Program-made: the position numbers and the translations under genes
Shown here: one piece after another, positions 1 to 64,000 of the stretch
Layout: each line of letters starts with the position of its first letter
How positions within the stretch are numbered: position 1 is the first letter of the stretch
From: Candidatus Omnitrophota bacterium
GTDB taxonomy: Bacteria; Omnitrophota; Gorgyraeia; Duberdicusellales; 4484-171
DNA: 64,000 nt
Direction: 5' to 3'
Assembly: GCA_037146775.1 (NCBI GenBank)
Contig: JBAWWL010000001.1
Coordinates: 69,464-133,463 of the forward strand
The notes under the pieces: generated by a model
Seen by the model: only the letters and a program-made list of their open reading frames with translations
Database searches by the model: none
What the model was told of the DNA's origin: nothing

Positions 1-1
1 C

Positions 2-3000
2 GGTTTGATGCTTACCCTGCAAGACTATTTTCTTAAAAGGGCGCATTATGATTTGATACCCGAAACCATATATTATCCCGGCTATAGCAATGCAACTTAT
101 CTAGATGAATACTGCTTTTCTCGTGAATTCAGGGCAAAGCATGGAGTGGTCGATGAGGCGGCGAAAGAGATTGTGGATAGAGTTGGCCAGGATAATTTTT
201 CTAAGAAAGATAGGCCTAACCATATACCTACGGAGGCGACAGAAAAGATTGTTGCTGCAATTAATGCCTGGATTGATATAAATACAGATATAAGGTTATT
301 CCTTGACGATCTTTTGGGAAAACAAATAAATGCTTTAAGGTTACACTCAGGGCAGCCATTAGTCCTTTTTGATACCTTAGCATCAGGAAAAACAGTAATG
401 ACCATTGCGGCATATATTAGGCGGATGAGGCCTGATATTTCCGTAGATGTTATGATTGCTGCCTCCAAAAGTTACTTGCCTGGCGTTATGCATAAATATG
501 GAGGTATTGGCGCAGCGATGTGGGAACCGGTATGGCCGTTTTTCTTTGATGGCTTTGATGAAAATGGGCTTGTGCAGTTTTCTCAAGATAGAATTGGGAG
601 CAATATATTTGATTTTCTTTTATTTGCCATGCTTAGCTATAACCGTTCATTGATTGGTCAAGACTCTGAGTTAGAAGGAAGAATACTTAATGAAGCCCGA
701 GTGACTTATGGTGATAAATGGCAATTCCTTTTTCCTGAAGCAGAAGGAAGCGTTAGCTCTCCCTTGCGCTCTGCCGGCGATGATAGATTTAAACTTTTAT
801 ATCAGGCAGCTAAAGGCGCGCAGAGCGATTTTGGCAGTCTTTATTGGGAAATTCTTGATGTGTTTAGAAGGAGAACTTCTTTTGATAGAATGACTGATTG
901 TAAATATGTAGATGGAGCTCTATCGTTTGTTGACCGGCAGATAATTTTCCCGCTTCTATATCGACTTGAAGAAAACCGTGAGTCCCCGGTTGCCTTAACG
1001 CCTGATGAGGTATTTGAGTATTTTTGTAGAATTAGCGAAGCAATCGATGTTATATCCGGCTTATACGCGCAGGTTCGCTGGGATAAAAATATTTCTCAAA
1101 CTGCGGCCTATGAATTAAATTTTGACGATGGGCCTTTACATAGAATCATTGAAAAGGTGCTACTACCGTTACAAAGAGCTTTGAATCGCCATTGCGCGTC
1201 TTCGCCGTTTTTATCATCAAGTGAAATCGACAATTTTTATTCTCCCAACAATGCTTTTGGGGAGGGTAATTTATTATCACGCCACCATCAGGCAGATTTA
1301 ATTATTGAGGTTTTCCCTAAGACCATAATAAAGAGAGGAAGTGTCTATAGAAAGAAGGGCTGGCAGGAGACTTTACCAATAGACTTAGCGTCACAAAACG
1401 CAGATAAAATCCGCTCGGCAATACAGACTTTGAATGATATTACGTCGGCCGATAGCGACATAATAGCAAGAGCCCGTAGGTTTGAAGAGGAAGTTACCGT
1501 GGTAGAGGTAGCTATGCCGGGCCACTTCTTGCTTTACGGAAGGGACGAGCAAAGCCAAGCTTATTACCAGGTAACTCACATTGGCAAGGAAAGTAAAATA
1601 CTTTATATTCCGCGAATGTTTTTGGAGGACATAGAGTACCCTCAATATATTGCTACAGTTTTGCATCATGACCAGATGGAAATAGAAGATTATTCCGCCA
1701 TGATTGCAGCGGGCAGAATCATTACTTATACGGTCGTGGAGGAAGCCCATCAGCGGGCTTTGGGGGTAGATCCTTTCGGAGTTTATACAAAAGTTATCAC
1801 ACGATGCGAGCGCATGATGGCAGTGAGTGATATGTTTACTACGAGCTTAGCAAGAGAACAAAGAAAAAGCGTGCGTAGGCAAATTGTAGAAAAGGTAAAT
1901 CAATTAAAAGCAGTTAGGCTAGCAGATCAAAAATCAAGAAAAACTCTTCCCGAAGAAAGATTCCTCTTGGCGGATATATCAAAATTGAACATTCAACTAG
2001 CCTGTCTTTACGAGATTGATGATAGCCACAATAAGGCAGCAAGGCATTATAAGTTAGCTATCGAGACTTTAAGCGTCATTAAAACAGATGCAGAGATTGA
2101 TGTTGGTTTCCTTCCTTTGCAGATTCACACGCGTTTAGTGTATATTTTAGCACGGCAAAAAATGTTGAGCGATCTAAGAAGAGAATTCAATAATTTTGCC
2201 AAGCTGAATATCGGAAGAGCGATGAATGATGCGGAAAGAGTTCTTTTTACTCTTTATATGGATCGCAATTTTGAAGCTGTAAAAATGACGGTCATTGAAA
2301 TTTTAACGCGGCACCTTAAGGCGGCGCAAGAAGATAGAAAACCCGCCTTAGAGCAGTGGCGGATATCTCAGGCTATAAAATTTATACAAAGATGTAACTA
2401 TGCTCCTCCGACAAATAATGGTACCCCCAGTGCTTCCTCGGCGGTTAATAATTATTTTTCGCAATTACACAGGCTGTTATCGCCAACCTTTTTATTAACC
2501 AGGAAAAGTTCAAGTTCACGACTTGCTACGAGCTACTCACGGCTAAACTTTGCCAGCTCGCCGCAGAGCCTTGGTGATAGCGGAAGATATAATGGAGAAA
2601 TTGTCTTGGATCTTGGAGAGCCGCAGGCAGTGGATAGATATTTCATGAGAGAACTCAGATGTCTTGAACAGGCTAAAGTATCTTTCCTTGGACAGCTAAA
2701 AAATGCCTTTCGCAGAGGCTTTTTCCACGAGACATCAGCTTTGATAATAATTGATTTAGATGATAATTATTTAAGATTTGACGTTGATTTAACAAGGAAA
2801 TTTTTGAGAATAGTTTCTCAACAAGGAGAGCATAAGGTAGGCCTCCTGCTAAAAGGCGAATTTATCCAGCAAGGCCCGATGCCCCAAATATTAGTGCCTT
2901 ATGCTGATGTCTGGGTGGCGAGTGGAGATGGAGAAGTTACCCCACTCCTTAAATATATTGGAAAATTTGTAGACGAAAGATCAATCGTTGATTTAACATC

Positions 3001-6000
3001 CGAAGAATTGGATGAAGAGTTCCTGGCTAAGGTTTTTGATGGTATTGAAACCGCAGGCATTATGGGAAGGACTTTATTGGAAAGATGCATAAGAAAGCCT
3101 GTTTACTCAAAATTAGTTAAGGCGAGAATTAGGCAAGTGCAGATAACCCTCTTAGAGGGGATATTGGGAGATTTTTATTGGGATGTTCGTCCAATGGTCG
3201 CTTACGAAAAAGAGAGGGCCGGTATTGAGTGGCATACGCATCGTTTTAACAAAGATAACCACCTTAGTTTAGTTGACATAATTCATTGGGATAGGCCTAA
3301 TAAAGCAAAAATAGTTGTTACTGAAACAGCAGATGGCCAATCTTACAGGTTAGGGTTATATCGCCCCAAAAGTCGTAACGCCGTTAAGTGTGCGCGTAAA
3401 GATTATGATGCCCTTATAGATAGACTGGGCATAGAAGCTGCAGTGATAAATGAAGAAATACCCGAAACATATTTTTATAAACGTTATCTTAACCTTTTGG
3501 AAAGAGACTCGACTCAAGGTAAGGTTTCCTCGGCGGTAAAAAAATCCCGCATCGGACAAATCGTGGATTCATCAGCTAATTTTTCTTCAAGTCCAATCAG
3601 GAAGAAGCGCAATCAAGGTAAGGTAAAAAGAGATAAATCAACAGAAGAGTTTGAGCGTAAGCTTTTAGAAGCTAGGAGATTTTTGTGGCGATTGTCTCTG
3701 GTAGTTACTATTATTTTTGTGCCGATTATGTTATCGGTTTCAGCTAAAACTGCTTCAATTCTGGGTATAGCCATTGCAACAGTAAGCATTATTCTTGTAC
3801 TTACCAAATATATTCCGGCCTTACGGGCAGAGCATAAATGGGTTCTGGCCAGCGGTGTCAATGCCGCAACGGTTCAAGCTAATTGGTTTATCCGATTAGT
3901 GCGCAGCACCCAGCGTTTATTTACGGCGCTTACCTTGAGGCTAGGCATGGCAGTTGCCCGTTGTACCGGTGCTCGCGCGAAAATAGAAAATGAAATTAGA
4001 TTAAAGATTGCACAAGAGATAGCCGAAACCAGAGCTTCTCTTGAAGCCACATGCCAGGAACTTGCCAGGATACGTCAAGATTTAGATAGAGAAAGGCTGG
4101 AACTAGAGCAGGCGCGTACACGTCTTGATCAGGATAGACGTGATTGGGATAAGGCGCGCGCGGTAAGAGAGAAGGAAGTTACTCAGGCTCGTCAGACGCA
4201 AAGTGCTGCTGACCGGGCTTCCCATGCCGCTTGTGAGGCGCAAGAATCATTAATCCAGGCGCAAACAGAATGGGATAGAAGAAGACAATTAGCAGAAGAT
4301 GGTATTGCTCGGAGAATGCAGCAGCTAGCCTTACAGGAAGAAGAGTTAGTAGAGAGAGAAAGGCGACTTAGCGATGGGCAAGTAGATTTAATAAGACAAG
4401 AAGCAGCATTACAGCAAAAGGAAGAGGATTTAGAAAGGCGTCAACGCGCCGCTCAACAAGATTTAGATAGTCGGCATAACCGCCTTCGTCAGTGGATGCG
4501 ATCTCTCTTACGTCAAGGCAGATTCTTGGATCAAAAAAGAGCCAACGTGGATAGAGAAGAGCGAGAATCATTAGCTAGGGCAGAGGCTCTCAGGGTGCGT
4601 CAGGAACAATTATACCGACAGGAAGAATCGATTCGAACACAAACCAGAGAGCTTCGAGCTATGCAAGATATACTCATGCAGGATTTAGCAAATCTTACCC
4701 GCGAGAGGATTGCTTTAAGCGAAGAGGAACTTTCGCTTTCAGCTCGTTATGCCGAAATTGACTCTAGGATAGCACAGCTTAATACAAGGATTGCTTTGCT
4801 TGAGAGTATGCTTGGCCAGTGGCGCGAGGCAAGAAATTGGTTATTAAGCGAACAGCGCAAGCTAGACGAACAAGAAGATTCTCAAGGTGCGCAAGCAAGC
4901 CGCCTGCAAGCTTTAGCTGATGAGTTAACTCAGCGAGAGCAAGATTTAACCCGAGGTTTTTCTGATCTCGCCGCTTGGTGTACGCAGATGGAAAGATTGC
5001 AACAAGATCTTTCTCAGCGAGAGTCATTGCTTGTTGAGCGGGAAGCCCGGGCGCGAGACATTGAGGAAGGACGTTTACCTAAGGCTACAGATGAACTTAT
5101 CAGATTATTTGTTGAATGGCAGCAAAGAATCGCTATCGACCATACTTGTCTTTTTGAAAGAGAAGGTTTATTAATCCAAGAAATATTATCAAGTCTGCGC
5201 GCTGCAATATCTCTTTCTGCACGTCTTTCTGTGCTGGATTTTGTTCTACGAAACAGAATGCATGAAGCGGTAAATACGCTCTTAATAATTATTGTCGATA
5301 AACTCGATGAATCGTTTACCAGCGCATTATCTTCTACTGAAGAAGAAAACGTTATTTCTTTGTCGCGATTGATTGCGCCGGCATTATTAATCGTGGAGGG
5401 TATATCAGAACTCAGGCCAGCAGTAGATGGGGTTGGTATAGTCATTCCGCAAACATATACCGGTTTCCCCGCACGGATTTTAAGAGCACAGCGTTTTATC
5501 GAGGAGCGTTCGTATAGATTTGCCCAAGAGAGCCGTGATATTACAACAGAGGTAGAAAGTAACGAGGCATCTCTTACTAAAGGCCAAGCCTTAGTAATTA
5601 CGCATCGATTTAGCCGCCGACGCATTGTTTTAGAATGGAATGGTGAAACTGAATTTGTGACTTTTAGTCCAAAGCCGCTGGTTAAATTCACTCTTCATAC
5701 TCCTCTTGGCCTATGTCTTGTAAAGGGCCAGGAGTCGTATTGGTCTCGAGCTCACCAGCACCGCCCGCCTTTATCGCTGCACCAGAGACTTGCTAATCAC
5801 AGAAGACTTACCACAAGTGCTTCGGATACCGCTTCTGGAGTTTATAAAGAAAATGGCGTTGAATGTCTTAATCAGGCGAAAAAAGAAGGATCGTCTATAT
5901 ATATTTTTATAGACGATATGATTGAAGAATCAATGAACCACGGAATTGCCTTTTTGATTGACGAAATGGTGTGGCTATTGCGTTTACACTTATTAAGGAT

Positions 6001-9000
6001 GAGCGATGACTCTCAAACAGTTTTTGTTAGCGTGCATGACCCATATAAAATGTTTGAACAGCCATTAGTTATTACTAATGCTCGTGAGAGTTCATCTCCT
6101 TTAAGACAAATTATCGCTTCCCGGTCAGATTTTAGCGTTGAAGAAATAGCGGCGGTATCAAAAGTTTCTGCTTACGCTTTAGCCGGCCGTGATTTTGACC
6201 CGGCAAGAGCAATGTATTATATACCATTTTTACGCTTCCGGGCCAAAGAAACAGGTTATGCTAATGTGGTTAGTTATGTGCAAGCAATGACAGGGGGAGG
6301 CTCTTTATTACCGAAAGAGAGAACTGTGCGAAGGGAGCGAGATTATCTTTATGGCTGTTTCAATGGCTCTTGGGATGCGCATCCAGGCACATCCGGACCG
6401 GGCTTTGAAGAAAGAACTAAGAGGTTTCTTCTACAGCACATTAGAGATCTTTTAGGGCAAGGCAAGCAAGGAACTGGGAAGGTTATCCTTAAAGATATTG
6501 GTCCAGGCCGCGGTAAAATTATACCTCCGGAATTAGTACCATTGCTAGAATATTTAGCCAAGTTTATCCGTAGCCCTACAGGATGGGAACTGGTTATATA
6601 TGCCTATGATGTGCAAACCAGCCATTTGTTGGATTTAGAAAACCTATTGCTACAGCAACGTTTTCCTTTCGGTACAGTCCGGCTTAATTTTAGATATGCT
6701 GATTTAAGAGATAATAAACAGTTCCGCTATATTTGCCAGGAGCAAAGTGACATAAGTATCTTCCGTAACATCCCTGCGCCGCAAAATGCCCGGCAGCGGC
6801 AATATTTGCGTGATTTATTAAGAAGCCGGATTTCTTCTGGTGGTTTTCTCGCCTATAAAGTTTGTCAAGGAGAAGAACAGATTCTGGGTCCGATTGGAAT
6901 CGATCTCTCAGTTCCGTTTCCGAGTCAAAATCGCTTCAGCTTATTGCCAAAATTTAGTATCGGCAGTTTATTATCGTGGTTGCATGCCAGTTCTAGCCCG
7001 TTACAACAGCAAGTAGAAATAGAGCCGGTTAGGAGCTATCTGGCTAAATTAGTACTTAGTCATCCCGTTATTGGTCGTAACGACAGATTACGTAGTTTCT
7101 TTATGACTGCTATCCACCGAGTGAAAGAATATCCACATTTTGAAAAACTAAATCCTCAAGAAATCATAAGACGACCTTTATTTATTATGTTTTATCCTTC
7201 ACCCAGAAGAGATATGGATAGGTTAATCATTCCATATAATGTTGTTTCTTTAGCAAGTGCATTAGCAGCAAAAGAAATTAATGTAGTCTTGGCGCCCATG
7301 CCGGAAGAGTTTGCTGCTCCGCCATATTATCGTGAAAATCAAGTTAATGTAGAGCGCAGTTATCCTTTCTTGCACGATTGGCTGGTTATGCTCGTTCAAC
7401 GCTATGTAGATATATTCCGGGCATTTGGCTTGAGTAGCGATGAAGCAATGGAAAAAATAAATATCGGTATTTCTATGTTTGATGCCACTTACTTGGAAGG
7501 ATTAGCCTTAATTGAAATTACACGAAGAATTTTACCTAAAATACGTGTATTTGCCGGTGGCCCGCTCGTTTCCGCCGAAGGAGAAGCAAAAACAGCCCTT
7601 AAAGAAATGATGCATAATATGCGTCCTCATGGGCCAAATGTTTTGATTAATGGAGAAGCCGAGGAATTATTACCCGAAGTAGTTTGGAAATTAGATGGTT
7701 TAGCCGCCGATAAAGCTATTAGCGAATTAACCGCTCATCAATTTGATGATAAACAAGGATTAGCTTTAGCTTTTGCTGGCAGATGCTATGAATTTGGCTT
7801 TGAGAGGAAAAATTTTATTCCGCAATTCCGTATGGATACTTTGAGTTTTTATCCGGAATTTGTCGCTGAAGACGTGAATATTCTTTATGTCCCGGAGCGA
7901 GGCTGTCGGCGTAATCCGCGCTGCAGTTTTTGTTCTTTCACTATGGTACCGGGTGTACGTATGCCTCAATCCGAAAAAATCGTGCGTGAATTACGAGATA
8001 TCGACAGAGTTGTGGGCGAGTTTAAACAGGATTGGAGGGCAGGTGTTTTAAGCGGCAACTTTAGAAGTTTATATGATTTTCCGCTTTCAAGAGTAGACAG
8101 AGAATTTGTTTATCAGTTTAGCTGTGCAGTTTTAACAGAAATTACCGGCGATATACAGGCGTTAGGTGTTTTACCTGCTAATATTGCTCACCATCTTAAT
8201 TTTTGCAGGCAATCTGGGTATTTGGCACAGCTTATTCAAATAGCTACCGCGCTACATTTGCACTATCGAGTTGATATGTTGGTTATCCTGACAAACCTGG
8301 TAGCAAGTAATATTCTTTGTGAGAATAAAACACGATTAATCATAGAAGATGATAGCTTTTTACAGAGAAAAAGAATAGCTATGGAAGTAATACAAGCGCT
8401 TAAGACAGAACCTTTAAAAAACATATGTTTAATAGCTTTTCAGGCTCACTTGGCTGATTTCAATAAAGCGGGATTTGAGGGCGATGTTGCGTTAGCTCAA
8501 TTAGTGAGTGAAGTATTAAAAGACCTAGATCAGAGTATAGTAACTGGCTTAGAAAGCGGCAGTAATAAAAATTTAGGCGATTGGGGAAAAGGCTTTGATT
8601 GGCCATGGGCTTACCAACGTATTCGGTGGCTTGACGAGAGAAGTGTCCATGTTGCATTGAATATAATTATTGCTGGAGAAGAAAATGTTCCTCAAGAAAT
8701 AATCGAGTCTTTAGGTAATTTAGCCTATTTACTTTTGAGTACTCAATATGTAACTATTGCCTATGTGGCTCCTTTTGTGATGCCTTTAAGAGGTTCAAGA
8801 CTAGGAAGGAATTTTGACGCACGCAATCATTCCTGTGCTTTAGCTTGCGGTTGGGCAGAGAGGTATTTAGAAAAACCCATAGTTCTTATGGCTTTCCCTC
8901 GCGATGAAGTAGCATTAAGAGTGCTTATAGCGTACGAAGCAGATTTGAGGTCTTGTGCCGGTGCCTCAAGGGCTGAAACAGTAACAATTTTTAGGCGAGT

Positions 9001-12000
9001 CATGCAGGAATTAAGAAACACAGCGCGTCATGTGCAGCACCCGGATTTAGCTTTAATCGAAAGGGTATATAATGAAAAAGAAGAAATAGTTGTTAGCGTT
9101 TCTAGCCCTCTTAAGGGAACGCTATCCCAGTTAGGGGGGGATACCTGGAATATTGTTTCTTCCTCAATAGCGGTGCAAATTAAAAAAATTATTAACGAAA
9201 TAGAAATTAGTAATGATGATTCGCAACAAAAACGAAATGCTGAACAGTTGCAGCAGATTCTTCCTCAGGATACTAACCTAAAGCTGACAACTATCCAGGT
9301 GAGTATATTGATAAATGCCATAAAAAGAGCTACGGAGCATTATGCGCGGTTTAGCCTTGCTGAAGCTTTAGGCCAGGCAATACGTAACAATCCTATTTTA
9401 GTAGAAGAAACAATTATGGTTATCGGCCAATGCCAAGATTCTTCTGAAGTTTACTATTTTTCTCATGCCCTGCAAAAAGCTATGGAAAATAATTTAAGTA
9501 TTAAATTCTCCTTGCCTCAGGCCGGTATCTTGGTTGATGTTATTGTCAAGTTTGCTTATGCGCCTGTGCGTTTATTGCTTGGCCGTTGTTTGTTCCAGGC
9601 GCTGCAAAATGATTTGTTTCTAAAGCTTACAATTACACAAATTAAGTCATTACTTGAGGTCAGCAAGTTACCGGATACGCCGGATGCGCTCGTTTCTGTC
9701 TTAGGTCAAGCTTTCAAAAACGATCCTTCGCTGAAACTTGAGGTACCGCAAGTGCAAATTCTAGTTGATGGGCTTAAAAATGCAAAGCGTGACGATTTAC
9801 GGTGTAGCTTCTCCTTTGCGTTAGGCGTGGCAGCCATCAATCACCATCCTTTAGTTGCAACTATCATTGATGCTATCGATGGCTGCGATGATAATATGGC
9901 ATGTTACCGTTTCGCCAATTCCTTGGACCAGGCTTTAAGCAGCGACCGTTCTGTAGTGCTTGGTGATGATCAGGCACGTGTATTGGTTAAAACGTTAAAA
10001 CGTATATATGCTGCAAGTCATGTGCAGAGAGAAGCTTTACCTGGGCATATCGGAACTTTAGTTCGCTCTACACCGAGGGTTCAGGATGATAATATTGAGT
10101 TTATGTTTGTCACTGTTTTAAGCCGAGCGGTTTTTAATCGGCATGATTTATTTGTATTTTTGAGCGAGGTCATAGAATATCTATTAAGCATAGATATGCA
10201 ATATTTATTAAGACTTGTCGATGCTATTCATGCCGAAATTCTGTCTTTGTGGCTTGTGCCCGATAAAGTTTATGTTTATGTACAACTATTCTTGGCAAAA
10301 ACCGATTTAGTAACTGCAAAAATCCTGCTTTCAAAATATTTCGAGAAGTGTCCGCAAAACAAATTTGCTTCAAACTTAGCCGAGCGCGGTGATTATGACT
10401 GGCCGCTTATTTTAAGCACCATCGAACAGAATCTACTCATGCAGCCATGCTATCGTGATGAATGTGTGGCAGTAGTTACCAGCGCCGAGTACGACCAGCA
10501 GAAGCTCTTGGCGGTGATGCTTAAGCAAAGAGTCTATTGCGCTGATGCCAAACAGCGAGGGGTAGTGCCTTTGCCTGTTCTTTATACCGGAATCACCCTT
10601 TCCAATCTCAGCCAATATCTTGGCTATTATACCTTAGTCTGGGAAGAATTCAGGCAATTCATGGATGTTAACCATGGCTGGTTTCACCAGAATCCCGGCG
10701 CTTTTCTCCAAGATCCGGCAAGAGAAAACCTCAGACCGGCTAAGGCGTCAAGCGCGATAGATGCCAGCACACAAGTTCAGGGATATATCACTACCATAGA
10801 GATCGCTGCTACTAATAGCCAAATAATGACCGCCGCTCATTTTCTGATAGTCTTACTCAAAGAGCGGGAAGCTCTTACGTTAAGCCTTGCGCAAGCTAGA
10901 ATAGTTTTAGCTGCTTTTAGCCGCGTAAGTTATGATACGGAAGCCGGTTACTATCTTGCCTATGTTTTACGTACTGCTCAAGAAAGAAATAGTACTATCG
11001 TCTTTTCGCGTGACGAAGCTAAAATATTTGCTAAAGCCATCGGAGAACATCCGGAAGCCAATACCCGCACTATGCTGTCTTTTGCTTATGGCCGGGCAAT
11101 ATCTCGCGGTCCGCCGGAATTATTAACAGATTTATCCACTGCCCTTGAAGAAATCCAAGATGCCACCGCTATTAGATATTTGGTTTCAGCCTTTGAGGCA
11201 GCGCTAGAAAATAACACTTCCATTATCGTTTCAGGGGAAACAATGGATATTCTAATCAGCGTCAATAAGAGGCTAAAAAGCTCCGATACAACTTTAGCTA
11301 AAGTATTAGGTCAAATAATCATCCGTAACCCCGCATTACGGGAAAAATTGATTAATGCGATTAGGGGAAAGCAGGAGTCAGAGGTACGCTTTAATTTAGC
11401 GTATGCTTTACATAATGCGCTTGACACCAGTATCAGCATTCAACTTCCTGACAATGAAATTAATATTTTGGTCGATATTTTAAGAGGAGATACAAAGACA
11501 GATGAACGTTTATGGTTAATATCTGCCTTAGGCGTGGCTATTGTTAATAATCCTAAGCAGGTTGCTTTATTGATTACCGCTATTACAGATACAAGAGAAA
11601 ACAAAAAACGCTATCATTTAGTTTCTTCCTTGCATGCCGTCCTTAGTAAGGGAAAAGCCATTTCGCTTATATATACGCAAGCCGCTGTTTTATTGGAAAT
11701 TATTAAAGGAATTAATGAAGTAGATATACGTTCACGTTTTGCTGCCACTCTGGCTTTAGCTGCGGCTGACAATCAAGAGCTTGTCGCGCTGCTTAATCAG
11801 GCGCGAGATTATCTTATAAATATAAATGATTCTGATAGCATTATCGAAATCGTTAAGGCGCTTACTTTCAAAGCGCTTACCCATCAAAAAGCTGCCTGGT
11901 TTACGGTTCAGGAATTTTATTTCTATTTAATATTTTTAATGAGAAAGGCGCGCATAAATGAAGTAAAAGATCTTGCTAAACAATATCTTACTGCTTACCC

Positions 12001-15000
12001 CCGTACAGATTTTCATACCCTTGAGGCTACGCAAGAACAATCCGATTGGGTGCTTATTTTAAGTACTATCGATCGCCCTTTGCTCATGCAGTCATGTTAC
12101 CGCGATGAATATGTAGCGGTAGTAGTGAGCACCGAGCACGAAGAGCAGAAATTTTTAGCGGTAATGCTAAAACAAAGAATTTACTGTGATGATGCGGCTA
12201 CCAGAGGGGTGTTACCCGCGCCTATTCTTTATACCGGCATAACTCTCTCAAACCTTAATCAATACCTGAGTCATTACACTTTAATCTGGGAAGAGTTTAA
12301 GAGGTTTATGGATGCTAACTATGTCCGGTTCCACCAGAATACCGGCGATTTTCTTCAAGATCCGGCAAAAGAAAATCTAAGGCCAGTTAAAGCGTCAAGC
12401 GCGATAGAGCTAACTTCAGGGGAATGGGTAAAGAGATTCTTGGAAGCTGAGACAGAAGAAAAAAAGCTTGGCGTAATTCGTGAGCTAGGAATCGCTGCTT
12501 CTCAAGGCAGCCAACCCGCTGCTGAGGCACTTAAGGAAATAATTACTTCTCAAGTCTCTGAAAGTATAAAAAAAGCAGCAATCGAAGCATTGGCAGAGGC
12601 TATTGAGCGTGGCAGTCCGTGCGCCGTCACCGTCATGGAAGAGCTCGCTGATACTTTTAAAATAATAATCACCTCCCAAGCTTCTATGAGCATAAGCGCA
12701 ACAATTAGAGCATTAGGGTTAGCTGCTTCCCGTCGCAGTAAACCTGCCCTTGCCGCCATAGAAGAACTTGCTGATACTTTGGAAGAAATCATCGCCTCTC
12801 ATTCTGAAGGCGCAAAAGAAGCAGCAATCAGGGCATTAGGAACTGCTGTTGAGTGTGGCAGCCAAACTGCTATAACCGCCATAGGAAAGTCTTTTGGTGC
12901 TTTAAAAGGCGTTATTGCATCTCAATCTCATGAGATTTTAAAAGAGATGGCAAAGTCATTGCTTAGAGACTTTTTGCACAGTGATCAAAAATTTTTGGTT
13001 AAGGAGGCTGCCAAGGGTGAGATGGACTGGCCTATTATTCTAAACAATATCTATCAAAGTTTGCTCATACAAGAACAATACCTTGGTGACTATGTAGAGG
13101 TGGTAGTCAGCGCCGACCATGAAGAACAAAACCTTCTGGCAGTGATGCTAAAGCAAAGAATCTATTGTGATGATGCAGTTACCAGGGGAGTGCTGCCTGT
13201 GCCTGTTCTTTATACTGGAATAATTCTCTTAAGCCTCAGTCAATACCTTAGCCATTATACTTTAGCCTGGGGAGAGTTTAGGAAGTTTATGGATGCCAAT
13301 CATGCTTTGTTTCATGCTCAACCCGCCATGTTTAGCCGGGATCCGACAAGAGAAGAGCTGAGGCCAAGAAAAGATAGATCATCGAGTATACTAGAAAATA
13401 TACATAATGGTCCAAGCCCCCTTTTTTATTCTAGTCATAATTTGTTGGGGGCGTCAGTACAAAGTGCCTCCAGTCCAACCATAGATTATTCAAAGCTTTT
13501 AGATCCATCCGGACGCATTACCCCGGGATTATTATTTCAAACTGATGATTCTTATGTAACACACGCGAGAGGATTATTAACTCAAGCTACCGTTGATCCG
13601 CTTGCCTTATGTTGGGCAATTCTTACTTTAACGGTTAAATTTTTCCCTGACGGCTTAAACTGTTTTAATGTTTTGCCGCTTAGGGCAAGTTTATTAGCGG
13701 AGGATTATCATGGGTTATCCCAAGACCATAACTTCTCTTTTATGCAAAGATTATTAAATCAGGGGGTTGAGATAATTAGGGACTATAAGGCTATAACAGG
13801 TTACCAGAGTGAATTCGTTTCCAGGTTTCCGGAAATTATAATAACAGCATCTCAAGAGCATTTAGGTTATGTGCAGGGTAACCTGAATAATTTGCGAGGG
13901 TTACTAAGAATTGCTCCTTTTGTTGAATTAATAGACGGTTTAACATGGAATGCCGGACGGAATAATTTCGGAACACTTTTCCGGGATCAACTGTGCGTCG
14001 CTATGAGTAATGCTTCTGACTACGCAGGTAATCTTGAATTATTCGCCAAACTGACAGCAGTTCTAAAACAATCTAGCTCACCACTCGAAGAATACACAAC
14101 CAAATCCCTGCCTTGCCGGCAGGCAGGCCACCTCCGGGGTGGGCTTTGGTTGAAAAGCAAAATTCACACCAGTTCGCCACTTGCTCAATATCCGGATTCG
14201 GAGACGATGTATCAAGATATAAAAACATTTATTGAGCGCATCGATCCATATTTACATTATCAATTAGAACAGTCTTTATATGAGCGTCCGGGAAGGCTTG
14301 ATGGTTGGCCAATAGTTTGTATTACCAGTTCTTATGTCCTTGGTAACATTTTAGCCAGGTATTTTGGGGATAAATATGGCTTAGTTTTTGGTGGTTACGC
14401 GCCAAACAGAATTGATTTTATAATGACCGAAGCGGAATTTGTGGAGGTCGATGGTTATGTAAGTTCCGGTGATCAGGGAGCGTTGATGTTGGTTTTGGGC
14501 GGCCGCGACTATGCCTTAATTAATGTGATGTACGGTTTAATCGATCCAGATTTTTGCTGGCGCACGCTGGTTGATAGAATTGATGATTACCCGAGTAAAG
14601 AAGAATTACTCAATAGGCGCAAATTCATCTGGATTGACGAAGAAACAAGGAGAGAGTCGGGCGGCGATTCTCACGGAGTTGCCAGATGGGCCTGGGAGGG
14701 CGCCTGGACGATTGCTGATAAAATTGACTGGGAGAATGTTCCCCAGACAGAACCCATAAAAACTATCAGTGGTTTATTTAGGCCATTTTGCGGCCCTTCC
14801 AGTTCGCATACTGCCGGAGCTAATAGAATTGCTACTTCCGCAAGAGAAGTTTTCTTTGCGCATCAGCAAGATTTAGGCGAATTAACCGAAATTAATGTTA
14901 CGGTTTACGATTCATATGCGACCACCGGTACAGGCCACCAGACGGCAGAAGCTTTAATTGCCGGTTTGCTGGGTATGCGTATGGATAATCCTATGATGTG

Positions 15001-18000
15001 GAACTCTTTTTCCGAGGCACACATGAACAGAATTATTGAAAAAACAGGATGTATTAGCCAGTGGCATGGCGCGATAAATATTGGTAACAGCCAGGATGTT
15101 TTGGTTGTACTGGATAGTGATGTTAAAACCGTAACGAAACATCCCAATACCGCCATTATTACGTTTAAGGGTGCAAAGGCAGTGCTTGTGTGTGTCGGGG
15201 AATCCCTGGGTGCTGCCGAAATCGCTATTACCGCCAAAATAACAGATGTTACTAACTCAAAAACAGATGAAATTGCTGTTCAACCCGATCAAGCCGCGTA
15301 CGTTATCCGTGGGCACCATGATTTCTTAACCGCAACTGGTTTACTCAAACTTGCAGCAAGAAAGAAATTAACCATGGTCGATTTTCTTATTGCTGGCGAA
15401 GGTAATGTTTTAGGTATATCTCGTGGTGAGCTTTATGATAATTTAAGGCATATTTGGACAATAATGTGCCAAAGTATTGAACGGGGAATACACTCATCAG
15501 AGGCTACGCTCGCGCATTATGCCGGCGATGTTGCCGTTAAGATGCATGCTTATGCCACACAGAAGAGCGCCTTGCCCTATGATTGGTACTTAAGAGCGGC
15601 TGTGTATGCTATGGCTATAGCTGAAGAAAATGCCCGCGGACATTTGATTGTGGGTGCACCTACTGGCGGTTCTTGCGGGATTATTCCGGCAGTTCTATAT
15701 AGTTATGTAGAAATTATGCAACAACATGGACCGATTGAAGAAGATAAAATTCTTAATGCACTTATCCTTGCCCAGGCTATTGGTAGAATTATCCAGCATA
15801 ATTATACTTTAGCTGGATCGGTTGGGGGATGCCAGGCTGAAATTGGCAGTGCTACTGCCATGGCTGCCGCAGCCCTTATGTACTTAGAGGGCGGAACAGA
15901 TGAACAAATACTTAATGCTGCAACTTATGGTCTTTTAACTTGGTTAGGTACAACTTGCGAGCCGGTGGAAGGTTTTGTAGAAGTTCCTTGTATTGATCGT
16001 AACGGCTTGGGTGCTGCATTGGCTATCGCTAGCGTATTAACAATATTTGCCAAAGAAGAGGTGCCTGTTTTTAATCTTGCAGTTAGCCACATGCAAACCG
16101 CGGGGGCCAGTATACCGGCAATTTTTAAGGAAAATATTGCCGGAGCCTTGGGAACATTTACCGACAAAACTCTCGCTAAAACAATTGAGCGTTTACGTAA
16201 AGGTTTATCTCTTGCTTATCGTACCTATGTTCAATTTAAGACACACTTAAGTCTTTCTGCCTGGCGGTTCTCGGGTGGCGTCAAAAAGAGCGCATTAGAA
16301 AGTGTTTTAGAATCAAGGCCATATTATAACGGATTTTTCCCAAGGGCTCTCTATAACTTAAAAGTTTTAGCAACCGGCAGGTTTGGAAGTTCTTTGAATG
16401 ATCCTATCGCCGACGCAGCATATCAAGCAGTTGCAGAAATTATGGATATGCCGGAGATTGATTTTGCGGTCATCACGCCTTTTAGGAAAGCGCTATTTGA
16501 GCATATTGGTTATCCTCAGCTGAATATCCGCGGTCAATTAGCGGTATCAGCTGGTTTTAGTGCGGGAGTGCTTACTCATCTTTTGGGAGCTTCAAATATC
16601 GACTTGGTCCAGAATGCATGCGCTATCTCCACTGCTAATATGCTTGGAGCATTTTATCCGACGGAAGTTCCGCAAGCACCGTTACGCGCCGCAGCGCTAA
16701 TGAGTAGCTATCTTTCGGCAATAGGGATTTTGAGCGGAGTAAAACAACGGATAACCTTCCCTAAAGTGCTTGGGTCTCTTGAGCGAGTTAACAATTATCC
16801 AGCTTGTCAGGCTTGCCAACTTGCTTGTGGCCGTCATGGTAATGAGAAGGCCAGTTCAGCTTTAGATGATAGGAGTGGTCAGAAAGTAGCGGCTCAAAAA
16901 ATCCCAGCATACGATTACCAAGAAGTTTTGCGTATAATTGATTATCTTGATAGCACGAGATTAGAAAGTAATCTAAGGCAAAAGCTTGAGAGTACTGATA
17001 CCGAACCAGTATGGATAGCAGAGGATATTTTGAGGGACGCTGCAAGATTTGGGCGCATAGCTTCACGGGTTAAAGCTCTTTATAAACGAACGTATGGTAA
17101 GCTGCCTGATTTTAGAATAGCGGTCGATCCTTCGGGTGAAGGCATGTATGGCGCATACGAAGAGGATGTTATCGCCAGCTTTTTTGACCATGTTGGCGTA
17201 GCCATCGAAGATGATATGCTTGAGGTGGGAAGCGGCGATGGTAGTATTTCAGATTTTATGGCGCACAAATTTGGTATTAGGGCTACCGGTATTGAGGTGT
17301 GGCCCCCATACTGTGAATATGCTAATTTTCTTAGAGATGAACTTGTAAGAAGAAAATTTAATAAAGCAGGTACGGTCAGGTTTCTAAATAATAATTTTGC
17401 GGACGAAAGCGTTGATTTTTCACAATACTCATTAATATATTATGCGGCACTTGGCGCGAGAAGGAAAAGTGAGCTTGCTGCTAAATTAATTGGTGTGAAA
17501 GTAAAAAGTAAGACACTAATCCGCGGTTCCTGCGATGAGTTAGTGGAAGGTATTTTAGCATCCCATCCCGATTTTGCATTAAGAAAACTTGAGATAGAGC
17601 ATAACGGAGAACTTACCGGCATCAAGGCTAGGCTTTATACCAGAGTGGCAGTGACAAGTTACGAGCCTACTCTAAATGCCAAAGTTTCTTCTTCTTTATC
17701 AGTTCTTACTTCAGGGGTTGAGGCTTTTGTCCGTTGGCATAACTATGGTTTGCGTGATCCGCGTTTAGCCATGGAGCCGCTTGAGATTATCTTTGAGGAA
17801 CTAGAGTACGAAGGGCTTTATTTTCTCCGTGACGACCATGCTTCGAAGGTGACCATTCCCGTCAATAGTTATACACGCTTCATTATGGCTGAACCACAAA
17901 GGTTTCAGTCTTTACTTGATGATATCCTTTTTGACTGGCATATGCGTCAGACCCGCAAAATTTTAATTAACCAGCTTGGTTTTGAGAGGGACGAAATTTT

Positions 18001-21000
18001 ACGCGATTATATAATGTATAGCGAAAGTGAGCTAGCGCATATTCATTGTGCATTAGAATTAACAAGATTTTTAATGAGCGGAGTAAAAGCGATTGATCTT
18101 GGTTCGGGCTTAGGAGGGAGCGTGGGGTGGATGTTTAATTGTGGCGCTGACGTCCAGGGTGTGGATATTTTAGAGGAAAATAACCGCTTAGCAGTGCAGA
18201 ATGATCAGAGATTGGAAGGGAGGTTATATACTGGACACATTGTCCGGCTTCCGCAATTTGCCGAAGGAGTTTTTGATATCGCCCTATGTCTTGATATTAT
18301 TTATCTTATGCCTTTACGTTTGATATTCCTTGCTGTGAAAGAGGCTGGGCGAATTCTTAAACCAGGCGGAAAGCTCGCTATTCATTCTCGTTATTCATGT
18401 GGCATGACTGAACAAACACATTTAGTTTCTTTTAAACAATGGGAAGACATTTCTCAAAGAGCCGGCCTTGAGCCCGAAGGAAATGATCTAAAATATATTG
18501 GTAATGACGGATTTATTATCTTTGGCCGTAAGAGACTTGATGTGTCTTTATCGCCAAGTGATTGCCGTCCATTTTCTCAATGTTCAAGCCCCACAGTTTC
18601 TGTTTCCGAAACACTGAGCGTCATTATTTTGCAAGATATGTTTAATACAACAGCAACAACGGATTTTCGCCAAGCTCATCATCCGGATTTAGCAGAAATC
18701 GAAGCCATGTATGATGCGAAAGCAGGCGTGTTAGGCGCTTATGCCAGTTCCTCGGTTGATTTCATAGAGCCCAAACCTCTTGGGCGGTTATTGTTTCATT
18801 CGGTCATGAATAGCTCTATTTCATTTTCTGCTTCAAGCGCTATATCTGCGTTACAGCGTTCATTTAGAGGGCAGACGCCGGTTTTATGGCTTGAGCTAGG
18901 CATGTCTCAAGGAAAGTATTTTGCCAAGCTTGGTGAGATTAGCGAATTAGCAATGGTTTTTAGCAAGGTAGCTAATAAAAAAGGAAAATACTCCGAAGAA
19001 GGGAAATATCTTGTCGAAGTTTTAGACGATGCCCTGAAACATACAAAAGTAAAAGGCAATCCTGTTTGGTTAAAGGCAACTAAGAGCTTTTCTGATATGT
19101 TAAAGGGTGCCTTTGCCGCGCCTGTTGAGGGGAAATATCCCCTTTATCCTTGTACCAATCTTGCCCATCAGGCTTTGATCGAAATGGTGCGGCAGTGGCC
19201 GAAACGCGAACGGCACACGCACGTGACCATGTCTATTTCACCATTAATGGTAATAGGTGAACTTAAAGAATTGCAATCGTTACCAGGTTATCGAACAGCT
19301 CTTTTAAATAAGTTTAAGCAATCAATTTCTAATCAGCCAAAGAAGGAAGACGCGCATAGAACATTTTATGAATTGCTGCAGAAGTCTAGTGATTGGCGTG
19401 ATTTGCCGGAAGATGAAGTATGGGAATTCATGAAAGACACGGGTATTCGTGATGATTATTGGATGGATTTACTTAAGCAAGATGATTACATAAAGGTATT
19501 AATAAGGCTTATCGTTGGGGTTGTCAGACAGAATTTTACTGACGGTATTACTGATCTGGAGTTACGTTTTAATCCCTTCAAGCCTTTTGGCGATAAAACC
19601 GTTGGCTGGAAAGAAGTAAAGACTTACCTAGAAAAATTAACCGAAGCAATTAAAACTGTCGAAGGAGAGGCTGACGCGGCTTTTGGACGCAGTCACCGGG
19701 TTTCCTACATGTTTTCTTTTAATAGAAGAGGCATGAGAAGAATTGATATCGCAAAAAAAGGTAAACACTTCAAAGAGGTTAGAAAAGAATGGAAAAGAAA
19801 ATTCTTTGCCCTACGTGTTTTAAGAAGAAAATGTGATCCTGAATTAAAAAATCGTTTAAACGGTATTGATATTTCTGGGGGTGAGCCTTTTGATGGTTTA
19901 GCTAAAGTTACGGTTGAGGATATTACGCGGGATTACGCTTTAATTTGGTTAGCCAACCAATTAAAAAAATTAAAAGAACAGGGTTATGAGATAAGCATGC
20001 ATTTGGGCGATTTTACTGCTCGAAGGCCTCCGGATGATCTTGATGGCCATATTGTATTTATCAGGGCTCATCTTGAAGCTTTAGAAGGTATTGTTGACAG
20101 AATAGGCCATGGTAGGATGCTTACTCCCGGAATGGTCCCTGTATGGGGTAAAGATAGTAAATGTTCATGGAAGAAGGTGTCTGAAACCTTAAGCCTTTTA
20201 GACGATTTCAGACAGAAGTATCCCCAGGTTATTATTGAAACAACACAAGAAACAGATACACAGGATTTAGTAATTTTACGGGAAAATTATCCCAACTACT
20301 GGTGGTATGAAAATGATTATAAAATGGAGATAGTATATGGTTCGGATGGTCTTTATACTAATCCGCCTACTACTTTGTCGCAGTGGCTTGTGCGATTGAT
20401 GTTGGCATCGCCTACACCCATGTATCCTTCGCAAGGAAGAATTAATGGCATTACCGTTAAGCAAATGCACACTGCGGTATCCAGTCCTGTATTGCCAAGA
20501 GAAAGATTGGGCCATGCCTTGCCGGGTATAGTCAACAAAGTTTCGATAATTAATGGAATTACCTCTCGCGGACCGCCGGAGCAATTTGAAAGTGTAACCA
20601 GCTCGCCCGCTACCGCTAAAGTAGATGTCAATGAAGTTGTGCGTGATGCGCTTTCTGTCGGCCAAAAAATCCAATTAGCATTTACGGAAAACCAATTGCG
20701 GGTTGACGTGCAATATTATAGAGGCCGCTTGCCGAAACTTTCTATAGACCGCAACAAATTACAATCTGCCATTTCAGAGGTATTCTGGAACGCAATAGAT
20801 CATTCCCCTCGAGGAGGAACAATAACCGTAAGAGTATCTTTGGAAGGTCGTAATCCCGCCAAAAGGAACGTAATAGTTTTTATTTTTAATCAAGGCGTGG
20901 GTGTAGACATAGCGACAATAGTGCGGTCAGCTCTTGGTTTAGGAGTGATCTCAGTCGATATGGTCAGCCAGCTTTCTATGCAAGATAAGCTAAATTTGGT

Positions 21001-24000
21001 TTTTGAAGAACATGTTACCACGAAGGAAAAAGAGATTGGTGGCTTAGGTTTATTTCTTGCCCGCCAAGACATTGAAGGCTGCGGCGGTACCATTGAAATA
21101 TATTCTACACGAGGTGTTGGGGTGTTAGTTGCGATAGTTTTGCCTGTTAAGACAGGAGCAAATTTAGTGATTTCGTCGGATAAAAAAATAAGTTCGCCTA
21201 TCGCAACGTATCAGAACCATTCTTTCAGGCAGCATTGGCCGGTAATAGATGAAGAAAAGGAGCGCAAACAAACATTCGAGCTGGTTTTTAAAGTATTTAA
21301 CCGCGCTGGCTGGTTTATTCCGGATTTAAGAGAGGCGCAGGCCTTATGCGAAGAAGCGCTTGAACTTTATCCCGCAGAAATTGACTTCTTAGAGATTTTA
21401 GCAGAGATTTATTATCGTTTAAGAGAATACAGACGCATAGTTACCTTGCTTGAACCGGTCGTTGCAATTGATACTGCATATTTACGCTGGTTTGAATGGC
21501 TTGCTAGGGCGGAGGAGAAATTAGATAACGATCACGGCGCGATTATGTATCGTGAAGCGATTGCACAAAGAAATCCTTCTGATAGTGGCAATAACCATCG
21601 TTTGAGTTCGTTATATTCCCGCACGCAAAATCGTAAAACCCGTAGCTCCTCACCAAGCGTAGTTTTAGATAATTTTTTTGCCGTTTCTAGTCCCCTGCAA
21701 CAAACTAAACCCTGGAAGGGTCAGGAGTCAATTACGCAAGTGGCCGAGCGAGCGCTTGAATTATTTCGTAGCCAACCTTACCGTAGTATTTGGCCTGCGG
21801 ATGCTCATTTGATAATAGATACAGGATTCTCCGAGCCGCAAATACTTAAATATCGCAGCCAAATAAGGCAGGAAGTTTTACGTTTAGCTAGCCTCCAAGA
21901 GGATTATTACCGGCGCGTTTCGCTGGAATTAAGAATCATTTTTGCTAACCAGTGTCAACTCAAACAAAAAGGAAAAGGTTGTGTTGACCCGCTGCTTTTG
22001 GCCGTATCTATATTAACTGCGGCAAGAGACCGGCTGCAGCCTACAGAATTAATCCGAGAAAATTTAATTTTACGCTCATCCCGAGTGGCCGCGATGCTTA
22101 AACGGGCTTATGATGATGGTAATAAAGATATTGTCATGGCCAAAGAACAATTACTGCATACAAACACCGTACTTTTTGAGTATATTAATTATTGGTTGGC
22201 TAGGCTATTCTTAGAGGCACGTATTTTTGATATTGAGCAAATTATTGTTTCTTTTAACCAAAAGGGAATTAAAAGCGTGCAGCTGGCAAAGGGAAAAGCA
22301 ATTGAAGAGCAAATGATGCAGGAAACCACCAGAAAACATGTCATTACTTTATTTGAGGCTATTGCCAGGCTAAAAAGTAGCGATCCCGATTTGTGTGGTA
22401 TTGTTTTGTTGAATGCCAGGGATGCGCAAAGATTGACCGGCGTTTGCACTGTAGCGCAGCGCGAAACCTGGGAACCGATGAATGACTTGCTCACGCAGGT
22501 ATTTTCAGCCGGCCCGGAAAAATGTGGTCCGGATAACGATCCTTTACGTAAAGCCGCAGAGCATTTACGCGCAGCCGCTGATATCAAAGGAAAAACCTGG
22601 CGGGTGGCCATTGCCGGACAGAAAAAAGGTTACACGCATACCCACACCGCAGTTGCGCAAGGGATAATTCTAGCCGTAGAAAAGATAGTTGTTGCTGAGC
22701 ATAGGGTTGAGCCGCGCACCTTTACTTTTACCCGCGCCAATATAGAAGAACTCTTGGAAAAATCATGTTTTCATCATCTCGAAGACGGCGGTTTGAGCGT
22801 TTTGGCGTCAGTGAAGCAGTGCGTGGATTACGCGCTTTCTGATGTTATACCGGAAGACCAAAACAGCGACCAGTATTATTGGTATTTATTAGGCCAAAGC
22901 TTAAGAAGGCTTCGGGCGAATATAGTTATTGTTGAACAAGGCTGGTCAGATGCGCGTTTACAAGGAGAAGAAGGTATAGAGCATTTAATACAATGCTCTG
23001 CTAGGTTTGCCTGCGATTTATTCTTACGCGAACCGCAGCGTAGTATCTGGCCAGGTGCTGAGAGGTTGATTCAAGAAACCGGACTTAACCCTGCGCATAC
23101 GTACAAATATTCAGAAAGAATAGAAGAAGAAACATTGATGTTAGCAAAAGCTGCGCCAGCGCAAAGCCGGCGTAGCCTCATCCAACGTATTTCTTTCGCC
23201 ATTCATTATTATCGCATGAATAAACTTAAACTTGCCGGAGTGAAGGGTTGTACTGATCCTTTGGTGGTAGCAAGAAAGATAATAGCTGTTACTGCCAGAG
23301 AAGTACGCGCTGGAAGAATAATTGCCGAAAAAGAAATAGATTTAAGGCGTAATCATATTGAAGTCGCTGCGCAATTAGGCAGAAACCTGCTTTCTAAAAA
23401 ACATGCCCATGAATTGATATGCGCTATACATTTCTGGATGGTATTATTTTTCCAGGAACCTTCCGTATATGGGGTAGAAGAGGAAGTTAGTGCACTTACC
23501 TCAAGAGGCGTTGAGAGATTGCGCATTCAATTTATCCGTAAAAACGAAGAGCCTGTCCAAACAGCAAAAACTTTACATCACCTTGAGACAATACTGGCTT
23601 TAGCAATATTGGCCCCCGAAACAGATGTCGTTCAGGCAGTAGCTGGGGTTACGACACAGGTTGTATTAGCTGTTGATGCGCCTGAAGTTATAATACCTGT
23701 TGATCTAGGGACAGTTTTAGAAGATAGTGTTTTACCACCGTCCCCTGCAATCGCTCCGGCTTTAGGCGCTGCTGTTCTTGTAACTGAATCTTTTAGTGGT
23801 CAGATTCCCGCAGAAGTCATCGCGGCTAAACCAACCCTGGAAACTCAAGTCTTAACAGAACCAGCCACCGTATTAGCTGCAGTTACCAAGGATGAAGTTC
23901 GTGTTCCAGGGCAAGCCGGCATAGTTCCTTTAACTAGCCAACCGCGTTTAGTGGCAATAAATAAGCCGGAAAACGTTATGGTTGGCAAAAAATTTACGAT

Positions 24001-27000
24001 TATAGTTGAAATTTTAGATGTACAGGGAAATCCTGATGTAAAAGTGAGAGAGAAAATTACTTTTGAATCAAGCGATAGTGAAGCAAGCTATCCCACTAAA
24101 CCATATTATTTTACAAAACAAGACCAAGGCCAGCATGTTTTTAGTATAACTTTTGGAACTGTGGGGAGACAATGTTTGATTATCGCAGATTCCCACGATC
24201 ATTCATTAACTTTAAGTTTTGCGGTGGAGCCTACCTTAGAGCAAAGAACCGCATCTGAAGTTGAGCCCGTAGCGCATGTCCATGAATTTGTGAGCATTTC
24301 TCCCGAAACTCAGGCACAAGAGAGGTTATCGGGAGAAAATTTAAAAATTATGCAGGCAGGTATTGAGCATTTGCGTAGAGGCTGCACGAATATTATTATT
24401 ATGGGGAAAATTAAACTGATTGAAGAAGCCTTAGTTATGATTCATATCATGCAAGCCTTTACTCGAGGCCTCTGGAGTAGAACGGAAATTCGTTATGGTG
24501 GAGGAATGACAGAGGCGAATGTAAGAGAAGCATATCTGGCAATGCGTCATGATATTGAGGCCGGCGAAACCGATAACGTAATGGAAGGCACTCGTATCTC
24601 AGGTATTTTTTCAAGAATTGAGGTAATAGAAGATGGATTAAACCGCTCTATTGGGGTATTGCCGAGATCCATGGATTCGCTTGAACAGGTGTATTCAGTA
24701 ACCTTAGAATTACTCCGCGCAAGGGTCCCGCATCGAGAAGGCGAAGAAGACCCGATTTTAAATTTTATGTGCACTCTGTTGCTTCTTGAGGACCGCCGCT
24801 TACGTGATGAAGAATTAACCGTTCAACTCCAGAGAGCTAAAGAGCGCGTTATTGAAATAGCGCTTGAGGCCTATGGTCATGCTAGGTTAGCTATTGCAAG
24901 CGGTAATTTTTTGAAATTAGATAATTTACACGTGGCACTTACAAAAAAATGTGAAGAACTGAAAGCTTCTTATCAGATAGAGATGCGCGGATCATGGGCC
25001 AGTATTGAAAATATCTTTGAGCAGGAAAGAATAGAGATTTCTGAAGCTAATCTTGCTGGAGCTTTGGGAGAATTTATCGGAGATTCCATAGAGGTAGATC
25101 TAAAAATGACCTATTGGTTTTTAGCTATCCGACGTAGTTGGCGCCAAGAATTATTTCTTTTTGTCAGAAGCAGGGGTGATTTTATCCCAGGGTGTGTAAA
25201 TATAATGGAAGCGCAACCAAATCGTTCCGCAAAAAAGAAGAAATTACATCAGCCGGTTACTACTAATCAACTTATTGTTGTATCCGGAACAGAAGGCTTT
25301 AGCTATTTTCAGGTTTATAAACGCACTCTTTTAGTCAGTGATGGCAGTAAGGTGAGGTTGTTTAGGTTGGATGATCAAACTGCGGTTTTTGAACAAGTAT
25401 TGATTAATCCTTCGCAGTCCCAAAAAGGAGCGCCTTGCGGGCAAAAATTGGGGATTTCTGCGAAGGAGGCAGCCACCGGCCTGCCGCTTGTTACGACGAG
25501 TCCGCGGGGTTCCGCTGGTAAAAATGATATTCCGGAGTTAGTAATATCTCAAGATATTCCGCCGCAAAGGCGTAAAGACTTATTTGAAATCACCCTTGTC
25601 GGTGGAGGGATCTTGAAACTTGATGAAAACGGAATTATCCCTGCACTTAAAAAAGCGGAAACTCGGCACCATTTAATGCAGGACGAAGCTTCTTCCCCCA
25701 TATCTTACGAAAAGGAAAATTTTTCGCGCGCGCTTAAATTACCAAAGCCAATGCGGGTTATACGTATTGTTTCGGCAATAGCTATACCTATAATCGCAGT
25801 TATACTTTCCGTATATTTTGGCGGCTATTATATTTTATTAGTGGAATCAGGATTTTTTAGTTCCTTAGTTACCCAGACGATTGTTGGAGGTTTATCTCTT
25901 GGCTTTGGGATGTATATTGAACAGTCTTTGCGGGGAGCACTCCTGAGTCGCACTAATCTTGGAAAAATAATGCGTTTGACATTATTCGGCGGGCTCTATT
26001 TGGCAATTTTTGTCTTCGGAGCGTGGTATTGGTTTTTAAATAATTATGTTCCCAGTGTATTCTGGAAAGTTTTCCTTGACCTTACCTTATTTGCTTTTTT
26101 TGTCGTCATTCCCTGCAACTTTTTTATCTATAAATATTTAGTTTGCCTGAACCGGGAAAAAATGGATTTGTGCGAGACTTTAAAACGCGCATTACAGTAT
26201 TTTGTTTTTAACGCTCTTTGGTGGGGTTTATGGCTTGGAATAGGATGGGCCTATTATCCTCAGTATATTGTTCTTATCGCGGTTAATTCCCAGATTCTTT
26301 GGTCAGGATTTATGATGTATTGGCTTGAATCTTGGATTGAGGCAGCACATAAAGAAAGTAAAGCAGGGAGTGCTGCTAAAGATTTACGCCAAGGAAATAG
26401 ACAAAATCCAACCGCTAGTTCCCCGCATACATCTTCCTCTCCGCTTTCTTTAGGTATACCAGAGTTTTCATTGCCTTTATTTAATGGGCCGGTGTTTATC
26501 AATAAACAGCATGTATATACGGAGACTCCTCCAGACATAGATATGGATGATTTTTTAAGCCGAGCTCCTAATTTACCAAGCTTACAGGCTTTACGTTTAT
26601 CCCGAATGCTAGAGAAGGCAGGATTTGCTGGTGATGATGTAGTGGTTAATGGGCAAAGGCGTATTGTGCTTATGGGTGGGATAGTTGAGCTCTGCCTGGT
26701 AAAAGAATTTGCGCGTATAGCCATGAGAGCTGCCCAACAAGAGGAAAAAGTAGAAGTGCTAATGTCTTTGGACACGCTTGTGTCCGATGAGTTGATATTT
26801 GTTGGAAACGAGAGGAAATTTCTAAAGCGTTATTTTTCTATCACCGATTCCGAAAGCCCCTACATTACAATCTTAAATATCTTGTGGCTTAATTACGCTA
26901 TTGTAATTTTGCAAAGCGATATGGTAATTGTCGGAGAAAATCAAAAAATAGTCATCCGTATTTTTTCTAAAAAAGAAGATTTATTTGAATATATAAGAGA

Positions 27001-30000
27001 TACTTATGGGCAACTTGCTAGCTCTTCAGTTCTTCAACATTATCCGGTTGAATTTTATTGGAATAGAAAAGAAGTTTATCCGGTTGCTTGGGGTGATTTT
27101 AATGAACCTGGGCATAAATGGCTTGAGGTTCCGGTATCAAATAGGATTAATTTTATGCCAAACGTGGCACAATATATCCGTTTTATCGAGCTTCTAGAAG
27201 GTTTGGGTATTCATACTGGTTTCAACGATCCAAACAGCTTAAGAACTTTACAAGGAAATCCTTGTATTCTGGGTGTTGTTGGTAGCCCAGGCACCGGAGC
27301 AAAACATCCCGCCATATCATTCTTGAAGCCCGATCAGCCAACCAATATTGTTATTGTTCAGCTTGGCGATGTTGCGAGCTTGAGCGATGAAGATTATATT
27401 AACGGATACGTTGTGGCTAAACGCAGGCAAGGAGCAGTAATTTTGTCAGCGCACTTAGTTACAATTGACGCGGTGCTTTGTTATGGCAGAGACAGTCAAG
27501 GGCTAGATATATTTGAGGTTGTTTTGCCTTCTTCTGGCGCAAAACTTATCTCCAGTAAAACATTTCCAGTAAATGGAATAACTAGCTCGCCGCTCAATTC
27601 TCACCCAGTACTCAGTACTCAAGACTCACGACTAAATAAAATCAGTTCACCGCTATCAAGTAGGCGTTCCGGCATTTCCCGCTTTAAAGACGAATTAGCT
27701 GAATGTGAAAAGTTTAGCGGGCTTTCTACTTTGTATTCTCAAGGGGTGCTTGGGCTTCAGCCCGAAGACGAGAGTATTTTTTCTCAAGTACCGCGTGCGG
27801 GATATTTTTATGAATTCTGGTGGCCAAGTACGTTTAAAGGGCCAGAATATTTAAAACTATGGAATATGGAACTTTGTTGGAATGGTTATCAAATTGCTTT
27901 TGGAAATATTAAATTTGTACCCATAGAGAAAGACGGCCGCCAGGGTTATGCGGTTTCGCTGTATACGTGTGACAGTTATGTATTCTTTACCGGTTTCGGT
28001 TTCGTTTATGATTTATTTGCCCGCATGCTTTTACGTTCTTTTGATATTGCCAGAATCCAGGGCATTGGTCCTATTATGAGGTTGGACAGGTATTATCATT
28101 CCGGAATTGATTTATCGCGCGACAGGGATGAGAAAAAATATGTGCATATTTTGCATACTTTGGGTTTTGATAAACATTCCACGCGTTTTGGCTATCTTAG
28201 AATAGATGACCGCGGATGGATGAGTGCTCGGCCGCAAGATTTCTATGCGGCACTTCGCACAAAAAGGCGTGAACTTTTTTATGCAAAGCGAGCCCAAAAA
28301 ATGCTTGGTAGCGGTCAAACGCCCAGCTTTTTAGATTGGATGTCAGGAGAATGGAGAAACGAGAGAGCTATCGAAAGTGTGCATAACGAAGTAGCTCTTA
28401 ATATGATATGTGAACAGCTGCGTGCTCACGCAACAGAAGTTAATCCAGATATCTTTTCAAGAGTAATAAGTAGGCAAGTTTATTTAAGCAGCCGGCCGGT
28501 TTCTTCGGCGATTTCGATTATTCCGGATAGCGCAGAGATTAACCGTATTCATAATCAATTCAGCGGCGAATTCGTCCGTAAACTCATTGTGTGGCGGCTT
28601 GATGCCGCAGGACAAACACGCGCACATACCTTAGATGTTTTGGTATACAATCAACTCGATACTCAGGGCAAAGAAATAATGAAAGAATTACTTAGTCACT
28701 GGCCTCGGGAAGCAGAAATACTTAGCAGACTTAATGATTTGTTGAGTTGCTCTATAGATCATCGTTATCGCAGTAGCCATCTTGATTTTCAGGCGGCATT
28801 TGAATTATTGGATACTATCGGTAGAAGTTCAGCGCTCATGGTTACACATGCCGATGTTTTAACTACTATTCTTTCTAATGAGGAACTCGGTAAAGAATTA
28901 GAAGCGTTATTGTTGTCAGCATTGTCTATCGCTCGTCCCGTTCCTCAAGCAATTACCGATCAGCTTCCTTTGGTTGATGATGCTTATCTTGCTGTTTCAA
29001 AGAATGAAGCGGGCAGCATTGAGGCGGTAGAGTCTATAGTTTTTGTTTCGTATGGAGGAAGTACAAACACGGTTTTTCTATGGAAGAATGCTCCGCATAA
29101 TTCGCTTATACCTTTATGGTTTGAGAAAGGATATATACAAGTTTCTGGTTTGTATCGGGATTTTGACGTAGGCAGACAATTAGTTGCTTTTGCTGGAGAG
29201 TCTGCGGTAGGCGCTGACAAAAATATGGAGTTTTTGCTTTCAGGATTTGCTGCTGATGAAGCATTAAAATCAATGGGTTTTCGGCGTGGAATCAGCACCT
29301 ATAATACAGCCGAAATTAGGCAAGTTATCACAGCATTTTCTCGCGCTACTGCTGGGAAACTACACCAAAGCGTGTTGGCAGGAGATACAGAAGGCCTGCA
29401 ATTACTTAATACTTTGCTTCGCAACGCTTCAAGCTCGCCGCTCCAGAAAAAGCCTCAGGAAAAATTTAGTGCAGATTCTGGTTTCTCTCCGCTTGATGGC
29501 TCTTCGAAAGCCCCTGTTGTAATAAATAATCCGCGGCTTATCCGGGTTCATTTTGACGGTATTGCTAGATATGTTCCACAGGGACTGGCGGTTATTGAAG
29601 AACGAATTGCATCTTGGTTAAGACGTAATCCTATTTCTAGTCAGACAAGTCTTTTATACTATCCAAAGGACAACTTTTCGGCTCATGAAATTTTCACTAC
29701 AACCGGGTATATTCCGAATGAAGCTTTTTTAGGATTTGCCGAGAGTGAATTTATTTTAACCGGTGGGTCAATCGTCTGCTTAATTAACGCACTTTATTCT
29801 TTATGGACGTACTATGCTCGCAACGGGCAGGGTGTGCGTTTTATTGTCGCCCACGATTGTTGCTATGCCGTAGGTAAACCAGGCTACTTTTTATCTATCG
29901 TAAATGGTGATTCCCACGATTTATGGAAAAAGCCACATGAGGGGATTTTAAGAGATTTAGGTATTTTGTATTACCAAAACCGTATTGGCGGTTTTCCTGG

Positions 30001-33000
30001 CGAAAACCCTTGCGGCGCGTCTATTTTAATAGAGAGCGTAGATAGTATTGATGATATTCAGGTTTCAGAAATAAATCAAACCCATTTCTGCCCTAGTATT
30101 ACTATCTCTGCTAGTTCGTCCAGCTCGTCGCTCGAAGAGGGTATAACCAAATCCCACCCCGGAGGTGGGCTTTGGTTGGATATGCCGCAACGTTTCAGTT
30201 CGTATCAGGATATCAACTCACGACTCACGACTTATGACTCACGACTAAATAAAACTAGCTCGCCGTTGTCAGCAAAAGAGCTTACGGTTGCAGAACAGGC
30301 TAAGCTTGTTGAAGCAGAACAAATTCTTGCCGCAAGAAGAGAGTCTGCGGATTTTCTCTCAAGAACATCTGCGTTATATCCGGGAATAGGCAAAACCACC
30401 GCTATCTTTAGGCTGATGCAGCAACTTTTTGGCGGTCAACCAAAAGAAGATGCTTATCTGCAGTTAACCTATCGCTGTAGTTTCGGTTGTGATGATTGTA
30501 TTGCTATTAAGGTGTTGCAAGGCTCCGGTAGAATAGAAGCCGATGAATCAACATTATATAGATTGCTCGATAGCCTTAAAGGATTCAAGCGGATATGGTT
30601 TGTTGGCGCAGGAGAAACTACTGCCTGGGGAAAAGAAAACTTATTCACGCCGAGAGTAAGCGATAAATTTATCCGGCTAATTCAGTATGCCTGTGACTGT
30701 GTTGGTCCTGGTGGCAGGGTGATGATTGTTACCAATACCTACCTTATTCCCGAAGAAGAAGCTTTGCAGCAGGAGTTTTTCGGCCGATTCCAGCGCGAGA
30801 ATATTACCTGGGTTGTGTCTGTCGATTATTTCCATGAAGAGAAACTACGCCAACATCACAATAAAGAATTAGCAGCGATCACTAAATCTATGGAAAAGCT
30901 TGCTTACCGCAGGTTTATTAAAACTGCTTACGAAATGAGATTTGTAAATTCTCATGATGAAACTTTACGTCAAGAGATACTTGAGCATTTTGGGCTATAT
31001 AACAAATACTTAACAAGCAGAAATGATTTTGCTATTCATGACCCGGTTGCCATGGGAAATGCCCAAAGTCTTTCCGGTGCGCGGCCACTAGATCTTGCAG
31101 CGCTCATCAAAGATAACCGCCAGCCTTCCAAGTTGGTTCTTTATGTTGATCCCCGGGGCAATGTCGTTACTTTACAGTTTGTCGCATATATGGAACAGAC
31201 AACTAAAGATATGTTGCACCAGGTGTCAGATAGCAAAGAGAAATTTGTTATTGGTAATATTTATGCTAAACCGCTTGCGGATATTATCGCGGAGGAGTTA
31301 TTACTAGGAAATTACCGTAGAGCCTATCGCAGAGATATGTATTATTTCGTGCAAGATAGAATCAGGCGGTCTATAAACGAAGAGAAGAAGGCAGAGACTT
31401 TTAATCGTTCCTTATCGTTTGTGGAGCGCAGTGTTGTCTGGTATGTACTGGGAGAAGTTGAGGTAGCCCGCGCTTATCTTAACGTACCATGTGTTACCCC
31501 TGATTTGCGCTTGAATGTTTTGGATACGGTTTATCGTATACTTCTTGAGGCTAATAGCATTGACGCGGTAAGTTTTACCCGTGATTGTTTCCCGCAAGAA
31601 TTTAATGCGGAATTCCTTAAAGAGAACGGAGTTGAGCTTGGCGATGCCATGGCCGTTCTTTTTTCTGACCGGTCGCTACGCTTGGCTATGGAATATAGTA
31701 ATCATTTTAATGTATTAAGTGATTGGTGCGGTTTTCCTCGGATCTGGGCGAACTCTATTGATGGACATAAATTATGTTGTCCTGTCTATAGGTTCGAGTC
31801 AGTAATGCACCATATGAGTTTTCATCCAGGCAGAAATCTGGGGGTATGGCAAATAACTCCAGTTGCGCCTGGAGGAGAACATATTGAGATTAAATTAACG
31901 CATGGTTGCAATAACAGTTTACGCATTTACCGTGAACACTACGCACTCGACCATGCTGGTGTCGGCTCGCACTGTATCGGTTTAGCTACCGATCAATATG
32001 CTACTTCTTACTATTGCATGGTAGAGGATTACTCCGCTATGCAAGATTTATTCTTTGTTATTCAACAGGCAGTTAATGCTAACAGGCAGTATCAACGGTT
32101 AGCGAGCGTTTGTCGTTCGCTCGGTGAATTTTCTGCGCGTATAGATCGTGCCGAAATTTCTTTTAATAAAGATTTTCCGCAAGCGCCTGCTGTCATGGTT
32201 ATTGGGCAAAGAGGAATAAGAGAGGATAATCAAATCGCAATGCGCCAAGACGGTACTTTTGTGATTGCTGATAGATATATACTTGCGCAAGAACCCCAAG
32301 GGCAAAAGGCAAGTGTACAGTTAAAAACCATAGTGGTTAATTTTGCGGCAGCTTGTGCCGCACAATTACCTGCAGAGAGTGTGGAGTTGGTAAGGCAAGT
32401 GTCCGAGAGCGCTTTTGGTGATGGGTTCGCCCGTGGTTATGCTTCAAGCGCTATAATCTCTGATAACGATGTTGGCTCAGCCAACTCACCGTTAGTAGCT
32501 ATGCAATTTTCCGTAACTTTTGATAAAAGAGCCATTTTTCCGGATTCAAATGGCCGCGATAATAAAAAAACAGGAAACAGAAACAATACAAATTGGTTGC
32601 GGCGGGATCGGGGCTGGCCTACCTTTCCGTGGCTGGCGGAGGCCAACTTCCCTGCCGTACCTTCCCGTTTACGTTTTACATTGCCTATATATATAGGTAA
32701 GGGTTTTAGGCAGCCAGATAGCCGCGGCCCGCCAACAGGAGTCTCTAATTTATCTGCTTACTCGCTCGCCAAAAATTTCCCCGATAATCAATTAAGTTCA
32801 CCCCTCAGCTGTTCCTCGGAGGCCTTAGGAAGAGTTCGTAATGCTTTGTCCGGACGAGAGTGGTATTCTGGTCATGAAGAATTAGCTAAAGGAATGGTAG
32901 ACGTCTTGGTGGCAGCTTTTCAGAGTAAAAATATTGATCCTTCCAACCGTTTACGTTACGGAGTTATTCCTGTGATTGGTGCTGCTAAAAACTTGGACAT

Positions 33001-36000
33001 ATTTATTCAGTGCATGCAGGCTGCTATTGATATCGCCCAGCATATTGTTACGCCGGGAGAACACGGTATTGATAAATGGTTTGGCCCGGATGCGGCTTTT
33101 GCCGTAGATTTTGAAATACCGGATTGTGCTTATGGTACAAGTGGGTCGAATGACTTAAGAAGTAGACTAGCCGCAATACAAACAAAAGCTGAATCTAGGC
33201 TATTAGTAAAAGCAGCGAAATTATCCTGGAAGCAACATTTTAGAATTGGGCGTAATTTAGGCTATACCAACTGTATACATTCCGGCCCCCTTGGCCCATC
33301 TTGGTCTCCTGGATCGGTTGCTTACGGTATAGCGGCTATTGGTGCCTACCATAAATTTATTCATAACTATAGTACGGTATTAGAAGATATGCTTGTAGGA
33401 AATGGCGAAGCTGTGCAATTGATGGCAAAATTAAGCAGACATATTCGTTCGCAAAGAGAACTTATCTATCAAGGAAACCTTCGTCGTTCAGAGGATTTTG
33501 TCGCCGGAGTTACTGTGCGGGAATGGCAGTGGGATGAAGAATGGTGTCTATACCCGGAATTAAATCTTCAGTATAACGCAGTAGTTAGCACTATCCAGAG
33601 AATAAAACATTTTGATCAGGTGGTTATGCGTATTATAGGTGATATTACCAGTGTTTATCGAATGAAGAGAGGAAAATTTTCCTCTTTACCGCAATGTGAA
33701 GAAGAGGCAATACTAGCGCGGGAATATCTTGATTACATAAAGCGCCAACATTGGGATAGCAGATATCCTTATCTTTGGCCGCCTGTGTATCGTGCGGTAT
33801 TTTTACTGGATTATTTAGGCAAATATATTGATTGTAACGGAGAATCCACACAGGAGATTATAAGAACCGGGCAGGCGCTTGATGTCGGTATTGAATGGCT
33901 TGCTACTAGTGGAATGGAGGTACCAAGTTGGTTTGTTCGCCAAAGAAAGATTATTGAGTTAGCAGAGCAATATGGTGTACCGCAAACTCCCAAAAAATAT
34001 TTGACCATACTACAGAAAGCTTTGCAAGAACCTACTCCTTTAGGCTGTGACCAAGTCTGGCACGCACCAATAGATTTTACAGATTGTGTAGAAACTAAAT
34101 CAGCGTCAGTAATCTCTTCGACAACAGAAAACATTGAAGAGCTGGTTGTTATCGGGGACGTACACGATAATGTATCTGGCTTAGCAATATTGCTTTCGGA
34201 TATACGCCAGTATTATCCCAGAGCTCGTATGATTTATTTGGGGGATTACGCGGATAGTTCTGATGACAAAGCTGATCCCCGGGAAACTGTACGGGTAATT
34301 AACTCTGAGAAGGAACAAGGATCGATACCTATTTTGGGTAATCATGATTTTGCCATATTGCGGGCAGTAAAAGGTGACAGAGAGAAATTCGTTTGGTGGC
34401 TGGATAATAGAGGAGTGCATACTTTTCACAAAATACTTCGTGTAACGCCTGTTTTTGACGTATCCGTTGCCGGAGCAGGGCTCACGGTTGACGAAAGCCA
34501 GGTAGCACAGGCGCTTAAAAAAATGCAAGAAAACGAATTTTTCCAACTTCTGGCGCAAAATTACAGTGAATTGCCTTTATTTTACCGTAATGATGCTTTG
34601 GGTATACTTTGCCTCCATACTGGGCCAAGCCTTGAAGTCAGACAGCTTAATATTGTACAAGACACCAAGAGCCTAGAGGTATTGAATCGATCTTATACGA
34701 TTAGAAATTATAATCAGCGGGATGTTTGGGAATTTCTCATGTATAAAGGATGGCATAATGTGAAAGAAGAAAAAGTTGAAAGAGCGTGTAAACTTTTCCA
34801 CGCGCCCTACCTCGTTCTGGGGCATATTATCCAACGTAAAGAACCGTTTTACCGGCGTATCGGCAATGCTTTTATGATCGATAATAATCTTCAAGGCTAC
34901 CTGTTTGTTTCTAGAGAAAGAGGAATAAGGTTTATACGTCTTTTGTCTGATTCAGCCCGCGATGAAATAGCACTGGTAAGTGCTTCCGAATACACCCAAC
35001 GTTTAGCTGAATTTAGGAATTTAGGAGATACCCACGCGTCTTCCGCAATAGAGAATTCACAACGCCCCGTAATGAAGAAAACGATAAGAGTAATGCGGCT
35101 GTTGTCTGTGGTAACAATACCAATAGCTGCGATTATGCTTTCATTTTATTTTGGTGGTTGGTATATTATCACGGTTAAATCAGGGTTTTTTACCGCTCTG
35201 CTTACGATGTCTATCGTCGGCGGTATTTCGCGTGGTTTGGGAATGTACGTTAACCAAACGCTTAAAGGAGAACATTTTAACCGTAAAAACGTAAAGAAGA
35301 TATTGCGTTGGGCATTGTTTGGAGGGTTGTATTTAGCGATATTTGTCTATGGTGCATGGTTCTATATTTTAAATACCTATATAACCGGCATTTTTGCGAA
35401 TATATATTTAGAGGCAGCTTTAAAAACCTTCCTTGATGTAACGCTGTTTGCCGCATTTGTCGGCCTGCCGGCAAATTTCTTTATCCACAAATTTTTGGTG
35501 TGTTTGAACAAAGAAGAAATAAATTGGAAAAATACCAAAGAAAAATTTAAAAAATTATTTATTTATAATGCCATTTTCTGGATTTTGGGATTAACTCCCG
35601 GATGGATTTGGTTTCCGCAATACATTGTCCTTATTGCAGCAAACTTGGGAATACTATATTCCGGCATATTGATCTATTATCTTGAGGAATGGCTAAGAAC
35701 TAGCGACAAGAAGGTTGCTAATAAAGTTTTTGTTCAGCCAAAAGATAATCAAGCCCCACATTCCAGCTCGCCGGTTTCAGGCAAAGAAAATATTAAAGCC
35801 AAAAAGCAGGGATTAAGAACTTGGTTAAGAAAGAATTGTATGTTAGAGGATTGTGATGAAGCGCTTAGGGAATATCAAACTCAGTGGTGCCCGGCTGAAG
35901 TTGCTTTAAGAAAAATTAATCGCGATATTGGTGTAGATTCTGATAGCCCACGATATCTTTATCGTTACAGAGGACAGGCTCTGATGTTTGACGAATTGTG

Positions 36001-39000
36001 CGTAGTAGCTACAAAAATAATGGAAGTAAAACATACAATCAGAAAAGAAATTGATTACTCTGTAAATGTTTGGGAGACCATTGAATTTGCTTTTGATATT
36101 GCGCGTTCAAGAAGCAAGCATAATTACCTTGCGGTTATTTTTGAATTGGTGCCTGGTAAGCATGGCGTAACGGGTTGTTCGACGCATCGTGATATTGATC
36201 CAAGAGCTATCCGCCGTGTGTTTGTCTATAACAAGATTACAGAGCATTTCGAAAGGGTTTACAAAAAATATTTAACACAAAAATTACGCCATGCCAGTTC
36301 ACCAAACGTTAATGATCCATTGGACAATCTTTTATTGGCAAGAATTGCTCTTGATGATGCTTTGGCCGATGAAATCAGCCTTTATGTGAGTAATTGTTTT
36401 GTTAACATAGGAATACGCAAAAAATTCAGAGGTAATCTTGAGTGGGTGAGAGATTGTTTGCAATCAATCGCAAAAAAGATAAAAGGTGGGCAGTATTCTT
36501 TACTAAAGGCAAAAAGTCGTATCAAGGAATTACAATTAGTTGACACGCTTAAAAATTTATTTCACCTTGTTTTAACAAGAGATAAAGATATCTTTTTGCA
36601 TTTAAGCGATGAGCAAGTCCGTAAGATGGCTGGTGATGATGGGCATCTGCGGGTTGCGATCGACTTTATGTTTTTATTTTCCGAAAGCTTAGCTTCAAGC
36701 TCTAGTGTTTTTGCACATGATTCTCACTCCATACTCCATACTCAATACTCAATACTAGATAAAGCCAGTTCATCCTTACCAGAAAATGCTTCGCCGCGCG
36801 CTCCTCCTGAGCTTGAGGATTTACTCAAAATAGAAACGGGTTTACCGCATTTACTTTCACAATTCTTCTTAAAGAACCGAGTAATACTTGCCTTATTAAC
36901 CGCGCTCACTCATGCCCTTGGATTTTTATTTCTAGGAATGGCAAAACATTCACTTTATCCTATGCAGCTTGCTTTTTGGCTCTTTTTCTTCAATTTATTT
37001 ACCGCCTGCATAGTATTTTATCTTTTAGCAACTAATAATAGCTCGCAAAGTACTTTTAAATTCTTTTTTAGTCTTTTTAAGGTGCTACGTAAAAAAGACT
37101 TTGTGCACCTATTTTTACCTTCATTTATTAATGTTATAAGTTCCATTATTTTATATTTCATTTTTCCTTATGTCCCTGGAGCAATCATACTGACATTTTT
37201 ACAATTAACTATGTTTACCGCACTTCCTTTAGCTTTGCTTTATAATGGCGAAAGAGAAGGCTGGGGGAGAAAGATTGTCGGTGTTTCTATAATTGCTATC
37301 TTAGGATTATTGCCTATGCTTGCCAGCGCCAGTCTTTTTAATTTATATGCTTTATATGGAATTGTCATCGGACTTATGTATGGATTGATTACTCCTTTTG
37401 GCCGCAGGCTTTATCAGGATGTATACCGCCGCGCAGTAGTACAAGATAAAGACGCGCAAACTTTATTTGTTAATCTTCCTTATTTTACCATGGTAATCAG
37501 CTACGCAGTGGGTTTGCTGGTTATGGCACTTACAGTATTTTTTATTTTTCCGACGCCGCTGCTTACTTTTCAAGGAACTTCAATAATTACCGGCCGTATC
37601 CTATTGCCATTTTTTATAGGGATTACATTTTTTATCGGTACCTGGATTTGTGCCTTAAAGTTGCAGCAAATGTTTACATACAATATTTCGAAATATTCTC
37701 CCCTGACTGCATCTGGGCCAATGTTCAGTAAGCTTATTGAGGACGGCATTATGCATGGTGGGCTACTGCATCTTGAAATGTACCCTTCGTTACTTCCACC
37801 GCTTGCGGTAATTCTGGGTGCCTTTATTGCCGCAACCGGAAAGAACAAGAAAGATCATCTTTCGCAAAATAGTATGTCAAATATCGCCAAACAACAACTA
37901 ACTTCAGCTAATTCAGCTTCTCGAAGCTCTTCGAGTGTAGGAGAATCTTTTGTGGCCACACCTACTTTAGATAAAAATACTTATTTCGTTGGCTCGCCGA
38001 GAGGCAATTTGGTAAGAATCTCTGTGTCTGTTTCAAAAATAAGAGCAGTAAATGCTTTATATCGTTCACAAACAGATCCTACGCCGTGTCAGGGAGAGAA
38101 AGCTTTAGCGCAATTGGCAGCTTTTCCCGAATTTCCACACAATTATAATTCGCGACTCACGACTTATGAATCACGACTAATCTTATTTAAGGCAGACCAG
38201 TTTCGTCGCATTGCGAGCGGGACGAGTTCCCCGCTTAGTTTAGAGGATTTGGATTTAACTACGCAGAGCTTACTCGGCGAAGGCAGTTACGGAAAGGTTT
38301 TTAAGGTATTTCAGCGCTGTGCCGACACAGTGTATGCTCTCAAGGTTTATTGTGGTAGCTACCCTCATCAGCCGGATGAGCGGATGCCTTTAATCGATTA
38401 TTTGTTAGATTTTTCTCTTCGATACCCACAACTAACCAGTCGCGGTGCTATGCCACGTTGTTATACTAAGGGAGAGTGTTGGTTGAAAGAAGATAGGATC
38501 GTTGAGGTACCTAACGGGTCTTGTGTTTATCCTTGTGTTATTATGGACTATATTCCCGGCGAGAGCTTAGAGGCGCGCTTAGGGCAGGAATGGCGCACAA
38601 GAGGGAGTTGGCAGCATTGGATTAGTATTCAAGACGCCGTCGAACGCGAGTATGCCGGACTTGCGCTTTTAGAAATATTCGATGTAGTCAAGGCGAAACA
38701 GCTTTCCATTATCAAGGAAAAATTGGAACTGGCATCACGTATCGCGCAAGCAGTCAGTGCTTTCCATGCGGCTGAGATAGTTATTAAAGAATTAAAACCC
38801 GACCATATCATCTTAGGACCAGAGGAAGCGATAGCTTTGGTTGATCTTGAAGGTGCAGTTCCGGTTCATTATGATTGGCAGGAAAACTCGCGTAATATTC
38901 CGCGGGCAGTACGTCGTACACACACAAGAGGGTTTTCGGAAAACCCTGTTTTGCTACGTAGCGATGACCCTACTGTACTGGGAGAGCTAAAAACCATGCT

Positions 39001-42000
39001 TACCGAGCAGTGGGATATTTATAGTTTCGGAATTGTATTGTTTGAAATGGTAGATGTTGTTACCGCGTTGACCTGTAAAAAAACCAGCGACGGGGGATAT
39101 AGAGAGGTTATGCCATTGACGCGGATAAGAGATGAAATAGACAGTTTAAGAAGAAGCCATCCTTGGGGCGACATTAATGGTGTGCTTTTAGAGATTTATT
39201 CTGTGATTGAACGCTGCACTACACTTGAACGCTCACTCCGCTATAAAACGCTTATTGAGGTTAGCGATGACTTGCGGCTATTGGCTGCACGATTGGCTCT
39301 ACAGATAGAACCAATCGTATCAAGATATTCAGCGCAGCGCATTGTGGCTAAGAATGAAGATGGCTGCGCCAGTTCACCGCTGCAAGACTTTATCTATCAA
39401 GAACTAGGAATTTTTGGTCCAGGAGTTGTTTATCCGAATAAAGTAATTTTTGTGGTTGGGCCTAGCGGTTCTGGAAAATCAACCCTAGAAGATGAATTGC
39501 TTAAACGGTATCTAGATAAATTTATTAAGCCGGATCGGGTCAGGAATAGGCTGCCCAAGCCGGGAGAAGAAAAAAGGAATTCCAGGGTATTTGTTTCTGC
39601 CCAAGAATTTATGGCTCGAGAAACGAGCGGAAGAATTCGTTTTGCCACTCAATTACGCGGTAATTGGTATGGATATGATGTTTTTCATCTGCTAGAGGCA
39701 ATGAGATCAGGTAAAACTATGCTTGTCTCAGCTCATGGAATTTTAGATCGCATACGGCCTTATTTTCCTAATAATATGGTAGTGGTGATTTCATCCGTAG
39801 ATTTAAATATCACCACGCAAGGGCAATTACAAGATGCAGTAGAAAGGAGGATCCACGCTCGTAGTCGCACCATTTCCCAGGAAGAGGTCTCATCGCGACG
39901 TAAGGAAGCTTTAATATATCTTCCAAAACCATCCGAGTGGGAACAGGTTATTAATCCAGACGGCCGGCTTACGGAGGCGACCAATAGATTTATAAAATTA
40001 GCAGAGCAATTTATTCAACAAAGACGAAAGCAAAAAGCACTAATTCTTGATTTAAATCATACCTTGTATAATCCGGATGCCTTAGGCGTGACCAAAGCAT
40101 ATCGCGAGGCAAGAAGTGAATTTTTATCCCAAGAATTGCAATGTACTCAAGAACAAGCTAAGGAACGATATCGGCAAGAAAAAGCGCAACTTAAAGCAGA
40201 AGGAAGAGGCGCTATCAGTGTGGAAGTTTTACAAAGATTAGGTATCAATCCGGCCAGGTGGGGTGAGGCTGTTATCACAAAACTGGATTTTGGCGGCCGC
40301 TTCGCAGGACAACTTAAGGAAGATGTGCGATTGCAAGCAGTGCTTACCAGTCTTTCTCAAAAGTATTATCTAACCTTAGTGACTACCAGTGTAGCGGAAT
40401 TTACAGAATTGATACTTAGCTCTTTGGGGGCAAGGCATTTCTTTGATTATATAACTACAGGTTCAGATATTCCTATGCTAGCTAAACCTGATCCAGAACT
40501 GTATAGAATGGTTTCTCGTGCGTTAGATGTACCGATGGAAAATTGTTTAGTAGTCGGAGACAGTGTAGACAAAGATATAGAACCGGCGCAAAGAGCAGGG
40601 GCAAAGACATATTGTATAAGCGGTCAGCAGGATATATACCGCATAGACGAATTAGCCGGAAAGTTATTAGGAAAAAGTGGGTGCGCGGTCAGTTCATCTA
40701 TAAAACAGTGTATTAATTGGAACTTGAAAGATTATATCGATTTACCACAGACACGGCAGGCAATGGGGATTCTTCTAGCTGATAAATATGTTTTTTTCAG
40801 TCGTAACCACAAAGCCAAACCGCAGCAATTGTTATTTCAATATCGATGTAGCTCTCCCGGCTCCTTAAGGTCTGATTTGCCGGCTCAAGCGGTAAGGCAA
40901 AGTTTACAAGCCGCTATTTTGATTCGACTAGAGCAACATGATAAAAAACGTGTTTTTGTTATAAGGTTATTCGGGCCTCCGGGTTCAGGCAAGACCGAAG
41001 TGTACACACCTTTTTTAATGCATTGGTTAGGACAAGAAAACCTTAAGATAGCACATGTTACTAGTTTAGGTAGTCTCGAGGCAGAGCTTTTAGAGGTGAT
41101 GGTGCACGATATAGATGTTTTAATAGTTGAAACTAGCGATTATGAATTTAGGATTAAAGATTTAAAAAATGTTGATTTTTCTATAAGACTTTCTAGTAGT
41201 CGGCAAAGCAGAGAAGAACATCTTAGGCTAGATGGAATCGGCGGTGAAAACTTAATAAGACTTTTAGATAAAGGCGACAGAGTCCAGGCGAAAGGCCTCA
41301 ATTGGCAAGATCCAGATATTATTATTGATATCGATAGCGGTGAAATAAGAGGAAGAAGGCGCGTAACTTTATCGTTGGAATATTTAATAGAGGAAATCCT
41401 TAGGGATTTTCCTCTTGCTACTAACGCCGAACTTGCTAGAGAAATCAAACAACAATATGGCTTGGAAGTTGAAAGGGAATGTCCCGATTTTTATGGCCGC
41501 GTAACGGTGCTAAGAAAGGCGGTAGATTTGGATATGGGTATAGTAACCAGGACGTTTGTAGTCCATGCACAGACTGGTCAGCATCACGAGGCGGTGATCG
41601 CGATTGGAACAGACGTAGTTAATCCTCTAACCGGAGAGCTACTGCCAGAATCTGAGTGTAATGGTCGTTTATTAAGACCAGATTTGTATGGCCCATCATA
41701 TGTTTCGGCCAGATTATCGATAGGAAGAGTAAATAACCTATGTGAGGGTAGATTTGTGTATCGTCTACAAGACTGGAATGGTCATCCGAGTATTGAAGTG
41801 CATAGTGTGTTTGTAACATTGCACAACCAGCATGTTTTTGGAGATAAAAGGTTATATAAATTCGTGGGGGCCAGATTGATGCAGACAGCAGCCATCATAA
41901 GCAAAAATAATTCTCAAACCCAAGGAGCCTTTCATCTAAGGTCTTTAAAGCTAAAAGCAGAGGCTCAAGATTTTTATACTGCATTTGCCGATTACGGACT

Positions 42001-45000
42001 GAAGAAAACAGATCGTGATTGTGATGTATACTGGTATCTTGATGCTCAGTATACAGATAGATTTATTAAAGGGATTGAAGAATCGATTTTGTCTGGAAAG
42101 TTTGCTAAGCTATGTAGGCCGTCCAGCCAGAATGCCGTCAGTTCGCCGGTTTCTGACGGGATGCAGAACGGAAATCCAAAGCCCGATGATGTTACCAATC
42201 GTGACTGTAGGTATGCTTTCAGTGCGCAGGAGATGTTTGACGCGCCGAATATAAGCAATGAAGCCAAGCCATTTGCTCGGGAGTTTTCTTATCTAAGTAG
42301 AGACATTGAGTCGATTTGTCAATGGTTGTGCGATTGCGGAAGAATCACCGGTCCACCCGAAGGATTTAACGCTCGTACTTTTACCCTCGCTAGCCACGAA
42401 ATAGGTAAGCCTTTGCGTTGGAACAAAAATATTGTTGGCCGCAACAACACAGCTCGGGAATCATCGATACGTTCATCCATTCAAGCCTTGGCCTGTAGTG
42501 GTCGTCTTCATTTTGATGAGTTAACTCTTCTTACACATATAAGAACTAATCAAGTTCAGCCTAATAAAGAAGCTGCTTTTTTTGCCCATATAGAACTTTT
42601 TACGGAAGCAAGGATTTTGGCTGCTATTCCTTCTTATCGCACAAAAGTTTATAACCCGCAAACGCTTGTTATTGGACCGGGGGTATGCAGTCTTGGCTGT
42701 GAGCACTGCTTACAAGCAGATGTTTTGGGCAGGTATTTACTTGATCATAAGGATGATTTCAAACAAATGCTGGTTGAGGCGGATCGCGCCGGAATCATAC
42801 AATATGTATGGTGTATCGGCGAGCCTTTTGAGAATTTAGACTTTCTCTATGAGATGCTTAAGGTGATAAGTAGTTTAGATAACGCCCAGGAGATAACTTT
42901 TGTCTCAAACTTAAGTTTTGCTAAAACTCCCTCGAGTGCAAATAAGGTTTTAAACAAAGTAAAAGAGATCGTCGGCAGTAAGTGTCATATACGTATAGAT
43001 TTTAGCTGGGATTTAAAACATAAAGAGCGCGGCATCACGACAGAGCATATCTTAAACTTTATTTCGGCGTGCGAACAAACGGAAATGTTTAATGCATCCA
43101 TCTTGCAAAGAATTCGTTTTCCCGATGAGCGCATACTCGAAGAACTTTTTAAAGCCCTTGGCCAGAGGGGGTGGATGCCTCAAGAAGCAATAAGTTTAGG
43201 AAATACCCGAAACTGCTTGGTGAGATTAAATAATGGAATAAGCTTGTTTATCATGAATACCGATGGGTTCTTGCCCGAAGGTAGAGGAAAGCAACTGCGG
43301 AACCATGTTCCTCAGGAGTATGTTGTATCAAATGCCTTCCATCTTGAAATTTTAGCACCTACAGAAAAAGACTCACTCGGTGTAACTTATACACTTATGC
43401 CTAACGGAAAATTAGTTCCGACAAGACAGGAATTATTTGCCGGACCGGACGGTTTCCTTTATCTTAACGACAAGTTTATGAATCGCAGAAGTATGCCTTT
43501 AGGGTATATGACTGATATTAGTGGGGCAATTAGGAAAGTTAACCAACATCCTGTTTTGCGGGCGCTTGTGTCGAAAGGTCTTAGCTATTGCTTTGATGTT
43601 TACGACAGCCTTTTGCCTGATGAACGCAAAATAGATACGGCTAAACTGATAAGTCTTGAGCCGGCAGAGCGTCACATTCTCGCCTCTGGATGTTTCTTTG
43701 AAAATTTTGCGATCCGAGTACCGCTGCTTAAAGGTATTATTCTTGATAATATGTTAATCGGCGGCTTAGATGGCGTATTGGCCGACGAAGAAGTCCAATC
43801 GCTTATTTCTTGTGATAAAGAATTAAATTTTGATATTGAAGGTGCGCCAGTTTTTCTTAGTTTAACGCCGCAGACGTTGCAATGGCGTTTGCGCAGGCTA
43901 CAGGCTGCGCGCAGGATATTTATGCACGATTTAGCGCAGTTGCAGGGCACCCCGGCTGTGCTCGTAGACACTTTGCCTCAGGCTGGCGATTCTTATTTTG
44001 GTTTACTTTGCAGGCATATTAATGACCCGCAAATACAGGAAGAGGCTTGGCGCCAAGTCAAATATATTTCAGACTTAGAAAGCGGTCTGTATGACGCAAA
44101 AAGAAATTTAGAAGCAGATATATTAGATAGCTTAGTGGCCCGTCTTTTAGAGAATCCCGATTCTTTTTTACCTGATAATCAAATAAGCAAGGATAATATT
44201 GTGTCTTCTTCTATCTCGTTGAGTGAATTTTCTCCCGGAAAAATTATCAACCAATTCGCACCTCCGTTCTCGCGCGCTCTGAGTGTCCAGCAAACGAGTG
44301 AATTAGAAAAGCAAACCCGGTTATTAATGGCTGCGCGTATGAGTGAACTCTCAAGCGCACAGAAAGAAAGAGTTATAAACTTGTTTCATGGCTGGCGTGT
44401 TCAATATGAACCGCTTCTAGAAATTGCGAAAGGTCCCGCGCGGGGAAAAATTGCTACCATAGGTGCGCTCCTTGGACAAACGTGCGAGCATGCGCAAGCA
44501 ATTAAAAAAGGAAATGATAGAGAAGAGTTATTTCTAGCTCTTGGGTTAGCGGGGAAGCAGGAGGTAATCGATCTTAGGGATGTTTATGAGGCAGAGATCG
44601 AAAGCGTTGAGGCGGCGATTTATGCTGATTATCATCAGGATGAATTTACTGAGATACACCTGCGTTATTGGATCAATGCTTTAGCAAATGTTTTTAATGA
44701 TGATTTTGCTCGAGAATGCCCTAGGCTTTGGGAAGAAATTCCGTACTATTTAACTGGCGCAGGGCAGACATTGATGGCTTGGACGATTGATACGCTTTAT
44801 CGTAAGAACATTAAAGTTATTTTTCATCTGTGTGCGGCATTAGATATTCTCGAGCGAATGGGTTTTCGGCACGATTTTGCTCCGGAATGTATGGGTTTTC
44901 GTGGAGAGAGAACGCCTTGGAGCTATTCGTCGAAGAATCTCGATGCCGGATTAGTCGTTGCATCTGTCAGAACCGGTACTGTCTTGGAGGAAGCGTCGGC

Positions 45001-48000
45001 TGGCCAAGATAAAGCACAACAGTGTTTGACCATGCTTCAGGCGGCGCAGTCGTTAGAAGCTACCCCACAGTTTCGTCCCGCCGATAACGATCGCACCAGC
45101 TCGCCGGCAGACAGAGGTCAGAGGCCAGATGTCAGAAGTCAGAATGATGCTAGTTTATTTCCCGATTTCTATGCGCCACACGCAATGTGCATTGCGCTAG
45201 TGGCTAGCTCGCCGGCATTTTGGGATAAGCATAAGATTTATAAAATATTAAGAGAGAACCAAATGTCTTCTTATGATATGCAAGAAACTTCGCTGCCAGA
45301 AGCTTTTGGATCACTACGAAGAGGTTTTAAGAGGCGTTTCGAACGGGTTAAAGTGCGCAACGCCGTAGTCGAAATGGTAAGAGATTTAGCCGGATATCGT
45401 AGCTCAGATTGCACGGAAGGTATTAAACCTTGCTCGACAGTATGTTTAGGGGTGCCTTGTGCGGTAATTGCTTCTGGTGGTGAGGTAACTTTATTTCAAA
45501 GAATGATTGCTGTTTTGAAACAGTTGGCGATTTCCTTAGATTCTCAAAGAAAAATTAATCCTTATCAGACGCTTTTACGGTTAAAAGATTTTGTGGATAC
45601 TACTCTTACTTTAGATGAGTTTAGCCAGGCGGTAGCTGTGGCTAATGATGCCGCAGCCTGGTTCCATGACCAGCGTGTAAGCTTTGAGTGTACGCTACCT
45701 GAACAGCGTTGGTATCATACGGGAGTATTAGCAATAGGAGAAAGAAGCGGCCTCAAGCATGCTCAATTACAGGCGATTATAGGAGATTTAAAATATTTTT
45801 GGGCGCTCTATCAGCTTCTCTGTATTGTAGAAGAGAAGTGTTGGGCATCAACGTATTATCATATATCGGAAGAAAAAAGTGATTGTTTAGGATTTACATA
45901 TTCAAAGGCATATAGGAATGATTATAATTATGCAGGAGAAAATTCCGGCAGTGGTTTTCTTAACTTTAAACCATCGCAGGCATGGATTTGTGCGCAGATA
46001 AAAGCAAAAGGTCTATTCTTGCGCAATCTTATTAACACTGTAGCTCCTTTTGTCGATGCGATGCGTACCTGCGAAGTAGGCAAGCGTTTCTTTGCCGCTA
46101 TTGATGAAATGATGGCAAGCGCCGTTTCTACGCGGCCAGAACACTCTGTTGATATCGATGAAACATATTCAGTTCCTAGAGGGGGAGACGCTAGCGATGT
46201 ATATCAAGGGCAAATTGAGGATACTTTCCATTATGTACATGTTTTATTAGTTCCTTTTCTTGACGTTGACCGCGCTCGGCATATCTTAGAGGCGGTTGAC
46301 TATAGCGCCTCTAGCCCAACTGAGGTCGGTATTCTTTTAGAATGTAATTATAATTGGCTAGAGGCCGAAAAGCATATTCTTCTTGAATCTTTTTCTTCAC
46401 CAGAAAAGATTTCTGCCGCAGCCCGCAGTCTTTCTCAGGCTCCTCAGGAGGCAGCCTGGGGCAAAAATTTTACCCCGCGAATTTATTATGAGCTGGCATA
46501 TTGGGCTGGCCATCCGAATGAACACAGGCCAGAGTATTTTAATTTACTCAAAATTATCGAAGCTTCAGTACGTAACCGTTTACACATTATGTCCGGATCT
46601 AAAGAAGAAAGGTTTTTCCAGGAAATTTATTACCTGCCAACAGCGGAAACACTAACGGGAGAGGTTTTGTTTAGTCTTCCTGAGCAAGAAGCTCCATATC
46701 AAGAAGATTGGGAAAGAGATCTTCTCAGAAAAACATGGCTATTTTGCAATATCTGTATGGGCCAAGCCCAGGGTTTTTCTGGGCGGATATTCGCTGATAG
46801 CCGCAACCGAGGAGGAATGGATGACTGCTCCAATTTTCTTGTGCCTTTTGGTTTATGGGTGAGTCGCATTAACTTGGAACTTAGCTGTCAAGGCTACAAC
46901 CGGCGTGCGTTTTTTACCCATCTTGGCGGCGCCTATGGTATGGTTGCCCAAGGAGGATCATCTAGACAAGTTTTTTCTGCCGAAGAGATAATTCAGGATG
47001 TGGTCAATGAGTATAAAATTGCCTTAGCATTTAAACTCGAAGAAGATTTAAGCGTGGGAAGCGCTTGGCAGAGAGCCATAAATAGTTTTAATCTGACCGA
47101 CACCGAAGCTTGGCGTAGAAGATTGGTAAAATTAGAATTAGAAGTTTTATCCCGGCAAGGATTTATCTTAGCCACAGAAGTCAGCAAGCGTTTAGGTTTT
47201 TCACCTACAAGCGCAGTCAGGGATTCTGTCAGTTCGCCGGTTACTCATAGAAAAACCAAAGAAGCAGAAAAACAAGAAAGAAAACCTTGGTTGCGGCAGG
47301 TTGTTTTTGGCCAGCTTACCTTTCCGTGGCTGGTGGGGGCTGGCCAGCCTGCCGTAGCCGTCACACATAGCAACAAAATGTTTTCAGCGACGATAAAATC
47401 GTATCTTTTTAGCAGTCTGGCTAATAAATCCCCTCCGGTTGCAGACTCTCCGTTAGTTAGTTCTTCGCAAACATCTAACTCAACACCCAATACTTATGAC
47501 TCGCGATTAAGTAAAAGTAGCTCACCGCAAGCCGATATCCTTTCAGACCCAAGCCCATCTTTATTACGCACACTTGGTATTTTAGAAGATGAATATATTT
47601 TTGGATACTACAGGGAAATTGCAGCTCAAAAAGTTTTAGAAAAGCTTATTCCTTACATTAGTCGCATGGGTCAACCAGGATCAAAGTGTTCGGAAGTTAA
47701 TGCTTGTGATGCAATGTGGGTTAATTATCTTGTCTATGCATATCTTTACTGTATTGGAATGCTCAACGGTATTGTAATCGTTCCAGCTTCGGGGTGCGGC
47801 ATTTTTCCGGCTCTATTCTCTGATACCATAGCCATTGATTTCGCATCAAAAAAATTACGTCAGAGCGATGATATAACTACGGTAGTACGATTTATGCATG
47901 ATAATTGCAATCAAAATCGTCGTGTGTTCATGAGGCGGTTATCTTGGGCAGCCAATGCATGGGATTCAAGGCTTGAACCTGACGCTAGGAATATTAAGCA

Positions 48001-51000
48001 TATAGATTTAGGCTTAGATACTACCAGCCAGTTACACAATAAAATTTTAATTATAAAAGGCGCATGGCGTTGGGCAGTAAGTAAGCTTGATCGGGGCCTG
48101 CAAAAAAAATGGACAGAAGACGTTCTTACCTGCTGGCATATTCAAGGAGGTAGAGTTATTTTTCTTTCTTCCAAGGACGGTGATGATGGTATACGTTTCT
48201 TCGAAGAACTTGGCTATGTGAATGTAAACCCGGTAGCGCACGATCTTTCCCTTGTCCTTTCTAGAATTAAACAACCGTATTTTTGTTGGAGTGGTTGCAC
48301 TATGCTTCTTGTCCCTGACAGAGTCGTTATCCTCGAAAAGCCTTTTATAGTTCCAACTTTAAATACTCCAGATGCAAGATTAAGGCTGGCTTCTTCGCCT
48401 TTGCACGATAGCCAATTTGATGAGCAAAACGGCGGAGAGCGCGAGCTTTCGCTTGACGGTCAGCCTGTGTGGGCGCAGTTTAAGAAAATTCGAGACCAGG
48501 TTTGGGCGATATTTAGAGAGAAGAAAGACGAGATTGTCAGAAGCTCTCATCCGGACTGGGCAAGTGTCATGGGTTTTGTCGGCGGCAAACTTGGGCTTAT
48601 GGCAAATGTTTTGTGGGCTGATCATCGTACTCAATTAGTAATGGCAAAGCATCTTACTCAGTACATGTGTCAATTGTCGCGTACTAGACACAGTCAAATG
48701 ACTGCCGAAGAAAGAGCGGAACTCGAAGAAGTAGGAATTACAGAACCTGGAGTATATGTGGTACATCCTTCTCCTTTAGTAGACTTAAAAGAAAAGCCCA
48801 ATGGTAGAAAGGCGCTAATTTGTTTTATTTTACATGAGTATTTACAGCTTTTATGTGAAGAGCAAGGTTTAATTGATGCGGAATTCGCTTATTGGTTTGG
48901 TCATAGCGGTATTGAAATTATTGAGGAAGAACTGCGTTTTGCTCATGAGTTAGGTTGCCTTGAGCTGGTCATCGCTGAGCGCAGGCGTTCTTTAGAGTGG
49001 TTTAAGAAAATACGTAAAGGAATACCTGAAAGATTAGTAAAAAGATTTGAAGCGCTTTTACAAAGAGCTGGAAGCGGAGAACTATTTAAAGCCGCTCCCG
49101 GCCAAGGGCTTTATCTTGATATTGCAGGCCAGGGCTTAGAAGATTTTTATAGGGATTTTTCGCTTGATAATCTAAATTTCGTTACCAGCAACAGTTCGGA
49201 GGTTTCTTTGCATCCCCAAAGGCCTTACGCCTTTGGATTAAGAAAATGCACTGCCTGCGCTTTTACGGCTAGTGATGGTGGCATAGCGGTCGCGCACTAT
49301 AAACCGGATGCATTAATGCACCAGGCAAGAAATACAGAAACAAGGTTTGCCCCTTCTTTAGCAAAAGTGCGTTTCTTGGAAGAAGTATTTAGCGGGATAT
49401 TAGATTATCAGCTGCAAGGACCAGCATTGTCATGGATGAGAGGGCTGGTTATATCTCCTAAGACACCGCAAGTCTTAGAGACACATTTACGTTCATTTTA
49501 CGGAAACGAGTTTGTAAATCAGCTTGGTGATTATTGTATTACACCGGAAGATACAACCAATTTTGTTGCCTCTCACTTAAAAGGCGTAGCGAGTTTGACG
49601 CGTCAAAAAAACTATTGCGTTGCTCCGAGAGCGCATCTTAATGTTTTTGTTATGCCGGATAGACATGTTGTCGTAGATACCGCACACGAGCATGCCTTAA
49701 TTGCAAGAGACAGTTATGATTTTAATATAGACGAGTTTGATCAACCAACAACAATTAGTTCTTCACCGTTGGCTCAGCCGCTATACCAGTTTACCCCAAG
49801 GCACCTTGCTTTAATACTTGATATAGCCAAAGATCTAAGGGAGAGAACAGGGGAGCAAATAAGAAAGGCCGAAGCCATTCTTAGAAGTAACTTTTTAACC
49901 GACGACGTAGGTGGCCAGTTAGGTCAACTTCAAGGGCTGATCTCGGATATTAACGCTGTGATTGATAGGGTCTGCGAAGAAATAAAAAAATATTTAGTAG
50001 CTATTTGTCGAGAAAGAGATTCTACCGGAAAATACCTTATTTTCTCCGCTGGTTTGCATGTCAGAGGAGATGAAGACGAGGTCGTGAGAGATGTTCTTTA
50101 TTTAAGTTTGAGGCATTATTTACAAGGGCGTTTTTTTATATCTACGATCATTTCGTTGGCGCTAGAGCAGAATGCATTAAGCGAAGAAAGAATTATAAGG
50201 TTACAAGAACACTTTTATTCTATACGGGATGCGATAGAAGGTTTAGCTTCCTTAAGTGATATTGTTATAGAGGATGGTAACTCTTCTCGGCTTTTGGTGC
50301 TTTCTCAGAAAACTAGTTCGTCTAGTGTGGATAATTTTTCCACGCAGCTAAGACTGTTGCAATCTTTCGACGATAAAGAGCTGCGGCGATGGACTATCCA
50401 GCAAATACGCGATGCGTCAGTACAAACAATAGAATTTTCTATGGAAATTCACGAAAAGTTTAGACGGTTTTGCACCGCTGAACTGGCTGAAGAAGCGATG
50501 AGTATTTGGCGTCAAAGAGGCCGCGCATTATTGGAGCTACCGTTTCCAAACAGCAACCCTATGGGTGAAGGGCCTTATTGGAAGTCACCCATAAACCAAA
50601 TTGCGAGCTTTCTTGGTGGTTTGGGGGTAAATGAACAAGATTGTCTATTAGAGGTTGGCGGAGCAGATTCCCTGCTTTCACTTTTTATGGCACACGCATT
50701 TAATCTGCATGCTACTAGCGTAGAGGTAGTGCGCGCCTGGTGTGAATATGCCGAAATATACCGTAGTATTCTTATTGCTAAAGGTTCGGTAAGAGATGGT
50801 CAGGTAGAGTTAATAAATGATAACTTTATCAATGTAGATTTTTCTAAATATTCCATGGTTTATTATATTGGTTTAGGTGCATGGAGAAAGTATGAGTTAT
50901 TAATAAAAATGTTAACAGTAAGGCCTGGCTGTCGAGTGTTAATGTATGGTGATATTGAAGAAAAAATAGAAAGTCGGCTGCTCATCTATCCTTACTTTTC

Positions 51001-54000
51001 TATGCAAAAATTTGTTTTAAGTCGAAACGGTGAGCCTACCGGCTTAGGCGTTCCTCTGCGGGTGTATACCATGCAAGATGCTTCCTCGCCGCTTAGCGAC
51101 GCAGAAGATAGCGGTAGCGCTGATTTAATGCGCGATCTGCCTTTAACCTTAGCGCAGTGGTGGGAGATTATTGACAAAGAACGCCAGACAGGCAGACTTT
51201 TTGCCGGAATGGATTTAGATAATTTAGTCAGTGCTTTTGAGGAAAGTCTCAAAACACGTCCCAACCGTGGTGTCTACGCTATGGTTACAGCTATACATAC
51301 GCGTTTTGCCCGTATTGATAAGGCTTCAGAAATATTAAAGCAAGGGCTAGCCTTTGAACCAGAAAGCCAAATGCTCGTTGCTCTTGACCGGGAAGTATAT
51401 GGAATTGCAAGAATGATGCGCGATAGATTAAGTCCAAGGACTGATGAGGATAAATTTTTACACCGGGTGGTTGTCCCTGATGGAGAGGGCGACTGTTTTG
51501 CGGATACTTTGGGTTTTGACGGCCGCTGGCAGGTTTATGATTTTTCAAAAAGCCATGCATACATTGATACTCCCGCAGTGCTACAAGTGCTAAAAGCTTT
51601 GCAATGGAATATTCAAAATTACAAATATGTGGATGTAGTTATGCCGGATTTTTCACCCGAAAGAGTAGAATTAGCATATCTTGATTTTGGGCAAGTTTAT
51701 ATTGCCGAGGAGAGTATGTTACCCGGCGCTATTATAGATGAAAAAGATATTTTCTTTTTTGTTCAACCCGAGGAAAAGGCTTCGCGCAGCAAGGTAGTTG
51801 TTTGTATGACCCCTGCGTTCTTAGTCATTGAAAGAAGAGAGCAGATGCGTAGAATCAATAATGTTTTCGCCGGCGGCACCTCTTGTTTTGTGGCATTAGA
51901 AGAAAAGTATGAAATGAGATTTTCTGATGACGCAGAAGTCTCCAGAGAAACTCCCAGAGTGCTTTGCGTTTCTTTAAGTGAAGCTACTGCTCACGGCATA
52001 GATGTTTTAGAGGACTCGTTACTACGTGCTGGGATAAAAGCAGCAGCCAGAGAGATGCGCTGTCTTGATTTGCTCGATAACTATATGGATGAATTCGCAC
52101 ATTTAGAAGAATTAGACGGAATAAGCCCTAATGTATTTTGTATTTCCGTAGTTAATATGCGTACAGAATGGGCGGCACTAACCATTAGAAAAATTAGAGA
52201 ATTTTTTCCCGAAGCACTAGTTATTATAGGCGGTCCGTCTGCCCAGTATCCGGAACAACTTGCGGCATTAGTGGTTGATTTTGATTTCTTGGTGCGAGGA
52301 GATGGAAATGAAATACTTCCGGAGTTATTACGGCTTGTGGGGGGATACTCAAGACAAAGAATATTACCTCAGGCCGTACGGGAAAGGATTATGCAGCTTG
52401 CCGGAGGAATTATCTATCGCTCGCCTTTTATGCTGGTAAACCAGCTTTCACATACTAACCGTGCAACAGTCGTGCATTTACCAAAGCCTCGGCGCCGTAA
52501 TAAATACCATTATTTATATTTACGTTATGGTTGTCCGCATAATTGTTCTTTTTGTAATGACCCCATGGGCCATAAGATGCGTTTTGCCAGTATAAGAGAA
52601 ACAGTGGAGTGGTTTTTATACCGCTTATGTCTTGAGCCCGGAGTTGGCCAGGATATATTTGCTTTGGAGGAACGTCTCGAGGCTTCTGCTTGCGCGAATC
52701 AACCGCTTCAGTTTACTCAATTAGGCGGAAAAATAAGAATTGATTTTTATGATGATGATTTTGCCGCTGACGCCGCCTACGTAGAGGCATTTTGCGATGA
52801 AGCCATTAGGTTGGGTTTAGGGAATTATTTTGAATTCGCTATTGTCGGCACCAATGTGATTGATTTTTTTGAGCGCGGAAATCTACGTACCCGTCTTATC
52901 GATAAAATGTGGGATGCTGGTTTTCGCATGGTGCAATTAGGGACTGATGGCCTTTCTAATGCTGCCATCCGGCATAATCGCAAAGGTTACACCCTTGATC
53001 ATCACGTTATCCCCCTTAACGCATATCTACGCGAAAAGGGTTTTGTGGTTTGGCATAATCTGATTATCTTTCCTAATTACCTTACTTATGAAGAGGCAGT
53101 GGAATGTCTGATGCTTTATGTTTTATTGCCATTGGTTTTCCCACCAGAATTTAATATCGGTATCCAGGCAGCGCTCGGAACTCATTCCAATAATTTAGAC
53201 CTGATGCTTAACCGCCATAAGTATGATTGGGGAGAATTGGGTGCTCGAGTGGATTGTGCGATTAAAGTGTGCGGCGATTACAAGGTTCCCGTAGGTTTTC
53301 CCCATTACGCTTTGCCGGTTTCGCAAGAGTTGGCTTATACCGAAAGCGAAGTGGCAAGATTGGCAAAATTGCTTGATAAAAAAAGCATGCCGCAGATATT
53401 AGCAGAAGATGTTTCTGAAGCAACAGTAACGCGAGTTATAGGAAAATGGCACGATCTTGATCGAGCGCAATATCCCCAGATGTATGCTTTATCTGAGGCG
53501 ATTATTGATCTTGGCTGTAGCGGTATATCGTTTGAAGAAACGTTAATGCGGATTAAAAGTGAAATGATTTGTTCTGGGATCCATACTTTTACCGATTATC
53601 TTAGGCATTTACGCGGTGAAACTGAGGAATTTGCCCGAGTTGGCAGGAGTTTTGTATTGCGTTTTGAAAATGTTCGGCAATCTTTACTACAAGGTTGCAC
53701 TGAAGGTATGGAGCAGGAATTGGCAGAGATTATAGCCCAGCGGCCGGATGTTACTGATAGCTATTATTTTATGCTTGAATTATTAATCAAAGAGGGCAGG
53801 TTTCTTGAGGCTATGATGTATTTACATCGCCTGCGTCTGCAGAAATATTTTGCTCCTATGTACATGAAACATATGAATAACGCACTTAGCTATGTAAGAC
53901 TTAATCCGGCAAGATTTGATCACCCCTTATTATTCGAAGATTTACGTTTTCAGAGCCATGCCTTATTTCAGTGGATGATGTTGTTTGCCGGTATTGTTGA

Positions 54001-57000
54001 AGGGCTCGGTAATAAGAACGTGTGGCATCTGAAATTTCACTATGAAAAAACAGCCAGCCTTAATAAATTATACGATATTCTTCCTACTTTTAGCGTAGAA
54101 GACAGTAAAAAACTTTTTGATGATTTTGGCGGCGGTATCACACAGTCTTTACGCGATGGCAAAACCGTTTGGATGTTCGGCATACCTTTTAGTTTTGACG
54201 GGGGAACTCTAGGTGTGAACATCAATGATGCCAGGATTGATTTTGACAGAGCCCAGCCTTTTGAAATTGCATCTAGTTCAATCGCCGATTCATACCCGCC
54301 AATGCAAGGTTTTAGAGAAATCCACAGAAGACGCACACCTATCTCAGGCAAGGAATATGATAGTCAGCTGTATTTTGATAGTGAAAAAAGAGCAGTCTTG
54401 TGGAAGGTGGATAATGCAGTGTTTGTGAGGAAATCTTACCAATCTCATCCAAAAGTAAATTTTTATCTTGCCGAGCTAAATACCCCGGTATCTGTGGTTA
54501 TGGAACGTATATTTATACGTGATCAGGTCAACGGCGATGAAACGCTTATTAATATGTGGGAGCCGCTATTTGGACACTATCTTTTTACTCCGCCCGAAAC
54601 CACCGAAGGCGCTATTTTTGCCATACAGGATTTAAGAGAAATAATTAAGGATAGAGTTTTTATCGATTTTGGAGCTGAGGCAGGAATCTTAAGTTTTTTA
54701 GCTATAGCATGTGGTGCCAGTAAAGTTCTTTCTTTGGAAAGGGAGTGGAAGCTTAGAGATGAAATCAGGCATAACAGGAGGATTAATAATTTATATGATT
54801 GGCAAGTCCAGGATTGTCGCGGCTTTGAGAGTGTGTGGCGGGACGAAGTCATGGGGGCGGTTGTGGTTATTAACATGGACGGTTATTTCTCTCCGGAAGC
54901 GTTACTTGAAGTATTAGATAAAGGAATTCCTGCGGCCATAATATTATCAGGCGGGCATTATGCCAGAGAAAGATTAGATCCGGTATTAGAAATATTAAAT
55001 CAATACGGATTTTCGAACCGGATTATAACAATAGAACCATTAATTGGGATAAATCCATTAGAGAGCAAGCCTTTTGCTACAATCATTGCAACCCGCAACA
55101 TGCGGTCTGTTTCGGTCATTAGCTCGTCTGTTAGTTCCCCGCAAACACCTAGCTCGATACCCATGGCTAATTACTCACGACTAGGCAAGGCTAGCTCGTC
55201 CATAGATAATTATGATGAACCGTATTTAGAGCTTCACGTTTTAGAGGAATTGAGTCTTTTTAGGGAAAAGCTTGAATATGGGATGAGCTTTTTTAAGGCA
55301 ATTCTTTATCATGGCACAGGATCGGAATTTTCAGAATGGGACATTAACTTAACGAGTTCGCTCTCTAGCCGTTTAGAGCCAGCAGGTATTCGTTTGAGTT
55401 TTGCAAGAGATTATGCAGCTGGGTTTGCTATAGGAGAAGAGGCGAGAATTATTAAGTGCCGCGTCAGTTTAAAAAATCCGTGGTATGTTTCACGAACGCG
55501 TTTTTTTGCATACTTTCTATTTATTGGACAAGCGCTAGAGGAGCTTGCTTTGAGGCGGGGAGTTACTTCAGAAGATAAATTGTCGATTCCCGAATGCCGT
55601 AGCTACGTTAGGCAACGCATGCTAGAGCAAGGATATGACGGGGTTGTGCGTTGTGATGTCTCGTGTATAGAGGTAATCGCCTTTCATCCGCAAGCACAAA
55701 TTGAAGTTATAGAAGTATTTTGCGCTAGCTCAGCGATAAGTTTATTACAAGACACAAAAGAAAAAATTATAAAGGCGCTTGAAACTAAAAAAATGCCGGT
55801 TGATATAGCTAAAGAGCGAGCAATACCCGCGGCATTCTCTGCTGTGGATAGTGTTTTTGATATTCATACTCGGCCACAAGCATATGAGTTAGTTCTGGGG
55901 ATGGCTCTTGGTTTGATAGCTAAAGAGATTCCTGTCTGTAGTACTTTAGAGTATGGGGTGCCTTTGGCGATTCGTGATTCTTGTGCTTGTTTGTATGTAT
56001 TTAGAGAAAATATTTTTTGGCTTACCCGGCTTGCTGAAGATTTGTATCTTTCGTCGCAAGGCCCCATAGATCCTTACCAAACCCTTATTTTGGCGGGAGC
56101 ACTTTATGGCGAAGTTAGAAGAATCAAGACGTTTGAGGGTCTTCTTGAACGGGCCAGGCAAGATGTTAATAGAGCCAGGGTTGGTAAATATCCTAATGAA
56201 GAAGGGGTTATTGAAGTTAATATCGGCACGCAGGAAATTAGTGTTAACGAAGTTGATACAAAAGGAGAAAAATTTGATTTCAAAAATCCCGTAGAAGTGA
56301 GCCAATTTAAAAGAGAACATGGACAAGCTATTGATACAGCTTTAGGCGAAAATTGGAGAGACGTTCTTTTGGCTCAAATAAATCGTGATATTGGTGGAAT
56401 TATCTTGGGCCATGAAAGTGTTTATGTAACTTTTGCTCATTGCTGTGGTGGTACTGTGCAGGGAAGAATTATTGCCAAAGTCAAGATTCCGGCTTATAGC
56501 TTAAGAAAAGCTTTAGATTCAGTTAGCGATGGCCATTCTGCAAGCTCTCCGTTATTAATAATAGAAAATTTTACCTACTGGAGTAATGATTTTGACGGTC
56601 GTTACAGCGAGGATAGGGCGTATCATTTTGCTATTGGTGGAAAACAGGTATGTATTTCTGATCTTGAGTATGTAAAGATAACTATTCTTATTAAGCCTAC
56701 TAAGGTGATATACCTTGCAGTAGACCACAATACAAGTTGGTTCCATACTGTTTTGGCGTATAAAGAGGGCATGATCGGGGGTAATGAATTATTTGCACAC
56801 ATAGATCATAAGCAACATCCCGATGACCGCGCAATAGAGGCTAATCCTCCAGGTCGGTATGAGGATATTGGTTGGCACATTCAGCATTTAGCGCAAGGAG
56901 GTGCCAGTATTACCGGATATGTTACAGCTTTGCATAAAACATTTCCTGATATGATATTTTTGTTTCTTAAGCAATCAGATGGTGGTTCGGATGGCTGGGG

Positions 57001-60000
57001 AGGTGTTAGCTTTGATTGGGGTGGCTCAATTTTTAATTTGCCATTAGAGTATTTAAATAAAATTAAGATTGCTAGTATTGACTTGGATATGTTTACTAGT
57101 GATGTTTCTTCTAAAGAATTACAAAAGAAACTCATAGAAGTGCTCAGCTATGTCAGGGTAGGAATGGTTATTATTTCTCCAGCCGGTCCACAGGAAGCCG
57201 GTCAGCAACAGGCAATATTAATGAAAGAAATAATTGAAGATTTACTTGATAAGTTGATTCCTGGATGGAGATTACAAGAATTGGGGAGTAATGCTTTCGA
57301 TCCAACGAAGAGTTCTAGTGCTGTTCTTAACGGTCATCATGAGTCCAGGCTTTATTACCCATCTATAACTATTTGGGCTGTTCATCCAACTTTACGACAG
57401 TGCAGAGAGGTGATTAAGTGGGTCGCAAAAATGCCATGGCGCAAAACCGCTATAGTAGTGATTATTCCTTCAGATTGGGAAATGGCCTTAAAGTTTCTCA
57501 GAGATCGTGTTATCGCCAATCAACACTATTTTTATATGTTTATGTGTGAGCATTATATAGACGACGAAGGATGGTTTAATGAACAAGATATGTATAAAAT
57601 CAATGAATTGCGGCTAAAACTATCCGGGCGAGGATTAATAGCTGACGATCATTATCTATACGGTCAAAATACGCCTAACTGTATGAATATTATAGCTACA
57701 TGTCTGGCTAGAGGACTTATTTATAAGGGGCAATGTTGCAGTCCGCGTTTTAGCCGCAAATATACTCCATGCAAAAATTATTGTAGCTCAAATAAACTTT
57801 TTGTTATTGAAGATTTTACAATTACTGGAAGAAAGGGAATTGGCGTTCTTAATGACGAACAGCGTCGCGATTATACTCTTTTGAGTTTACATATTTCTGA
57901 GATTGAGAGGAGATATTTTGATACCGGCAATGGCGCTACCAGTTCTCCAGCTATGCACAGAAAAATGAAAGAAAAAGAACAACAAGAAAGAAAATCTTGG
58001 TTGTGGCAGGTTATTACAGGTCAGTTTACCTTTCCGTGGCTGGTGGGAGCTGACCAGCCTGCCGCAGCCGTCTCGTATGGTTACAGAGTAATGTCTTTTG
58101 TGATGACAAAATCATATCTTTTTAGTAGCCTTGCTAATAAAGCCCCTCCGTCTGTGAGCGTTTCGTTGGTCAGTTCTCCGCAAAAACCTAACTCAATACT
58201 CGCGACTCACTACTCACGACTAGATAAAGCCAGCTCACCCAATGCAAAGATCTCAGCTACGGCAGCCAGAATGGCAGAAATTTTTAACAATACTATTACC
58301 CATCGCAGCGATGTATGCCATGAAGATCTATTATTGCGCAACCGGCGAGTCCGGGAACTAAAAATATTTGGAGATGCTCTTGTTGGGCAATCGGGAAAGT
58401 TTGATGATCTTGATATCCTGGGAATAAAACTTGAAGAATTAAAGGCTGGTAAGTTTCTAGAAATAGGCTCGGGTAAAAAATGTCTAATCGGTCGCTTTTT
58501 AATCGACCAATTAGAATTTGATTCCGCTAATGTTTATGCGATAGATCCTATGATGGAAGAACCCGGCAAAGATTTTGATAATAATAGCGGGCGCTTTGTA
58601 AAAGGTATCATAGAAGAAATTCCGGAATTATTCCGGGAAATCAGCTTTAATATGATATATGCAGCATATGTGTTTTCCATCAGAAGAGGTTCTATAAAGT
58701 CCGGTTTACGCAAGATTGACCCTGGAAAAGCAGCCCGAAATGTTGATGTATTTTTGGCGCCCGGCGGAACACTGATGGTGGCAGGTAAAGCTATGCCGTC
58801 TGACATGGCTTGTGAATTGGCAAGTAGATTAGCCCAGCCTTATATCTGTCAGCGACCGGGAAATCAACATAGCCTATATTATTACACAAAGCTTCAGACT
58901 TTTTCTAGCTCGCCGGGTTCCCCCAGCACCAGCAATAGCTCCAATTATCGTAAGACATTAGGCCTGTTTCGGAGAAAAGATGACATCGAAGCATGGAAAG
59001 CGCTTAATCCTGTTTCTCCTATTGATGAGAATAAGTTGCCACGCCTATTCCCTAAAGGGGTTACGTATGGGTCGCAATGGAATTATTTAAGAGGTGAAAA
59101 GTATGAAATGAAAGGATATGTGCATACTGGTTTAGATTTATTAGTTCCAGCTTCTACCCAAGTAAGAGCAATTGCCGAGGGTACGGTATTTATAGGAAGA
59201 TATAAACACGAAAAAGGTGAATATGTTGTTGTTGATCATGGAAAGGGAATGCTGTCCTTGTATATGCATGTCATTCCTCGAGTAAATACCGGACAGAAAT
59301 TGGCGAAAGGAGATGTTATAGGTGAGGTAATGCATTCATCAATACATCCATCCCATCTTCACCTCGAATTATTAGCAAATATGGAAATATCCACAGAGGC
59401 ATTTCCGCGTGAAGGAGAAGATACGTTGGAAGATAAGGAAATAAACAGGCGGTGGACTTTTATTAAATACAGTCGAGAAACGAACAGCTTGGATCCGTTA
59501 TTGGTTCTTCCACAGATAGCCGAAGGAGCGGTAATAGAAGATGATGATAGCATTTTGATGGGTGCCGATAAAGGTGCAGGCTACGCCAGCTCGCCGTCTC
59601 AATCAGTCTGTAGTCAACGGTCTACAGTCAACGGTCGAGAAAAAATGCAAAATTTTGGTGATAGGCTATTGATTATACCTGCCTGCCGGCCAGACACGGG
59701 CTATGGGCGAAATCACGCCAGTTCATCTATGTTGGACAGCAGCGTCGGCCTTTCTGTGAAATATGTGAAATTTTCTTCGCCAGGTATTCCTTTGGAGTGT
59801 GACTATAATTGGCTCCAGCTGCAAAAAGGTATTCTTCTTGAATCTTATGCAGGTAATTTGTCGCCGGAAGCCAGCCGTCTCTTGCAAGAGCCGCAGATAG
59901 CAATTTGGAATGATACGTTTACTCCGCGCATCTACCTTGAATTCGCATGGAAAACCTACCCCCCTCAGAATAATCCATGGGTTAGTATCTTATACAAAGT

Positions 60001-63000
60001 CATCGAAATCTCGGTACGCAAGCACTTAGAGATTAAGGCGGGAACTAAAGAGGATGAATTTTTCAGGCAATTTTGTTATATTTCTGAAAAAGAAACAGAC
60101 AGTTTGGTTAAACCTACACAGTTACAGATTATAGGATTACGAACCGATACATTCAGGGTGCCGGATTTCTGGAAAGCTCAGCTCATTTGGCAAACCTGGT
60201 TATTTTGTAATATGTGTATGGGCCATGTCCAGGGTTTTATTCCAAGGGTTTTCCCTGACACATCTATCGGGCCGGCAGGCATTGATGATGCTTTACATTT
60301 AATTTATCTCATTGGTTTGGGGGGGATGGGTATTCCTGCCAGCCTAAATATCAAAGCTGCTGATATTAAACGTTATTTTTCCTCGCTTGGCTTTGGGTAT
60401 AGCCTGATTACGCAGTGTGGATGCTCCGAGCAATCATTACTCGCAGAAGAAAGAATTCAAGAACTGGTAGAGCATTATAAGGTCACGTTAGCGTTAAAAA
60501 CGCGTACAGATTACAATATCTATAAAGCCCGGTGCGATGCCGTAGATAAATTTAATTTAGCTGATGTTGAGTCGTGGCGTCGAGAGCGAGTAGAGCTGGA
60601 ATTAAGCGCTTTAGAGCAGCAAGGATTTAAAGCCGCAGCCGAGGTGCGCAGGCGCTTAGGGTTTGCCTCTGCAAGTTCTCCATCTCTGCCCGCCAGCTCG
60701 CCGGTGACTTCTAAAGAGTGCACCATATTAGTGCAAACTGATTTCTGGAAAGAGATTTCTGATATGTATGCATGGCCAAGAAAACCTAACGTTAAAAAGA
60801 AAGATAAATTGCTTGCGATAGTAGAGGGCCAATTTATTGATTGTTTACTACTGGAGAGAGTTCAGACAATATTGAAACAATTGGAACTCTTTAAATATTT
60901 TAATTATAGATATGAGGGGTTACAAATGAACTATTTCAGTAGTTTACTTGACCACATTATTGTTAACAGTGTTGATGCAATTTTTGAGAGAATTGACCGG
61001 GGTAAATCCGGGCATCCGCGTTATAATCCCCAAGAGTCTATAGCCCAGGCCCAGGCTCAGATACTTTTCTCTTTGTGTAAATACGATGGGGATGGCCCTC
61101 TGTATGAAGCGGTTTTAACTGATAATGGGGTAGGCATATCACTAGATCTTATGCGAACTTGGTCCACATGGACAAGAGATATTTTATTTCAATATACTGA
61201 AAATACCGTTGGAAGAGCATACCTGCCAATCCCCTCATCTTTTTCAACAAAGAATAGGGAAATCTCGGGTTTATATATTGGTCAACGCGGAGGTGGAATG
61301 GTGGAGTTTTTTCTTGATGCTGAAATAGGAAAGTTTCAAGTGACTATTGATTCCTGCCAGCCAGAGCAACGGGGTTACAGGTTTATACAGAGCACACAAG
61401 GTAGAAGAAACGTTCTTAACGCCTCCTGTGCGGCAATAGGCACCAAGGTTACTTTACGCGTTAAGTGTGCCAGTCGAAAAAGGTTTCAAGAAGTTAGTTC
61501 ATGTACTACTAGCCCTCCGGATGAGAATAAAAGGGGCGAAGCGATTAGTATGCCAAAAAATGTAGAAGCAGAAATTTTTATGGTTGATGTTTTGTTCGCG
61601 ACCAGCGAAGTCATTAGTTCATCAATTTGCGGTTTGCATGATTCTGGCCCGAATGATCCGAACGCGAGCAGTGCCGTAGGTCAGGGGCTTGAGTATGAGG
61701 TTAATACGCGGTTAAGTGAACCCGCTGATTTTAAAAAAATAAACGGTACTATTGCCGTAATTGGCGCATCAGGCTTTCTTGGTAGCTATATATATCTAAA
61801 ACTTTTATGGCTCGGCGCTCGCGTTATTGGGACTTTTTGTCACACCAAGATCGCGCCGCTTTTGGCGAATAATATGTGTTATCTTGATGTAACCGATGCA
61901 CGCCAGGTAGAAAAATTCATGCAAGATCACCGTCCGGCAGTAGTTATATATGCAGCAGGAGCTGTTGCATCAAAAGAAGAAGGACGAAATACGGAAAATA
62001 TAGAAGCGTTAAATATTGCCGCCATTGATAATATTGCCAGTTACTTTGGAAGCCATTTTATCTATTTTTCCAACAGCCAGGTTTATAGTGGAAAGAATCC
62101 ACCTTATACCGTTAATGATCCTGTTGATCCGATCAACCAGCGCGGAAAAATAAAGGCTGCCGGAGAGGCAATGTTGTTTGGTCGTCACAGAGATAGCTTT
62201 GTACGTTCAAGCGTAGTACGCGCCGGATTATTTTACGGCTATAGTATGTTTTGGCGAAGAATGGATGTTGTAGGCGATATCGTGCACAGGCTTAAACGCG
62301 GCGAGGCAACGATTGAAGCCGATAACTATCAGATCAGATATCCTGTTTTGATTGATGATGTTGTGGCGCATACGCTTGATATAGTAAAACACAGCGCTTA
62401 TGGCATTAGCCATATTAACGGTTTAGAGCCAGTCACAAGGTATGAATTGGCAAAAATGGTTGCTGGTATGTATGGAGACCTTACCGCTACTACTAGTGAA
62501 ACACTTATTATTCCTAAGCAAAATATTTTCCGCAATGAACCATTGGATAGTCGGCTAGTTAATACGTGTGGTATCGAGCTTACCCCACTGGAGGTCGGTT
62601 TACGCAAGGTGGTTTCTTACTATATTTGGTCGCAATCGGACCATCCGACTAGCTTGCTCCAAAAACCTTTAGGTGCCGGTCAAGCCAGCTCGCCGCAGGC
62701 CAGCGGCTTCGCCACTAGGCGAGCGAAGTCTCGCCTGTCGCAAAGTAATGAGGCGGACTCGCCAGGTGACCCGCGCAAACTTTCTTTTTATTCTAAGCTG
62801 CCAGATGGTTTTCAAAGAAATCGCAACAAGTATGGAAGGGCTTTATCCGGCGAGTGCGAACCGTGGGCGCGGTGGGCATTTAGAAGATTGAAAAATTATC
62901 TTAAAGAAGAGAAGGGGTTGATTAAGGAAGTGTATTTGATGTTTTTATGCGATGCGAAATGTCACACATCAATTGGGCATGCTTGGGTTGAATTTGTTAC

Positions 63001-64000
63001 TGTTGATGGCGTACGCTGGCTTAGTGATGGGACAATCAGTCAGTATGACCGCTTTAAAAGCTTGCGCGATGGTTTAGCCATTCCTTTAGTAGAATTATCG
63101 CCGGAGCAAAAGTGGTATTATTGTAGCGATAATGATGAGGTGTGGATAATTCTTGAAGAAGATTCTTCCGGCACCAAGCGCACAATTAACAATTGCGAAC
63201 GTAACAGGCATTTTACCCAAAACTCGGTAATAAGCGCGTCTGTCTCCAGCCCTTCGATTCGCTCCGCTCACTCAGGACATCGGTCCGCTTCGCCAAAGCT
63301 TCAGCGAGGAGAACATGGCAGTGCCTCTAGCTCATCGGTGATAGGTCCCCCATGTTTGACCGTAGCGCCGGAAAAAATTTTAAATGTAACGCTAGTTAAT
63401 TTGATTTCCTTACAATTCATAACACGTAGTCAATCAGGTCTTGCGATTAAGACTTTAACAGGTTATCTTGAGGCGAAGAAAAGACAAACAAAAAGAAAAG
63501 AAATAATAGTGCGTATGCTTGATATGCAAGAAATGTACGATAAGGTGAGCGATGCTCATCAGGAGGCAGGAGAAGATGTCATAGAGAGAGATTTTTATGA
63601 TGTTGTTGAGCAAGTGATTCAAGAGATTTGTGTTATCTGTCAAAGCGGCTATGCCGTGGTGGGCCTATCTATGAAATGGCAGACAATGCTTCCAGCAACG
63701 CTTATTATCCAAGGTGTACGCGAAAGATTAGCAAAGGTAAACGTAGCGGCGCCATTGTTTGTCATCGGTAATATCATCGCAACCTTTGGTTACGAAGAGC
63801 TTCTTAATCGGCAACCTTTTACAGACACAATAGCCGTGGTGGGAGAGGGTGAACAGGCGCTTGAGGCAATTGCAGAAATGGCCTTAGGGTCACAAAGCCC
63901 CCAAGGACTTACTGACTCTTCCCGTTACAAAGATATAGCTAATGTGGCAGTAAACATAGGAGGCAATATCTGCCAGTTGCATAGTGGAGTGCTGGATTTA
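2..64000 (+). CDS. Internal fragment of a giant multidomain ORF, partial at both ends, at least 21,333 codons in window. Mosaic of radical-SAM, methyltransferase, kinase, phosphatase, peptidase, dehydratase and membrane modules.
   Basis: Codon phase starting at nt 2. Manual codon-by-codon reading shows no in-frame stop across the window under the standard code. The ORF track has no + strand ORF in this phase. It has only short ORFs in + frames 1 and 3 and short minus-strand ORFs. Recognisable enzyme motifs occur in this phase along the entire length. Confidence 0.88.
3680..3820 (+). other. Two predicted transmembrane helices (FLWRLSLVVTIIFVPIMLSV ... ASILGIAIATVSIILVLT)
   Basis: Two ~20-aa uninterrupted hydrophobic stretches, flanked by basic residues. 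Confidence 0.6.
3970..5090 (+). other. Long coiled-coil region (~370 aa), rich in Gln/Glu/Arg/Leu with heptad character
   Basis: Translation reads ...IRQDLDRERLELEQARTRLDQDRRDWDKARAVREKEV...LQQKEEDLERRQRAAQQDLD...; low-complexity charged heptads. The antisense strand here yields the longest spurious ORFs in the track. Confidence 0.7.
6380..6900 (+). other. Possible class-I SAM-dependent methyltransferase-like fold (weak)
   Basis: Motif-I-like GKVILKDIGPGRGKII followed by acidic loop spacing. No further motifs checked. Confidence 0.3.
7400..8650 (+). other. Cobalamin-binding-like domain plus radical-SAM-like core (variant Cys spacing CX6CX2C)
   Basis: IRVFAGGPLVSAEGEAKTALKEMM...VLINGEAEELLPEV resembles the B12-binding domain of class B radical SAM enzymes. 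It is followed by ILYVPERGCRRNPRCSFCSF. Confidence 0.45.
10381..10775 (+). repeat. Intragenic ~125-aa module, copy 1 of 3 (DWPLILSTIEQNLLMQPCYRDE...LYTGITLSNLSQYLGYYTLVWEEF...ENLRPAKASSAI)
   Basis: ~75% nt identity to copy 2, with near-identical ends (aaggcgtcaagcgcgatagatgcc vs aaagcgtcaagcgcgatagagcta). Confidence 0.8.
12040..12415 (+). repeat. Intragenic ~125-aa module, copy 2 of 3
   Basis: DWVLILSTIDRPLLMQSCYRDEYVAVVVSTEHEEQKFLAVMLKQRIYCDDAATRGVLPAPILYTGITLSNLNQYLSHYTLIWEEFKRF...ENLRPVKASSAI. Confidence 0.8.
13020..13390 (+). repeat. Intragenic ~125-aa module, copy 3 of 3 (more diverged)
   Basis: DWPIILNNIYQSLLIQEQYLGDYVEVVVSADHEEQNLLAVMLKQRIYCDDAVTRGVLPVPVLYTGIILLSLSQYLSHYTLAWGEFRKF...EELRPRKDRSSS. 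Confidence 0.75.
14760..16210 (+). other. sdaA-like: Complete single-chain L-serine dehydratase ([4Fe-4S]-dependent; SDH beta + SDH alpha) embedded in the giant ORF
   Basis: The hallmark motifs are in the correct order and spacing relative to E. coli SdaA. They are FCGPSSSHTAGA (N-terminal beta-domain motif), VGAPTGGSCGIIPAVL, GSVGGCQAEIGSATAMAAAAL and GTTCEPVEGFVEVPCIDRNGLGAA (alpha-domain Cys motifs). Confidence 0.88.
17130..17660 (+). other. Class-I SAM-dependent methyltransferase fold
   Basis: Motif I DMLEVGSGDGSISDF, then acidic residue after beta2 (GIEVWPPY) and post-I spacing. Paralogous to the 50560-51070 domain. Confidence 0.5.
18040..18540 (+). other. Class-I SAM-dependent methyltransferase fold
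   Basis: AIDLGSGLGGSVGW (motif I), GADVQGVDILEEN (motif II), FDIALCLDIIYLMP, LKPGGKLAIHS (motif IV-like). Confidence 0.6.
19150..20260 (+). other. Amidohydrolase-superfamily, adenosine/AMP-deaminase-like domain
   Basis: KRERHTHVTMS (HxH metal motif), ISMHLGDF (HAGE-like), EGIVDRIGHG (RIGHG motif), downstream VYGSDG (TDD-like). Confidence 0.45.
20680..21160 (+). other. GHKL-type ATPase domain (HATPase_c; histidine-kinase/anti-sigma-kinase-like)
   Basis: N box EVFWNAIDHSPRGG, G1 box FNQGVGVD, G2 box EIGGLGLFLARQ, then GGTIEIYSTRGVGVLVAIVLP. Confidence 0.75.
21720..23300 (+). other. Helical region containing an internally duplicated ~90-aa unit (ALELFRSQPYRSIWPADAHLI... / ACDLFLREPQRSIWPGAERLI...)
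   Basis: Two copies ~1.27 kb apart with conserved RSIWP-x-A and downstream CxDPL motifs. Function unknown. A TPR-like stretch precedes it (21290-21700). Confidence 0.4.
23850..24250 (+). other. Possible bacterial Ig-like (Big) beta-sandwich domain
   Basis: Alternating beta-strand pattern VGKKFTIIVEILDVQGNPDVKVREKITFESSDSEA...HVFSITFGTVG. Weak. Confidence 0.25.
25745..26350 (+). repeat. Polytopic membrane module (about 6 TM helices), copy 1 of 2 (paralog at 35085-35705)
   Basis: PMRVIRIVSAIAIPIIAVILSVYFGGYYILLVESGFF...LFGGLYLAIFVFGAWYWFLNNY...PQYIVLIAVNSQILWSGFMMYWLESW. ~50% aa identity to copy 2 with conserved FGGLYLAIFV, FFI(Y/H)K(Y/F)LVCLN and PQYIVLIA. Confidence 0.7.
27608..27652 (+). 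repeat. Linker micro-repeat variant (ACTCAGTACTCAAGACTCACGACTAAATAAAATCAGTTCACCG)
   Basis: Same family as 30215-30266. Confidence 0.7.
30215..30266 (+). repeat. Linker micro-repeat: 3x ACTCACGACT-type decamers followed by AAATAAAACTAGCTCGCCG (encodes NSRLTTYDSRLNKTSSP)
   Basis: Direct tandem repeats visible in the sequence. The same motif occurs in seven other places, including a one-unit variant at 2531-2563. Confidence 0.8.
30400..31300 (+). other. Radical SAM domain (canonical CX3CX2C)
   Basis: LQLTYRCSFGCDDC, then GAGETT (GGE-like), VMIVTNTYL. Radical-SAM core order. Confidence 0.7.
32560..32830 (+). repeat. In-frame element B, copy 3 of 3 (diverged; hairpin 32596-32658)
   Basis: Conserved core ttggttgcggcgggatcggggctggcctacctttccgtggctggcggaggccaacttccctgccgta. 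Ends with SSPLS linker. Confidence 0.6.
34130..34900 (+). other. Calcineurin-like metallophosphoesterase (PPP/ApaH-type phosphatase fold)
   Basis: VVIGDVHDN (GDxHG), IYLGDYADSSDD (GDxxDRG), ILGNHDFA (GNHE), later LVLGHI (GH motif). Confidence 0.75.
35085..35705 (+). repeat. Polytopic membrane module, copy 2 of 2 (paralog of 25745-26350)
   Basis: TIRVMRLLSVVTIPIAAIMLSFYFGGWYIITVKSGFF...LFGGLYLAIFVYGAWFYILNTY...PQYIVLIAANLGILYSGILIYYLEEW. Confidence 0.7.
36721..36776 (+). repeat. Linker micro-repeat variant (TTCTCACTCCATACTCCATACTCAATACTCAATACTAGATAAAGCCAGTTCATCC)
   Basis: Degenerate ACTCMWTACTC tandem units ending in ...AGATAAAGCCAGTTC. Same family. Confidence 0.65.
36840..37860 (+). other. 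Third polytopic membrane domain (about 9-11 TM helices), unrelated to the 25.7k/35.1k modules
   Basis: Consecutive hydrophobic helices: VILALLTALTHALGFLFLGM, LAFWLFFFNLFTACIVFYLLA, IISSIILYFIFPYVPGAIILTFL, IVGVSIIAILGLLPMLA, LYGIVIGLMYGLI, VISYAVGLLVMALTVFFIF, ILLPFFIGITFFIGTWICAL, LPPLAVILGAFIAA. Confidence 0.7.
38150..38182 (+). repeat. Linker micro-repeat variant (CGCGACTCACGACTTATGAATCACGACTAATC)
   Basis: Same family; followed ~40 nt later by a TSSPLS linker. Confidence 0.65.
38240..39320 (+). other. Hanks-type Ser/Thr protein-kinase-like domain with substituted catalytic residues (predicted pseudokinase or atypical kinase)
   Basis: Gly-loop LGEGSYGKVFKV, VAIK-like YALKV, subdomain IX DIYSFGIVLFEM. 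The catalytic loop reads IVIKELKPDHIIL instead of HRDLKPEN (Asp to Glu). DFG is replaced by DLE. Confidence 0.6.
39440..39960 (+). other. gmk-like: Guanylate kinase-like domain
   Basis: P-loop FVVGPSGSGKSTL, then RNRLPKPGEEKRNSRVFVSAQEF...RGNWYGY, matching the Gmk pattern TRxPRPGExxGxxYxFVSxxxF...GNxYGT. Confidence 0.72.
40030..40640 (+). other. HAD-superfamily hydrolase domain (beta-phosphoglucomutase/phosphatase-like; motif I variant DLNHT)
   Basis: ALILDLNHTLY (motif I, second Asp replaced by Asn), KPDPELY (motif III Lys), VVGDSVDKDIEPAQRAGA (motif IV). Confidence 0.55.
40930..41420 (+). other. P-loop NTPase/kinase-like domain
   Basis: Walker A RLFGPPGSGKTEV. Downstream HDIDVLIVETSD is Walker-B-like. 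Confidence 0.45.
41620..42000 (+). other. Possible GNAT-type N-acetyltransferase fold (weak)
   Basis: HSVFVTLHNQHVFGDKRLYKFVGARLMQTAAII resembles GNAT motif A (R/QxxGxG/A). Low support. Confidence 0.25.
42600..43500 (+). other. Radical SAM domain (canonical CX3CX2C)
   Basis: LVIGPGVCSLGCEHCLQ, then WCIGEPFEN (GGE-like), ITFVSNLS. Confidence 0.65.
46325..47220 (+). repeat. ~300-aa module R, copy 1 of 2 (paralog at 59783-60680); function unknown
   Basis: LECNYNWLEAEKHILLESFSSPE...FTPRIYYELAYW...KTWLFCNICMGQAQGF...AWRRRLVKLELEVLSRQGFILATEVSKRLGF vs LECDYNWLQLQKGILLESYAGNL...FTPRIYLEFAWK...QTWLFCNMCMGHVQGF...SWRRERVELELSALEQQGFKAAAEVRRRLGF. Confidence 0.75.
47221..47535 (+). repeat. In-frame element B, copy 1 of 3 (~320 nt; contains conserved hairpin 47283-47348 and terminal ACTTATGACTCGCGATTAAGTAAAAGTAGCTCACCG linker)
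   Basis: ~80% nt identity with 57930-58250 over ~320 nt. Encodes SSPVTHRKTKEAEKQERKPWLRQVVFGQLTFPWLVGAGQPAVAV...KSYLFSSLANKSPP...YDSRLSKSSSP. Confidence 0.8.
50560..51070 (+). other. Class-I SAM methyltransferase fold, paralog of 17130-17660
   Basis: LLEVGGADSLLSLFMAHAFNLHATSVEVVRAWCEYAEIYRS... aligns residue by residue with DMLEVGSGDGSISDFMAHKFGIRATGIEVWPPYCEYANFLRD... Confidence 0.45.
52100..53250 (+). other. Cobalamin-binding domain plus radical SAM core (class-B-like radical SAM)
   Basis: ALVIIGGPSAQYPEQLAALVVDFDFLVRGDGNEILPELL (B12-binding-like), then LYLRYGCPHNCSFCNDP (CX3CX2C) and MVQLGTDG. Confidence 0.75.
54560..55100 (+). other. Class-I SAM methyltransferase fold
   Basis: VFIDFGAEAGILSFLAIACGASKVLSLE (motif I + acidic end of beta2), VVINMDGYF. 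Confidence 0.55.
55170..55200 (+). repeat. Linker micro-repeat variant (TTACTCACGACTAGGCAAGGCTAGCTCGTCC)
   Basis: Same family; single unit. Confidence 0.6.
57930..58250 (+). repeat. In-frame element B, copy 2 of 3 (hairpin 58010-58068)
   Basis: Encodes SSPAMHRKMKEKEQQERKSWLWQVITGQFTFPWLVGADQPAAAV...KSYLFSSLANKAPP...YSRLDKASSP. Stem shows ggtcag/ctgacc where copy 1 has ggccag/ctggcc. Confidence 0.8.
58380..58860 (+). other. Class-I SAM methyltransferase fold
   Basis: FLEIGSGKKCLIGRFL, VYAIDP, FLAPGGTLMVAG. Confidence 0.55.
59050..59400 (+). other. Peptidase M23 (LytM/lysostaphin-type zinc metallo-endopeptidase) domain
   Basis: HTGLDLLVPASTQVRAIAEGTVFIG (HxxxD), YVVVDHGKGMLSLYMHV, GDVIGEV, HPSHLHLEL (HxH). 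Canonical M23 motif order. Confidence 0.8.
59783..60680 (+). repeat. Module R, copy 2 of 2
   Basis: See copy 1. Both copies end in an SSP linker. Confidence 0.75.
60900..61420 (+). other. Second GHKL/HATPase_c-like ATPase domain
   Basis: IVNSVDAIFERIDRGKSGHP (N-box-like), AVLTDNGVGISLD (G1), GQRGGGMVEFF (G2). Confidence 0.5.
61740..62620 (+). other. NAD(P)-dependent epimerase/reductase, RmlD (dTDP-4-dehydrorhamnose reductase)-like Rossmann domain
   Basis: IAVIGASGFLGSYI (GxxGxxG), RPAVVIYAAGAV, PINQRGKIKAAGE (YxxxK region variant). Overall RmlD-like length and order. Confidence 0.65.
63620..64000 (+). other. Start of another cobalamin-binding-like domain (probably N-terminal part of a further class-B radical SAM module; truncated by window end)
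   Basis: VVGLSMKWQTMLPATLIIQGVRE...PLFVIGNIIATFGYEELL...DTIAVVGEGEQALEAIAEMA. Confidence 0.45.

Follow-up and report, generated by a model that had tools for sequence, protein, structure and literature searches.

A 64,000-nt stretch of DNA open in a single frame, probably an internal fragment of one giant multi-enzyme Omnitrophota gene

Omnitrophota are known to encode giant proteins in large numbers. In a recent corpus, 3,650 proteins reach at least 10,000 aa and 348 reach at least 30,000 aa, with 147,155 aa as the longest reported (Nielsen & Lui 2026, 10.64898/2026.06.07.730766), and giant ORFs of more than 20 kb occur in 77 of 116 Velamenicoccia genomes (Seymour et al. 2023, PMC10066038). 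Transmembrane (TM) residues make up ~2% of the long proteins in the corpus, and membrane association (TM helices and/or a signal peptide) is found in 98.6% of proteins of at least 30,000 aa and in 100% of those of at least 50,000 aa. The families PF08241, PF02518, PF13419, PF04055 and HEAT PF13646 are signatures of its Modules 1 and 2 and of its class 1 ‘multi-enzyme’ proteins (10.64898/2026.06.07.730766). A second description is that of the ‘Archaeovorins’, a type defined from genes longer than 90,000 bp, whose type sequence, from Velamenicoccus archaeovorus LiM, is a protein of 39,678 aa (West-Roberts et al. 2023, 10.1101/2023.11.21.568195; PMC10066038). Most of these giant proteins carry a divergent SecA DEAD helicase/preprotein-binding domain, their N-terminal region has a C39 or S8 peptidase near a signal peptide, and their domain set includes glycosyltransferases, methyltransferases, glycoside hydrolases, peptidases, methylases that depend on SAM, and also NUDIX domains (10.1101/2023.11.21.568195).

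Here we analysed a 64,000-nt stretch of DNA (the window), which the initial annotation had read as one ORF in phase 2, with only short ORFs of up to 90 aa (+ strand) and 225 aa (antisense) in the other frames. Recounting bears this out: the 21,333 codons of frame +2 (nt 2-64000) include no stop, and as start and stop of the ORF both lie outside the window, this length is a lower bound for the gene. The remaining frames contain 1,901 (+1), 1,441 (+3) and 1,233, 827 and 1,388 (antisense) stops, with longest stop-free runs of 85 and 97 aa for the two + frames and 226 aa for the antisense ones (a slightly different definition gives the 225-aa antisense ORF). From base composition (p(stop) = 0.0636 per codon), ~1,357 stops would be expected in 21,333 codons, and log10 P(0 stops) is -609. 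The ranking of the product among the largest bacterial proteins known does not hold, given the known range up to 147,155 aa. Since there is no in-frame TAA, TAG or TGA, stop-codon reassignment is unnecessary to explain the ORF. A coding signature is present in frame +2 in every 3-kb slice (G1 0.28-0.37, GC1 > GC2 > GC3), RNY is highest in this frame in all 3-kb slices, codon usage in eight 8-kb segments correlates with the rest of the ORF at r = 0.94-0.98, and tetranucleotide usage is also homogeneous along the window. No tRNAs were found in the window, and antisense ORFs of 140-225 aa were rejected as spurious genes, being of low complexity and without a Pfam match. We put the probability at roughly 85% that the window comes from the interior of one giant Omnitrophota gene of the multi-enzyme (‘Archaeovorin-like’, class 1) type. 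The features on which this reading draws are collected in Table 1.

Table 1. Positions of the ORF, modules, candidate membrane segments and repeat elements in the window.
Feature	Position (nt)	Strand	Remarks
Single ORF	2..64000	+	21,333 codons, start and stop both outside window
Conserved unannotated module, aa 411-814	1232..2443	+	In both L001 and L002
Pair of candidate TM helices, aa 1228-1268	3683..3805	+	Uncharged
Internal paralogous family A, HEAT-like repeats	9266..13384	+	Diverged copies aa 3089-3590, 3662-4139, 4317-4461
Fe-S L-serine dehydratase, single chain with a beta-like domain followed by an alpha-like one	14774..16132	+	SDH_beta 2.3e-12, SDH_alpha 3.1e-53 (Pfam)
Two SAM-methyltransferase-like modules	16880..18382	+	DOT1-like aa 5714-5799; Methyltransf_11 aa 6032-6127
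Histidine-kinase-type ATPase module	20585..21277	+	Pfam HATPase_c 2.3e-5
Paralog D1, unannotated ~4-TM module bounded by ASSP motifs	25655..26425	+	
Heptamer element, copies 1-4	27573..27672, 30186..30285, 36696..36795, 38132..38180	+	
Radical-SAM core, first	30461..30901	+	Pfam Radical_SAM 0.0027 (weak), TIGR04317 1.3e-6
Calcineurin-like metallophosphoesterase	34145..34828	+	Pfam Metallophos 6.2e-7
Paralog D2, second copy of 4-TM module	35006..35773	+	TM candidates aa 11697, 11772, 11810, 11875
Highly conserved unannotated module, aa 12096-12226	36287..36679	+	70.7% identity to L001p 6310-6442
TM cluster, ~8-9 candidate helices, aa 12250-12620	36749..37861	+	Hydropathy
Ser/Thr protein-kinase-like module	38261..39244	+	Pfam Pkinase 1.1e-9
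P-loop (guanylate-kinase/PhnN-like) kinase then HAD phosphatase	39440..40636	+	One SSP-bounded unit
Radical-SAM core, second	42683..42964	+	Pfam Radical_SAM 0.0019 (weak); CSLGCEHC aa 14229
Unannotated modules X1 (aa 15437-15733) and Y1 (aa 15742-15846)	46310..47539	+	
Heptamer element, copies 5-7	47448..47547, 55122..55221, 58161..58260	+	
B12-binding domain and radical-SAM core (class B rSAM methyltransferase-like)	51995..53077	+	
Possible ADP-ribosyltransferase (ART-PolyVal-like), weak	55301..55699	+	PF18760
Paralogs Y2 and X2	57935..58252 (Y2), 59774..60664 (X2)		Reverse order relative to X1-Y1, around the M23 module
Methyltransferase-like module common to Omnitrophota partial proteins	58322..58891	+	
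M23 (LytM-type) metallopeptidase	59120..59380	+	Pfam Peptidase_M23 3.2e-17; MepM/ShyC models
RmlD/NAD-dependent epimerase-reductase (sugar-nucleotide chemistry)	61751..62476	+	RmlD_sub_bind 4.2e-23, Epimerase 5.7e-15
B12-binding domain	63548..63871	+	Pfam 6.5e-5

About 20 domains are detectable with Pfam or NCBIfam over the 64 kb, mostly different enzymes from at least 15 distinct families. The many enzyme domains claimed in the initial annotation are thus present, though not with motifs every 1-2 kb: they are spread unevenly, with domain-free gaps of 5-9 kb (e.g. nt 2-7,400, 21,300-30,400 and 43,000-52,000). Radical SAM and B12-binding domains are the most repeated, at three to four copies each; there are three radical-SAM cores, two or three of which are accompanied by B12-binding domains. 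The L-serine dehydratase module also matches TIGR00720 (2.5e-49) and PDB 4rqo (5.4e-36) and has the CGPSSSHT motif and cluster cysteines (GGCQAE, TCEP, VPC). In the methyltransferase pair, the DOT1 match is below cut-off (3.6e-4), with Methyltransf_11 at 4.5e-9 (Pfam) and NF045667 at 8.8e-11. For the HATPase_c module, NCBIfam sensor-kinase models reach 1.3e-13 and CheA P4 domain structures 2.4e-7. The first radical-SAM core has an intact CxxxCxxC (CSFGCDDC, aa 10159), and the metallophosphoesterase has GDVHD, GDYAD and GNHD motifs and matches a PHROG NinI-like phosphatase (3.9e-7).

The protein-kinase-like module shares 29% identity with a kinase module in one of the relatives described below (L002), and its activity is uncertain because a regular-expression search found no canonical HRDxKxxN. 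The kinase-HAD unit lies between SSP tripeptides at aa 13124 and 13617, with Walker A GPSGSGKS at aa 13153 and matches to Guanylate_kin (1.1e-6), Hydrolase/HAD_2 (5.6e-16), TIGR02253 (3.7e-22) and PDB guanylate kinases (3.5e-9). The B12-radical-SAM module combines Pfam B12-binding (1.2e-4), Radical_SAM_N2 (1.5e-4) and Radical_SAM (3.5e-5) with TIGR04013 (1.7e-9), TIGR03975 (3.6e-9) and CPHNCSFC at aa 17511, and the last B12-binding domain is probably the start of a further such module, cut by the window end. The possible ADP-ribosyltransferase match (25-27 bits, E ~1e-5) falls below the 31.2-bit cut-off. The M23 module has HxxxD and HxH motifs (HTGLD, HLHLE). By motif search, catalytic motifs are intact in the M23, radical-SAM, metallophosphatase, P-loop and serine-dehydratase modules.

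Between the recognised modules lie long match-free stretches and candidate membrane segments. Hydropathy alone gives ~20 candidate TM helices, arranged as one pair, two 4-helix paralogs and one cluster of 8-9 helices; at 20 aa each they amount to ~1.9% of the 21,333 residues. The pair reaches 2.15 and 2.29 in Kyte-Doolittle 19-residue windows. By hydropathy, the 8-9-helix cluster, with 54.6% identity to L002p 1616-1987, is the predicted main membrane anchor in the window. It coincides with a dip at nt 36-38k, where GC falls to 0.376 and skew to -0.013. AF2 single-sequence models of aa 12250-12663 (modelled as all-helical) and of the conserved module (aa 405-805) both have a mean pLDDT of 47.7, too poor for fold search.

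Internal protein paralogy is limited to 13 pairs at 25-71% identity (self-BLASTP). Family A, whose copies are 26-71% identical (self-BLASTP) and form a repeat family of 71-76% at DNA level, is a probable scaffold with weak HEAT_2 matches. Paralog D1 (TM candidates at aa 8586, 8656 and 8691; SSP at aa 8564 and 8806) is 47.6% identical to aa 11669-11924 (self-BLASTP) and 25% to L002p 5730-5904. The X and Y paralog pairs are 38-59% identical (self-BLASTP); module X has 27-31% identity to a partial Omnitrophota protein (P0008) and module Y 45% to L001p 1609-1682.

Relatives of the window were found only among Omnitrophota sequences and on one metagenome contig, and the two long loci among them are open throughout. 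The sole relative among GTDB genomes (L001, JBDRAN010000035.1, ‘MAG: Candidatus Omnitrophota bacterium’) has one open frame of 6,841 codons over 20.5 kb; it has five blocks in common with the window, 33-71% identical but arranged differently. The metagenome locus (L002, Ga0265297_10000111) runs for 21,173 nt without a stop and has blocks at 25-58% identity to the window; the two contigs are 107 and 280 kb long. In an exhaustive protein search, the two best annotated matches were partial proteins labelled ‘Candidatus Omnitrophica/Omnitrophota bacterium’ (P0003, MBU2103330.1, and P0008, MDD5618777.1), so that all three relatives with a taxonomic label are Omnitrophota. The resemblance to Omnitrophota giants, first offered as an analogy, is now supported by homology. 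The window carries no marker genes, and its assignment to the phylum draws on four relatives with which it has isolated modules in common.

The shared modules include unannotated ones. That at aa 411-814 is 56% identical to L001p 4027-4444 and 58% to L002p 3334-3722 and has no Pfam match even at E<=1, and that at aa 12096-12226 likewise has no Pfam match. The methyltransferase-like module has 41% identity to P0001 and 40% each to P0003 and L001p 3334-3506. Recurrence of the same unannotated modules in both relatives in another order shows the giant family to evolve by shuffling modules at linkers, with duplication as well. The exhaustive search (phmmer with aa 19301-20500) returned mostly generic M23 matches, its best hit scoring 112 bits. 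Nothing, not even the window itself, came back from word-indexed protein searches with nt 21002-24001 and nt 33002-42001 or with the best conserved module aligned as three sequences; the database behind them appears to be without giant ORFs of this kind. In a library of ~15 billion proteins, none has more than an isolated module in common with the window.

Modules are separated by short Ser/Pro linkers in which the tripeptide SSP recurs, 51 times against 4.5 expected in the ORF, with [AS]SSP at 28 against 0.7. SSP sits between modules and not inside them, bracketing for example the kinase (aa 12742/13124), the methyltransferase-like module (19411/19636), M23 (19636/19863) and X2 (19925/20225). 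Its Ser codons are varied, which argues for selection at the peptide level. Motif and placement together allow for a bacterial polyprotein, that is, a precursor cut at [A/S/V/T]SSP linkers into dozens of enzymes and membrane proteins by a protease that either sits in another part of the ORF (C39, S8 or trypsin-like) or is supplied by the cell. The L001 locus adds to this an SSP excess of its own (27 against 2.0 expected, with RASSP six times) and a Trypsin_2 domain, and West-Roberts et al. suggested the N-terminal C39/S8 peptidases as possible cleavers of giant proteins (10.1101/2023.11.21.568195). Ser/Pro-rich linkers are, however, common in uncleaved multidomain proteins, the L002 linkers have plain poly-Ser in place of SSP, no residues are conserved beyond the four, and M23 is the only protease domain in the window. 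Double-glycine (C39-type) motifs such as LDNGG occur in the linkers of L001 and P0008, with one unconvincing match in the window. We know of no protease with SSP-linker specificity, and V. archaeovorus proteomics is too sparse to decide. The likeness to viral polyproteins is one of mechanism (one ORF, many distinct units and a short recurring peptide motif between them), whereas here the gene is cellular, no dedicated protease was identified in the window and cleavage is hypothetical. Overall we consider such processing unlikely; it would refine the single giant gene reading and leave the identity of the window untouched.

The linkers also carry a nucleotide-level element of 45-100 nt, present in seven copies on the same strand and in the same phase. 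Each consists of about five tandem ‘ACTCAnn’ units followed by CTA-RRT-AAA and then SSP codons. The copies were found as two dispersed-repeat families (nhmmer E 1e-6 to 2e-24, all + strand), and the pattern of the element matches 11 times against 0.04 expected. The element is constrained at the nucleotide level. The ‘ACT’ of its heptamers is near-invariant in any codon phase, and in the Omnitrophota relative the element is translated in a different frame, with a compensating indel. The heptamers directly precede stop codons in both alternative frames, and the element contains the ORF’s rarest Leu codons. Rfam at gathering threshold gave no family in the window, L001 or L002, and RNAalifold found no consensus RNA structure. 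The loose pattern ACYCANN x4 is unspecific, matching more than 120 unrelated IMG/VR contigs, while the specific 3′ pattern matches none.

It is conceivable, though in our view distinctly unlikely, that the giant ORF in this way carries its own nucleotide-level punctuation. The element might be a site of programmed pausing for co-translational folding or membrane insertion, a substrate for in-frame recombination that shuffles modules, or a ‘frameshift trap’, where slippage would end the protein neatly at a linker and so lead to products of variable length or to phase variation; because the heptamer units are imperfect, slippage should seldom occur. Rickettsia palindromic elements are in-frame repeat elements inside genes, and the Haemophilus hmw loci have heptanucleotide contingency repeats. 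As in those cases, a short nucleotide-level repeat family is dispersed within coding sequence and translated, and slippage of the 7-nt unit would shift the frame; the present element differs in that it is not palindromic, its units are imperfect and its copies all lie in the linkers of one gene. If the punctuation reading is true, the heptamer element and SSP would be defined junction elements from which giant genes are built and at which they are regulated.

An assembly artefact, in which separate genes were concatenated by chimerism or collapse and happen to be in frame, is very improbable. The exact 53-mer at nt 61-113 is absent from three public collections (IMG/VR, GTDB genomes and JGI metagenomes), and dispersed DNA repeats of 56-270 nt do exist in the window. 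These are only 68-81% identical, however, too diverged to mislead an assembler, and collapse is unlikely since TRF found 0 tandem arrays and there are no long near-identical repeats. Nothing in the sequence points to chimerism. Every join would also have had to keep the frame and lose every start-proximal and stop codon (P ~1e-609 for 0 stops in the ORF), codon and tetranucleotide usage are homogeneous, and two independent relatives from other assemblies have the same uninterrupted architecture.

Equally remote is an origin as a polyvalent protein of a jumbo phage or conjugative element, delivering conflict enzymes into a target cell. Such proteins of phages and conjugative elements were reportedly described by Iyer et al. 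in 2017, and they share with the window many unrelated effector domains (ART, peptidase, methylase, kinase) on one chain. The weak ART-PolyVal match, the M23, methyltransferase, kinase and phosphatase domains typical of such proteins, and PHROGs matches to endolysin, tape-measure and minor head proteins through the M23 domain would all fit. Against this, tblastn of aa 18001-21000 with 50,697 phage records found only generic M23 and epimerase similarity over <=10% of the query, IMG/VR has neither an exact match nor a relative of the conserved module, and Pfam and PHROGs detect no structural, packaging, replication, relaxase or MuF-type domain in the window. The window’s ORF is far larger (more than three times any polyvalent protein known to us) and predicted to be membrane-anchored, and its relatives are on Omnitrophota chromosomal MAG contigs, with no phage homologs beyond generic domains. 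A PKS/NRPS megasynthase or a repetitive giant adhesin (RTX or Ig-like repeat), suggested by size alone, is a negligible prospect, with 0 motifs for KS, AT, C, A, KR, DH or ER, a single chance ACP-like match and no Pfam family on the one hand, and 0 TRF arrays, only the 13 paralog pairs and no adhesin Pfam match (RTX/BIg/cadherin-type) on the other.

If the window is part of one giant multi-enzyme gene, as we favour, we infer from its modules how the protein may work. The gene would give rise, through transcription and translation, to a single very long product, which would insert in the cell membrane through its TM segments, leaving its enzymes tethered there as an array joined by flexible linkers. 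This array may act chemically on the envelope and on small molecules, cleaving peptidoglycan, modifying sugar nucleotides and carrying out methylation, phosphorylation and dephosphorylation, within the host-dependent or predatory life that has been proposed for Omnitrophota. Most modules need cytoplasmic cofactors ([4Fe-4S], SAM, B12, ATP, NAD(P)), and M23 fits a simple cytoplasmic-face model poorly, as no clear TM helix lies between the peptidase and the ATP-/SAM-dependent modules. The cofactor-dependent enzymes (Fe-S serine dehydratase, B12/radical-SAM, kinases, phosphatases), an unusually readable set, bear on the membrane side where giant chains work, and SSP and the heptamer element give concrete, testable starting points for studying the synthesis, folding, possible cleavage and rearrangement of a chain longer than 20,000 residues.

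Compared with the described giants, the window is close to the class 1 ‘multi-enzyme metabolic cluster’. It has PF08241, PF02518 HATPase_c, PF13419 HAD, PF04055 and HEAT scaffolding, many distinct Pfam families on one polypeptide with none dominant, TM segments at ~2% of residues, and a mostly unannotated, nearly unique sequence. Its repeated domains are old and diverged, without nucleotide tandems, and its length from a single ORF is above the class threshold of 10,000 aa. Unlike class 1, the window lacks the sugar-metabolism set (starch synthase, GT1, PGM, ROK) and has an Fe-S L-serine dehydratase, for which a text search of 10.64898/2026.06.07.730766 gave no match; SSP punctuation and the heptamer element have no match in that text either, and both SSP at module boundaries and the nucleotide-constrained element seem to be previously unreported. 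By description it also resembles the Archaeovorins, for which a role in attacking or exploiting a host cell has been proposed, in being a giant single ORF, probably of Omnitrophota, with many TM helices, methyltransferases, SAM-dependent enzymes, peptidases and divergent domains. It differs from them within the 64 kb in having no Pfam or NCBIfam match to SecA-DEAD, which could lie outside the window, or to a glycosyltransferase, glycoside hydrolase or NUDIX domain. Since such giants are already numerous, as the genome and corpus counts above attest, the window is a further example of a giant-protein class described in tiny host-dependent Omnitrophota, not a new kind. The single-ORF giants of this phylum rank with the longest proteins predicted for any organism, and the window adds to them an example that is novel in sequence.

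Frame +2 of the window (nt 2-64000) contains zero TAA, TAG or TGA in 21,333 codons on recount, as the initial annotation had claimed; its reading was essentially right overall, and the frame is real. Each of the five other frames carries 827-1,901 stops, with longest open stretches of 85, 97, 151, 226 and 115 aa. At 42% GC, one stop per 16 codons (~1,357 in all) is predicted, and the log10 probability of finding none is -609. The coding signature of frame +2 is found in all 3-kb slices, with G at codon position 1 at 0.28-0.37, GC1 > GC2 > GC3 and RNY maximal in this frame, while codon usage in each of eight 8-kb segments correlates with that of the remainder at r = 0.94-0.98. No genetic-code reassignment is required for the ORF. 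Three antisense ORFs (140-225 aa) are of low complexity and have no Pfam match, and neither tRNAs nor Rfam families were found in the window. GC skew is positive nearly throughout; the sole clear dip, at nt 36000-38000 (GC 0.376, GC skew -0.013), overlaps an 8-9-helix transmembrane (TM) cluster whose richness in Phe, Leu and Ile accounts for the local T-richness, and the skew dips again at nt 10-12k, inside a region of HEAT-like paralogs.

Modules were placed by Pfam, NCBIfam and PDB-sequence searches of the window protein. The initial estimate of one enzyme motif every 1-2 kb proved too generous, as nt 2-7,400, 21,300-30,400 and 43,000-52,000 are among the stretches without a match. The matched modules are diverse and apparently competent, with intact catalytic motifs where these were checked. 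CxxxCxxC occurs three times in the window, each time exactly at one of the three radical-SAM matches; the M23 module has intact HxxxD and HxH, the phosphatase intact GDxHD, GDxxD and GNHD, the dehydratase keeps its CGPSSSHT motif and cluster cysteines, and two Walker A loops are present. A canonical HRD motif was not found in the kinase module. The L-serine dehydratase, complete and apparently intact within the giant chain, is the strongest domain match of the window, and 'serine dehydratase' is absent from the text of the giant-gene preprints (10.1101/2023.11.21.568195; 10.64898/2026.06.07.730766). Hydropathy gives about 20 candidate TM helices, corresponding to about 1.9% of the protein.

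Coordinates of modules, candidate membrane segments, linker elements and homologous blocks (window unless stated; L001p and L002p are translations of the related loci L001 and L002)
Feature	Position	Match or property
HEAT-like paralog family	aa about 3089-4461	
Single-chain Fe-S L-serine dehydratase	aa 4925-5377 (nt 14774-16132)	SDH_alpha 3e-53; PDB 4rqo 5e-36
Two methyltransferase-like modules	aa 5714-6127	
Histidine-kinase-type ATPase	aa 6862-7092	
Radical-SAM core	aa 10154	
Metallophosphatase	aa 11382-11609	
Ser/Thr-kinase-like module	aa 12754-13081	
Guanylate-kinase/PhnN-like P-loop kinase fused to HAD phosphatase	aa 13147-13545	
Second radical-SAM core	aa 14228	
B12-binding + radical-SAM module	aa 17332-17692	
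ART-PolyVal, weak match	aa 18434-18566	below Pfam cut-off
Methyltransferase-like module	aa 19441-19630	
M23 peptidase	aa 19707-19793	
RmlD-like reductase/epimerase	aa 20584-20825	
Further B12-binding domain	aa 21183-	cut by window end
Candidate TM pair	aa 1228-1268	hydropathy
Two paralogous 4-helix modules, candidate TM	aa 8552-8808, 11669-11924	hydropathy
8-9-helix candidate TM cluster	aa 12294-12611	hydropathy
Heptamer element	nt 27573-27672, 30186-30285, 36696-36795, 38132-38180, 47448-47547, 55122-55221, 58161-58260	+ strand
Heptamer element, L001	nt 3223-3284, 4975-5011, 5165-5200	
SSP, examples	aa 12099, 12742, 13124, 13617, 19411, 19636, 19863, 20225	nt = 3*aa-1
Double-glycine-like linker, L001	aa 2043	ASLDNDGGRASSP
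Double-glycine-like linker, L001	aa 3772	FDNGGRASSP
Double-glycine-like linker, P0008		SSLDNGGEV twice
L001p block	L001p 4027-4444	window aa 411-814, 56% identity
L001p block	L001p 6310-6442	window aa 12096-12226, 71% identity
L001p block	L001p 3334-3506	window aa 19442-19630, 40% identity
L001p block	L001p 1758-2073	window aa 14748-15052, 33% identity
L001p block	L001p 1609-1682	window Y module, 45% identity
L002p block	L002p 3334-3722	window aa 414-800, 58% identity
L002p block	L002p 1616-1987	window aa 12250-12620 (TM cluster), 55% identity
L002p block	L002p 98-352	window aa 12739-13013 (kinase), 29% identity
L002p block	L002p 5713-5904	both 4-TM paralogs of window, 25-26% identity
Partial protein P0003	MBU2103330.1	1,013 aa, 'partial [Candidatus Omnitrophica bacterium]'; fills ~3 kb contig
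Partial protein P0008	MDD5618777.1	853 aa, same label; fills ~3 kb contig

Few relatives of the window were found, and they share modules with it in another order. An exact match to a 53-mer of nt 61-113 would identify the parent contig, and none occurs in IMG/VR, the GTDB genomes or the JGI metagenomes. A word-indexed collection of 5.8 billion clusters gave no match to any part of the giant protein that was tried, nor did it return the homologous ORFs of L001 and L002; this collection may lack very long ORFs, so the empty result says little about rarity. In an exhaustive phmmer search of 1.84 billion cluster representatives, aa 19301-20500 had no match at E <= 1e-30; the best matches were short fragments that include the partial proteins P0003 and P0008. 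A degenerate-pattern scan of GTDB species genomes, with the methyltransferase-like module as query, gave one locus, L001, on JBDRAN010000035.1 (107 kb, 'MAG: Candidatus Omnitrophota bacterium'), where one frame of the 20.5 kb runs through 6,841 codons before meeting a stop and five blocks are shared with the window. A scan of JGI metagenomes gave L002 on Ga0265297_10000111 (280 kb), with 21,173 nt and zero stops. Pfam content is as sparse in these relatives as in the window (L001 has Pyridoxal_deC and Trypsin_2; L002 has Pkinase). Block order along L001 and along L002 is unlike that of the window, and within the window the unannotated paralogous modules X and Y are inverted in order (X1-Y1 versus Y2-...-X2) and flank other modules. 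The differing orders, together with the inverted X/Y arrangement, indicate evolution by module shuffling at linkers. The window is accordingly one of a giant-ORF family whose members share conserved unannotated modules and reshuffle them; all taxonomically labelled members are Omnitrophota.

The junctions between modules are marked by the tripeptide SSP, which occurs 51 times in the window against 4.5 expected (~11-fold), mostly as [A/S/V/T]SSP; [AS]SSP alone occurs 28 times against 0.7 (~40-fold). In L001, SSP is seen 27 times against 2.0 expected, with RASSP present six times, and L002 has poly-Ser in its place. The sites fall almost exclusively between modules, often within a few residues of a paralog- or homology-block edge, and their Ser codons are varied, showing selection at the peptide level. 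As an alternative to simple linkers, SSP sites are candidate processing sites, which would make the product a polyprotein. A linker variant, 'LDNGG / NGGR-ASSP', recurs in the relatives and is reminiscent of double-glycine (C39-type) processing sites; only one poor match to it, at aa 7593, occurs in the window.

A second kind of linker element, made up of about five tandem ACTCAnn heptamers followed by CTA-RRT-AAA and then SSP codons, is present in seven copies of 45-100 nt, all on the coding strand and in one shared phase. Its defining pattern matches 11 times against 0.04 expected, and runs of period 7 number four against 0.1 in codon shuffles of the window and four against 0.0 in L001, with no enrichment at other periods from 6 to 12. 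The 'ACT' of the heptamers is 90-97% invariant irrespective of codon phase, identity by codon position is 0.59, 0.74 and 0.64 (the third position not being the most variable), and in one L001 copy the reading frame differs, an indel ahead of the SSP codons compensating for the shift. Its Leu codons, CTC and CTA, are the rarest of the ORF (5% and 8%), and when 13-codon windows are ranked by codon adaptiveness, six of the seven copies come in the bottom 0.1-1.4%. In all seven, a stop closes the +1 frame exactly at the array end and the +2 frame within 5-11 codons from where the array begins. These features suggest a constraint on the nucleotides of the element and not on its peptide. No RNA structure or Rfam family accounting for it was found, and neither heptamers nor linkers are mentioned in the text of the two preprints. 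The element could pause translation at module boundaries, act as a slippage 'trap' that truncates the product cleanly, or serve as a recombination substrate that keeps the frame; that functional nucleotide-level junction elements govern translation, truncation or rearrangement of giant genes is, in our estimate, unlikely. A different heptamer run, (G/A)GTCAGA x4 at nt 45109-45140, encodes RGQRPDVRSQ and adjoins the SSP site at aa 15033, and L001 linkers contain GTCACCA x3 and GACTATN x5 arrays.

Other protein types fare poorly. The scarcity of repeats (Tandem Repeats Finder reports zero, self-BLASTP no more than 13 pairs of paralogs with 25-71% identity, and DNA repeats reach at most 270 nt, with 71-76% identity) rejects a repeat protein and also argues against assembly collapse. 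A phage origin found no backing, since aa 18001-21000, compared by tblastn with 50,697 phage records, gave generic M23 and epimerase matches only, IMG/VR contained neither the window sequence nor anything related to its best conserved module, and PHROGs matches were generic single domains. PKS/NRPS is dismissed, as its signature motifs and Pfam families are absent from the window.

The locus is demonstrably one ORF with TM anchors, with Ser/Pro linkers where modules meet and with shuffling among relatives, and its product would be an array of tethered enzymes anchored in the membrane. Since [4Fe-4S] clusters, SAM, cobalamin, ATP or NAD(P) are required by most modules here, the stretch most plausibly faces a cytoplasm, which could be the producer's own ('TM-only' topology, 46% of the published catalogue; 10.64898/2026.06.07.730766) or that of a host after delivery. 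Cell-envelope chemistry is what the M23 and RmlD-like modules suggest, in agreement with the predatory or episymbiotic role that has been proposed. Hydropathy places no clear TM helix between M23 and the ATP- or SAM-dependent modules, a tension for a simple topology.

Giant ORFs are already documented on a large scale, and the window adds another member. ORFs > 20 kb, with few annotated domains and poor conservation, occur in 77 of 116 Velamenicoccia genomes (Seymour et al., PMC10066038). West-Roberts et al. (10.1101/2023.11.21.568195) described giant proteins of up to 85,804 aa with numerous TM regions and N-terminal C39/S8 peptidases, and frequently with SecA-DEAD domains; they defined an 'Archaeovorin' type in which glycosyltransferases, methyltransferases, hydrolases, peptidases and NUDIX abound. 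Archaeovorin features are only partly present here, SecA-DEAD, GT, GH and NUDIX being absent from a fragment that excludes the N-terminus, and we therefore file the window under the broader class of Omnitrophota giant multi-enzyme ORFs rather than as an Archaeovorin in particular. Nielsen & Lui (10.64898/2026.06.07.730766) catalogued 3,650 proteins that reach 10,000 aa or more (maximum 147,155 aa), divided into three architectural classes, and put their TM content at ~2% of residues. The window matches their description in its TM content (~1.9%), diverged non-tandem repeats and near-unique sequence, and is a close fit to their class 1 ('multi-enzyme metabolic clusters') and to Pfam Modules 1 and 2 (PF08241, PF02518, PF13419, PF04055 and others).

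Follow-up and report, generated by a model that had tools for sequence, protein, structure and literature searches.

At which level, peptide, DNA or RNA, is a short serine-proline motif held constant along one giant open reading frame? The preliminary description of this locus had argued, from the uniform codons of the motif, for selection on the DNA or RNA and not on the protein alone. We analyzed the window, i.e., the whole stretch of 64 kb, and the comparison covered one gene and one 2.5-kb relative.

The window lies within a giant multi-enzyme gene

A comparison of all six frames showed that nt 2-64000 of the + strand form a single open frame of 21,333 codons with 0 stops, while each of the other frames of the window contains at least 827. 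The ORF runs past both window edges, and the 64-kb window covers an interior stretch of a giant multi-enzyme gene. This gene most likely belongs to an Omnitrophota bacterium, an assignment based on domain content and on the single relative described below. Pfam describes the product as a mosaic of unrelated enzyme modules, dozens of them strung together, including HATPase, kinase, GK+HAD, M23 peptidase and RmlD/epimerase modules. Giant multi-enzyme ORFs of Omnitrophota (Gorgyraeia) have been reported as “Archaeovorins” (West-Roberts et al. 2023, 10.1101/2023.11.21.568195) and as “class 1 multi-enzyme metabolic clusters” (Nielsen & Lui 2026, 10.64898/2026.06.07.730766). The window resembles them in its stop-free ORF of far more than 10,000 codons, its scattered TM segments, its unique sequence with almost no relatives, and the same Pfam palette of many families, none dominant (methyltransferase, HATPase_c, HAD, radical SAM/B12, kinases). 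In contrast, the 64-kb window yielded no SecA-DEAD, C39 or S8 domain, although the giants reported so far often contain them, and a junction or linker motif is described in neither report. According to this literature it is not known whether and where such giants are cut (10.1101/2023.11.21.568195; 10.64898/2026.06.07.730766), and one of the two reports says so of the cleavage points.

A short peptide of fixed grammar marks the joins between modules

SSP is found at 51 sites of the single open frame, compared with 4.5 expected from composition and 6.6 ± 2.5 (maximum 17) in shuffles within 60-aa blocks. The recurrence reported in the preliminary description is thus confirmed, and all 20 of its example positions are SSP codons. 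The full motif is wider, [A/S/T/V]-S-S-[P/A/S]-[L/I/V/Q], with ~70 copies in the window; ASSP shows a 47-fold excess, and in 37 of the 37 ASS tripeptides of the whole ORF the next residue is P, S or A. The core is kept while residues a few positions away are fully randomised, the junction flanks are polar and poor in hydrophobic residues, and small spacer peptides separate paired sites (spacings of 20, 20, 20, 20, 32 and 36 aa).

The sites had been proposed to lie at domain boundaries, and the following observations bear this out. None of the 51 SSP sites falls inside a Pfam envelope (P = 0.004), in a test resting on few domains because the annotation covers only ~10% of residues, and paralogue breakpoints fall on SSP. 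SSP sites flank HATPase, kinase, GK+HAD, M23 and RmlD modules, 14-100 aa from their envelope edges, and M23 as well as RmlD has on both sides an exact core, that is, SSP written as AGC-TCG-CCG (AGCTCGCCG):

58907..58915, + strand: exact core SSP 19636, upstream boundary of the M23-peptidase module
59588..59596, + strand: exact core SSP 19863, end of the M23 module on its downstream side; a 14-nt (2x7) direct repeat comes next
62687..62695, + strand: exact core SSP 20896, downstream boundary of the RmlD/epimerase module

Among paralogous modules, homology starts and stops at SSP or at the variant ASSA(I), and two copies of adjacent duplicated modules appear in different order:

46310..47239, + strand: helical module, aa 15437-15746, SSP at both ends; paralogous to nt 59774-60703 and homologous to the Omnitrophota fragment P0001
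59774..60703, + strand: helical module, copy 2, aa 19925-20234; starts at SSP 19925, ends at SSP 20225 / exact core SSP 20232 (60695-60703)
47231..47527, + strand: linker module, aa 15744-15842, SSP codons at its ends; paralogous to nt 57941-58240, its 3′ part being the composite junction 47459-47527
57941..58240, + strand: linker module, copy 2, aa 19314-19413; contains the composite junction 58172-58240, whose heptamer array is 58191-58221
35765..35773, + strand: exact core SSP 11922, end of the paralogous module aa 11669-11924, whose partner ends at SSP 8806 (nt 26417-26425, AGT TCC CCG)
10745..10759, + strand: ASSAI variant GCG TCA AGC GCG ATA, end of an internal repeat; the identical word closes the following repeat at 12392-12406
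18830..18844, + strand: ASSAI variant GCT TCA AGC GCT ATA, 16-nt identity with 32441-32455, flanks unrelated
16850-16864, 35036-35050, 55724-55738: other ASSA(I/L) sites

In the linker-module pair, nucleotide homology begins and ends at SSP codons. Duplicated and re-ordered modules break exactly at the junctions. An AF2 model of the helical domain places the helical fold at residues 24-305 and both flanking SSP in coil (pLDDT <50); the junctions occupy polar, unstructured stretches that separate folded modules. The short recurring peptide marks joins between modules of the giant protein and provides candidate positions at which such proteins might be cut or rearranged.

The nucleotide word is over-represented strictly in frame

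AGCTCGCCG occurs 11 times, 11/11 on the + strand and 11/11 in frame as SSP (a simple site being the exact core SSP 9811, 29432..29440, + strand). Dinucleotide shuffles predict 0.39 copies, codon usage 0.32 (binomial P = 2e-14), and 2000 synonymous-codon shuffles, which keep protein and codon usage constant, give a mean of 0.52 and a maximum of 4. Codon usage thus does not explain the 11 copies, and the word is the most over-represented in-frame 9-mer across the whole ORF; its gcc/act/acc-AGCTCGCCG variants in the preceding codon, noted before, were also found. The core had further been called GC-rich against the codon usage elsewhere; CCG, however, is not a rare Pro codon here (30%). The bias of the SSP codons lies mainly in TCG, which makes up 39% of second-Ser codons versus 11% in the background, and in the AGY-TCN order, seen in 32/51 sites. 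Synonymous positions of the core are linked: 11 exact copies compare with 5.9 expected if the three were independent (P = 0.002), as expected for propagated copies that later decay. Across the whole window, enrichment of the word is confined to + strand frame 0; the other frames and the opposite strand show none. The nucleotide-level excess is real and narrow, spanning four codons and strictly in frame.

Could codon-level selection for translation kinetics account for this, G/C-ending codons at a join slowing the ribosome while the upstream module folds? The rise in GC3 is restricted to the four core codons (0.53 vs 0.42 expected) and TCG is a minor Ser codon, both in line with such a pause. 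However, none of CCG, AGC (20%) and GCC (22%) is a rare codon, and the synonymous positions behave as a linked set instead of being biased one by one; in paralogues they drift freely. Moreover, if the ribosome paused at the linker, the final 30-40 residues of the domain before it would still sit in the exit tunnel. We regard this explanation as very improbable, even with the G/C-ending codons of the relative described below.

The dominant constraint on the junction is the peptide

A more serious competitor is that the DNA word itself is selected, as a GC-rich 9-12-mer serving as a microhomology or recombination site for in-frame module exchange, with SSP merely its tolerated translation. The module breakpoints on SSP codons, the changed order of adjacent modules, the linked synonymous positions and the exact cores around the M23 and RmlD modules all speak for it, as do the exact copies, which are all direct, spaced in multiples of 3, and embedded in flanks unrelated to one another. 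Given these unrelated flanks, simple descent by duplication is insufficient without recombination at the core or some codon-level selection, a point that also weighs against the account we favor below. The sole relative found (P0001 / L001, 2.5 kb, annotated Candidatus Omnitrophica) adds to this side: its homologous module ends at the same place with another junction, SLDNGGEV, present in two copies with 8/8 codons identical (P = 3e-4), rich in GC (58% vs 42%) and in G/C-ending codons (0.63 vs 0.38), and its contig breaks at one of the copies. This relative equally suits the reading we favor below, as a sign of its generality.

Against a selected word, SSP is enriched in every serine codon-class combination: AGY-TCN accounts for 32 sites, TCN-TCN for 10 and TCN-AGY for 9, each far above its share of the 4.5 chance sites, and the latter two have no word in common with AGCTCGCCG. 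The ASSx motif is also written with a second, unrelated word, GCT TCA AGC GCT ATA. Paralogues change the codons and keep the peptide: the homologous helical-module junctions read TCT AGC CCA (aa 15437) and TCT TCG CCA (aa 19925), an AGC/TCG serine class switch, and a pair whose four-fold-site identity is 0.32 (saturation 0.28) still ends in SSP on both sides with different codons. The absence of enrichment outside the reading frame argues in the same direction, and 9-12 bp are too short for RecA-dependent exchange. We therefore consider a selected DNA word unlikely. Together with the 37/37 rule for ASS, these results do not support the earlier claim, as it was put, of selection at the nucleic-acid level; the dominant constraint on the junction is the peptide. 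Overall, we favor, with slightly more confidence than doubt, the view that xSSPx forms the core of a junction between modules, held mainly by peptide selection and perhaps serving as a cleavage site, its nucleotide identity being a trace of origin and spread.

Heptamer arrays suggest a possible origin of the junctions

Several junctions contain tandem arrays (TRF) with the unit ACTCACG and related units:

2555..2563, + strand: exact core AGCTCGCCG (SSP, aa 852), end of composite junction 2507-2563 (SSSSRLATSYSRLNFA-SSP)
27584..27652, + strand: composite junction of AGCTCGCCG (SSP 9195), heptamers TACTCAG TACTCAA GACTCAC GACTAAA, and AGTTCACCG (SSP 9215)
30197..30265, + strand: composite junction of SSY, ACTCACG x4.4 (30216-30246, peptide INSRLTTYDSRLNK) and AGCTCGCCG (SSP 10086)
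36695..36775, + strand: decayed composite junction of SSS, ACTCAAT x4.4 (36726-36756, peptide HSILHTQYSILDK) and GCC AGT TCA TCC (ASSS)
55133..55201, + strand: composite junction of AGT TCC CCG (SSP 18378), heptamer-derived QTPSSIPMANYSRLGKA and AGC TCG TCC (SSS 18398)
45098..45214, + strand: two exact cores, SSP 15033 (45098-45106) and SSP 15069 (45206-45214), flanking a 36-aa spacer with a different heptamer array, CAGAGGT x4.6 (45112-45143)

Seven composite elements of ~75 nt each can be aligned, with AGCTCAC|CG in heptamer register, and 7 and 14 are the only enriched lags adjoining junctions. Such arrays are detectable at only ~7-10 of the ~70 junctions; once the strong arrays are removed, the period-7 signal around SSP falls to z = 1.8. 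Translation of (GACTCAC)n gives the linker peptide DSRLTTH and that of (TACTCAA)n gives YSILNTQ; ACTCACGACT is present in two frame phases, and TCACGACTA (SRL) occurs 5 times versus 0.03 expected, despite the rare codons CGA and CTA. These features suggest repetitive DNA as the source of the linkers: slippage arrays of 7 nt would yield peptides such as SRLTTYDSRL by three-frame translation, with the SSP core in register with the array. Junctions would then have been copied along with modules, by duplication or by illegitimate recombination at the junctions, young copies keeping the master codons and older ones drifting synonymously with SSP retained. The identity of GCC-AGC-TCG-CCG would record this birth and spread and carry no separate DNA or RNA signal. 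The proposal of module-shuffling junctions, also made before, retains some support from the breakpoints at SSP, the linked synonymous sites and the heptamer arrays.

Short 7-nt arrays have parallels. The STRR of heterocystous cyanobacteria are heptanucleotide tandem repeats, and TAACTGA direct repeats occur in Beggiatoaceae (PMC4679880). Both resemble the arrays of the window in forming short runs (2-5 copies) in many places and in one orientation; they are intergenic, whereas the window arrays are translated in frame within the ORF as linker peptides, and the units of the window (NACTCAN, CAGAGGT) differ. The window shows no enrichment of TAACTGA, of STRR units or of HIP1.

If slippage made the linkers, they might be passive: flexible stretches grown by 7-nt slippage, with ASS[PAS] inherited from a common ancestral linker and small polar residues that do no harm. 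The heptamer arrays, the family of 75-nt elements and the polar flanks are compatible with this, and since the fourth-position codons of P, S and A (CCN, TCN, GCN) differ by a single base, SSS and SSA resemble decayed forms. Nevertheless, the strict grammar and the ASSP excess would be unusual for an unconstrained linker, SSP is retained in synonymously saturated paralogues and across serine class switches, and the core persists beside randomised flanks. A recognition-free linker is thus rather improbable.

We likewise found no support for an RNA processing signal, another of the earlier proposals. That the giant mRNA is cut into module-sized pieces, or re-entered by ribosomes at internal start points, is the least credible reading, even if an endoribonuclease with sequence specificity might conceivably act on arrays of a specific 7-mer, in the manner of MazF-type enzymes that have long recognition sites. 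The motif keeps strictly to the reading frame, no Rfam match was obtained, and junction RNA folds like shuffled sequence (z -1.2 to +1.1). A Shine-Dalgarno sequence plus ATG within 30 codons downstream accompanies 0% of junctions, compared with 4.6% for random positions, and downstream of junctions Met is under-represented.

The junction as a putative processing site

A fixed four-to-five-residue grammar at every join would suit a site read by a single dedicated enzyme. Our preferred, tentative reading, which we place below even chance, is a putative cleavage site that frees modules from a polyprotein; the alternative would be modification at the site, or a linker with a purely structural role. 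Type I signal peptidase would be blocked by Pro directly after a small-x-small motif, and the 64-kb window yielded no suitable protease, its only candidate domain being M23, with no HExxH, C39 or S8. Modification could protect or regulate linkers, for instance if Ser in an Ala/Ser/Pro sequon were O-glycosylated or if kinases of the ORF phosphorylated the junction. The constant Ser-Ser core between small residues would fit this, Pfam identifies protein-kinase modules within the ORF, and extracytoplasmic parts are frequent in such giant proteins (10.64898/2026.06.07.730766); however, a matching transferase was not identified and the SLDNGGEV junction is chemically different, and we consider modification improbable.

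For cleavage, the closest likeness is to viral polyprotein sites (3C/3CL-type), which also combine a short fixed grammar at joins of unrelated modules in one huge product with small spacer peptides between paired sites. The window differs in its bacterial host, in the putative status of cleavage, in that no cognate protease was identified in it, and in the partial nucleotide identity of its motif and the association with heptamer repeats. Junctions conserved in both peptide and DNA that demarcate modules are also known from CdiA (VENN) and Rhs (PxxxxDPxGL) toxins, where they delimit exchangeable modules and are considered to guide recombinational replacement. Those toxins carry one junction per protein, between a constant part and one variable toxin tip, whereas the window has ~70 between enzyme modules, with DNA identity of 9-12 nt only that decays between paralogues.

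C39 is among the commonest domains of Omnitrophota giants (10.1101/2023.11.21.568195; 10.64898/2026.06.07.730766). The window junction has no Gly-Gly and the window no C39 domain, unlike double-glycine leader processing by C39; the junction of the relative, SLDNGG|EV, does contain Gly-Gly, and a link to such processing may be taken as a lead only.

Modular Content of the Giant Reading Frame

The window consists of a single + strand ORF (nt 2-64000, 21,333 codons, 0 stops) that is open at both ends, and each of the remaining frames contains at least 827 stops. Its Pfam matches form a mosaic of L-serine dehydratase (SDH) alpha/beta, SAM methyltransferases, HATPase_c, Pkinase, guanylate kinase (GK), HAD phosphatase, several B12-binding/radical SAM domains, ART-PolyVal, M23 peptidase, an RmlD-type epimerase, HEAT repeats and Metallophos (metallophosphoesterase), and about 90% of the residues are without a family match. 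The same architecture has been described in Omnitrophota by West-Roberts et al. 2023 (10.1101/2023.11.21.568195), and Nielsen & Lui 2026 (10.64898/2026.06.07.730766) named "class 1 multi-enzyme metabolic clusters" that are mostly sequence-unique and share their common Pfams with the window. In the window, as in this class, one ORF reaches at least 10,000 codons and carries many Pfam families, none of which dominates. Based on the architecture described in both preprints, as well as on the related protein fragment P0001 presented below, we take the window to be an internal piece of an Omnitrophota-type giant gene.

A Short Peptide Recurs at Module Boundaries

To the preliminary description, Ser-Ser-Pro (SSP) linkers marked the domain boundaries and were encoded by AGC-TCG-CCG in excess. 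We found 51 SSP in the ORF, compared with 4.5 expected from composition and 6.6 +/- 2.5 under 60-aa block shuffles, and every site which that description had named is an SSP. The exact core AGC-TCG-CCG (AGCTCGCCG) is the top over-represented in-frame 9-mer of the ORF, with 11 copies, all on the + strand and all in frame as SSP, against 0.32 expected from codon usage (P = 2e-14) and 0.52 in 2000 synonymous-codon shuffles (maximum 4), so that the claimed excess is borne out. In 44 of the 51 sites SSP is preceded by A, S, V or T, and in 19 it is followed by L. In addition, ASSAI or ASSAL stands at several module boundaries that lack SSP, ASSP lies 47-fold above expectation, and the residue after ASS is P in 17, S in 11 and A in 9 of the 37 tripeptides, never one of the other 17 residues. 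Given the flanking-residue counts, the ASSAI/ASSAL boundaries and this restriction of all 37 ASS, the junction is wider than SSP, and reads [A/S/T/V]-S-S-[P/A/S]-[L/I/V/Q], in roughly 70 copies.

The placement at boundaries also held: no SSP falls within a Pfam envelope (0 of 51, P = 0.004), and the HATPase, kinase, GK+HAD, M23 and RmlD modules are bracketed by SSP lying 14-100 residues off the envelope edges. Internal paralogues provide sharper boundary evidence than Pfam envelopes, as judged from the following modules (aa, ORF residues).

Paralogous modules and their junctions
Helical module: aa 15437-15746 and copy aa 19925-20234, + strand; starts exactly at SSP, ends at SSP
Linker module: aa 15744-15842 and copy aa 19314-19413, + strand; SSP at start and end
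Paralogous pair: aa 8552-8808 and aa 11669-11924, + strand; both end at SSP

Moreover, three tandem repeats terminate in KASSAI or a close variant, and the nucleotide homology between the linker modules extends from one SSP codon triplet to the following one and no further. The helical and linker modules are adjacent in one place, and apart and in reversed order in the second. Module exchange of the VENN/Rhs type is expected to have its breakpoints at the junction, and here the paralogous modules begin and end on SSP codons and differ in order. In a three-sequence AF2 model (pTM 0.64), residues 24-305 form a helical domain and both SSP sites are coil with pLDDT <50; the 20 residues on each side of junctions are rich in S/P/T/Q/N/G and poor in hydrophobic residues. 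Polar flanks are what a passive linker would display, a reading that we consider quite unlikely, so strict a junction grammar being unusual for a linker under no constraint.

Two further repeats were observed among these modules. A mini-module, SS[PS]-LEE..TKS.P...GGLWL...., occurs at aa 4692-4724 (nt 14075-14179) and aa 10041-10066 (nt 30122-30199), forming a spacer of about 30 aa between paired junctions that is kept at two distant places. Both linker modules contain a 22-nt identity, TTACCTTTCCGTGGCTGGTGGG (peptide TFPWLVG; 47316-47337 and 58026-58047), with a partial third copy at 32620-32636. The E. coli Chi octamer GCTGGTGG lies inside TTACCTTTCCGTGGCTGGTGGG, and these are its only two occurrences in the window, both on the + strand.

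Peptide Versus Nucleotide Constraint at Junctions

The preliminary description attributed the conserved nucleotides to selection on the DNA or RNA itself rather than on protein alone. All codon classes of SSP are enriched, with 32 AGY-TCN, 10 TCN-TCN and 9 TCN-AGY sites where chance predicts 4.5 for all classes together, and these serine codon classes cannot be interconverted by synonymous single steps. Paralogue junctions retain SSP with different codons (AGT TCG CCG / AGT TCT CCA / AGC TCG CCG, and TCT AGC CCA / TCT TCG CCA), even in a near-saturated pair (four-fold-site identity 0.32 vs 0.28 at saturation), and an excess of AGCTCGCCG or its near-matches is seen neither in the other frames nor on the minus strand. 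A second word unrelated to AGCTCGCCG, GCT TCA AGC GCT ATA, encodes ASSAI and is itself repeated between unrelated flanks. Because all codon classes are enriched, paralogues keep SSP with changed codons and no out-of-frame or minus-strand excess is seen, the peptide is the main target of selection at junctions. The nucleotide part of the earlier claim stood, in that the excess is real; its placing of selection on nucleic acid was only partly right, the peptide being dominant.

This nucleotide excess is restricted to the four core codons (GC3 0.53 vs 0.42 expected), with flanks at background, which rejects a broad rise in GC3 around junctions by biased gene conversion; a DNA signal acting in any frame, of which a Chi-like or architecture word would be an example, was rejected by the lack of out-of-frame and minus-strand excess. 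A translational pause would likewise act through the core codons, and we regard it as extremely unlikely. Within the AGY-TCN class, synonymous positions are linked (11 all-consensus sites vs 5.9 if independent, P = 0.002), a pattern to be expected of a propagated master copy followed by decay, and not of a uniform codon preference. As the exact copies have no related flanks, either copying must have joined different neighbours at the core or the core was regenerated. When DNA conservation of the VENN/Rhs type was examined, there were 11 exact 9-mers vs about 0.4 expected; identity extends over only 9-12 nt, it fades from one paralogue to another, and the same peptide is found in other codon classes too.

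The DNA bears signs of copy propagation, with module breakpoints on junction codons. These features are the ones that a DNA word acting primarily as a recombination site would leave, an explanation that we hold to be unlikely given the dominance of the peptide. Integron attC or shufflon sfx-like sites were rejected, as there is no minus-strand copy and the folding energy equals that of shuffles. The preliminary description had also proposed an RNA signal; Rfam gave no match at junctions, the folding of six junction regions does not differ from that of their shuffles, and this idea is scarcely credible. Internal translation starts were rejected as well: 0% of junctions have SD + ATG <=30 codons downstream, compared with 4.6% for random positions, and a depletion of Met follows junctions.

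Heptamer Repeats at Junctions

After AGCTCGCCG, the in-frame 9-mer with the strongest over-representation is TCACGACTA (SRL), present 5 times vs 0.03 expected in spite of its rare codons CGA and CTA, and the 10-mer ACTCACGACT has seven copies in two frame phases with 7-nt spacing. Among short periods, only period 7 forms strong local arrays (TRF array starts at 27606, 30216, 36726, 45112 and 58198), and 7 and 14 are the only lags enriched beside junctions, 10% and 7% of which lie above the random 99th percentile. In translation, (GACTCAC)n yields DSRLTTH and (TACTCAA)n yields YSILNTQ, which are the linker peptides SRLTTYDSRLNK and HSILHTQYSILDK upstream of SSP. Seven composite elements, in which an array of heptamers lies between two SS[PS] over about 75 nt, align with 65% mean column identity, and their terminal AGCTCAC|CG is in array register, 5 of 7 positions matching the unit TACTCAC. 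Because the array translations are linker peptides and AGCTCAC|CG is in register, at least part of the linker sequence is made from heptamer-repeat DNA; possibly, the SSP core itself is too. Of the roughly 70 junctions, only about 7-10 show an array, and once strong arrays are removed the period-7 signal loses significance (z = 1.8).

An array of another unit, CAGAGGT x4.6 (45112-45143), directly follows the exact core at 45098 and sits in a 36-aa spacer between two exact cores, so more than one unit type is found at junctions. A 14-nt (2x7) direct repeat, AGTCAACGGTCT / ACAGTCAACGGTC (~59608-59636), lies just 3' of the exact core at 59588. Like the STRR/TAACTGA heptamer repeats, which are intergenic, the window arrays have a tandem unit of 7 nt, but they lie within the ORF and are translated. 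None of TAACTGA, STRR1-3 and HIP1 exceeds chance in the window, and a cyanobacterial or Beggiatoa-type origin was rejected since these known units are not enriched. A phase-variable contingency locus was also rejected, the arrays being too imperfect (83-95% matches, 2.3-4.6 copies, <=2 perfect units in a row).

A Single Relative With Its Own Junction Word

Searches of GTDB representative genomes (by protein and by junction DNA word), IMG/VR, JGI metagenomes (by protein and by the junction word of P0001) and the plasmids of PLSDB yielded no relative, nor did word-indexed protein searches. A word-indexed search with a 3,033-aa query (window 54902-64000) gave zero matches even with clear M23 and RmlD domains inside; "no relatives" from this kind of search is weak evidence for long queries, low-complexity matches having probably filled the candidate list. 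An exhaustive HMMER search of one module against 1.84 billion representatives detected one true relative, P0001 (33% identity, E = 7e-16), which spans a whole 2,561-bp contig (L001, JAQUNN010000248.1 of GCA_028717585.1) of a MAG annotated "Candidatus Omnitrophica bacterium." Positions 1-2561 of L001 are a stop-free ORF fragment throughout, and L001 and the window agree in GC content (42%).

In P0001, the homologous module ends at the same position, at another junction, P[S/P]SLDNGGEV. This word has two copies with 8/8 identical codons (P = 3e-4) and unrelated upstream flanks, and is GC-rich (58% vs 42%). Because it is, likewise, nucleotide-identical and GC-rich, such lineage-specific junction words are not peculiar to the window; the evidence base here is one orphan gene and one short relative. 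L001 terminates inside the second copy of its own junction word, as is expected if assemblies break at repeated junctions. The Gly-Gly of this word recalls C39 double-glycine processing, which we take as a lead only; C39 domains are common in Omnitrophota giants (10.1101/2023.11.21.568195; 10.64898/2026.06.07.730766).

Possible Processing at the Junctions

The two recent giant-gene studies report products of 10,000 to 147,000 residues, and whether these are one chain or are cut is open (10.1101/2023.11.21.568195; 10.64898/2026.06.07.730766). Cleavage points are unknown and the cutting of the product is an open matter according to 10.1101/2023.11.21.568195, the lack of known cleavage points blocked analysis in one of the two studies, and the words linker, junction, motif and cleavage are all absent from 10.64898/2026.06.07.730766. 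The junction is a new feature of this recently described kind of gene. As in a polyprotein, a short peptide recurs at module boundaries; no cognate protease was found within the 64 kb, where a hunt by relaxed Pfam by module, NCBIfam, PADLOC and catalytic-motif regexes yielded none besides the M23 peptidase domain, HExxH is absent from the 21,333 residues, and C39 and S8 are absent. As the gene runs past the window, a protease may sit outside.

From the strict junction grammar we infer recognition by one enzyme. A predicted processing protease is the candidate with the greatest appeal, since it would explain what the two studies leave open about these giants; we regard it as possible, well short of probable. 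An enzyme that marks the peptide could read the same grammar, and a modification site is very unlikely. A joint reading, tentative and doubtful, has true polyproteins, lineage junction words and a dedicated protease, with the words doubling as splice points: each lineage would have its own short word (ASS|P-L in the window, NGG|EV in the relative), a dedicated, co-evolving protease would cut it to release dozens of enzymes in fixed stoichiometry, and the same words, derived from heptamer-repeat DNA, would be in-frame splice points for module gain, loss and shuffling.

A defined junction grammar provides concrete positions that are testable by proteomics and allows rational splitting of giant proteins for structure prediction and expression. 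Translated 7-nt arrays and breakpoints on junction codons suggest how such genes may grow and reshuffle with the reading frame intact. The junctions are worth following, as they make the question of whether giant bacterial proteins are processed, and where, a testable one.

Further Features of the Window

PDB sequence searches added nothing over Pfam, searching for folds similar to the helical module brought up nothing credible, and AF2 of the 915-aa kinase-GK-HAD stretch, run with no alignment, reached a pLDDT of 32. A simple Kyte-Doolittle window indicates 19 TM-like segments in a few clusters. One cluster, of about eight such segments, lies at aa 12290-12545 (nt ~36870-37640), about 40 aa past a decayed junction, in a region with neither Pfam match nor protease signature; smaller clusters at aa 1235-1265, 8592-8707 and 11704-11885 each start 25-45 aa past a junction. 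Weak similarities were seen to a LanL-type kinase, a RiPP rSAM C-methyltransferase and MADS defence components (mad2 methyltransferase, MAD6 kinase). At least five B12-binding/radical SAM-like modules are spread over the ORF, at aa ~2490-2680, 10150-10300, 14230-14320, 17330-17690 and 21180-21290.

Follow-up and report, generated by a model that had tools for sequence, protein, structure and literature searches.

Conserved membrane modules and a boundary motif in an internal section of a giant Omnitrophota-type gene

A giant reading frame with scattered enzyme domains

The window, that is, the whole 64-kb stretch of DNA analysed here, is one unbroken internal section of an Omnitrophota-type giant gene and spans more than 21,000 codons (Table 1). 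Frame +2 (nt 2-64000) has no stop in 21,333 codons, against 827-1901 stops in each of the other five frames, and the GC skew is positive over the entire window. The uninterrupted length exceeds the 10,000 codons taken as the minimum for Omnitrophota giants. The closest relatives of the reading frame are all giant ORFs of Candidatus Omnitrophota, and every named relative of three different window segments comes from a Ca. Omnitrophota MAG. The true protein N-terminus and any signal peptide fall outside the window.

Table 1. Features of the reading frame (aa numbering from the start of the window)
Feature	Position (nt)	Residues (aa)	Strand	Basis
Giant ORF, internal part of multi-enzyme protein	2..64000		+	21,333 codons, both ends open
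SSP site opening the hairpin/coiled-coil cassette	3587..3595	1196-1198	+	Motif
TM helical hairpin, two hydrophobic helices with a 3-residue turn (SAK)	3680..3808	1227-1269	+	KD, Hessa
Coiled-coil-like region, ~400 aa	3950..5146	1317-1715	+	Composition, heptad score, weak profile hits
Cassette A	25691..26443		+	Flanking SSP sites (aa 8564; aa 8806/8812)
Module A, six hydrophobic segments	25757..26326	8586-8775	+	KD/Hessa, charge bias, homology
Module B, six segments, paralogue of A	35090..35683	11697-11894	+	Identity to A, Mpv17 profile
Punctuation variant ASSS	36764..36775	12255-12258	+	~35 aa upstream of module C
Module C, eight strong TM helices and a marginal ninth	36881..37840	12294-12613	+	KD/Hessa, family copies

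As in other members of this protein class, many distinct enzyme Pfam domains are combined with interspersed transmembrane (TM) helices and no repeat dominates; at least 14 different Pfam domain types and 22-23 hydrophobic segments, the latter in four clusters, were counted in the window. Upstream of module A, Pfam detected an Fe-S serine dehydratase, SAM methyltransferases and HATPase_c. Downstream of module C, it detected a protein kinase, a P-loop kinase, HAD, B12-radical SAM, ART-PolyVal, an RmlD-like epimerase, a B12-binding domain and an M23 peptidase (aa 19707-19793). Cofactor-dependent enzymes flank every membrane module on both sides. The preliminary description had placed about 20 kb of enzymes with cytoplasmic cofactor requirements between the coiled coil and the first polytopic module; the Pfam domains confirm this in part, and most of the chain has no Pfam match. 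A divergent SecA-DEAD and/or a C39 or S8 peptidase domain is reported in most full-length Omnitrophota giants (West-Roberts et al. 2023, bioRxiv 10.1101/2023.11.21.568195; Nielsen and Lui 2026, bioRxiv 10.64898/2026.06.07.730766). None of the three was found in the 64-kb window (Pfam, E ≤ 0.01), which is part of the gene, and Pfam revealed no dockerin domain there either.

Four clusters of hydrophobic segments are membrane modules

Hydrophobic clusters were called with the Kyte-Doolittle (KD) and Hessa scales. Both scales support clusters at the positions given in the preliminary description, namely a hairpin and modules A, B and C, and beyond these four only isolated hydrophobic windows were detected. 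In composition-shuffled chains, the loose threshold gave about 12.7 isolated hits per 21,333 aa, so that the eight strong helices of module C, packed inside 260 aa, lie far above chance. In tblastn comparisons between giants, module C aligned at 53-55% identity and the A/B-type modules at 44-50%; the domain at aa 399-811 also aligned, a kinase and an HATPase did so weakly, and nothing else did. The order of the modules varies from one giant to another. The four clusters are real, conserved membrane modules, and the proposal of multiple membrane-embedded platforms within one chain was borne out in the form of discrete polytopic modules that keep their intramembrane polar residues.

The hairpin helices have KD values of 2.15 and 2.29 and Hessa dG values of 1.6 and -1.0. 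In the following coiled-coil-like region, R, E, L, A and Q make up 66% of the residues, and 371 aa are free of proline. Its heptad score of 0.38, against a background of 0.19, exceeds the 95th percentile of the remaining chain, and weak matches to SMC and RNase_Y_N (the RNase-Y coiled coil) were obtained. These elements had been described as an N-proximal TM pair plus coiled coil. Both are present, but since the ORF continues beyond the window in both directions, "N-proximal" can refer only to the start of the window.

Modules A and B resemble the Mpv17/PMP22 family

Modules A and B are paralogues, as had been proposed: they are 47.6% identical over 267 aa (E = 3e-69), and FGGLYLAIF and F/Y-x-x-K-x-LVCLN occur in both. 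The suggested search for conserved polar residues inside the helices was successful, as G-x-G-x-Y-x-x-Q, D8693 and N8762 are intramembrane and conserved in the A/B family. Three of the six A/B segments are marginal in hydrophobicity (dG 3-5, Hessa). Module A consists of an extra N-terminal helix, TM1 (aa 8586-8607), and a core homologous to Mpv17/PMP22 (aa 8609-8773, nt 25826-26320); the Mpv17-like core of module B is aa 11720-11892. A punctuation variant, ASSA (aa 11680), lies ahead of module B, and an SSP site (aa 11922) lies behind it. An A/B profile run against 1.84 billion proteins found only 19, the named ones being partial Ca. Omnitrophota proteins. A/B-type sequences, 216-233 aa long, also occur as separately called proteins; these short "stand-alone" homologues come from contigs 0.7-6 kb in length and could be fragments or result from miscalled starts.

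Profile comparisons indicate that A and B are remote homologues of the eukaryotic Mpv17/PMP22 channel family (PF04117; MPV17, PXMP2, Sym1, plant PMP22) with an additional N-terminal helix. The weakest two library hits of the A/B profile (library-wide E = 2e-5 and 8e-4) were both PF04117 proteins, and when the profile was rebuilt without them, the family member P0017 scored at 43 bits. With hhalign, A/B matched Mpv17/PMP22 at 97% probability (E = 8e-11), and in BLASTP module A aligned to residues 7-175 of P0019 (182 aa). Reciprocally, an Mpv17 profile gave A and B 34-35 bits (34.7 for B), as compared to at most 5 bits for 446 controls. An unselected canonical profile of human MPV17 and yeast Sym1, both verified as Pfam members, matched A/B at 80% probability over 136 columns (E = 1.4e-5), with reversed controls at 0.2%. 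Single canonical members alone scored no better than shuffles in hmmsearch and were not significant. The PF04117 model itself matched neither A nor B even at E ≤ 10, nor any of eight A/B-family members at E ≤ 1. Homology to bona fide Mpv17/PMP22 members is statistically supported over most of their length, with no match to the PF04117 model at its gathering threshold.

The A/B core of approximately 165 aa, which aligns to almost the whole length of family members, has five hydrophobic segments, as do the bona fide members P0017 and P0019. Common positions are G-x-x-x-Q following helix 1, F-G-G, W-Y-x-x-L, K-x-x-L-D-(Q/L)-T-x-F, whose Asp is intramembrane, and a W in the final helix. On the other hand, the relationship is a very distant one (21-27% identity), and A/B are bacterial, carry the additional conserved helix and reside inside a giant chain, whereas the family consists of free organellar proteins of about 20 kDa (~180-200 aa). 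Characterised Mpv17/PMP22 members are non-selective solute channels of 1.4-1.8 nm that close at high voltage (PMC6767901; PMC4117752). Homology raises the possibility that the A/B modules, like Pxmp2, Sym1 and MPV17, assemble into oligomeric gated solute channels. Of the two roles suggested previously, the transporter-like one is therefore supported in part, by this remote homology, while nothing supports the lipid-modifying one. Structure prediction, proposed for the six-helix module, was run for the A/B-type and C modules; both AlphaFold models were poor and offered no structural confirmation, the former (pLDDT 52.6) being too poor to judge an oligomeric channel and the latter (pLDDT 50) unusable. 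A fold search for the A/B type gave no informative result.

Module C represents a family found in Omnitrophota giants

Module C had been thought to contain about ten helices. We found eight to nine: eight have Hessa dG values of -2.1 to +1.2, and the marginal ninth segment has a value of 5.3. Copies occur in four Omnitrophota giant ORFs at 54-56% identity, and the searches suggest a family with no detectable relatives outside these ORFs. Neither the window copy nor a five-member profile matched Pfam, NCBIfam or PDB sequences, no internal repeat was found when a 5+5 arrangement was looked for, and the module did not fall into known transporter or membrane-enzyme families (DMT/EamA, MFS, MBOAT, UbiA and others). 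Conserved features are a 43-aa loop (KLQQM-TY-S...PL-ASGPM-SK-E-G) and, after the ASSS variant, a RAPP element that is invariant in all five family members. The dip in GC and AT skew at 36-38 kb is consistent with the T-rich codons of module C.

A Ser-Ser-Pro motif marks cassette boundaries

SSP is the most enriched tripeptide in the chain. The punctuation motif [A/V/S/T]-SSP-[L/V/Q] was observed 51 times, as compared to 4.5 expected by composition and 12.8 for SSP under a dipeptide-preserving model. Pfam envelopes contain no SSP site at all (5.4 expected). Of 38 module boundaries defined independently, 42% have a site no more than 25 aa away, where 11% would be expected by chance; 0 of 2000 randomisations matched this value. 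In other Omnitrophota giants, ASSP was observed 22 times with 0.74 expected, and the motif position is conserved around the A/B and C modules. Each TM element starts 14-35 aa past a punctuation site, behind a K/R-rich stretch; at the hairpin, 12 K/R occur in the 30 aa right after the site. The SSP motif is a marker of cassette boundaries.

Membrane topology of the chain

In modules A and B, the loops contain 2-7 K+R on one side and 0-2 on the other, and in module C 2-5 and 0-2, an alternation kept in all family members. The C-flanks of A and B are K/R-rich, as are both flanks of the marginal ninth segment of module C, the C-terminal-side one in 5/5 family members. This conserved charge bias suggests crossing numbers of 2, 6, 6 and 8 for the hairpin, A, B and C, respectively. 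All of these are even; therefore, the chain would be back in the cytoplasm after each module, and every enzyme region would be cytoplasmic. Even crossing numbers would probably resolve what had been posed as a membrane-topology puzzle.

On this basis, we consider it reasonably likely that the chain is a string of cytoplasmic enzymes tethered to the cell membrane by modules that cross it an even number of times. It would comprise dozens of cassettes, mostly enzymes, linked by a short Ser-Ser-Pro punctuation peptide. Four of them would open with a membrane element: the hairpin with its coiled coil, the two six-helix paralogues, each with a divergent core of the Mpv17/PMP22 type behind an additional N-terminal helix, and the module of eight helices and a marginal segment. 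Enzymes dependent on ATP, SAM, NAD(P), B12 and Fe-S would thereby be held at several points at the inner face of the cytoplasmic membrane. Among the pieces best conserved between giants, and with their intramembrane polar residues kept, the polytopic modules would be more than passive anchors. The presence of enzymes on both sides of each module fits the "TM-only, cytoplasmic-face" class, to which one of the two preprints assigns 46% of long Omnitrophota proteins.

The boundary motif can also be read as a cleavage signal, so that a single translated chain would be cut at [A/V/S/T]-SSP-[L/V/Q] into dozens of proteins. Independent membrane proteins would result (Mpv17-like, ~240 aa; C, ~390 aa; an anchored coiled-coil protein), and topology would place no constraint on the whole chain. 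The enrichment of the motif here and in other giants, its avoidance of Pfam envelopes, its clustering at module boundaries and its conserved position around A/B and C are all compatible with cutting, as are the separately called A/B-type proteins, and a TM element behind a K/R stretch shortly after each site resembles the N-terminus of a free membrane protein. However, Ser/Pro-rich inter-domain linkers are common and do not require cutting, the motif may just as well serve as a flexible linker or as a target for modification (e.g. for proline-directed phosphorylation by the embedded kinases), and the short homologues have the uncertain origin described above. The window revealed no protease whose specificity would fit the SSP sites, and no such protease is known. 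Although West-Roberts et al. (10.1101/2023.11.21.568195) proposed cleavage on other grounds, describing the cleavage points as unknown, we regard a processed chain as unlikely.

An odd crossing number in at least one module would place long stretches outside the cytoplasm. M23 peptidases normally act outside the cytoplasm, and the M23 domain in the chain speaks against an all-cytoplasmic set of enzymes. If the ninth segment of module C spanned the membrane, in line with the higher helix count given originally, the 8,700 aa downstream, including M23, would be extracytoplasmic. For A/B, the four TM helices with which Mpv17/PMP22 proteins are conventionally depicted (PMC6767901) plus the extra helix make five. 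Sidedness of this kind agrees with the "extracellular effector" interpretation published for Omnitrophota giants, much of whose content is predicted to be extracellular by TMHMM or DeepTMHMM in both preprints, which themselves call such localisations unreliable. Against it, the kinases, B12-radical SAM, NAD-type ART, NAD(P) RmlD-like and B12-binding domains downstream of C need cytoplasmic cofactors and reducing conditions, the ninth segment is marginal (dG 5.3 versus ≤1.2) with a K/R-rich flank in 5/5 members, and the C-flanks of A and B are likewise K/R-rich; we judge this arrangement quite unlikely. Insertion of the Mpv17-like and C modules into a host or prey membrane, as pores or conduits for enzymes or host metabolites, is purely speculative and very improbable. 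According to the preprints, Omnitrophota depend on hosts or are predators and have reduced biosynthesis; characterised Mpv17/PMP22 members are wide non-selective pores (PMC6767901), and the effector-like ART-PolyVal and M23 domains are of kinds seen in injected polyvalent proteins, but the window contains no delivery apparatus, signal or toxin-translocation domain, and the positive-inside signatures match ordinary co-translational insertion.

Comparison with known systems

The TM-rich architecture of Omnitrophota giants is already known from the two preprints (10.1101/2023.11.21.568195; 10.64898/2026.06.07.730766), a design that the preliminary description, correct as to the clusters, had not recognised. 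The chain shares with these "multi-enzyme metabolic cluster", TM-only giants a reading frame unbroken over more than 10,000 codons, many enzyme domains without a dominant repeat (methyltransferase, HATPase_c, HAD, radical SAM and others) and interspersed TM helices amounting to about 2% of residues. The preprints count TM helices without analysing modules, West-Roberts et al. left TM regions out of folding, and Mpv17, linkers and a boundary motif go unmentioned in both. Three points appear to be new: the homology between A/B and Mpv17/PMP22, the C family and the SSP punctuation motif.

Two analogies may be drawn with other multidomain chains. The polyvalent proteins of phages and conjugative elements reportedly also combine heterogeneous enzyme domains in one chain, including ART-PolyVal-type ADP-ribosyltransferases, methyltransferases and M23. 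They are said, however, to be much shorter, to lack internal polytopic TM modules and to enter recipients together with DNA, whereas the window has no visible mobile-element context and scans for viral contigs gave no matches. Nidovirus replicase polyproteins (coronavirus pp1a/pp1ab, with TM modules in nsp3, nsp4 and nsp6) reportedly are long chains of cytoplasmic enzymes with several internal polytopic TM modules, in which even crossings keep the enzymes on one side, some predicted hydrophobic segments do not span the membrane, and short conserved junction motifs separate the cassettes. The likeness is one of analogy only: the sequences are unrelated, the viral chain is demonstrably self-cleaved whereas cleavage of the Omnitrophota chain is hypothetical, and the Omnitrophota chain is cellular and at least three times longer.

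One giant reading frame and its enzyme content

Frame +2 of the six-frame translation (nt 2-64000) contains no stop in 21,333 codons, as compared to 827-1901 stops in each of the other frames, and is open at both window ends. It follows that the window comes from the interior of a gene longer than 64 kb. To our knowledge, the giant genes of the Omnitrophota are the longest known genes, and the window offers three handles on whether their products work as single chains, on their location and on the way they are manufactured. The preliminary description placed a transmembrane (TM) helix pair and a coiled coil in an N-proximal position: they do lie near the window start, which, in a reading frame open at both ends, is not the N-terminus of the protein. 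The sole complete ORFs of at least 150 aa in the window are antisense to the giant ORF, one of them spanning, on the other strand, the coiled-coil region's C-terminal end and its immediate downstream sequence. Both are treated as chance ORFs, which they probably are, opposite the coding strand.

A Pfam scan of the whole frame +2 translation matched a heterogeneous set of enzyme domains (Table), and most of the chain has no Pfam match. The L-serine dehydratase beta and alpha domains are both complete and fused in-frame, as a housekeeping-type metabolic enzyme inside the giant. The ART-PolyVal and M23 domains recall the effector content of the "polyvalent proteins" of phages and conjugative elements. 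Internal cassette duplications are found at 26-59% identity, beyond the paralogous TM modules described below, and the chain seems to have grown partly through such duplication.

Table. Positions of the features in the window (aa, frame +2 translation) and of counterparts in other giants
Feature	aa	nt	Basis or remark
Unannotated domain	399-811	1196-2434	counterparts L003 16073-17299; L004 15092-16306; P0002 1410-1818
Hairpin	1227-1269		two helices, 3-residue turn between
Coiled coil	about 1317-1715
Fe-S L-serine dehydratase beta + alpha	4925-5377	14774-16132	Pfam; SDH_alpha 177-180 bits
SAM methyltransferases	about 5714-6137		Pfam
HATPase_c	6916-7050		Pfam
Module A	8586-8775		six segments
Radical SAM	about 10150		Pfam, weak match
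Module B	11697-11894		six segments
Module C	12294-12613		eight helices, dG -2.1 to +1.2; marginal ninth segment, dG 5.3
Protein kinase	12843-13081		Pfam
P-loop/guanylate-kinase-like domain	13147-13289		Pfam
HAD	13345-13539		Pfam
B12-binding + radical SAM	17332-17692		Pfam
ART-PolyVal ADP-ribosyltransferase type	18434-18564	55301-55693	Pfam, weak, E = 2e-4
Peptidase M23	19707-19793	59120-59380	Pfam
RmlD/epimerase fold	20584-20825		Pfam
Second B12-binding domain	21183-21290		Pfam
Example SSP sites		3587-3595; 25691-25699; 26417-26443; 35765-35773
Extended SSP elements	852, 9215, 10086, 15840, 16131, 19411	about 2555, 27644, 30257, 47519, 48392, 58232
Internal duplication	3089-3590 / 3662-4139 / 4317-4461	9266-13384
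Internal duplication	5627-5912 vs 16769-17053	16880-17737 vs 50306-51160
Internal duplication	7239-7451 vs 7657-7865	21716-23596
Internal duplication	15076-15192 vs 18586-18696	45227-45577 vs 55757-56089
Internal duplications	15437-15733 vs 19925-20221; 15742-15846 vs 19312-19417	46310-47539 vs 57935-60664
Antisense ORF facing the coiled-coil end		5014-5691 (-)
Antisense ORF		26260-26775 (-)
A/B-type module in other giants			L002 20108-20854; L003 13547-14227

TM helices are gathered into discrete modules

TM segments were assigned by two independent scales, Kyte-Doolittle and the Hessa apparent free energy (dG), and both place hydrophobic clusters where the preliminary description had seen them: a two-helix hairpin, two six-segment modules (A and B) and a third module (C). 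Elsewhere in the chain, hydrophobic windows are isolated and occur at about the density of composition-shuffled chains (12.7 per chain at a loose threshold), and the clustering is therefore far from chance. The estimate of about ten helices for C was too high, as the hydrophobicity scales yielded 8-9 segments, whereas the paralogy of A and B was borne out by self-comparison (47.6% identity over 267 aa, E = 3e-69). The coiled coil following the hairpin was also recovered: R, E, L, A and Q make up 66% of it, 371 residues are free of proline, the heptad score lies above the 95th percentile of the remaining chain, and Pfam and NCBIfam give weak matches to SMC and RNase-Y coiled coils. At E <= 10, these two libraries returned only coiled-coil noise for all four TM elements.

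The alternation of membrane modules and enzymes, which had been presented as a topology puzzle, is thus a real observation, and its interpretation there was partly right, but the architecture is the known one of its class, since two preprints already describe TM-rich Omnitrophota giants. West-Roberts et al. (10.1101/2023.11.21.568195) reported that TMHMM and DeepTMHMM give conflicting results and that certain of the localizations predicted look very improbable, and left the TM regions out of structure prediction. Nielsen and Lui (10.64898/2026.06.07.730766) found TM helices or a signal peptide in 94% of 916 long Omnitrophota proteins, and classed 46% as "TM-only", proteins predicted to lie mostly on the cytoplasmic face. 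In neither preprint are the TM segments treated as modules, nor are Mpv17, linkers or a boundary motif mentioned. New here are the modularity and conservation of the TM elements, the remote Mpv17/PMP22 relationship of the six-helix paralogs, the orphan 8-TM family, the even-parity argument for cytoplasmic cargo and the cassette-boundary motif. As discrete conserved module families rather than scattered anchors, the TM helices can serve as markers and be studied individually.

Modules A and B are remotely related to the Mpv17/PMP22 family

Pfam and NCBIfam did not recognize A or B. An exhaustive search of 1.84 billion representative proteins with an A+B profile matched only 19 proteins; those with names are "partial" proteins of Ca. 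Omnitrophota, which take up the whole of short contigs. The two weakest matches, P0017 (library-wide E = 2e-5) and P0019 (E = 8e-4), are unambiguous members of the Mpv17/PMP22 family (PF04117, E about 1e-20 to 1e-22), with 33% full-length identity to human MPV17 and yeast Sym1. P0017 scores 43 bits with a 20-member A/B profile free of Mpv17 sequences, and BLASTP aligns aa 8609-8773 of module A to residues 7-175 of the 182-aa P0019. With a profile of two Mpv17 proteins, A and B reach 34-35 bits, as compared to at most 5 bits for 446 shuffled, reversed or module C controls. An hhalign follow-up of this link gave 97% probability (E = 8e-11, 134 columns).

Since P0017 and P0019 came from our own search, the canonical MPV17 and Sym1 were tested as well, with sequences verified as PF04117 (82 and 98 bits). 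Taken alone in hmmsearch against A and B, each gave a non-significant 7-8 bits, equal to the best shuffle; a two-sequence MPV17 and Sym1 profile aligned in the same register over 136 columns with 80% probability (E = 1.4e-5), as compared to 0.2% for the reversed controls. On this profile evidence, A and B are remote but genuine Mpv17/PMP22 homologs that fall below Pfam's membership threshold, and they bear one extra conserved N-terminal TM helix as compared to the family.

Members of the Mpv17/PMP22 channel family have been described in mitochondria and peroxisomes, and one is encoded by a human disease gene, for which we know of no solved structure. Through A and B, a bacterial lineage is linked to this family. 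Its characterized members Pxmp2, Sym1 and MPV17 form non-selective channels, 1.4-1.8 nm wide, which high voltage closes; drawings of the family show four putative TM helices, and homotrimers are predicted (PMC6767901; PMC4117752). A PDB sequence search with the A/B profile found nothing, and the only Foldseek matches in the PDB were generic helical bundles (E > 0.9); the AlphaFold2 model of A, from an alignment of window sequences only (depth 2), has a pLDDT of 52.6.

The family alignments of A/B and of C contain many invariant positions. Positions conserved to at least 80% among 20 A/B-family members include several Gly and Pro residues and a G-x-G-x-Y-x-x-Q motif closing TM2; they also include Asp8693 within TM4 and Asn8762 in TM6, the outcome of the check for conserved polar residues inside helices that the preliminary description had proposed. 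Conservation of this kind points to a functional membrane domain rather than a generic anchor.

Module C is an orphan family

Neither the window copy of C nor a 5-member profile matched Pfam, NCBIfam or PDB sequences, and Pfam gave only noise on the five members (EamA, E = 8.4 in one member). Word-index searches found no homolog of A, and none of C or its 5-member profile among the 8000 candidates considered; these negatives reflect the sensitivity of the tool rather than absence, since A/B relatives did turn up in the exhaustive profile search. Besides its eight strongly hydrophobic helices, C is marked in the family alignments by invariant polar residues, both within helices and in short loops, and by strong conservation of the 43-aa loop (KLQQM-TY-S-PL-ASGPM-SK-E-G) that precedes the marginal ninth segment. 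Judged from sequence, C is a new, orphan 8-TM family. The AlphaFold2 model of C (window sequences only, alignment depth 1) has a pLDDT of 50.

Two relationships were rejected, as hhalign gave below 1% probability both for an internal 5+5 repeat in C and for kinship of C to A/B. A resemblance to MBOAT-like N...H spacing (N62, H100) was dropped because no MBOAT model matches. GC skew is positive along the window except in the 2-kb bin at nt 36001-38000 (-0.013), which coincides with C. GC content (0.376) and AT skew (-0.10) are likewise at their minimum there; this dip fits T-rich Phe/Leu/Ile codons.

The modules recur in a different order in other giants

In contig pattern scans, four contigs matched module C patterns, three of them from Candidatus Omnitrophota MAGs and one from a metagenome; in three of the four, 21 kb is again one unbroken ORF. 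A+B alignment patterns found none in genome, viral or metagenome contigs. When the window chain (21,333 aa) was compared by tblastn to the ORFs of the other giants, each of about 7,000 aa, only a few pieces aligned: module C (53-55% identity), the A/B-type module (44-50%), an unannotated domain of ~410 aa (54-56%) and, weakly, the kinase and HATPase. These pieces differ in order between giants. The A/B-type module lies 9 kb (contig L002) and 2.5 kb (contig L003) downstream of C, whereas B lies 1.2 kb upstream of C in the window. The ~410-aa domain, which has no Pfam match, is downstream of C in the other giants and 12,000 aa upstream of it in the window, where it is flanked by an SSP-type site (see below) at aa 400 and by others at aa 836 and 852.

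The enzyme neighbours of the A/B-type module also vary (APH kinase, LigT, guanylate-kinase-like P-loop, radical SAM and fn3 in L002, L003, P0005, P0008 and P0010). In a small sample, the guanylate-kinase-like P-loop follows the module in P0008 and is also downstream of B and C in the window. Three matches of 216-233 aa (P0009, P0013 and P0014) are A/B-type modules called as short separate proteins on contigs of 0.7-6 kb, and are candidate free-standing genes or fragments.

Charge bias and even crossings suggest cytoplasmic cargo

Topology was derived from local K+R counts of the loops, which alternate strongly in a pattern kept in every family member. In A and B, each loop or flank has 2-7 K/R on one side and 0-2 on the other, which would fit six crossings with both flanks inside. 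The "inside" loops of C carry 2-5 K/R and the "outside" loops 0-2, and the marginal ninth segment is bordered by K/R-rich sequence on both sides, the preceding loop and the following flank. It would be most parsimonious for C to cross eight times, its ninth segment being interfacial or re-entrant. The hairpin, preceded by a 30-residue stretch with 12 K/R, is predicted to cross twice. Crossings of 2, 6, 6 and 8 would bring the chain back into the cytoplasm after each module, and the even numbers agree with the ATP-, SAM-, NAD(P)-, B12- and Fe-S-dependent enzymes that flank every module. The extra conserved helix before the five-segment Mpv17 core looks like a parity fix.

We infer from the even parity that the enzyme cargo is cytoplasmic. 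This argument is local and independent of the N-terminus, and yields a prediction where the two preprints are uncertain. Against it, several TM segments reach only marginal values (dG 3-5), the usual drawing of the Mpv17 family has four helices, and published predictors often put giant-protein content outside. A cytoplasmic M23 peptidase would also be unusual, and is the main misfit for an all-cytoplasmic topology.

A short peptide motif punctuates the chain

SSP is the most enriched tripeptide of the chain, with 51 occurrences as compared to 4.5 expected from composition and 12.8 under a dipeptide-preserving model; ASSP and SSPL are enriched about 40-fold, and the surrounding consensus is [A/V/S/T]-S-S-P-[L/V/Q]. 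No site falls inside a Pfam envelope (5.4 expected). An SSP site lies within 25 aa of 42% of 38 independently defined module boundaries (11% by chance), a value reached in none of 2000 randomizations, and every TM element begins 14-35 aa past an SSP-type site. The motif is also enriched in other Omnitrophota giants, and its position around the A/B and C modules is conserved. Six sites bear an extended element of ~25 aa, x-SSP-x3-NS-x-L-x-T-Y-D-S-R-L-N-K-x-SSP-L, a double SSP with 20-aa spacing, which looks like a conserved short linear motif or a docking or cleavage element. It is the peptide that is under selection, since its codons vary: five or six different Ser codons encode either Ser.

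Three roles are conceivable for SSP, as linker, as modification site or as processing site. In the last case, the whole-chain topology problem would disappear. Carried further, the giant ORF would be a cellular polyprotein, an "operon in one reading frame" cut at the SSP junctions, including the extended form, into dozens of proteins, among them free Mpv17/PMP22-like channels and the new 8-TM protein, with the cassettes shuffled between giants as units. We consider this unlikely. West-Roberts et al. stated that cleavage points are unknown (10.1101/2023.11.21.568195), and the SSP motif supplies candidate cut or linker points of the kind they lacked. For structure prediction, the sites can divide giants into cassettes, and they also lend themselves to the design of proteomic cleavage tests.

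A DNA-level recombination scar as the origin of SSP was rejected because of the codon variety. TCG-CCG is nonetheless over-represented: TCG encodes the second Ser at 39% of sites as compared to 11% in the background, and CCG encodes Pro at 51% as compared to 31%.

Follow-up and report, generated by a model that had tools for sequence, protein, structure and literature searches.

How does a bacterial reading frame reach tens of kilobases: by copying its own modules or by adding unrelated ones? The stretch of DNA analysed here (the window, 64,000 nucleotides in full) consists of a single open reading frame (ORF; positions 2..64000, + strand; 21,333 codons without any stop), while the other five frames contain 827–1901 stops. 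This ORF runs out of the window at both ends, which makes the window part of the interior of a giant gene. Base composition is uniform along it (GC1/GC2/GC3: 0.51/0.39/0.35), and neither promoter-like nor terminator-like sites are in excess over chance across the window. Pfam searches of the frame revealed a mosaic of domains unrelated to one another, i.e., very diverged enzymes (serine dehydratase, methyltransferases, HATPase, radical SAM/B12, metallophosphatase, kinase, P-loop kinase, HAD, M23 peptidase and RmlD-like epimerase), bundles of membrane helices and domains without Pfam match. The polypeptide is a chain of ~60 protein-sized segments (median ~280 aa) with Ser-rich linkers between them. 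Our main reading, to which we assign a probability of roughly 0.75, is that the window comes from within a giant multi-enzyme gene of a type described in Omnitrophota, shaped by old duplications of linker-bounded modules and by additions of unrelated ones.

A reading made from the sequence alone (hereafter the sequence-only reading) had proposed that the gene was built by repeated duplication of large modules sharing 50–80% identity. Self BLASTP, phmmer and family HMMs recovered all the repeat families that it listed, each where it had placed them (paralog pairs: E 1e-7 to 1e-72). Altogether, there are eight paralog families of two to three copies each (A, Y, M, F, TM, G, R, D). The copies of the first seven are as follows.

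9287..10315, + strand: block A copy 1, 343 aa, Pfam-dark, internally repetitive (self BLASTP, phmmer, HMM)
10316..10768, + strand: module Y1, ~147 aa, the “125-aa module” of the sequence-only reading (self BLASTP, HMM)
11006..11962, + strand: block A copy 2 (self BLASTP, phmmer, HMM)
11963..12415, + strand: module Y2, 63% aa identity to Y1 (self BLASTP, HMM)
12938..13384, + strand: module Y3, 55–56% aa identity to Y1/Y2 (self BLASTP, phmmer)
16880..17737, + strand: methyltransferase module M1, class I SAM methyltransferase, DOT1-like match (self BLASTP, Pfam, HMM)
21716..22366, + strand: module F1, the “RSIWP unit” (self BLASTP, phmmer, HMM)
22970..23605, + strand: module F2, 30–34% aa identity to F1, near-tandem pair (self BLASTP, phmmer, HMM)
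25679..26437, + strand: TM1, six-helix transmembrane module, begins ASSP, ends SSP (self BLASTP, phmmer, HMM, hydropathy)
35027..35773, + strand: TM2, six-helix transmembrane module, begins ASSA, ends with the canonical AGCTCGCCG SSP
45224..45580, + strand: module G1 (self BLASTP, phmmer, HMM)
46310..47230, + strand: module R1, all-helical, with an SSP exactly at its start and another at its end
50306..51160, + strand: methyltransferase module M2, 31–36% aa identity to M1 (self BLASTP, phmmer, HMM)
55754..56092, + strand: module G2, 34% aa identity to G1 (self BLASTP, phmmer, HMM)
59774..60694, + strand: module R2, starts exactly at an SSP

Block A, which lies upstream of Y and was duplicated along with it (A copy 1 + Y1 forming one tandem unit, A copy 2 + Y2 the other), and module G had been missed by the sequence-only reading. 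Over all repeat pairs, identities range from 28 to 63% (aa) and from 43 to 73% (nt), so that the proposed 50–80% holds at the amino-acid level for Y, TM and D, but not for R, the methyltransferase pair, F and G, which lie at 30–42%. The R copies (42% aa identity) are 13,464 nt apart and the TM copies (51%) 9348 nt apart, the latter sharing six hydrophobic segments that hydropathy predicts as helices. In the Y family (55–63% aa identity; 71–76% nt over a 270-nt core; start spacings of 1647 and 975 nt), the lower identity of Y3 to both other copies marks the oldest split. Y1 ends in a degenerate junction, KASSAI, and short HEAT-like repeats (12467–12841) precede Y3. A profile search of the window found no extra copies of the repeat families. 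The frame further holds three radical-SAM and two B12 domains as well as an extra methyltransferase, none of which is significantly similar to another, even among the radical-SAM and B12 domains that belong to the same superfamily. Detectable repeats amount to 3974 of the 21,333 codons (18.6%), the majority of the frame being unique. The observation of internal repeats is real and its interpretation partly supported, as paralogy and rearranged order both stand, but “built by duplication” is an overstatement; most of the gene would have grown via the addition of unrelated modules.

The boundaries of the repeats lead to the linkers. The core of these Ser-rich linkers is a junction motif, [A/S/T/V]-S-S-P-[L]. 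SSP occurs 51 times in the frame (4.5 expected) and is order-specific, SPS and PSS being found only seven and six times, respectively; a single one of the 51 sites falls within a domain or module core (12.7 expected). At the DNA level, the conserved CCAGCTCGCCG/SSP junction described by the sequence-only reading has 13 matches with at most one mismatch (0.58 expected), all on the + strand; its preferred codons are AGCTCGCCG, and the canonical junction DNA is GCC-AGC-TCG-CCG. The coincidence of duplication boundaries with junctions, which the sequence-only reading had suggested as a test, was also recovered, 14 of 28 module boundaries lying within 12 aa of an SSP (1.6 expected), even though this is no proof that junctions drive recombination, since duplications breaking inside a domain would not survive. 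Moreover, module order differs between the two regions that share G, R and D (G1-R1-D1 vs. G2-D2-M23-R2). These results support the view that the unit copied was a whole junction-bounded module and that the order was later shuffled.

Searches of more than 1.8 billion proteins identified the internal copies as each other's nearest detectable relatives, which supports their status as true paralogs. The eight families would stem from old duplications of whole linker-bounded modules in this gene or lineage, some in tandem (A+Y, F) and others scattered along the frame and reordered (TM, R, D, M, G). Alternatively, related modules might have been brought in separately from other genes of the same genome, giant or ordinary, by recombination or fusion. 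The scattering of copies over up to 33 kb, the swapped order of R and D, the old age of the events (as judged from synonymous saturation), the several long genes often reported in Omnitrophota genomes, and the younger age of D1–D2 relative to the adjoining R1–R2, which gives modules separate histories, would all fit such an import. We nevertheless regard it as unlikely overall, although it may hold for the dispersed families: A+Y and F, in tandem or near-tandem, bear the signature of local duplication, no outside protein among 1.8–5.8 billion resembles any copy more than the internal partner does, and composition does not vary across the window. Duplication probably took place inside this gene rather than between sister giant genes. 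The collections searched hold no close relative of the window, hence no ortholog that would date the duplications or place them inside this gene.

The sequence-only reading further saw in the graded divergence an internal molecular clock, which does not hold. The proportion of synonymous differences (0.60–0.85 for Y, TM, R, M, F and G) matches that of unrelated control pairs (0.60–0.79), and synonymous sites are saturated in all pairs except D1–D2 (dS 0.48). In a single collinear tandem block, identity is 28% (dN 0.86) for the N-terminal part, block A, and 63% (dN 0.26) for the Y part, indicating that divergence follows selective constraint, not age. For Y and TM, dN/dS is well under 1; the copies would since have been maintained by purifying selection that differs greatly in strength.

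The D family (two full copies and the partial 32564–32668) is most likely the “element B” that the sequence-only reading counted in three copies without giving coordinates. The ~317-nt element is conserved at the nucleotide level and comprises, in order, SSP, hairpin, SSS, heptamer array and SSP. Its copies and fragments, together with a junction bearing a different array, are listed below.

2505..2565, + strand: D 3′ fragment, weak match, 3′ end = canonical AGCTCGCCG
27583..27655, + strand: D 3′ fragment between two SSP sites
30150..30266, + strand: D 3′ fragment, heptamer array (ACTCACG) x 4.4
32564..32668, + strand: element D3, 5′ hairpin part only (nhmmer E 5e-12)
36712..36782, + strand: D 3′ fragment, heptamer array (ACTCAAT) x 4.4
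38134..38195, + strand: D 3′ fragment, weak match
45098..45143, + strand: canonical SSP junction, then a different heptamer array (CAGAGGT) x 4.6
47231..47544, + strand: element D1, full length
47289..47359, + strand: 27-bp hairpin of D1, −46 kcal/mol, most stable local structure of the window
55124..55205, + strand: D 3′ fragment, long junction element (SSP, heptamer-array peptide, SSS)
57941..58257, + strand: element D2, full length, 73% nt identity to D1

Hairpins homologous to that of D1 lie at 57999–58069 and 32595–32661. These features raise the possibility that the junction DNA (GCC-AGC-TCG-CCG plus D) is an element acting at the nucleic-acid level, either a selfish palindromic repeat that persists solely at places allowing in-frame read-through, as Rickettsia palindromic elements do, or a recombination joint by which modules are inserted and shuffled in frame. 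Of the 51 SSP sites, 11 are encoded by AGC-TCG-CCG (0.36 expected; p 7.5e-14), and these lie at junctions that are not paralogous; 29 of the 51 are within 2 nt of this 9-mer (9 expected). D fragments give much stronger matches as DNA than they do as protein (e.g., E 6e-14 vs. 6e-6 for 55124..55205), a 7-nt period is impossible from a protein-level origin, and the rare codons TCA-CGA-CTA encode SRL. The D hairpin accounts for the two most stable local folds of the 64 kb, with 96% of cells paired and six compensatory pairs, and D1–D2 is unsaturated while the adjoining R pair is saturated. Yet the hairpin copies number only three and the D-related copies nine, all of them on the same strand of a single gene, the observed covariation was matched in 8 of 500 shuffles, terminal inverted repeats and target-site duplications were looked for and not found, and searches of the related loci and of 241 million metagenome records did not find D. 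Finally, the SSP codons flanking D consistently differ between left and right (AGT vs. AGC), hence the flanks are part of the element, and the use of both AGY and TCN serine codons at SSP implies selection on the peptide too. Taken together, we find a nucleic-acid-level element doubtful.

Any function of the SSP junction is putative. One candidate is proteolysis, the motif marking cleavage sites at which a precursor would yield ~60 protein-sized products, as in viral polyproteins, with modules duplicated as cleavage-delimited units. The motif, order-specific and accompanied by a small residue at −1 and by Leu at +4, sits between domains rather than inside them, delimits segments of 282 aa (median) and at some sites tightly brackets whole enzymes (kinase −12/+43, HATPase −49/+14, M23 −71/+70). 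Moreover, cleavage of giant proteins has been proposed, with cleavage points stated to be unknown (West-Roberts et al. 2023, 10.1101/2023.11.21.568195), and an Omnitrophota fragment (P0001) repeats another motif, SLDNGGEV, after its R module. On the other hand, Pfam identifies no processing protease in the window, M23 being a peptidoglycan peptidase, no comparable motif exists in two other giant ORF pieces, and the Ser-rich flanks of SSP fit a plain flexible linker equally well, which makes cleavage rather improbable. As for an assembly or low-complexity artefact, giant repetitive genes are easily misassembled, but this explanation is effectively refuted by copies far from near-identical (28–63%), alignments over 100–490 aa of complex sequence (E down to 1e-72), a frame open across every junction and a uniform window composition.

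Returning to the reading of an Omnitrophota-type gene with old module duplications, outside relatives are scarce. Protein searches returned no homolog outside the window for TM, Y and the methyltransferase module, and only three matches to the G-R-D stretch among 1.84 billion representatives, of which the two looked up, P0001 and P0003, come from Ca. Omnitrophota MAGs. R is 32% identical to its best outside homolog, against 42% between its own copies; the AlphaFold2 model of R1 (pLDDT 79; pTM 0.82) has no PDB neighbour in a structure search. Two further giant ORF pieces without stops, L002 (labelled Planctomycetales) and L003, also carry R-like modules. An Omnitrophota origin is suggested by the 23–33% identity of one module and by the architecture.

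For comparison, we considered the giant ORFs described in Omnitrophota, i.e., the “Archaeovorin” type (West-Roberts et al. 2023, 10.1101/2023.11.21.568195) and the “multi-enzyme metabolic cluster” (Nielsen & Lui 2026, 10.64898/2026.06.07.730766), the domain mosaic of the window agreeing with the published “multi-enzyme” class in PF08241, PF02518, PF13419, radical SAM and HEAT (10.64898/2026.06.07.730766). The window resembles them in its single frame of tens of kilobases, in its diverged, unrelated enzyme domains (methyltransferase, HATPase, HAD, radical SAM, peptidase, HEAT) alternating with membrane helices and Pfam-dark sequence, in sequences that are mostly singletons, and in dark modules whose only outside relatives are Omnitrophota proteins. 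It differs in that Pfam searches of the 64 kb found no SecA-DEAD, C39, glycosyltransferase or NUDIX domain, which is not decisive for a gene cut at both ends. Other known systems are less similar. Rickettsia palindromic elements and intragenic MITEs (PMC10969869) share with D a short repeat (~100–300 nt) in several copies, a stable hairpin, in-frame read-through in coding sequence and a DNA more conserved than the peptide, whereas D is confined to inter-module junctions of one gene on one strand, lacks recognised terminal inverted repeats or target duplications and carries a heptanucleotide array. Viral and other polyproteins also repeat a short ordered motif between protein-sized units of one translation product, but no cognate protease was identified for SSP, and the Ser-rich linkers may be purely structural. 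Tandem-repeat giant adhesins (large ORFs of Chlorobium chlorochromatii; TSP3/dockerin-type Omnitrophota giants) are likewise very long ORFs grown in part by internal duplication, yet they have one dominant family in tens of copies, against at most three copies per family and 19% of repeats here.

A text search of the two Omnitrophota papers (10.1101/2023.11.21.568195; 10.64898/2026.06.07.730766) returned no mention of the SSP motif, its canonical codons or the D hairpin and heptamer, and neither motif, codons nor D element were seen in the two other giant ORF pieces. What is new with respect to these papers is thus the SSP junction motif and the hairpin-bearing D element. Internal domain repeats are already the rule, occurring within the polypeptide in 65% of long proteins, where they are ascribed to old duplication and divergence (10.1101/2023.11.21.568195; 10.64898/2026.06.07.730766). 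The repeats of the window, about one fifth of its length, are old and diverged copies of modules, as is usual for such giant genes.

In the six-frame translation, one forward-strand frame is free of stop codons from nt 2 to nt 64,000 (21,333 codons), with 827–1901 stops in the other five frames. This giant frame continues past both window edges, which makes the window an internal part of a gene that is larger still. Its codon-position composition (GC1/GC2/GC3 of ~0.51/0.39/0.35) is even along the window, in which no Rfam family was found. GC skew is positive in 31 of 32 2-kb windows (mean ~+0.12), a sign consistent with a leading-strand placement of the giant gene. The sole complete ORF of at least 200 aa (5014–5691, reverse strand, 225 aa, GTG start) lies antisense to the giant frame and is probably a chance ORF in a stop-poor frame.

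Pfam scans, run on overlapping 1000-aa pieces, gave ~18 domain matches from ~15 families over the whole frame, none of them dominating: HEAT, serine dehydratase beta and alpha, DOT1-like and type-11 methyltransferase, HATPase_c, three weak radical-SAM matches, metallophosphatase, protein kinase, P-loop (guanylate-kinase-like), HAD, B12-binding with radical SAM, peptidase M23, RmlD/epimerase and a second B12-binding domain. Long parts of the frame have no Pfam match. By hydropathy alone (Kyte-Doolittle ≥1.8 over 19 aa), the frame holds 22 strong membrane-helix candidates, including two six-helix modules. At least eight predicted membrane helices crowd together at 36880–37640 (aa 12294–12546), between long junction elements at 36.7 and 38.1 kb; this dense cluster has no Pfam match and is unrelated to the duplicated six-helix modules. 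The serine dehydratase (beta and alpha, 14699–16201) has ordinary stand-alone enzymes as its nearest relatives, at only 30–37% identity; used as a bait for related giant genes, it returned just ordinary enzymes of 450–550 aa, and none of its 120 best matches is a long protein. The enzyme domains of this gene are thus extremely diverged.

Comparing the frame with itself by BLASTP and phmmer (E from 1e-7 to 1e-72) recovered all repeat families named in the sequence-only reading where it had placed them, along with a tandem block and a module pair absent from its list. The identity of 50–80% that it had assigned to the copies is too high for four families.

Repeat families of the giant frame (forward strand, window positions; percentages are amino-acid identities between copies)
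Starts 10316, 11963 and 12938: module Y (the 125-aa module), three copies, 55–63%
Starts 25679 and 35027: TM module, 51%, six hydrophobic helices in the alignment
Starts 46310 and 59774: module R, 42%
Starts 16880 and 50306: methyltransferase pair M, 31–36%
Starts 21716 and 22970: module F (the RSIWP unit), 30–34%
32.6, 47.3 and 58.0 kb: element D, three copies, presumably the earlier "element B"
9287–10768 versus 11006–12415: tandem block A+Y, of which Y1 and Y2 are the ends; newly listed
Starts 45224 and 55754: module G pair; newly listed

Repeats are visible at the nucleotide level for Y, D and R, and profiles built from the families found no further copies in the window. Except for the methyltransferase pair, every repeated module is Pfam-dark even at E ≤1. 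The AlphaFold2 model of R (pLDDT 79, pTM 0.82) is all-helical, with 12 helices and no significant neighbour in the PDB; the model of Y is unreliable.

Duplication of cassette-like units, accompanied by shuffling, is supported by the fact that the internal copies are mutual closest known relatives, by the tandem arrangement of A+Y and F, and by the changed order of the dispersed families (G1-R1-D1 versus G2-D2-(M23 peptidase)-R2). The TM and methyltransferase modules have no match among 5.8 billion proteins, and neither 185,579 species-representative genomes nor the JGI metagenome collection yielded a relative of the Y alignment. Searched exhaustively with HMMER, 1.84 billion representatives gave three matches to the Pfam-dark G-R-D stretch, the best being a fragment from a Ca. 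Omnitrophota MAG with 32–33% identity to R, to be compared with 42% between R1 and R2. The tandem layout of A+Y and of F bears the signature of local duplication; as for the dispersed families, they may have been exchanged with other giant genes of the same genome. Where the sequence-only reading went too far is in regarding the gene as built by duplication, because detectable repeats cover 3974 of 21,333 codons (18.6%). Unique sequence makes up most of the frame, and growth of the gene was accordingly due in the main to the addition of different modules. No significant mutual similarity links the three radical-SAM regions, the two B12 domains and the additional methyltransferase, and they are unsupported as further duplicates; a common Pfam family is thus no evidence of duplication here.

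The graded divergence of the copies had also been proposed as an internal molecular clock, a claim that does not hold. Synonymous and non-synonymous divergences were estimated by the Nei-Gojobori method, with unrelated pairs as controls. For Y, TM, R, M, F and G, the proportion of synonymous differences (0.60–0.85) resembles that of the unrelated controls (0.60–0.79), which means that these pairs are saturated; the only unsaturated pair is D1-D2 (dS 0.48, dN 0.29). Non-synonymous divergence, which ranges from 0.26 to 0.86 across pairs, follows constraint and not age, as A and Y show within their one collinear tandem block, where identity is 28% in the A part (dN 0.86) and 63% in the Y part (dN 0.26). 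The copies being old and their constraint very unequal, divergence is unreadable as a clock. A split order can be read inside the Y family (Y3 first, then Y1/Y2), but there is no usable clock across families.

Between the domains lies a short motif, the tripeptide Ser-Ser-Pro (SSP), which occurs 51 times versus 4.5 expected. As the permuted tripeptides SPS (7) and PSS (6) are at background level, the motif has a fixed order that Ser/Pro-rich linkers as such would not produce. Its context is [A/S/V/T]-S-S-P-[L] with Ser-rich flanks; junctions of the giant gene are also written as AGCTCGCCG junctions, and the degenerate forms ASSA and ASSS close the Y modules and open TM2. Inter-junction segments have a median length of 282 aa, and several enzymes are tightly flanked by SSP sites. 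Just one of the 51 sites falls inside a Pfam domain or module core (12.7 expected, p ~8e-6), a figure that is partly circular for the modules, whose cores were hand-trimmed to omit SSP-bearing boundaries, the Pfam envelopes being left untrimmed. The suggested coincidence of duplication boundaries with SSP junctions was borne out, 14 of 28 module boundaries lying within 12 aa of an SSP (1.6 expected) and both R copies beginning exactly at one; such a coincidence is also expected if just those duplications with breakpoints in linkers survive.

At the codon level, 11 of the 51 sites use exactly AGC-TCG-CCG (0.36 expected, p 7.5e-14) at non-paralogous junctions, and 29 are within 2 nt of this 9-mer (9 expected). 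Junctions copied along with modules have drifted at synonymous positions. Since SSP is encoded with both serine codon families, the peptide itself appears to be under selection. In the segment at 38260–40850, a protein kinase is followed by a P-loop (guanylate-kinase-like) domain and a HAD phosphatase, and the kinase is flanked by SSP sites at −12 and +43 aa; with its Ser-Pro adjoining this trio, SSP might possibly serve as a phosphorylation site. A Chi-like strand-biased DNA motif is unlikely, considering that all copies are in the coding frame and that the peptide is kept through other codons. Hidden gene boundaries with their own promoters and terminators can be rejected, such sites being at chance level (promoter-like 41 versus 41.1 expected, terminator-like 14 versus 16.3, at 44–62 kb). 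The core pattern of the junction element has no match in the metagenome collection.

Some SSP junctions are accompanied by the long element D, of which nine related copies, all in frame and on the forward strand, were found: two full-length (D1 and D2, ~317 nt), one 5′ fragment (D3) and six 3′ fragments. These copies score much better as DNA than as protein.

Hairpins and heptamer arrays (forward strand, window positions)
47289–47359: 27-bp hairpin of D1, −46 kcal/mol, in coding sequence
57999–58069: homologous hairpin of D2, −41 kcal/mol
32595–32661: homologous hairpin of D3, −35 kcal/mol
27606–27633, 30216–30246, 36726–36756 and 58191–58221: ACTCACG-like heptamer arrays, in frame, beside SSP junctions
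45112–45143: CAGAGGT heptamer array (a different unit), after the junction at 45098

The hairpin lies in the 5′ part of D and is kept in all three copies, with 96% of cells paired versus 32–57% on sliding the partners; compensatory changes occur at six pairs, and the observed values were reached in 8 of 500 shuffles. No other local fold in the 64 kb is as stable as those of D1 and D2 (GC-corrected z of −5.4 and −4.6), and the local hairpin alone stands out, the folds of the whole D1 and D2 elements as RNA being unexceptional (z of −0.9 and −0.8). Its loop encodes the invariant peptide TFPWL, and a covariance model run on the window and the related loci found no more copies. The 3′ part of D is a tandem heptanucleotide array (e.g., ACTCACG × 4.4) translated as NSRLTTYDSRLNK, with codons that are rare in this gene and SSP codons on both sides. 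Gain or loss of heptamers in numbers other than multiples of three would throw the reading out of frame and cut the protein short at a module boundary. The junction element has stop codons in both alternative frames, but a programmed frameshift leading to termination was dropped as their explanation, because off-frame stops occur every 34–44 nt throughout the gene.

As a hairpin repeat within a reading frame, the Rickettsia palindromic element (PMC10969869) is the nearest known parallel; D shares with it a stable hairpin, several copies and in-frame read-through, as in an RPE-like MITE. The flanking SSP codons belong to the element itself and cannot be target-site duplications, since AGT-TCN is used consistently on the left and AGC-TCN on the right. 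Neither terminal inverted repeats nor target-site duplications were recognised at D in the one gene viewed, and the element has no match in the other loci or metagenomes searched. The junctions and D may act as processing sites, linkers, translational pauses, selfish in-frame repeats or recombination joints.

Giant bacterial genes of 30–150 thousand codons are a recent discovery, and complete Omnitrophota genomes now number in the hundreds. In these bacteria, West-Roberts et al. (bioRxiv 10.1101/2023.11.21.568195) described giant genes with methyltransferases, peptidases, SAM enzymes, many membrane helices and very diverged domains, and proposed proteolytic processing, stating that the cleavage points are unknown. 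Nielsen & Lui (bioRxiv 10.64898/2026.06.07.730766) defined a class of “multi-enzyme metabolic cluster” and reported that 65% of long proteins contain some Pfam domain more than once, which they ascribed to old duplication followed by divergence; according to Seymour et al., giant ORFs are poorly conserved. None of these three studies mentions junction or linker motifs. The window fits these descriptions of Omnitrophota giant genes: its single ORF exceeds 10,000 aa, its hydropathy candidates would provide numerous transmembrane helices and its Pfam mosaic matches Modules 1 and 2 of Nielsen & Lui. Neither a SecA-DEAD helicase nor an N-terminal C39/S8 peptidase is present in the window, both gene ends lying beyond it; glycosyl transferases, glycosyl hydrolases and NUDIX domains were likewise not found in these 64 kb of a partial gene, in a class of proteins whose domains are very diverged.

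With processed polyproteins, the window shares a short conserved motif (SSP) at the boundaries of functional units, but it contains no candidate processing protease besides the M23 domain. Adhesin-type tandem-repeat giants differ in that one family dominates with tens of copies, compared with at most three per family and 18.6% of repeats here. Nor does the frame resemble a polyvalent protein of phages or conjugative elements: its lone ART-PolyVal match is below the curated Pfam cut-off (25.1 versus 31.2 bits), and no mobile-element context or other hallmark domains were found. An NRPS/PKS megasynthase is rejected, in that the whole frame has no Pfam match to condensation, adenylation, carrier, KS, AT or ACP domains.

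Relatives of the R module were found in two Ca. Omnitrophota sequences (the protein P0001 and the locus L003) and in one locus labelled Planctomycetales (L002); in another Ca. Omnitrophota protein (P0003), the match is to a different part of the query, near module G. Of two loci that carry an R-like module, one comes from a Ca. Omnitrophota MAG and the other from a Planctomycetales-labelled MAG; both are stop-free across their entire 11.8 and 20.8 kb and have mixed domains, just one or two internal repeats and no enriched junction tripeptide. The longer one (L002, CAZJFL010000001.1, 188701–209513, “uncultured Planctomycetales” MAG) indicates either that giant multi-enzyme genes exist outside Omnitrophota too or that the taxonomic label is imprecise. 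P0001 (MAG GCA_028717585.1, contig JAQUNN010000248.1) is an 853-aa fragment of another giant ORF, in which SLDNGGEV occurs at aa ~305–315, directly after the R-like module, and again at the C-terminus. This repeat may be a double-glycine-type junction specific to the lineage, a reading of interest in view of the C39 peptidase domains that giant Omnitrophota proteins are reported to carry.

Taken together, the repeats represent a phenomenon already known, here seen in a new member of the giant-gene class that is essentially an orphan, and the parts most worth pursuing are the junction motif and the D element. A bolder reading, to which we give a probability of about 15% and which is thus unlikely as it stands, is that giant genes of the Omnitrophota type have a dedicated junction system for their assembly and remodelling, in which the GCC-AGC-TCG-CCG (A-S-S-P) joint and the 317-nt hairpin/heptamer element would be nucleic-acid sites of in-frame insertion, duplication or exchange of modules, SSP possibly also marking where the polyprotein is processed. 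If true, this would be a prokaryotic counterpart of exon shuffling at phase-compatible joints, and the junctions would be the “cleavage or assembly points” that are missing for giant proteins. The SSP motif, its canonical codons and the hairpin/heptamer element are testable candidates for processing sites, translational pauses or recombination joints. The window bears on how giant genes grow and on whether their product is one polypeptide or many, and it offers a well-resolved case in which the unit of duplication is a whole linker-bounded module and only about a fifth of the length comes from duplication.

Follow-up and report, generated by a model that had tools for sequence, protein, structure and literature searches.

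Organisation of the locus

One open reading frame (ORF) runs through the entire window, i.e. the whole 64,000-nt stretch of DNA that was analysed. Stop codons are absent from its frame, +2, over the full 64,000 nt (21,333 codons), while 827-1901 stops were counted in the remaining five frames. The GC content by codon position (GC1/2/3 of ~0.51/0.39/0.35) is even across all 6-kb blocks. The Pfam map revealed many different enzyme families with no single one dominating, among them Methyltransf_11, HATPase_c, HAD_2 and radical-SAM, and dispersed transmembrane (TM) helices. An M23 peptidase is encoded within the same ORF as the serine dehydratase (SDH) module described below, together with a weak ART-PolyVal match (22.6 bits, under the cutoff). 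The features considered in this work are:

2..64000, + strand: giant ORF, frame +2, at least 21,333 aa, both window ends open; a multi-enzyme mosaic with TM-like clusters
14168..14182, + strand: upstream junction TSSPL (aa 4723-4727), the closest site 5' of the SDH module
14183..14740, + strand: unannotated segment of ~190 aa (aa 4728-4913), running into the SDH module without a junction motif
14741..16189, + strand: Fe-S L-serine dehydratase module (aa 4914-5396)
14792-14812, + strand: motif GPSSSHT, exact match
14936..14938, + strand: His4979, aligned with the catalytic base of the Legionella enzyme
15656-15697, + strand: motif APTGGSCGIIPAVL, exact match
15674..15676, + strand: Cys5225, within APTGGSCG
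15824-15847, + strand: motif GGCQAEIG, exact match
15830..15832, + strand: Cys5277, predicted [4Fe-4S] ligand, invariant column
15956..15958, + strand: Cys5319, predicted [4Fe-4S] ligand
15956-16006, + strand: motif CEPVEGFVEVPCIDRNG, exact match
15989..15991, + strand: Cys5330, predicted [4Fe-4S] ligand
16190..16792, + strand: conserved extension of the cassette (aa 5397-5597), helical by prediction
16850..16864, + strand: downstream junction ASSAL (aa 5617-5621)
16865..17683, + strand: DOT1-like class I methyltransferase cassette (aa 5622-5894), Pfam DOT1 23.4 bits

A complete L-serine dehydratase within the giant ORF

Pfam detected SDH_beta at aa 4925-5056 (55.1 bits, cutoff 26) and SDH_alpha at aa 5140-5377 (179.5 bits, cutoff 26.4), both far over their cutoffs. 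An HMM trained on 62 free-standing homologues and nothing else found one module (aa 4930-5384, envelope 4914-5396; 324.8 bits, E=5e-101), and PDB 4rqo was matched (E=1.4e-43) over chain residues 24-470 of 476. These domains and the stop-free frame bear out the sequence-only reading, which had placed a full in-frame Fe-S L-serine dehydratase (LSD) within a protein of more than 21k aa; its coordinates, 14760-16210, were essentially exact, since the HMM envelope corresponds to nt 14741-16189. The four SdaA motifs that it quoted were all recovered exactly and in native order. GPSSSHT, PT-G-GS-G, GGCQAE, the ligand cysteines and the His all fall in invariant columns of the alignment with homologues. 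The three cluster cysteines were kept on proper alignment (C5277, C5319 and C5330 correspond to Legionella C343, C385 and C396), and His4979 is equivalent to His61, the catalytic base of the Legionella LSD (PMC12647591). The module is a complete beta+alpha member of the [4Fe-4S] L-serine dehydratase family in which all known ligand and catalytic residues are kept.

The AF2 model of the module (pLDDT 80.8) had 4rqo_A as its best Foldseek match (E=2.4e-22, TM 0.79), so that the predicted fold is like that of the Legionella LSD, the structure to which the earlier reading had looked. In a further AF2 model, pLDDT was mostly above 85 across the module and 30-57 over the extension. The composition of the module is native to the giant ORF: its synonymous codon usage lies at the 24th percentile among same-size windows and its GC3 is 0.350 (mean 0.355). 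No in-frame ATG, GTG or TTG was found over aa 4860-4935.

The earlier description of the module as a housekeeping SdaA was not sustained. It scored 222 bits against the NCBIfam equivalog for L-serine ammonia-lyase (cutoff 345), falling under every such cutoff, and it keeps 78% of the columns that are at least 95% conserved (17 deviations; free-standing median 99%); the module is a member of a separate, embedded subfamily. Free-standing enzymes are ~30-39% identical to it. Gln4980, directly after His4979, replaces a Gly present in 46/46 aligned free-standing homologues; at the position of Cys5225, which is Cys in each of the three embedded copies, 59/62 free-standing homologues have Ala; and Glu5320, directly after Cys5319, replaces an Asp present in 62/62. 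As invariant residues beside the catalytic His (Gln4980) and a ligand Cys (Glu5320) are changed, substrate or kinetics may differ from those of the free-standing enzymes.

A conserved cassette recurs in other large proteins

Exhaustive phmmer searches returned two further large proteins, P0123 (2280 aa, 519 bits) and P0124 (2476 aa, 515 bits), well above the free-standing LSDs (207 bits at most), and both alignments continue across the extension. No portion of the window was itself present in the collections searched. Whole-cassette identity to these copies is 40-48%; for the SDH module it is 47-48% (47-51% among the three copies), the alpha domain being the best-conserved part (55-57%). The three-way alignment showed that GHQT, APTGGSCG, TCEP and G-LGTF-DK are common to all three, while Asn5358 in place of Asp is found only in the giant copy among the embedded copies. 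The extension is 26-30% identical to its counterparts in P0123 and P0124, with 34 invariant columns; hhalign aligned it weakly with the alpha core of SDH (E=5e-4, probability 30%). The extension stands where free-standing enzymes have a C-terminal Cys tail, which is absent in 3/3 embedded copies and present in 26/38 free-standing relatives. The aa 4728-4913 segment, by contrast, is missing at the equivalent place in P0123 and P0124. Directly beside the module, aa 4401-4913 and 5397-5733 had no Pfam match even at E<=1.

The SDH module and its ~200-aa extension thus form a conserved cassette that is also present, signature substitutions included, in two further large proteins, and the embedding is not a single isolated fusion. 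Loci L005 and L006 are Candidatus Omnitrophota MAGs, as is the source of one of the two other carriers (P0123, at L006), where the ORF is open over at least 4855 aa.

Junction peptides and neighbouring modules

A five-residue motif, [ASTV]-S-S-[PSA]-hydrophobic, flanks each recognisable domain in the giant ORF. It occurs at 62 sites (2.4 in shuffles), none of which falls in the 2245 aa that Pfam domains occupy (P about 0.001), and the median distance between the end of a homology segment and a site is 16.5 aa (random positions, 108 aa). SLDNGG was found at equivalent positions in a relative, and the downstream junction, ASSAL, aligns to a DNGG junction of P0123. A second shared cassette is bounded by SSP-type sites here (399|811) and by DNGG in L006 (2927|3342); its order relative to the SDH cassette is reversed between the giant ORF and L006.

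Each of the three carriers has different cassettes next to its SDH cassette. In the giant ORF the DOT1-like methyltransferase cassette adjoins it downstream; upstream of it lies a 3-dehydroquinate synthase module in P0123/L006 and unannotated sequence in P0124. Similarity of P0123/L006 and P0124 to the window in the SDH region is confined to the SDH cassette, and Pfam detects no methyltransferase and no radical-SAM domain in either. The methyltransferase cassette is independent and has relatives of its own: it is 65% identical to P0125 2988-3242, and it has an internal paralogue at aa 16769-17053.

Comparison with known systems

The single-chain beta-alpha fused [4Fe-4S] enzymes (Legionella pneumophila LSD, PDB 4rqo; E. 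coli SdaA/SdaB/TdcG) share with the module the SDH_beta to SDH_alpha order, GPSSSHT, the catalytic His, the three Cys ligands and the fold, but they are free proteins of ~455 aa, and the module is internal to the giant ORF, has the extension instead of the Cys tail and differs by Gly to Gln4980, Ala to Cys5225 and Asp to Glu5320. L-cysteine desulfidase CyuA (PDB 9fyi) is of the same superfamily and has three equivalent Cys ligands, [4Fe-4S] elimination chemistry and a Cys23/Glu25 dyad (PMC12647591); its fold likeness to the module is far weaker (Foldseek TM ~0.6, 11% identity), and the beta domain of the module is of the LSD type with His.

Polyvalent proteins of phages and conjugative elements, with 2-15 domains (Iyer et al. 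2017, PMC5512222), likewise carry many unrelated enzymatic domains per polypeptide, and the ART-PolyVal (weak) and M23 peptidase matches are common to both. However, they reside on mobile elements, and relatives of the giant-ORF cassettes lie on Omnitrophota MAG contigs. When 2700 aa were compared by tblastn with 50,697 records of phages and 72,556 of plasmids, the only matches were ordinary sdaA genes.

Omnitrophota are tiny, possibly predatory bacteria. Their giant proteins are the closest giant systems ('Archaeovorins', West-Roberts et al. 2023 bioRxiv, 10.1101/2023.11.21.568195; the 'multi-enzyme metabolic cluster' class, 10.64898/2026.06.07.730766), and they have in common with the present ORF its huge size, a mix of enzyme Pfams without a dominant one (Methyltransf_11, HATPase_c, HAD_2 and radical-SAM included), TM helices scattered along the chain, central-metabolism enzymes among the domains and sequences that are mostly singletons; unlike them, the 64-kb window has no SecA-DEAD or C39 domain. 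Since central-metabolism domains in such giants were already reported in both papers, calling the embedded dehydratase highly unusual was an overstatement, although serine dehydratase itself is unmentioned in either text. The junction-peptide/cassette organisation is also absent from both.

Proposed function

The explanation that we favour, with moderate confidence and as a whole, is that the giant ORF encodes an Omnitrophota-type multi-enzyme protein anchored in the membrane, with ~60 modular units in series; that these units are shuffled between proteins and are set apart by a short junction peptide specific to the lineage (SLDNGG in a sister lineage); and that the L-serine dehydratase cassette carries out cytoplasmic serine deamination. 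Judged from hydropathy and the positive-inside rule only, with the protein N-terminus outside the window, aa 1272-8585 is TM-free with K/R-rich flanks at each end, and it contains SAM- and ATP-dependent domains. The module would most likely be a cytoplasmic serine deaminase, membrane-tethered or freed by proteolysis at the junction peptides. Cys5277, Cys5319 and Cys5330 would bind the predicted cluster, leaving the fourth iron open to substrate, and His4979 would act as the base in a reaction that yields pyruvate and ammonium from L-serine or from a compound very similar to it. Serine imported from outside, possibly from host or prey, could thereby enter fermentative pyruvate metabolism; Omnitrophota have been described as fermentative and as mostly without serC and serB (10.64898/2026.06.07.730766), and PPDK and glycolytic domains have been reported from their giant proteins (10.1101/2023.11.21.568195). 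That the auto-inhibitory Cys tail has been lost implies that the enzyme is regulated, or its cluster shielded, in some other way, perhaps with the help of the extension or of Cys5225, which is new and conserved. The Legionella LSD is dimeric in the crystal (PMC12647591), a point against this explanation for a module that is an internal domain.

Alternative explanations

The embedded subfamily might apply the same Fe-S chemistry to another substrate (e.g. L-threonine, L-cysteine, D-serine, phosphorylated or acylated serine, or peptide-bound serine). The GH-Q-T, PTGGS-C-G and C-E-P changes beside the active site common to the three embedded copies, the missed equivalog cutoff and the exchange of Cys tail for conserved extension agree with this; but all residues known to be necessary for serine dehydration are kept, the module begins with an SDH_beta-type domain that has His and not the CyuA dyad, and the substitutions are conservative (Asp to Glu) or without known effect, which makes a new substrate rather unlikely. 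The 17 deviations, the absent tail and an internal position that perhaps makes dimerisation impossible would also suit a catalytically dead module retained for structure or binding. This we regard as improbable: ligand and catalytic residues are intact in three copies of such low mutual identity and the alpha domain is the most conserved, implying purifying selection on the active site. Export of the cassette, either onto the surface of the cell or into its prey, for destroying serine or making ammonia and pyruvate, has a similarly low probability. A role in predation has been proposed for giant Omnitrophota proteins (10.1101/2023.11.21.568195), an outward orientation is predicted for some multi-enzyme giants (10.64898/2026.06.07.730766), and the M23 peptidase and ART-PolyVal matches lie in the same ORF. 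An outward location is nevertheless unfavourable because an oxygen-labile [4Fe-4S] enzyme, whose cluster assembly requires the cytoplasm, would be hard to load there; the SDH-bearing stretch has SAM-/ATP-dependent domains and positive-inside flanks, and its only relatives in the phage and plasmid records searched are ordinary sdaA genes.

The sequence-only reading had coupled the dehydratase to radical-SAM and methyltransferase modules in one pathway, through pyruvate/ammonia supply or Ser/Thr modification. The methyltransferase cassette is indeed directly 3', and radical-SAM/B12-like regions occur elsewhere in the ORF. Such cooperation is nonetheless very unlikely, because the radical-SAM matches (aa 17332-17692) are weak (21 bits, below cutoff) and ~12,000 aa (36 kb) away, past several TM clusters with at least 13 hydrophobic TM-like segments, the flanking cassettes vary among carriers, Pfam detects neither domain type in the other two carriers, and the methyltransferase cassette has SDH-free relatives (P0125, P0121). 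Fusion of an ordinary sdaA to its neighbours through misassembly or sequencing error has no supporting point and is hardly credible: a single frame is stop-free over 64 kb, codon-position composition is even, synonymous codon usage in the module is native, and the embedded cassette is also present in independently assembled contigs from three sources.

The giant ORF

Frame +2 was stop-free over all 64,000 nt of the window (21,333 codons) and open at both window ends, and each of the other five frames held 827-1901 stops. GC at the three codon positions (about 0.51/0.39/0.35) was uniform along the frame, which together with the lack of stops indicates that the giant ORF is one genuine coding region. 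Only two complete ORFs of 150 aa or more were present; both lie on the minus strand within the giant ORF (nt 5014-5691 and 26260-26775) and are probably spurious. An Rfam search of the window gave no match.

Pfam searches revealed about 12 domain types (among them Methyltransf_11, HATPase_c, HAD, protein kinase, guanylate kinase, M23 and RmlD) as well as weak matches to radical-SAM/B12 and ART-PolyVal, all set apart by long unannotated stretches and clusters of TM-like segments. These segments were called from hydropathy only (19 residues, Kyte-Doolittle mean of at least 1.8), and 15 of the 18 were grouped in four clusters. The ORF resembles the giant multi-enzyme proteins of Omnitrophota in its size (at least 21,333 aa), in its many enzyme Pfams with none dominant and in its scattered TM-like segments, and the window's Pfam content agrees with that of the 'Archaeovorin' or 'multi-enzyme metabolic cluster' proteins described for that phylum. 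SecA-DEAD-like and/or C39/S8 domains are common but not universal in Omnitrophota giant proteins; none was detected by Pfam along the 21,333 aa that the window encodes, and the ORF extends past both window ends. Most of these giant proteins are sequence singletons (10.1101/2023.11.21.568195; 10.64898/2026.06.07.730766).

A complete L-serine dehydratase module

The sequence-only reading had placed a complete SdaA-type Fe-S L-serine dehydratase (LSD) within the giant protein at nt 14760-16210, and the database searches bore this out. Both Pfam domains of this family (EC 4.3.1.17) scored far over their cutoffs: SDH_alpha (PF03313) reached 179.5 bits (cutoff 26.4; profile positions 22-253 of 260) and SDH_beta (PF03315) 55.1 bits (cutoff 26). 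An HMM built only from 62 free-standing homologues located a single module along the full ORF (aa 4930-5384, 324.8 bits), and its envelope agrees closely with the proposed limits:

SDH module: envelope aa 4914-5396, nt 14741-16189, plus strand, located with the HMM of 62 free-standing homologues.

The four motifs quoted in that reading were all exact and in order (nt 14792-16006). GPSSSHT (aa 4931-4937) fell in conserved columns, and P-T-G-GS-G and GGCQAE in columns invariant across the 62 homologues. A second, degenerate SDH_alpha copy had been suspected by eye at aa 5508-5560, but the unfiltered homologue HMM found only the one module and BLAST nothing; with no more than a weak hhalign match to the SDH alpha core, this copy is at most a lead.

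A phmmer search against PDB sequences matched the Legionella pneumophila LSD (4rqo) with E=1.4e-43 over chain residues 24-470 of 476. After correction of the 4rqo chain numbering for an 18-residue tag offset, C5277, C5319 and C5330 aligned with Legionella Cys343, Cys385 and Cys396, in columns invariant across the 62 homologues, so that all three cluster cysteines are kept. H4979 (in TGTGHQT) aligned with Legionella His61, a position held by His in 46 of 46 aligned homologues. In the Legionella enzyme these cysteines are ligands of the [4Fe-4S] cluster and His61 is the catalytic base (PMC12647591). The AlphaFold2 model of the module (pLDDT 80.8, pTM 0.84; a second model was mostly >85 across the module) had 4rqo_A as its best Foldseek match (E=2.4e-22, TM 0.79), indicating the two-domain LSD fold. 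L-cysteine desulfidase CyuA (9fyi) was a poorer match, with a fold TM of about 0.6 and 11% identity. The N-terminal domain of the module is SDH_beta with a His, unlike CyuA, whose defining feature is a proton-abstracting Cys/Glu dyad (PMC12647591).

Divergence from free-standing enzymes

The module is not, however, an ordinary SdaA, and its description as a housekeeping dehydratase did not hold. It scored 222.2 bits against the L-serine ammonia-lyase equivalog TIGR00720 (cutoff 345.1) and was below cutoff for the other NCBIfam equivalogs too; its identity to any free-standing enzyme was about 30-39%, and it kept 60 of the 77 columns conserved at 95% or more, where the median for the homologues was 99%. 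Two of the changes lie beside key residues: Gln4980, replacing Gly, adjoins the catalytic His and Glu5320, replacing Asp, adjoins a ligand Cys.

The C-terminal end was also different. In 26 of 38 free-standing homologues the chain ends in ...GGLAVSxxLC; the embedded copies are without it, and their chain runs on into an extension. The C-terminal Cys of the Legionella enzyme is the fourth cluster ligand and an intrinsic inhibitor (PMC12647591); this 'tail-in-mouth' arrangement is a feature of Legionella and many relatives rather than of the whole family. Many of the best free-standing SDH matches were 720-920 aa long, and in nine proteins (P0126, P0130, P0131, P0133, P0135, P0137, P0147, P0158 and P0223) the SDH alpha match started only at residue ~440-700, indicating that larger fusions of the enzyme exist outside giant proteins.

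A native fusion that recurs in other large proteins

Synonymous codon usage of the module was at the 24th percentile among same-size windows of the ORF, its GC3 was 0.350 compared to an ORF mean of 0.355, and aa 4860-4935 held no ATG, GTG or TTG codon in frame. Native composition and the lack of a start codon exclude a recent insertion, a chimera or a hidden separate gene. A polyvalent protein of a phage or conjugative element was considered as well. A scan of viral contigs was negative, and tblastn against phage and plasmid collections matched ordinary sdaA genes only, which led us to reject a mobile-element origin of this kind.

A word-indexed search with the module returned free-standing enzymes only, and when genome, viral and metagenome contigs were scanned for close relatives with the SDH segment, none could be confirmed. 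With a longer query of 3201 aa, the word-indexed protein database yielded no more than two partial relatives, both without SDH. Exhaustive phmmer with the module and its flanks identified two other large proteins with an embedded copy, P0123 (2280 aa, 519 bits) and P0124 (2476 aa, 515 bits); free-standing LSDs reached at most 207 bits. Both matches were internal and continued ~200 aa beyond the SDH module. In the three-way alignment, identity was 47-48% over the module (55-57% in the alpha domain) and fell to 26-30% in the extension (aa 5397-5597). The motifs GH-Q-T, APTGGS-C-G, TC-E-P and G-LGTF-DK were common to all three embedded copies, and these shared substitutions indicate that the deviations are selected features of a subfamily and not decay.

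The extension had no conserved Cys in the three copies and was predicted to be helical, at low confidence (pLDDT 30-57). Its profile (A2) had no relative among PDB sequences, nor was there one in Pfam; hhalign gave a weak match to the SDH alpha core (E=5e-4, probability 30%) without the Cys ligands.

P0123 is NCBI MFA7677223.1; its automatic annotation reads L-serine ammonia-lyase alpha subunit, partial, and the other members of its cluster come from Omnitrophota MAGs. Scanning with the extension alignment revealed two loci, both from Candidatus Omnitrophota MAGs. In one of these, L006 (JAQUWY010000009.1), the frame was open over all 14,568 nt examined (nt 3-14567, 4855 aa); this ORF begins at the contig edge and continues into the 57-kb contig. 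It also codes for 3-dehydroquinate synthase, LMW phosphatase and HTH DNA-binding domains. Two cassettes of the window are 40-49% identical to sequences in Candidatus Omnitrophota MAGs; the window itself holds no marker gene, and its assignment to the phylum by these relatives is indirect.

P0124 (nt 7488-14918 of its locus, L003) and P0125, a large protein that shares a methyltransferase cassette with the window, are complete proteins of 2.5-3.8 kaa. They share 28% at the N-terminal and 36% at the C-terminal end and differ in the cargo between, which suggests that cassette carriers of intermediate size form a family whose termini are conserved. The P0124 gene adjoins a gene for a 2420-aa helicase-like protein.

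So far as we know, every described Fe-S L-serine dehydratase is a free enzyme of one or two chains. Serine dehydratase is mentioned in the text of neither giant-gene paper (10.1101/2023.11.21.568195; 10.64898/2026.06.07.730766). The SDH cassette (module plus extension) gives a known enzyme family a new architectural form and a known class of giant proteins a new type of cargo: it is a distinct, conserved, tail-less LSD form existing only inside very large proteins, and it adds amino-acid catabolism to the Omnitrophota giant-protein repertoire.

Cassettes bounded by junction peptides

In P0123 the peptide (S/F)(L/F)DNGG occurred seven times (0.04 expected), and two of the copies bracketed exactly the SDH module plus extension. 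The DNGG motif was absent from the window, which harboured instead 62 sites of [ASTV]-S-S-[PSA]-[LIVAQMF] (aa 251, 399, 811 ... 21109), compared to 2.4 ± 1.6 in shuffled sequences. This motif is a sharp five-residue signal with polar flanks. Pfam domains account for 2245 aa, in which 6.5 sites would be expected and none fell (P about 0.001); each recognised domain of the window stood between a pair of sites. The SDH unit lies between two sites, the second of which aligns with a DNGG of P0123:

SDH unit junction, upstream: aa 4723, nt 14168-14182, plus strand, motif site.
SDH unit junction, downstream: aa 5617, nt 16850-16864, plus strand, motif site.

L006 had 15 DNGG sites of the form (S/F)LDNGG that were likewise bracketing and stood at positions equivalent to those of the window motif. 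A second cassette was common to both ORFs, with 49% identity between L006 2939-3343 and window aa 413-817 (nt 1238-2452); it was flanked by DNGG sites in L006 (2927 and 3342) and by SSP-type sites in the window (399 and 811). The two ORFs carry this cassette and the SDH cassette in opposite order. Cassette aa 413-817 had no Pfam hit, and it is the best-conserved part common to the window and its Omnitrophota relative. For the ends of 17 homology segments the median distance to a junction site was 16.5 aa, compared to 108 aa for random positions. The bracketing, the shared cassettes and the homology ends close to the sites together indicate that the giant protein consists of shuffled cassettes strung together through a lineage-specific peptide. 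An origin of the motif at the DNA level is unlikely, because codons vary at the sites: all six Ser codons were used, although AGC-TCG-CCG was over-represented.

The junction peptides are candidate processing (protease) or linker sites of the giant protein. The double glycine of SLDNGG is reminiscent of C39-type processing sites. Neither giant-gene paper describes a cassette and junction-peptide organisation (10.1101/2023.11.21.568195; 10.64898/2026.06.07.730766). West-Roberts et al. (2023) reported that missing cleavage-point information blocked their analysis and left it open whether giant proteins act whole or cut (10.1101/2023.11.21.568195). The 62 junction sites are concrete candidates for this cleavage question. 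They expose the building units of the giant protein, cassettes bounded by a short repeated peptide, with a different peptide at equivalent positions in a related lineage, and this organisation is a more consequential lead than the SDH fusion itself.

Fe-S LSDs are classified into four types. A more far-reaching reading, which we hold tentatively and consider less likely than not, is that the giant ORF is a polyprotein cut at the junction peptides into some sixty enzymes, the tail-less SDH among them, and serves as a cassette-shuffled substitute for an operon. If so, the tail-less SDH would come free as an enzyme of its own, 700-890 aa long, and giant Omnitrophota genes in general would be operon substitutes built by cassette shuffling. 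The SDH cassette would then be a fifth architectural LSD type, in which the conserved Cys5225 or the extension would replace the C-terminal Cys as cluster guard.

Proposed function and location

The LSD module is complete, with its ligand and catalytic residues in place, and is conserved across three diverged carriers. It would bind a [4Fe-4S] cluster and form pyruvate and ammonium by deaminating L-serine or a close analogue. The module lies in a TM-free stretch (aa 1272-8585) with K/R-rich membrane flanks at both ends and further SAM- and ATP-dependent domains, and both features make a cytoplasmic location likely; insertion of the Fe-S cluster would also need the cytoplasm. Omnitrophota are described as fermentative and mostly without serC and serB (10.64898/2026.06.07.730766), and PPDK and glycolytic domains have been reported in their giant proteins (10.1101/2023.11.21.568195). 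Given these traits, channelling of imported serine into pyruvate would be a coherent role.

The sequence-only reading had further proposed coupling of the dehydratase to neighbouring radical-SAM and methyltransferase modules. This found no support: the radical-SAM region was weak and was separated from the dehydratase by 12,000 aa and several TM clusters, and the cassettes flanking the SDH cassette differed in all three carriers.

Other cassettes in the window

The cassette adjoining the SDH unit (between sites 5617 and 5895) shared 65% identity with part of P0125, which is a multi-enzyme protein of 3824 aa. The cassette is a DOT1-like class I methyltransferase that is present twice in the window, at aa 5622-5894 (nt 16865-17683) and aa 16772-17027 (nt 50315-51082), with 30% identity between the copies. 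Upstream of the SDH unit, aa 3033-4691 (nt 9098-14074) comprised three tandem paralogous cassettes of ~550 aa each, with segments 40-57% identical and no Pfam hit; two of them end in a shared extended junction, QDPA(R/K)ENLRP(A/V)K-ASSAI. A cassette of ~245 aa with three TM-like helices was duplicated at aa 8563-8811 (nt 25688-26434) and aa 11679-11921 (nt 35036-35764); the copies were 47.6% identical and their limits were exactly junction sites. A seven-helix hydrophobic cluster was found separately at aa 12294-12546 (nt 36881-37639). An internally duplicated module (aa 15437-15846) gave no homologues in our searches.

ART-PolyVal is the ADP-ribosyltransferase of polyvalent proteins. A compact, junction-delimited cassette of 178 aa at aa 18397-18575 (nt 55190-55726) matched it weakly (22.6 bits, below cutoff), and an M23 peptidase was present further on (aa 19707-19793). 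Together these two hint at effector-like cargo in the giant ORF.
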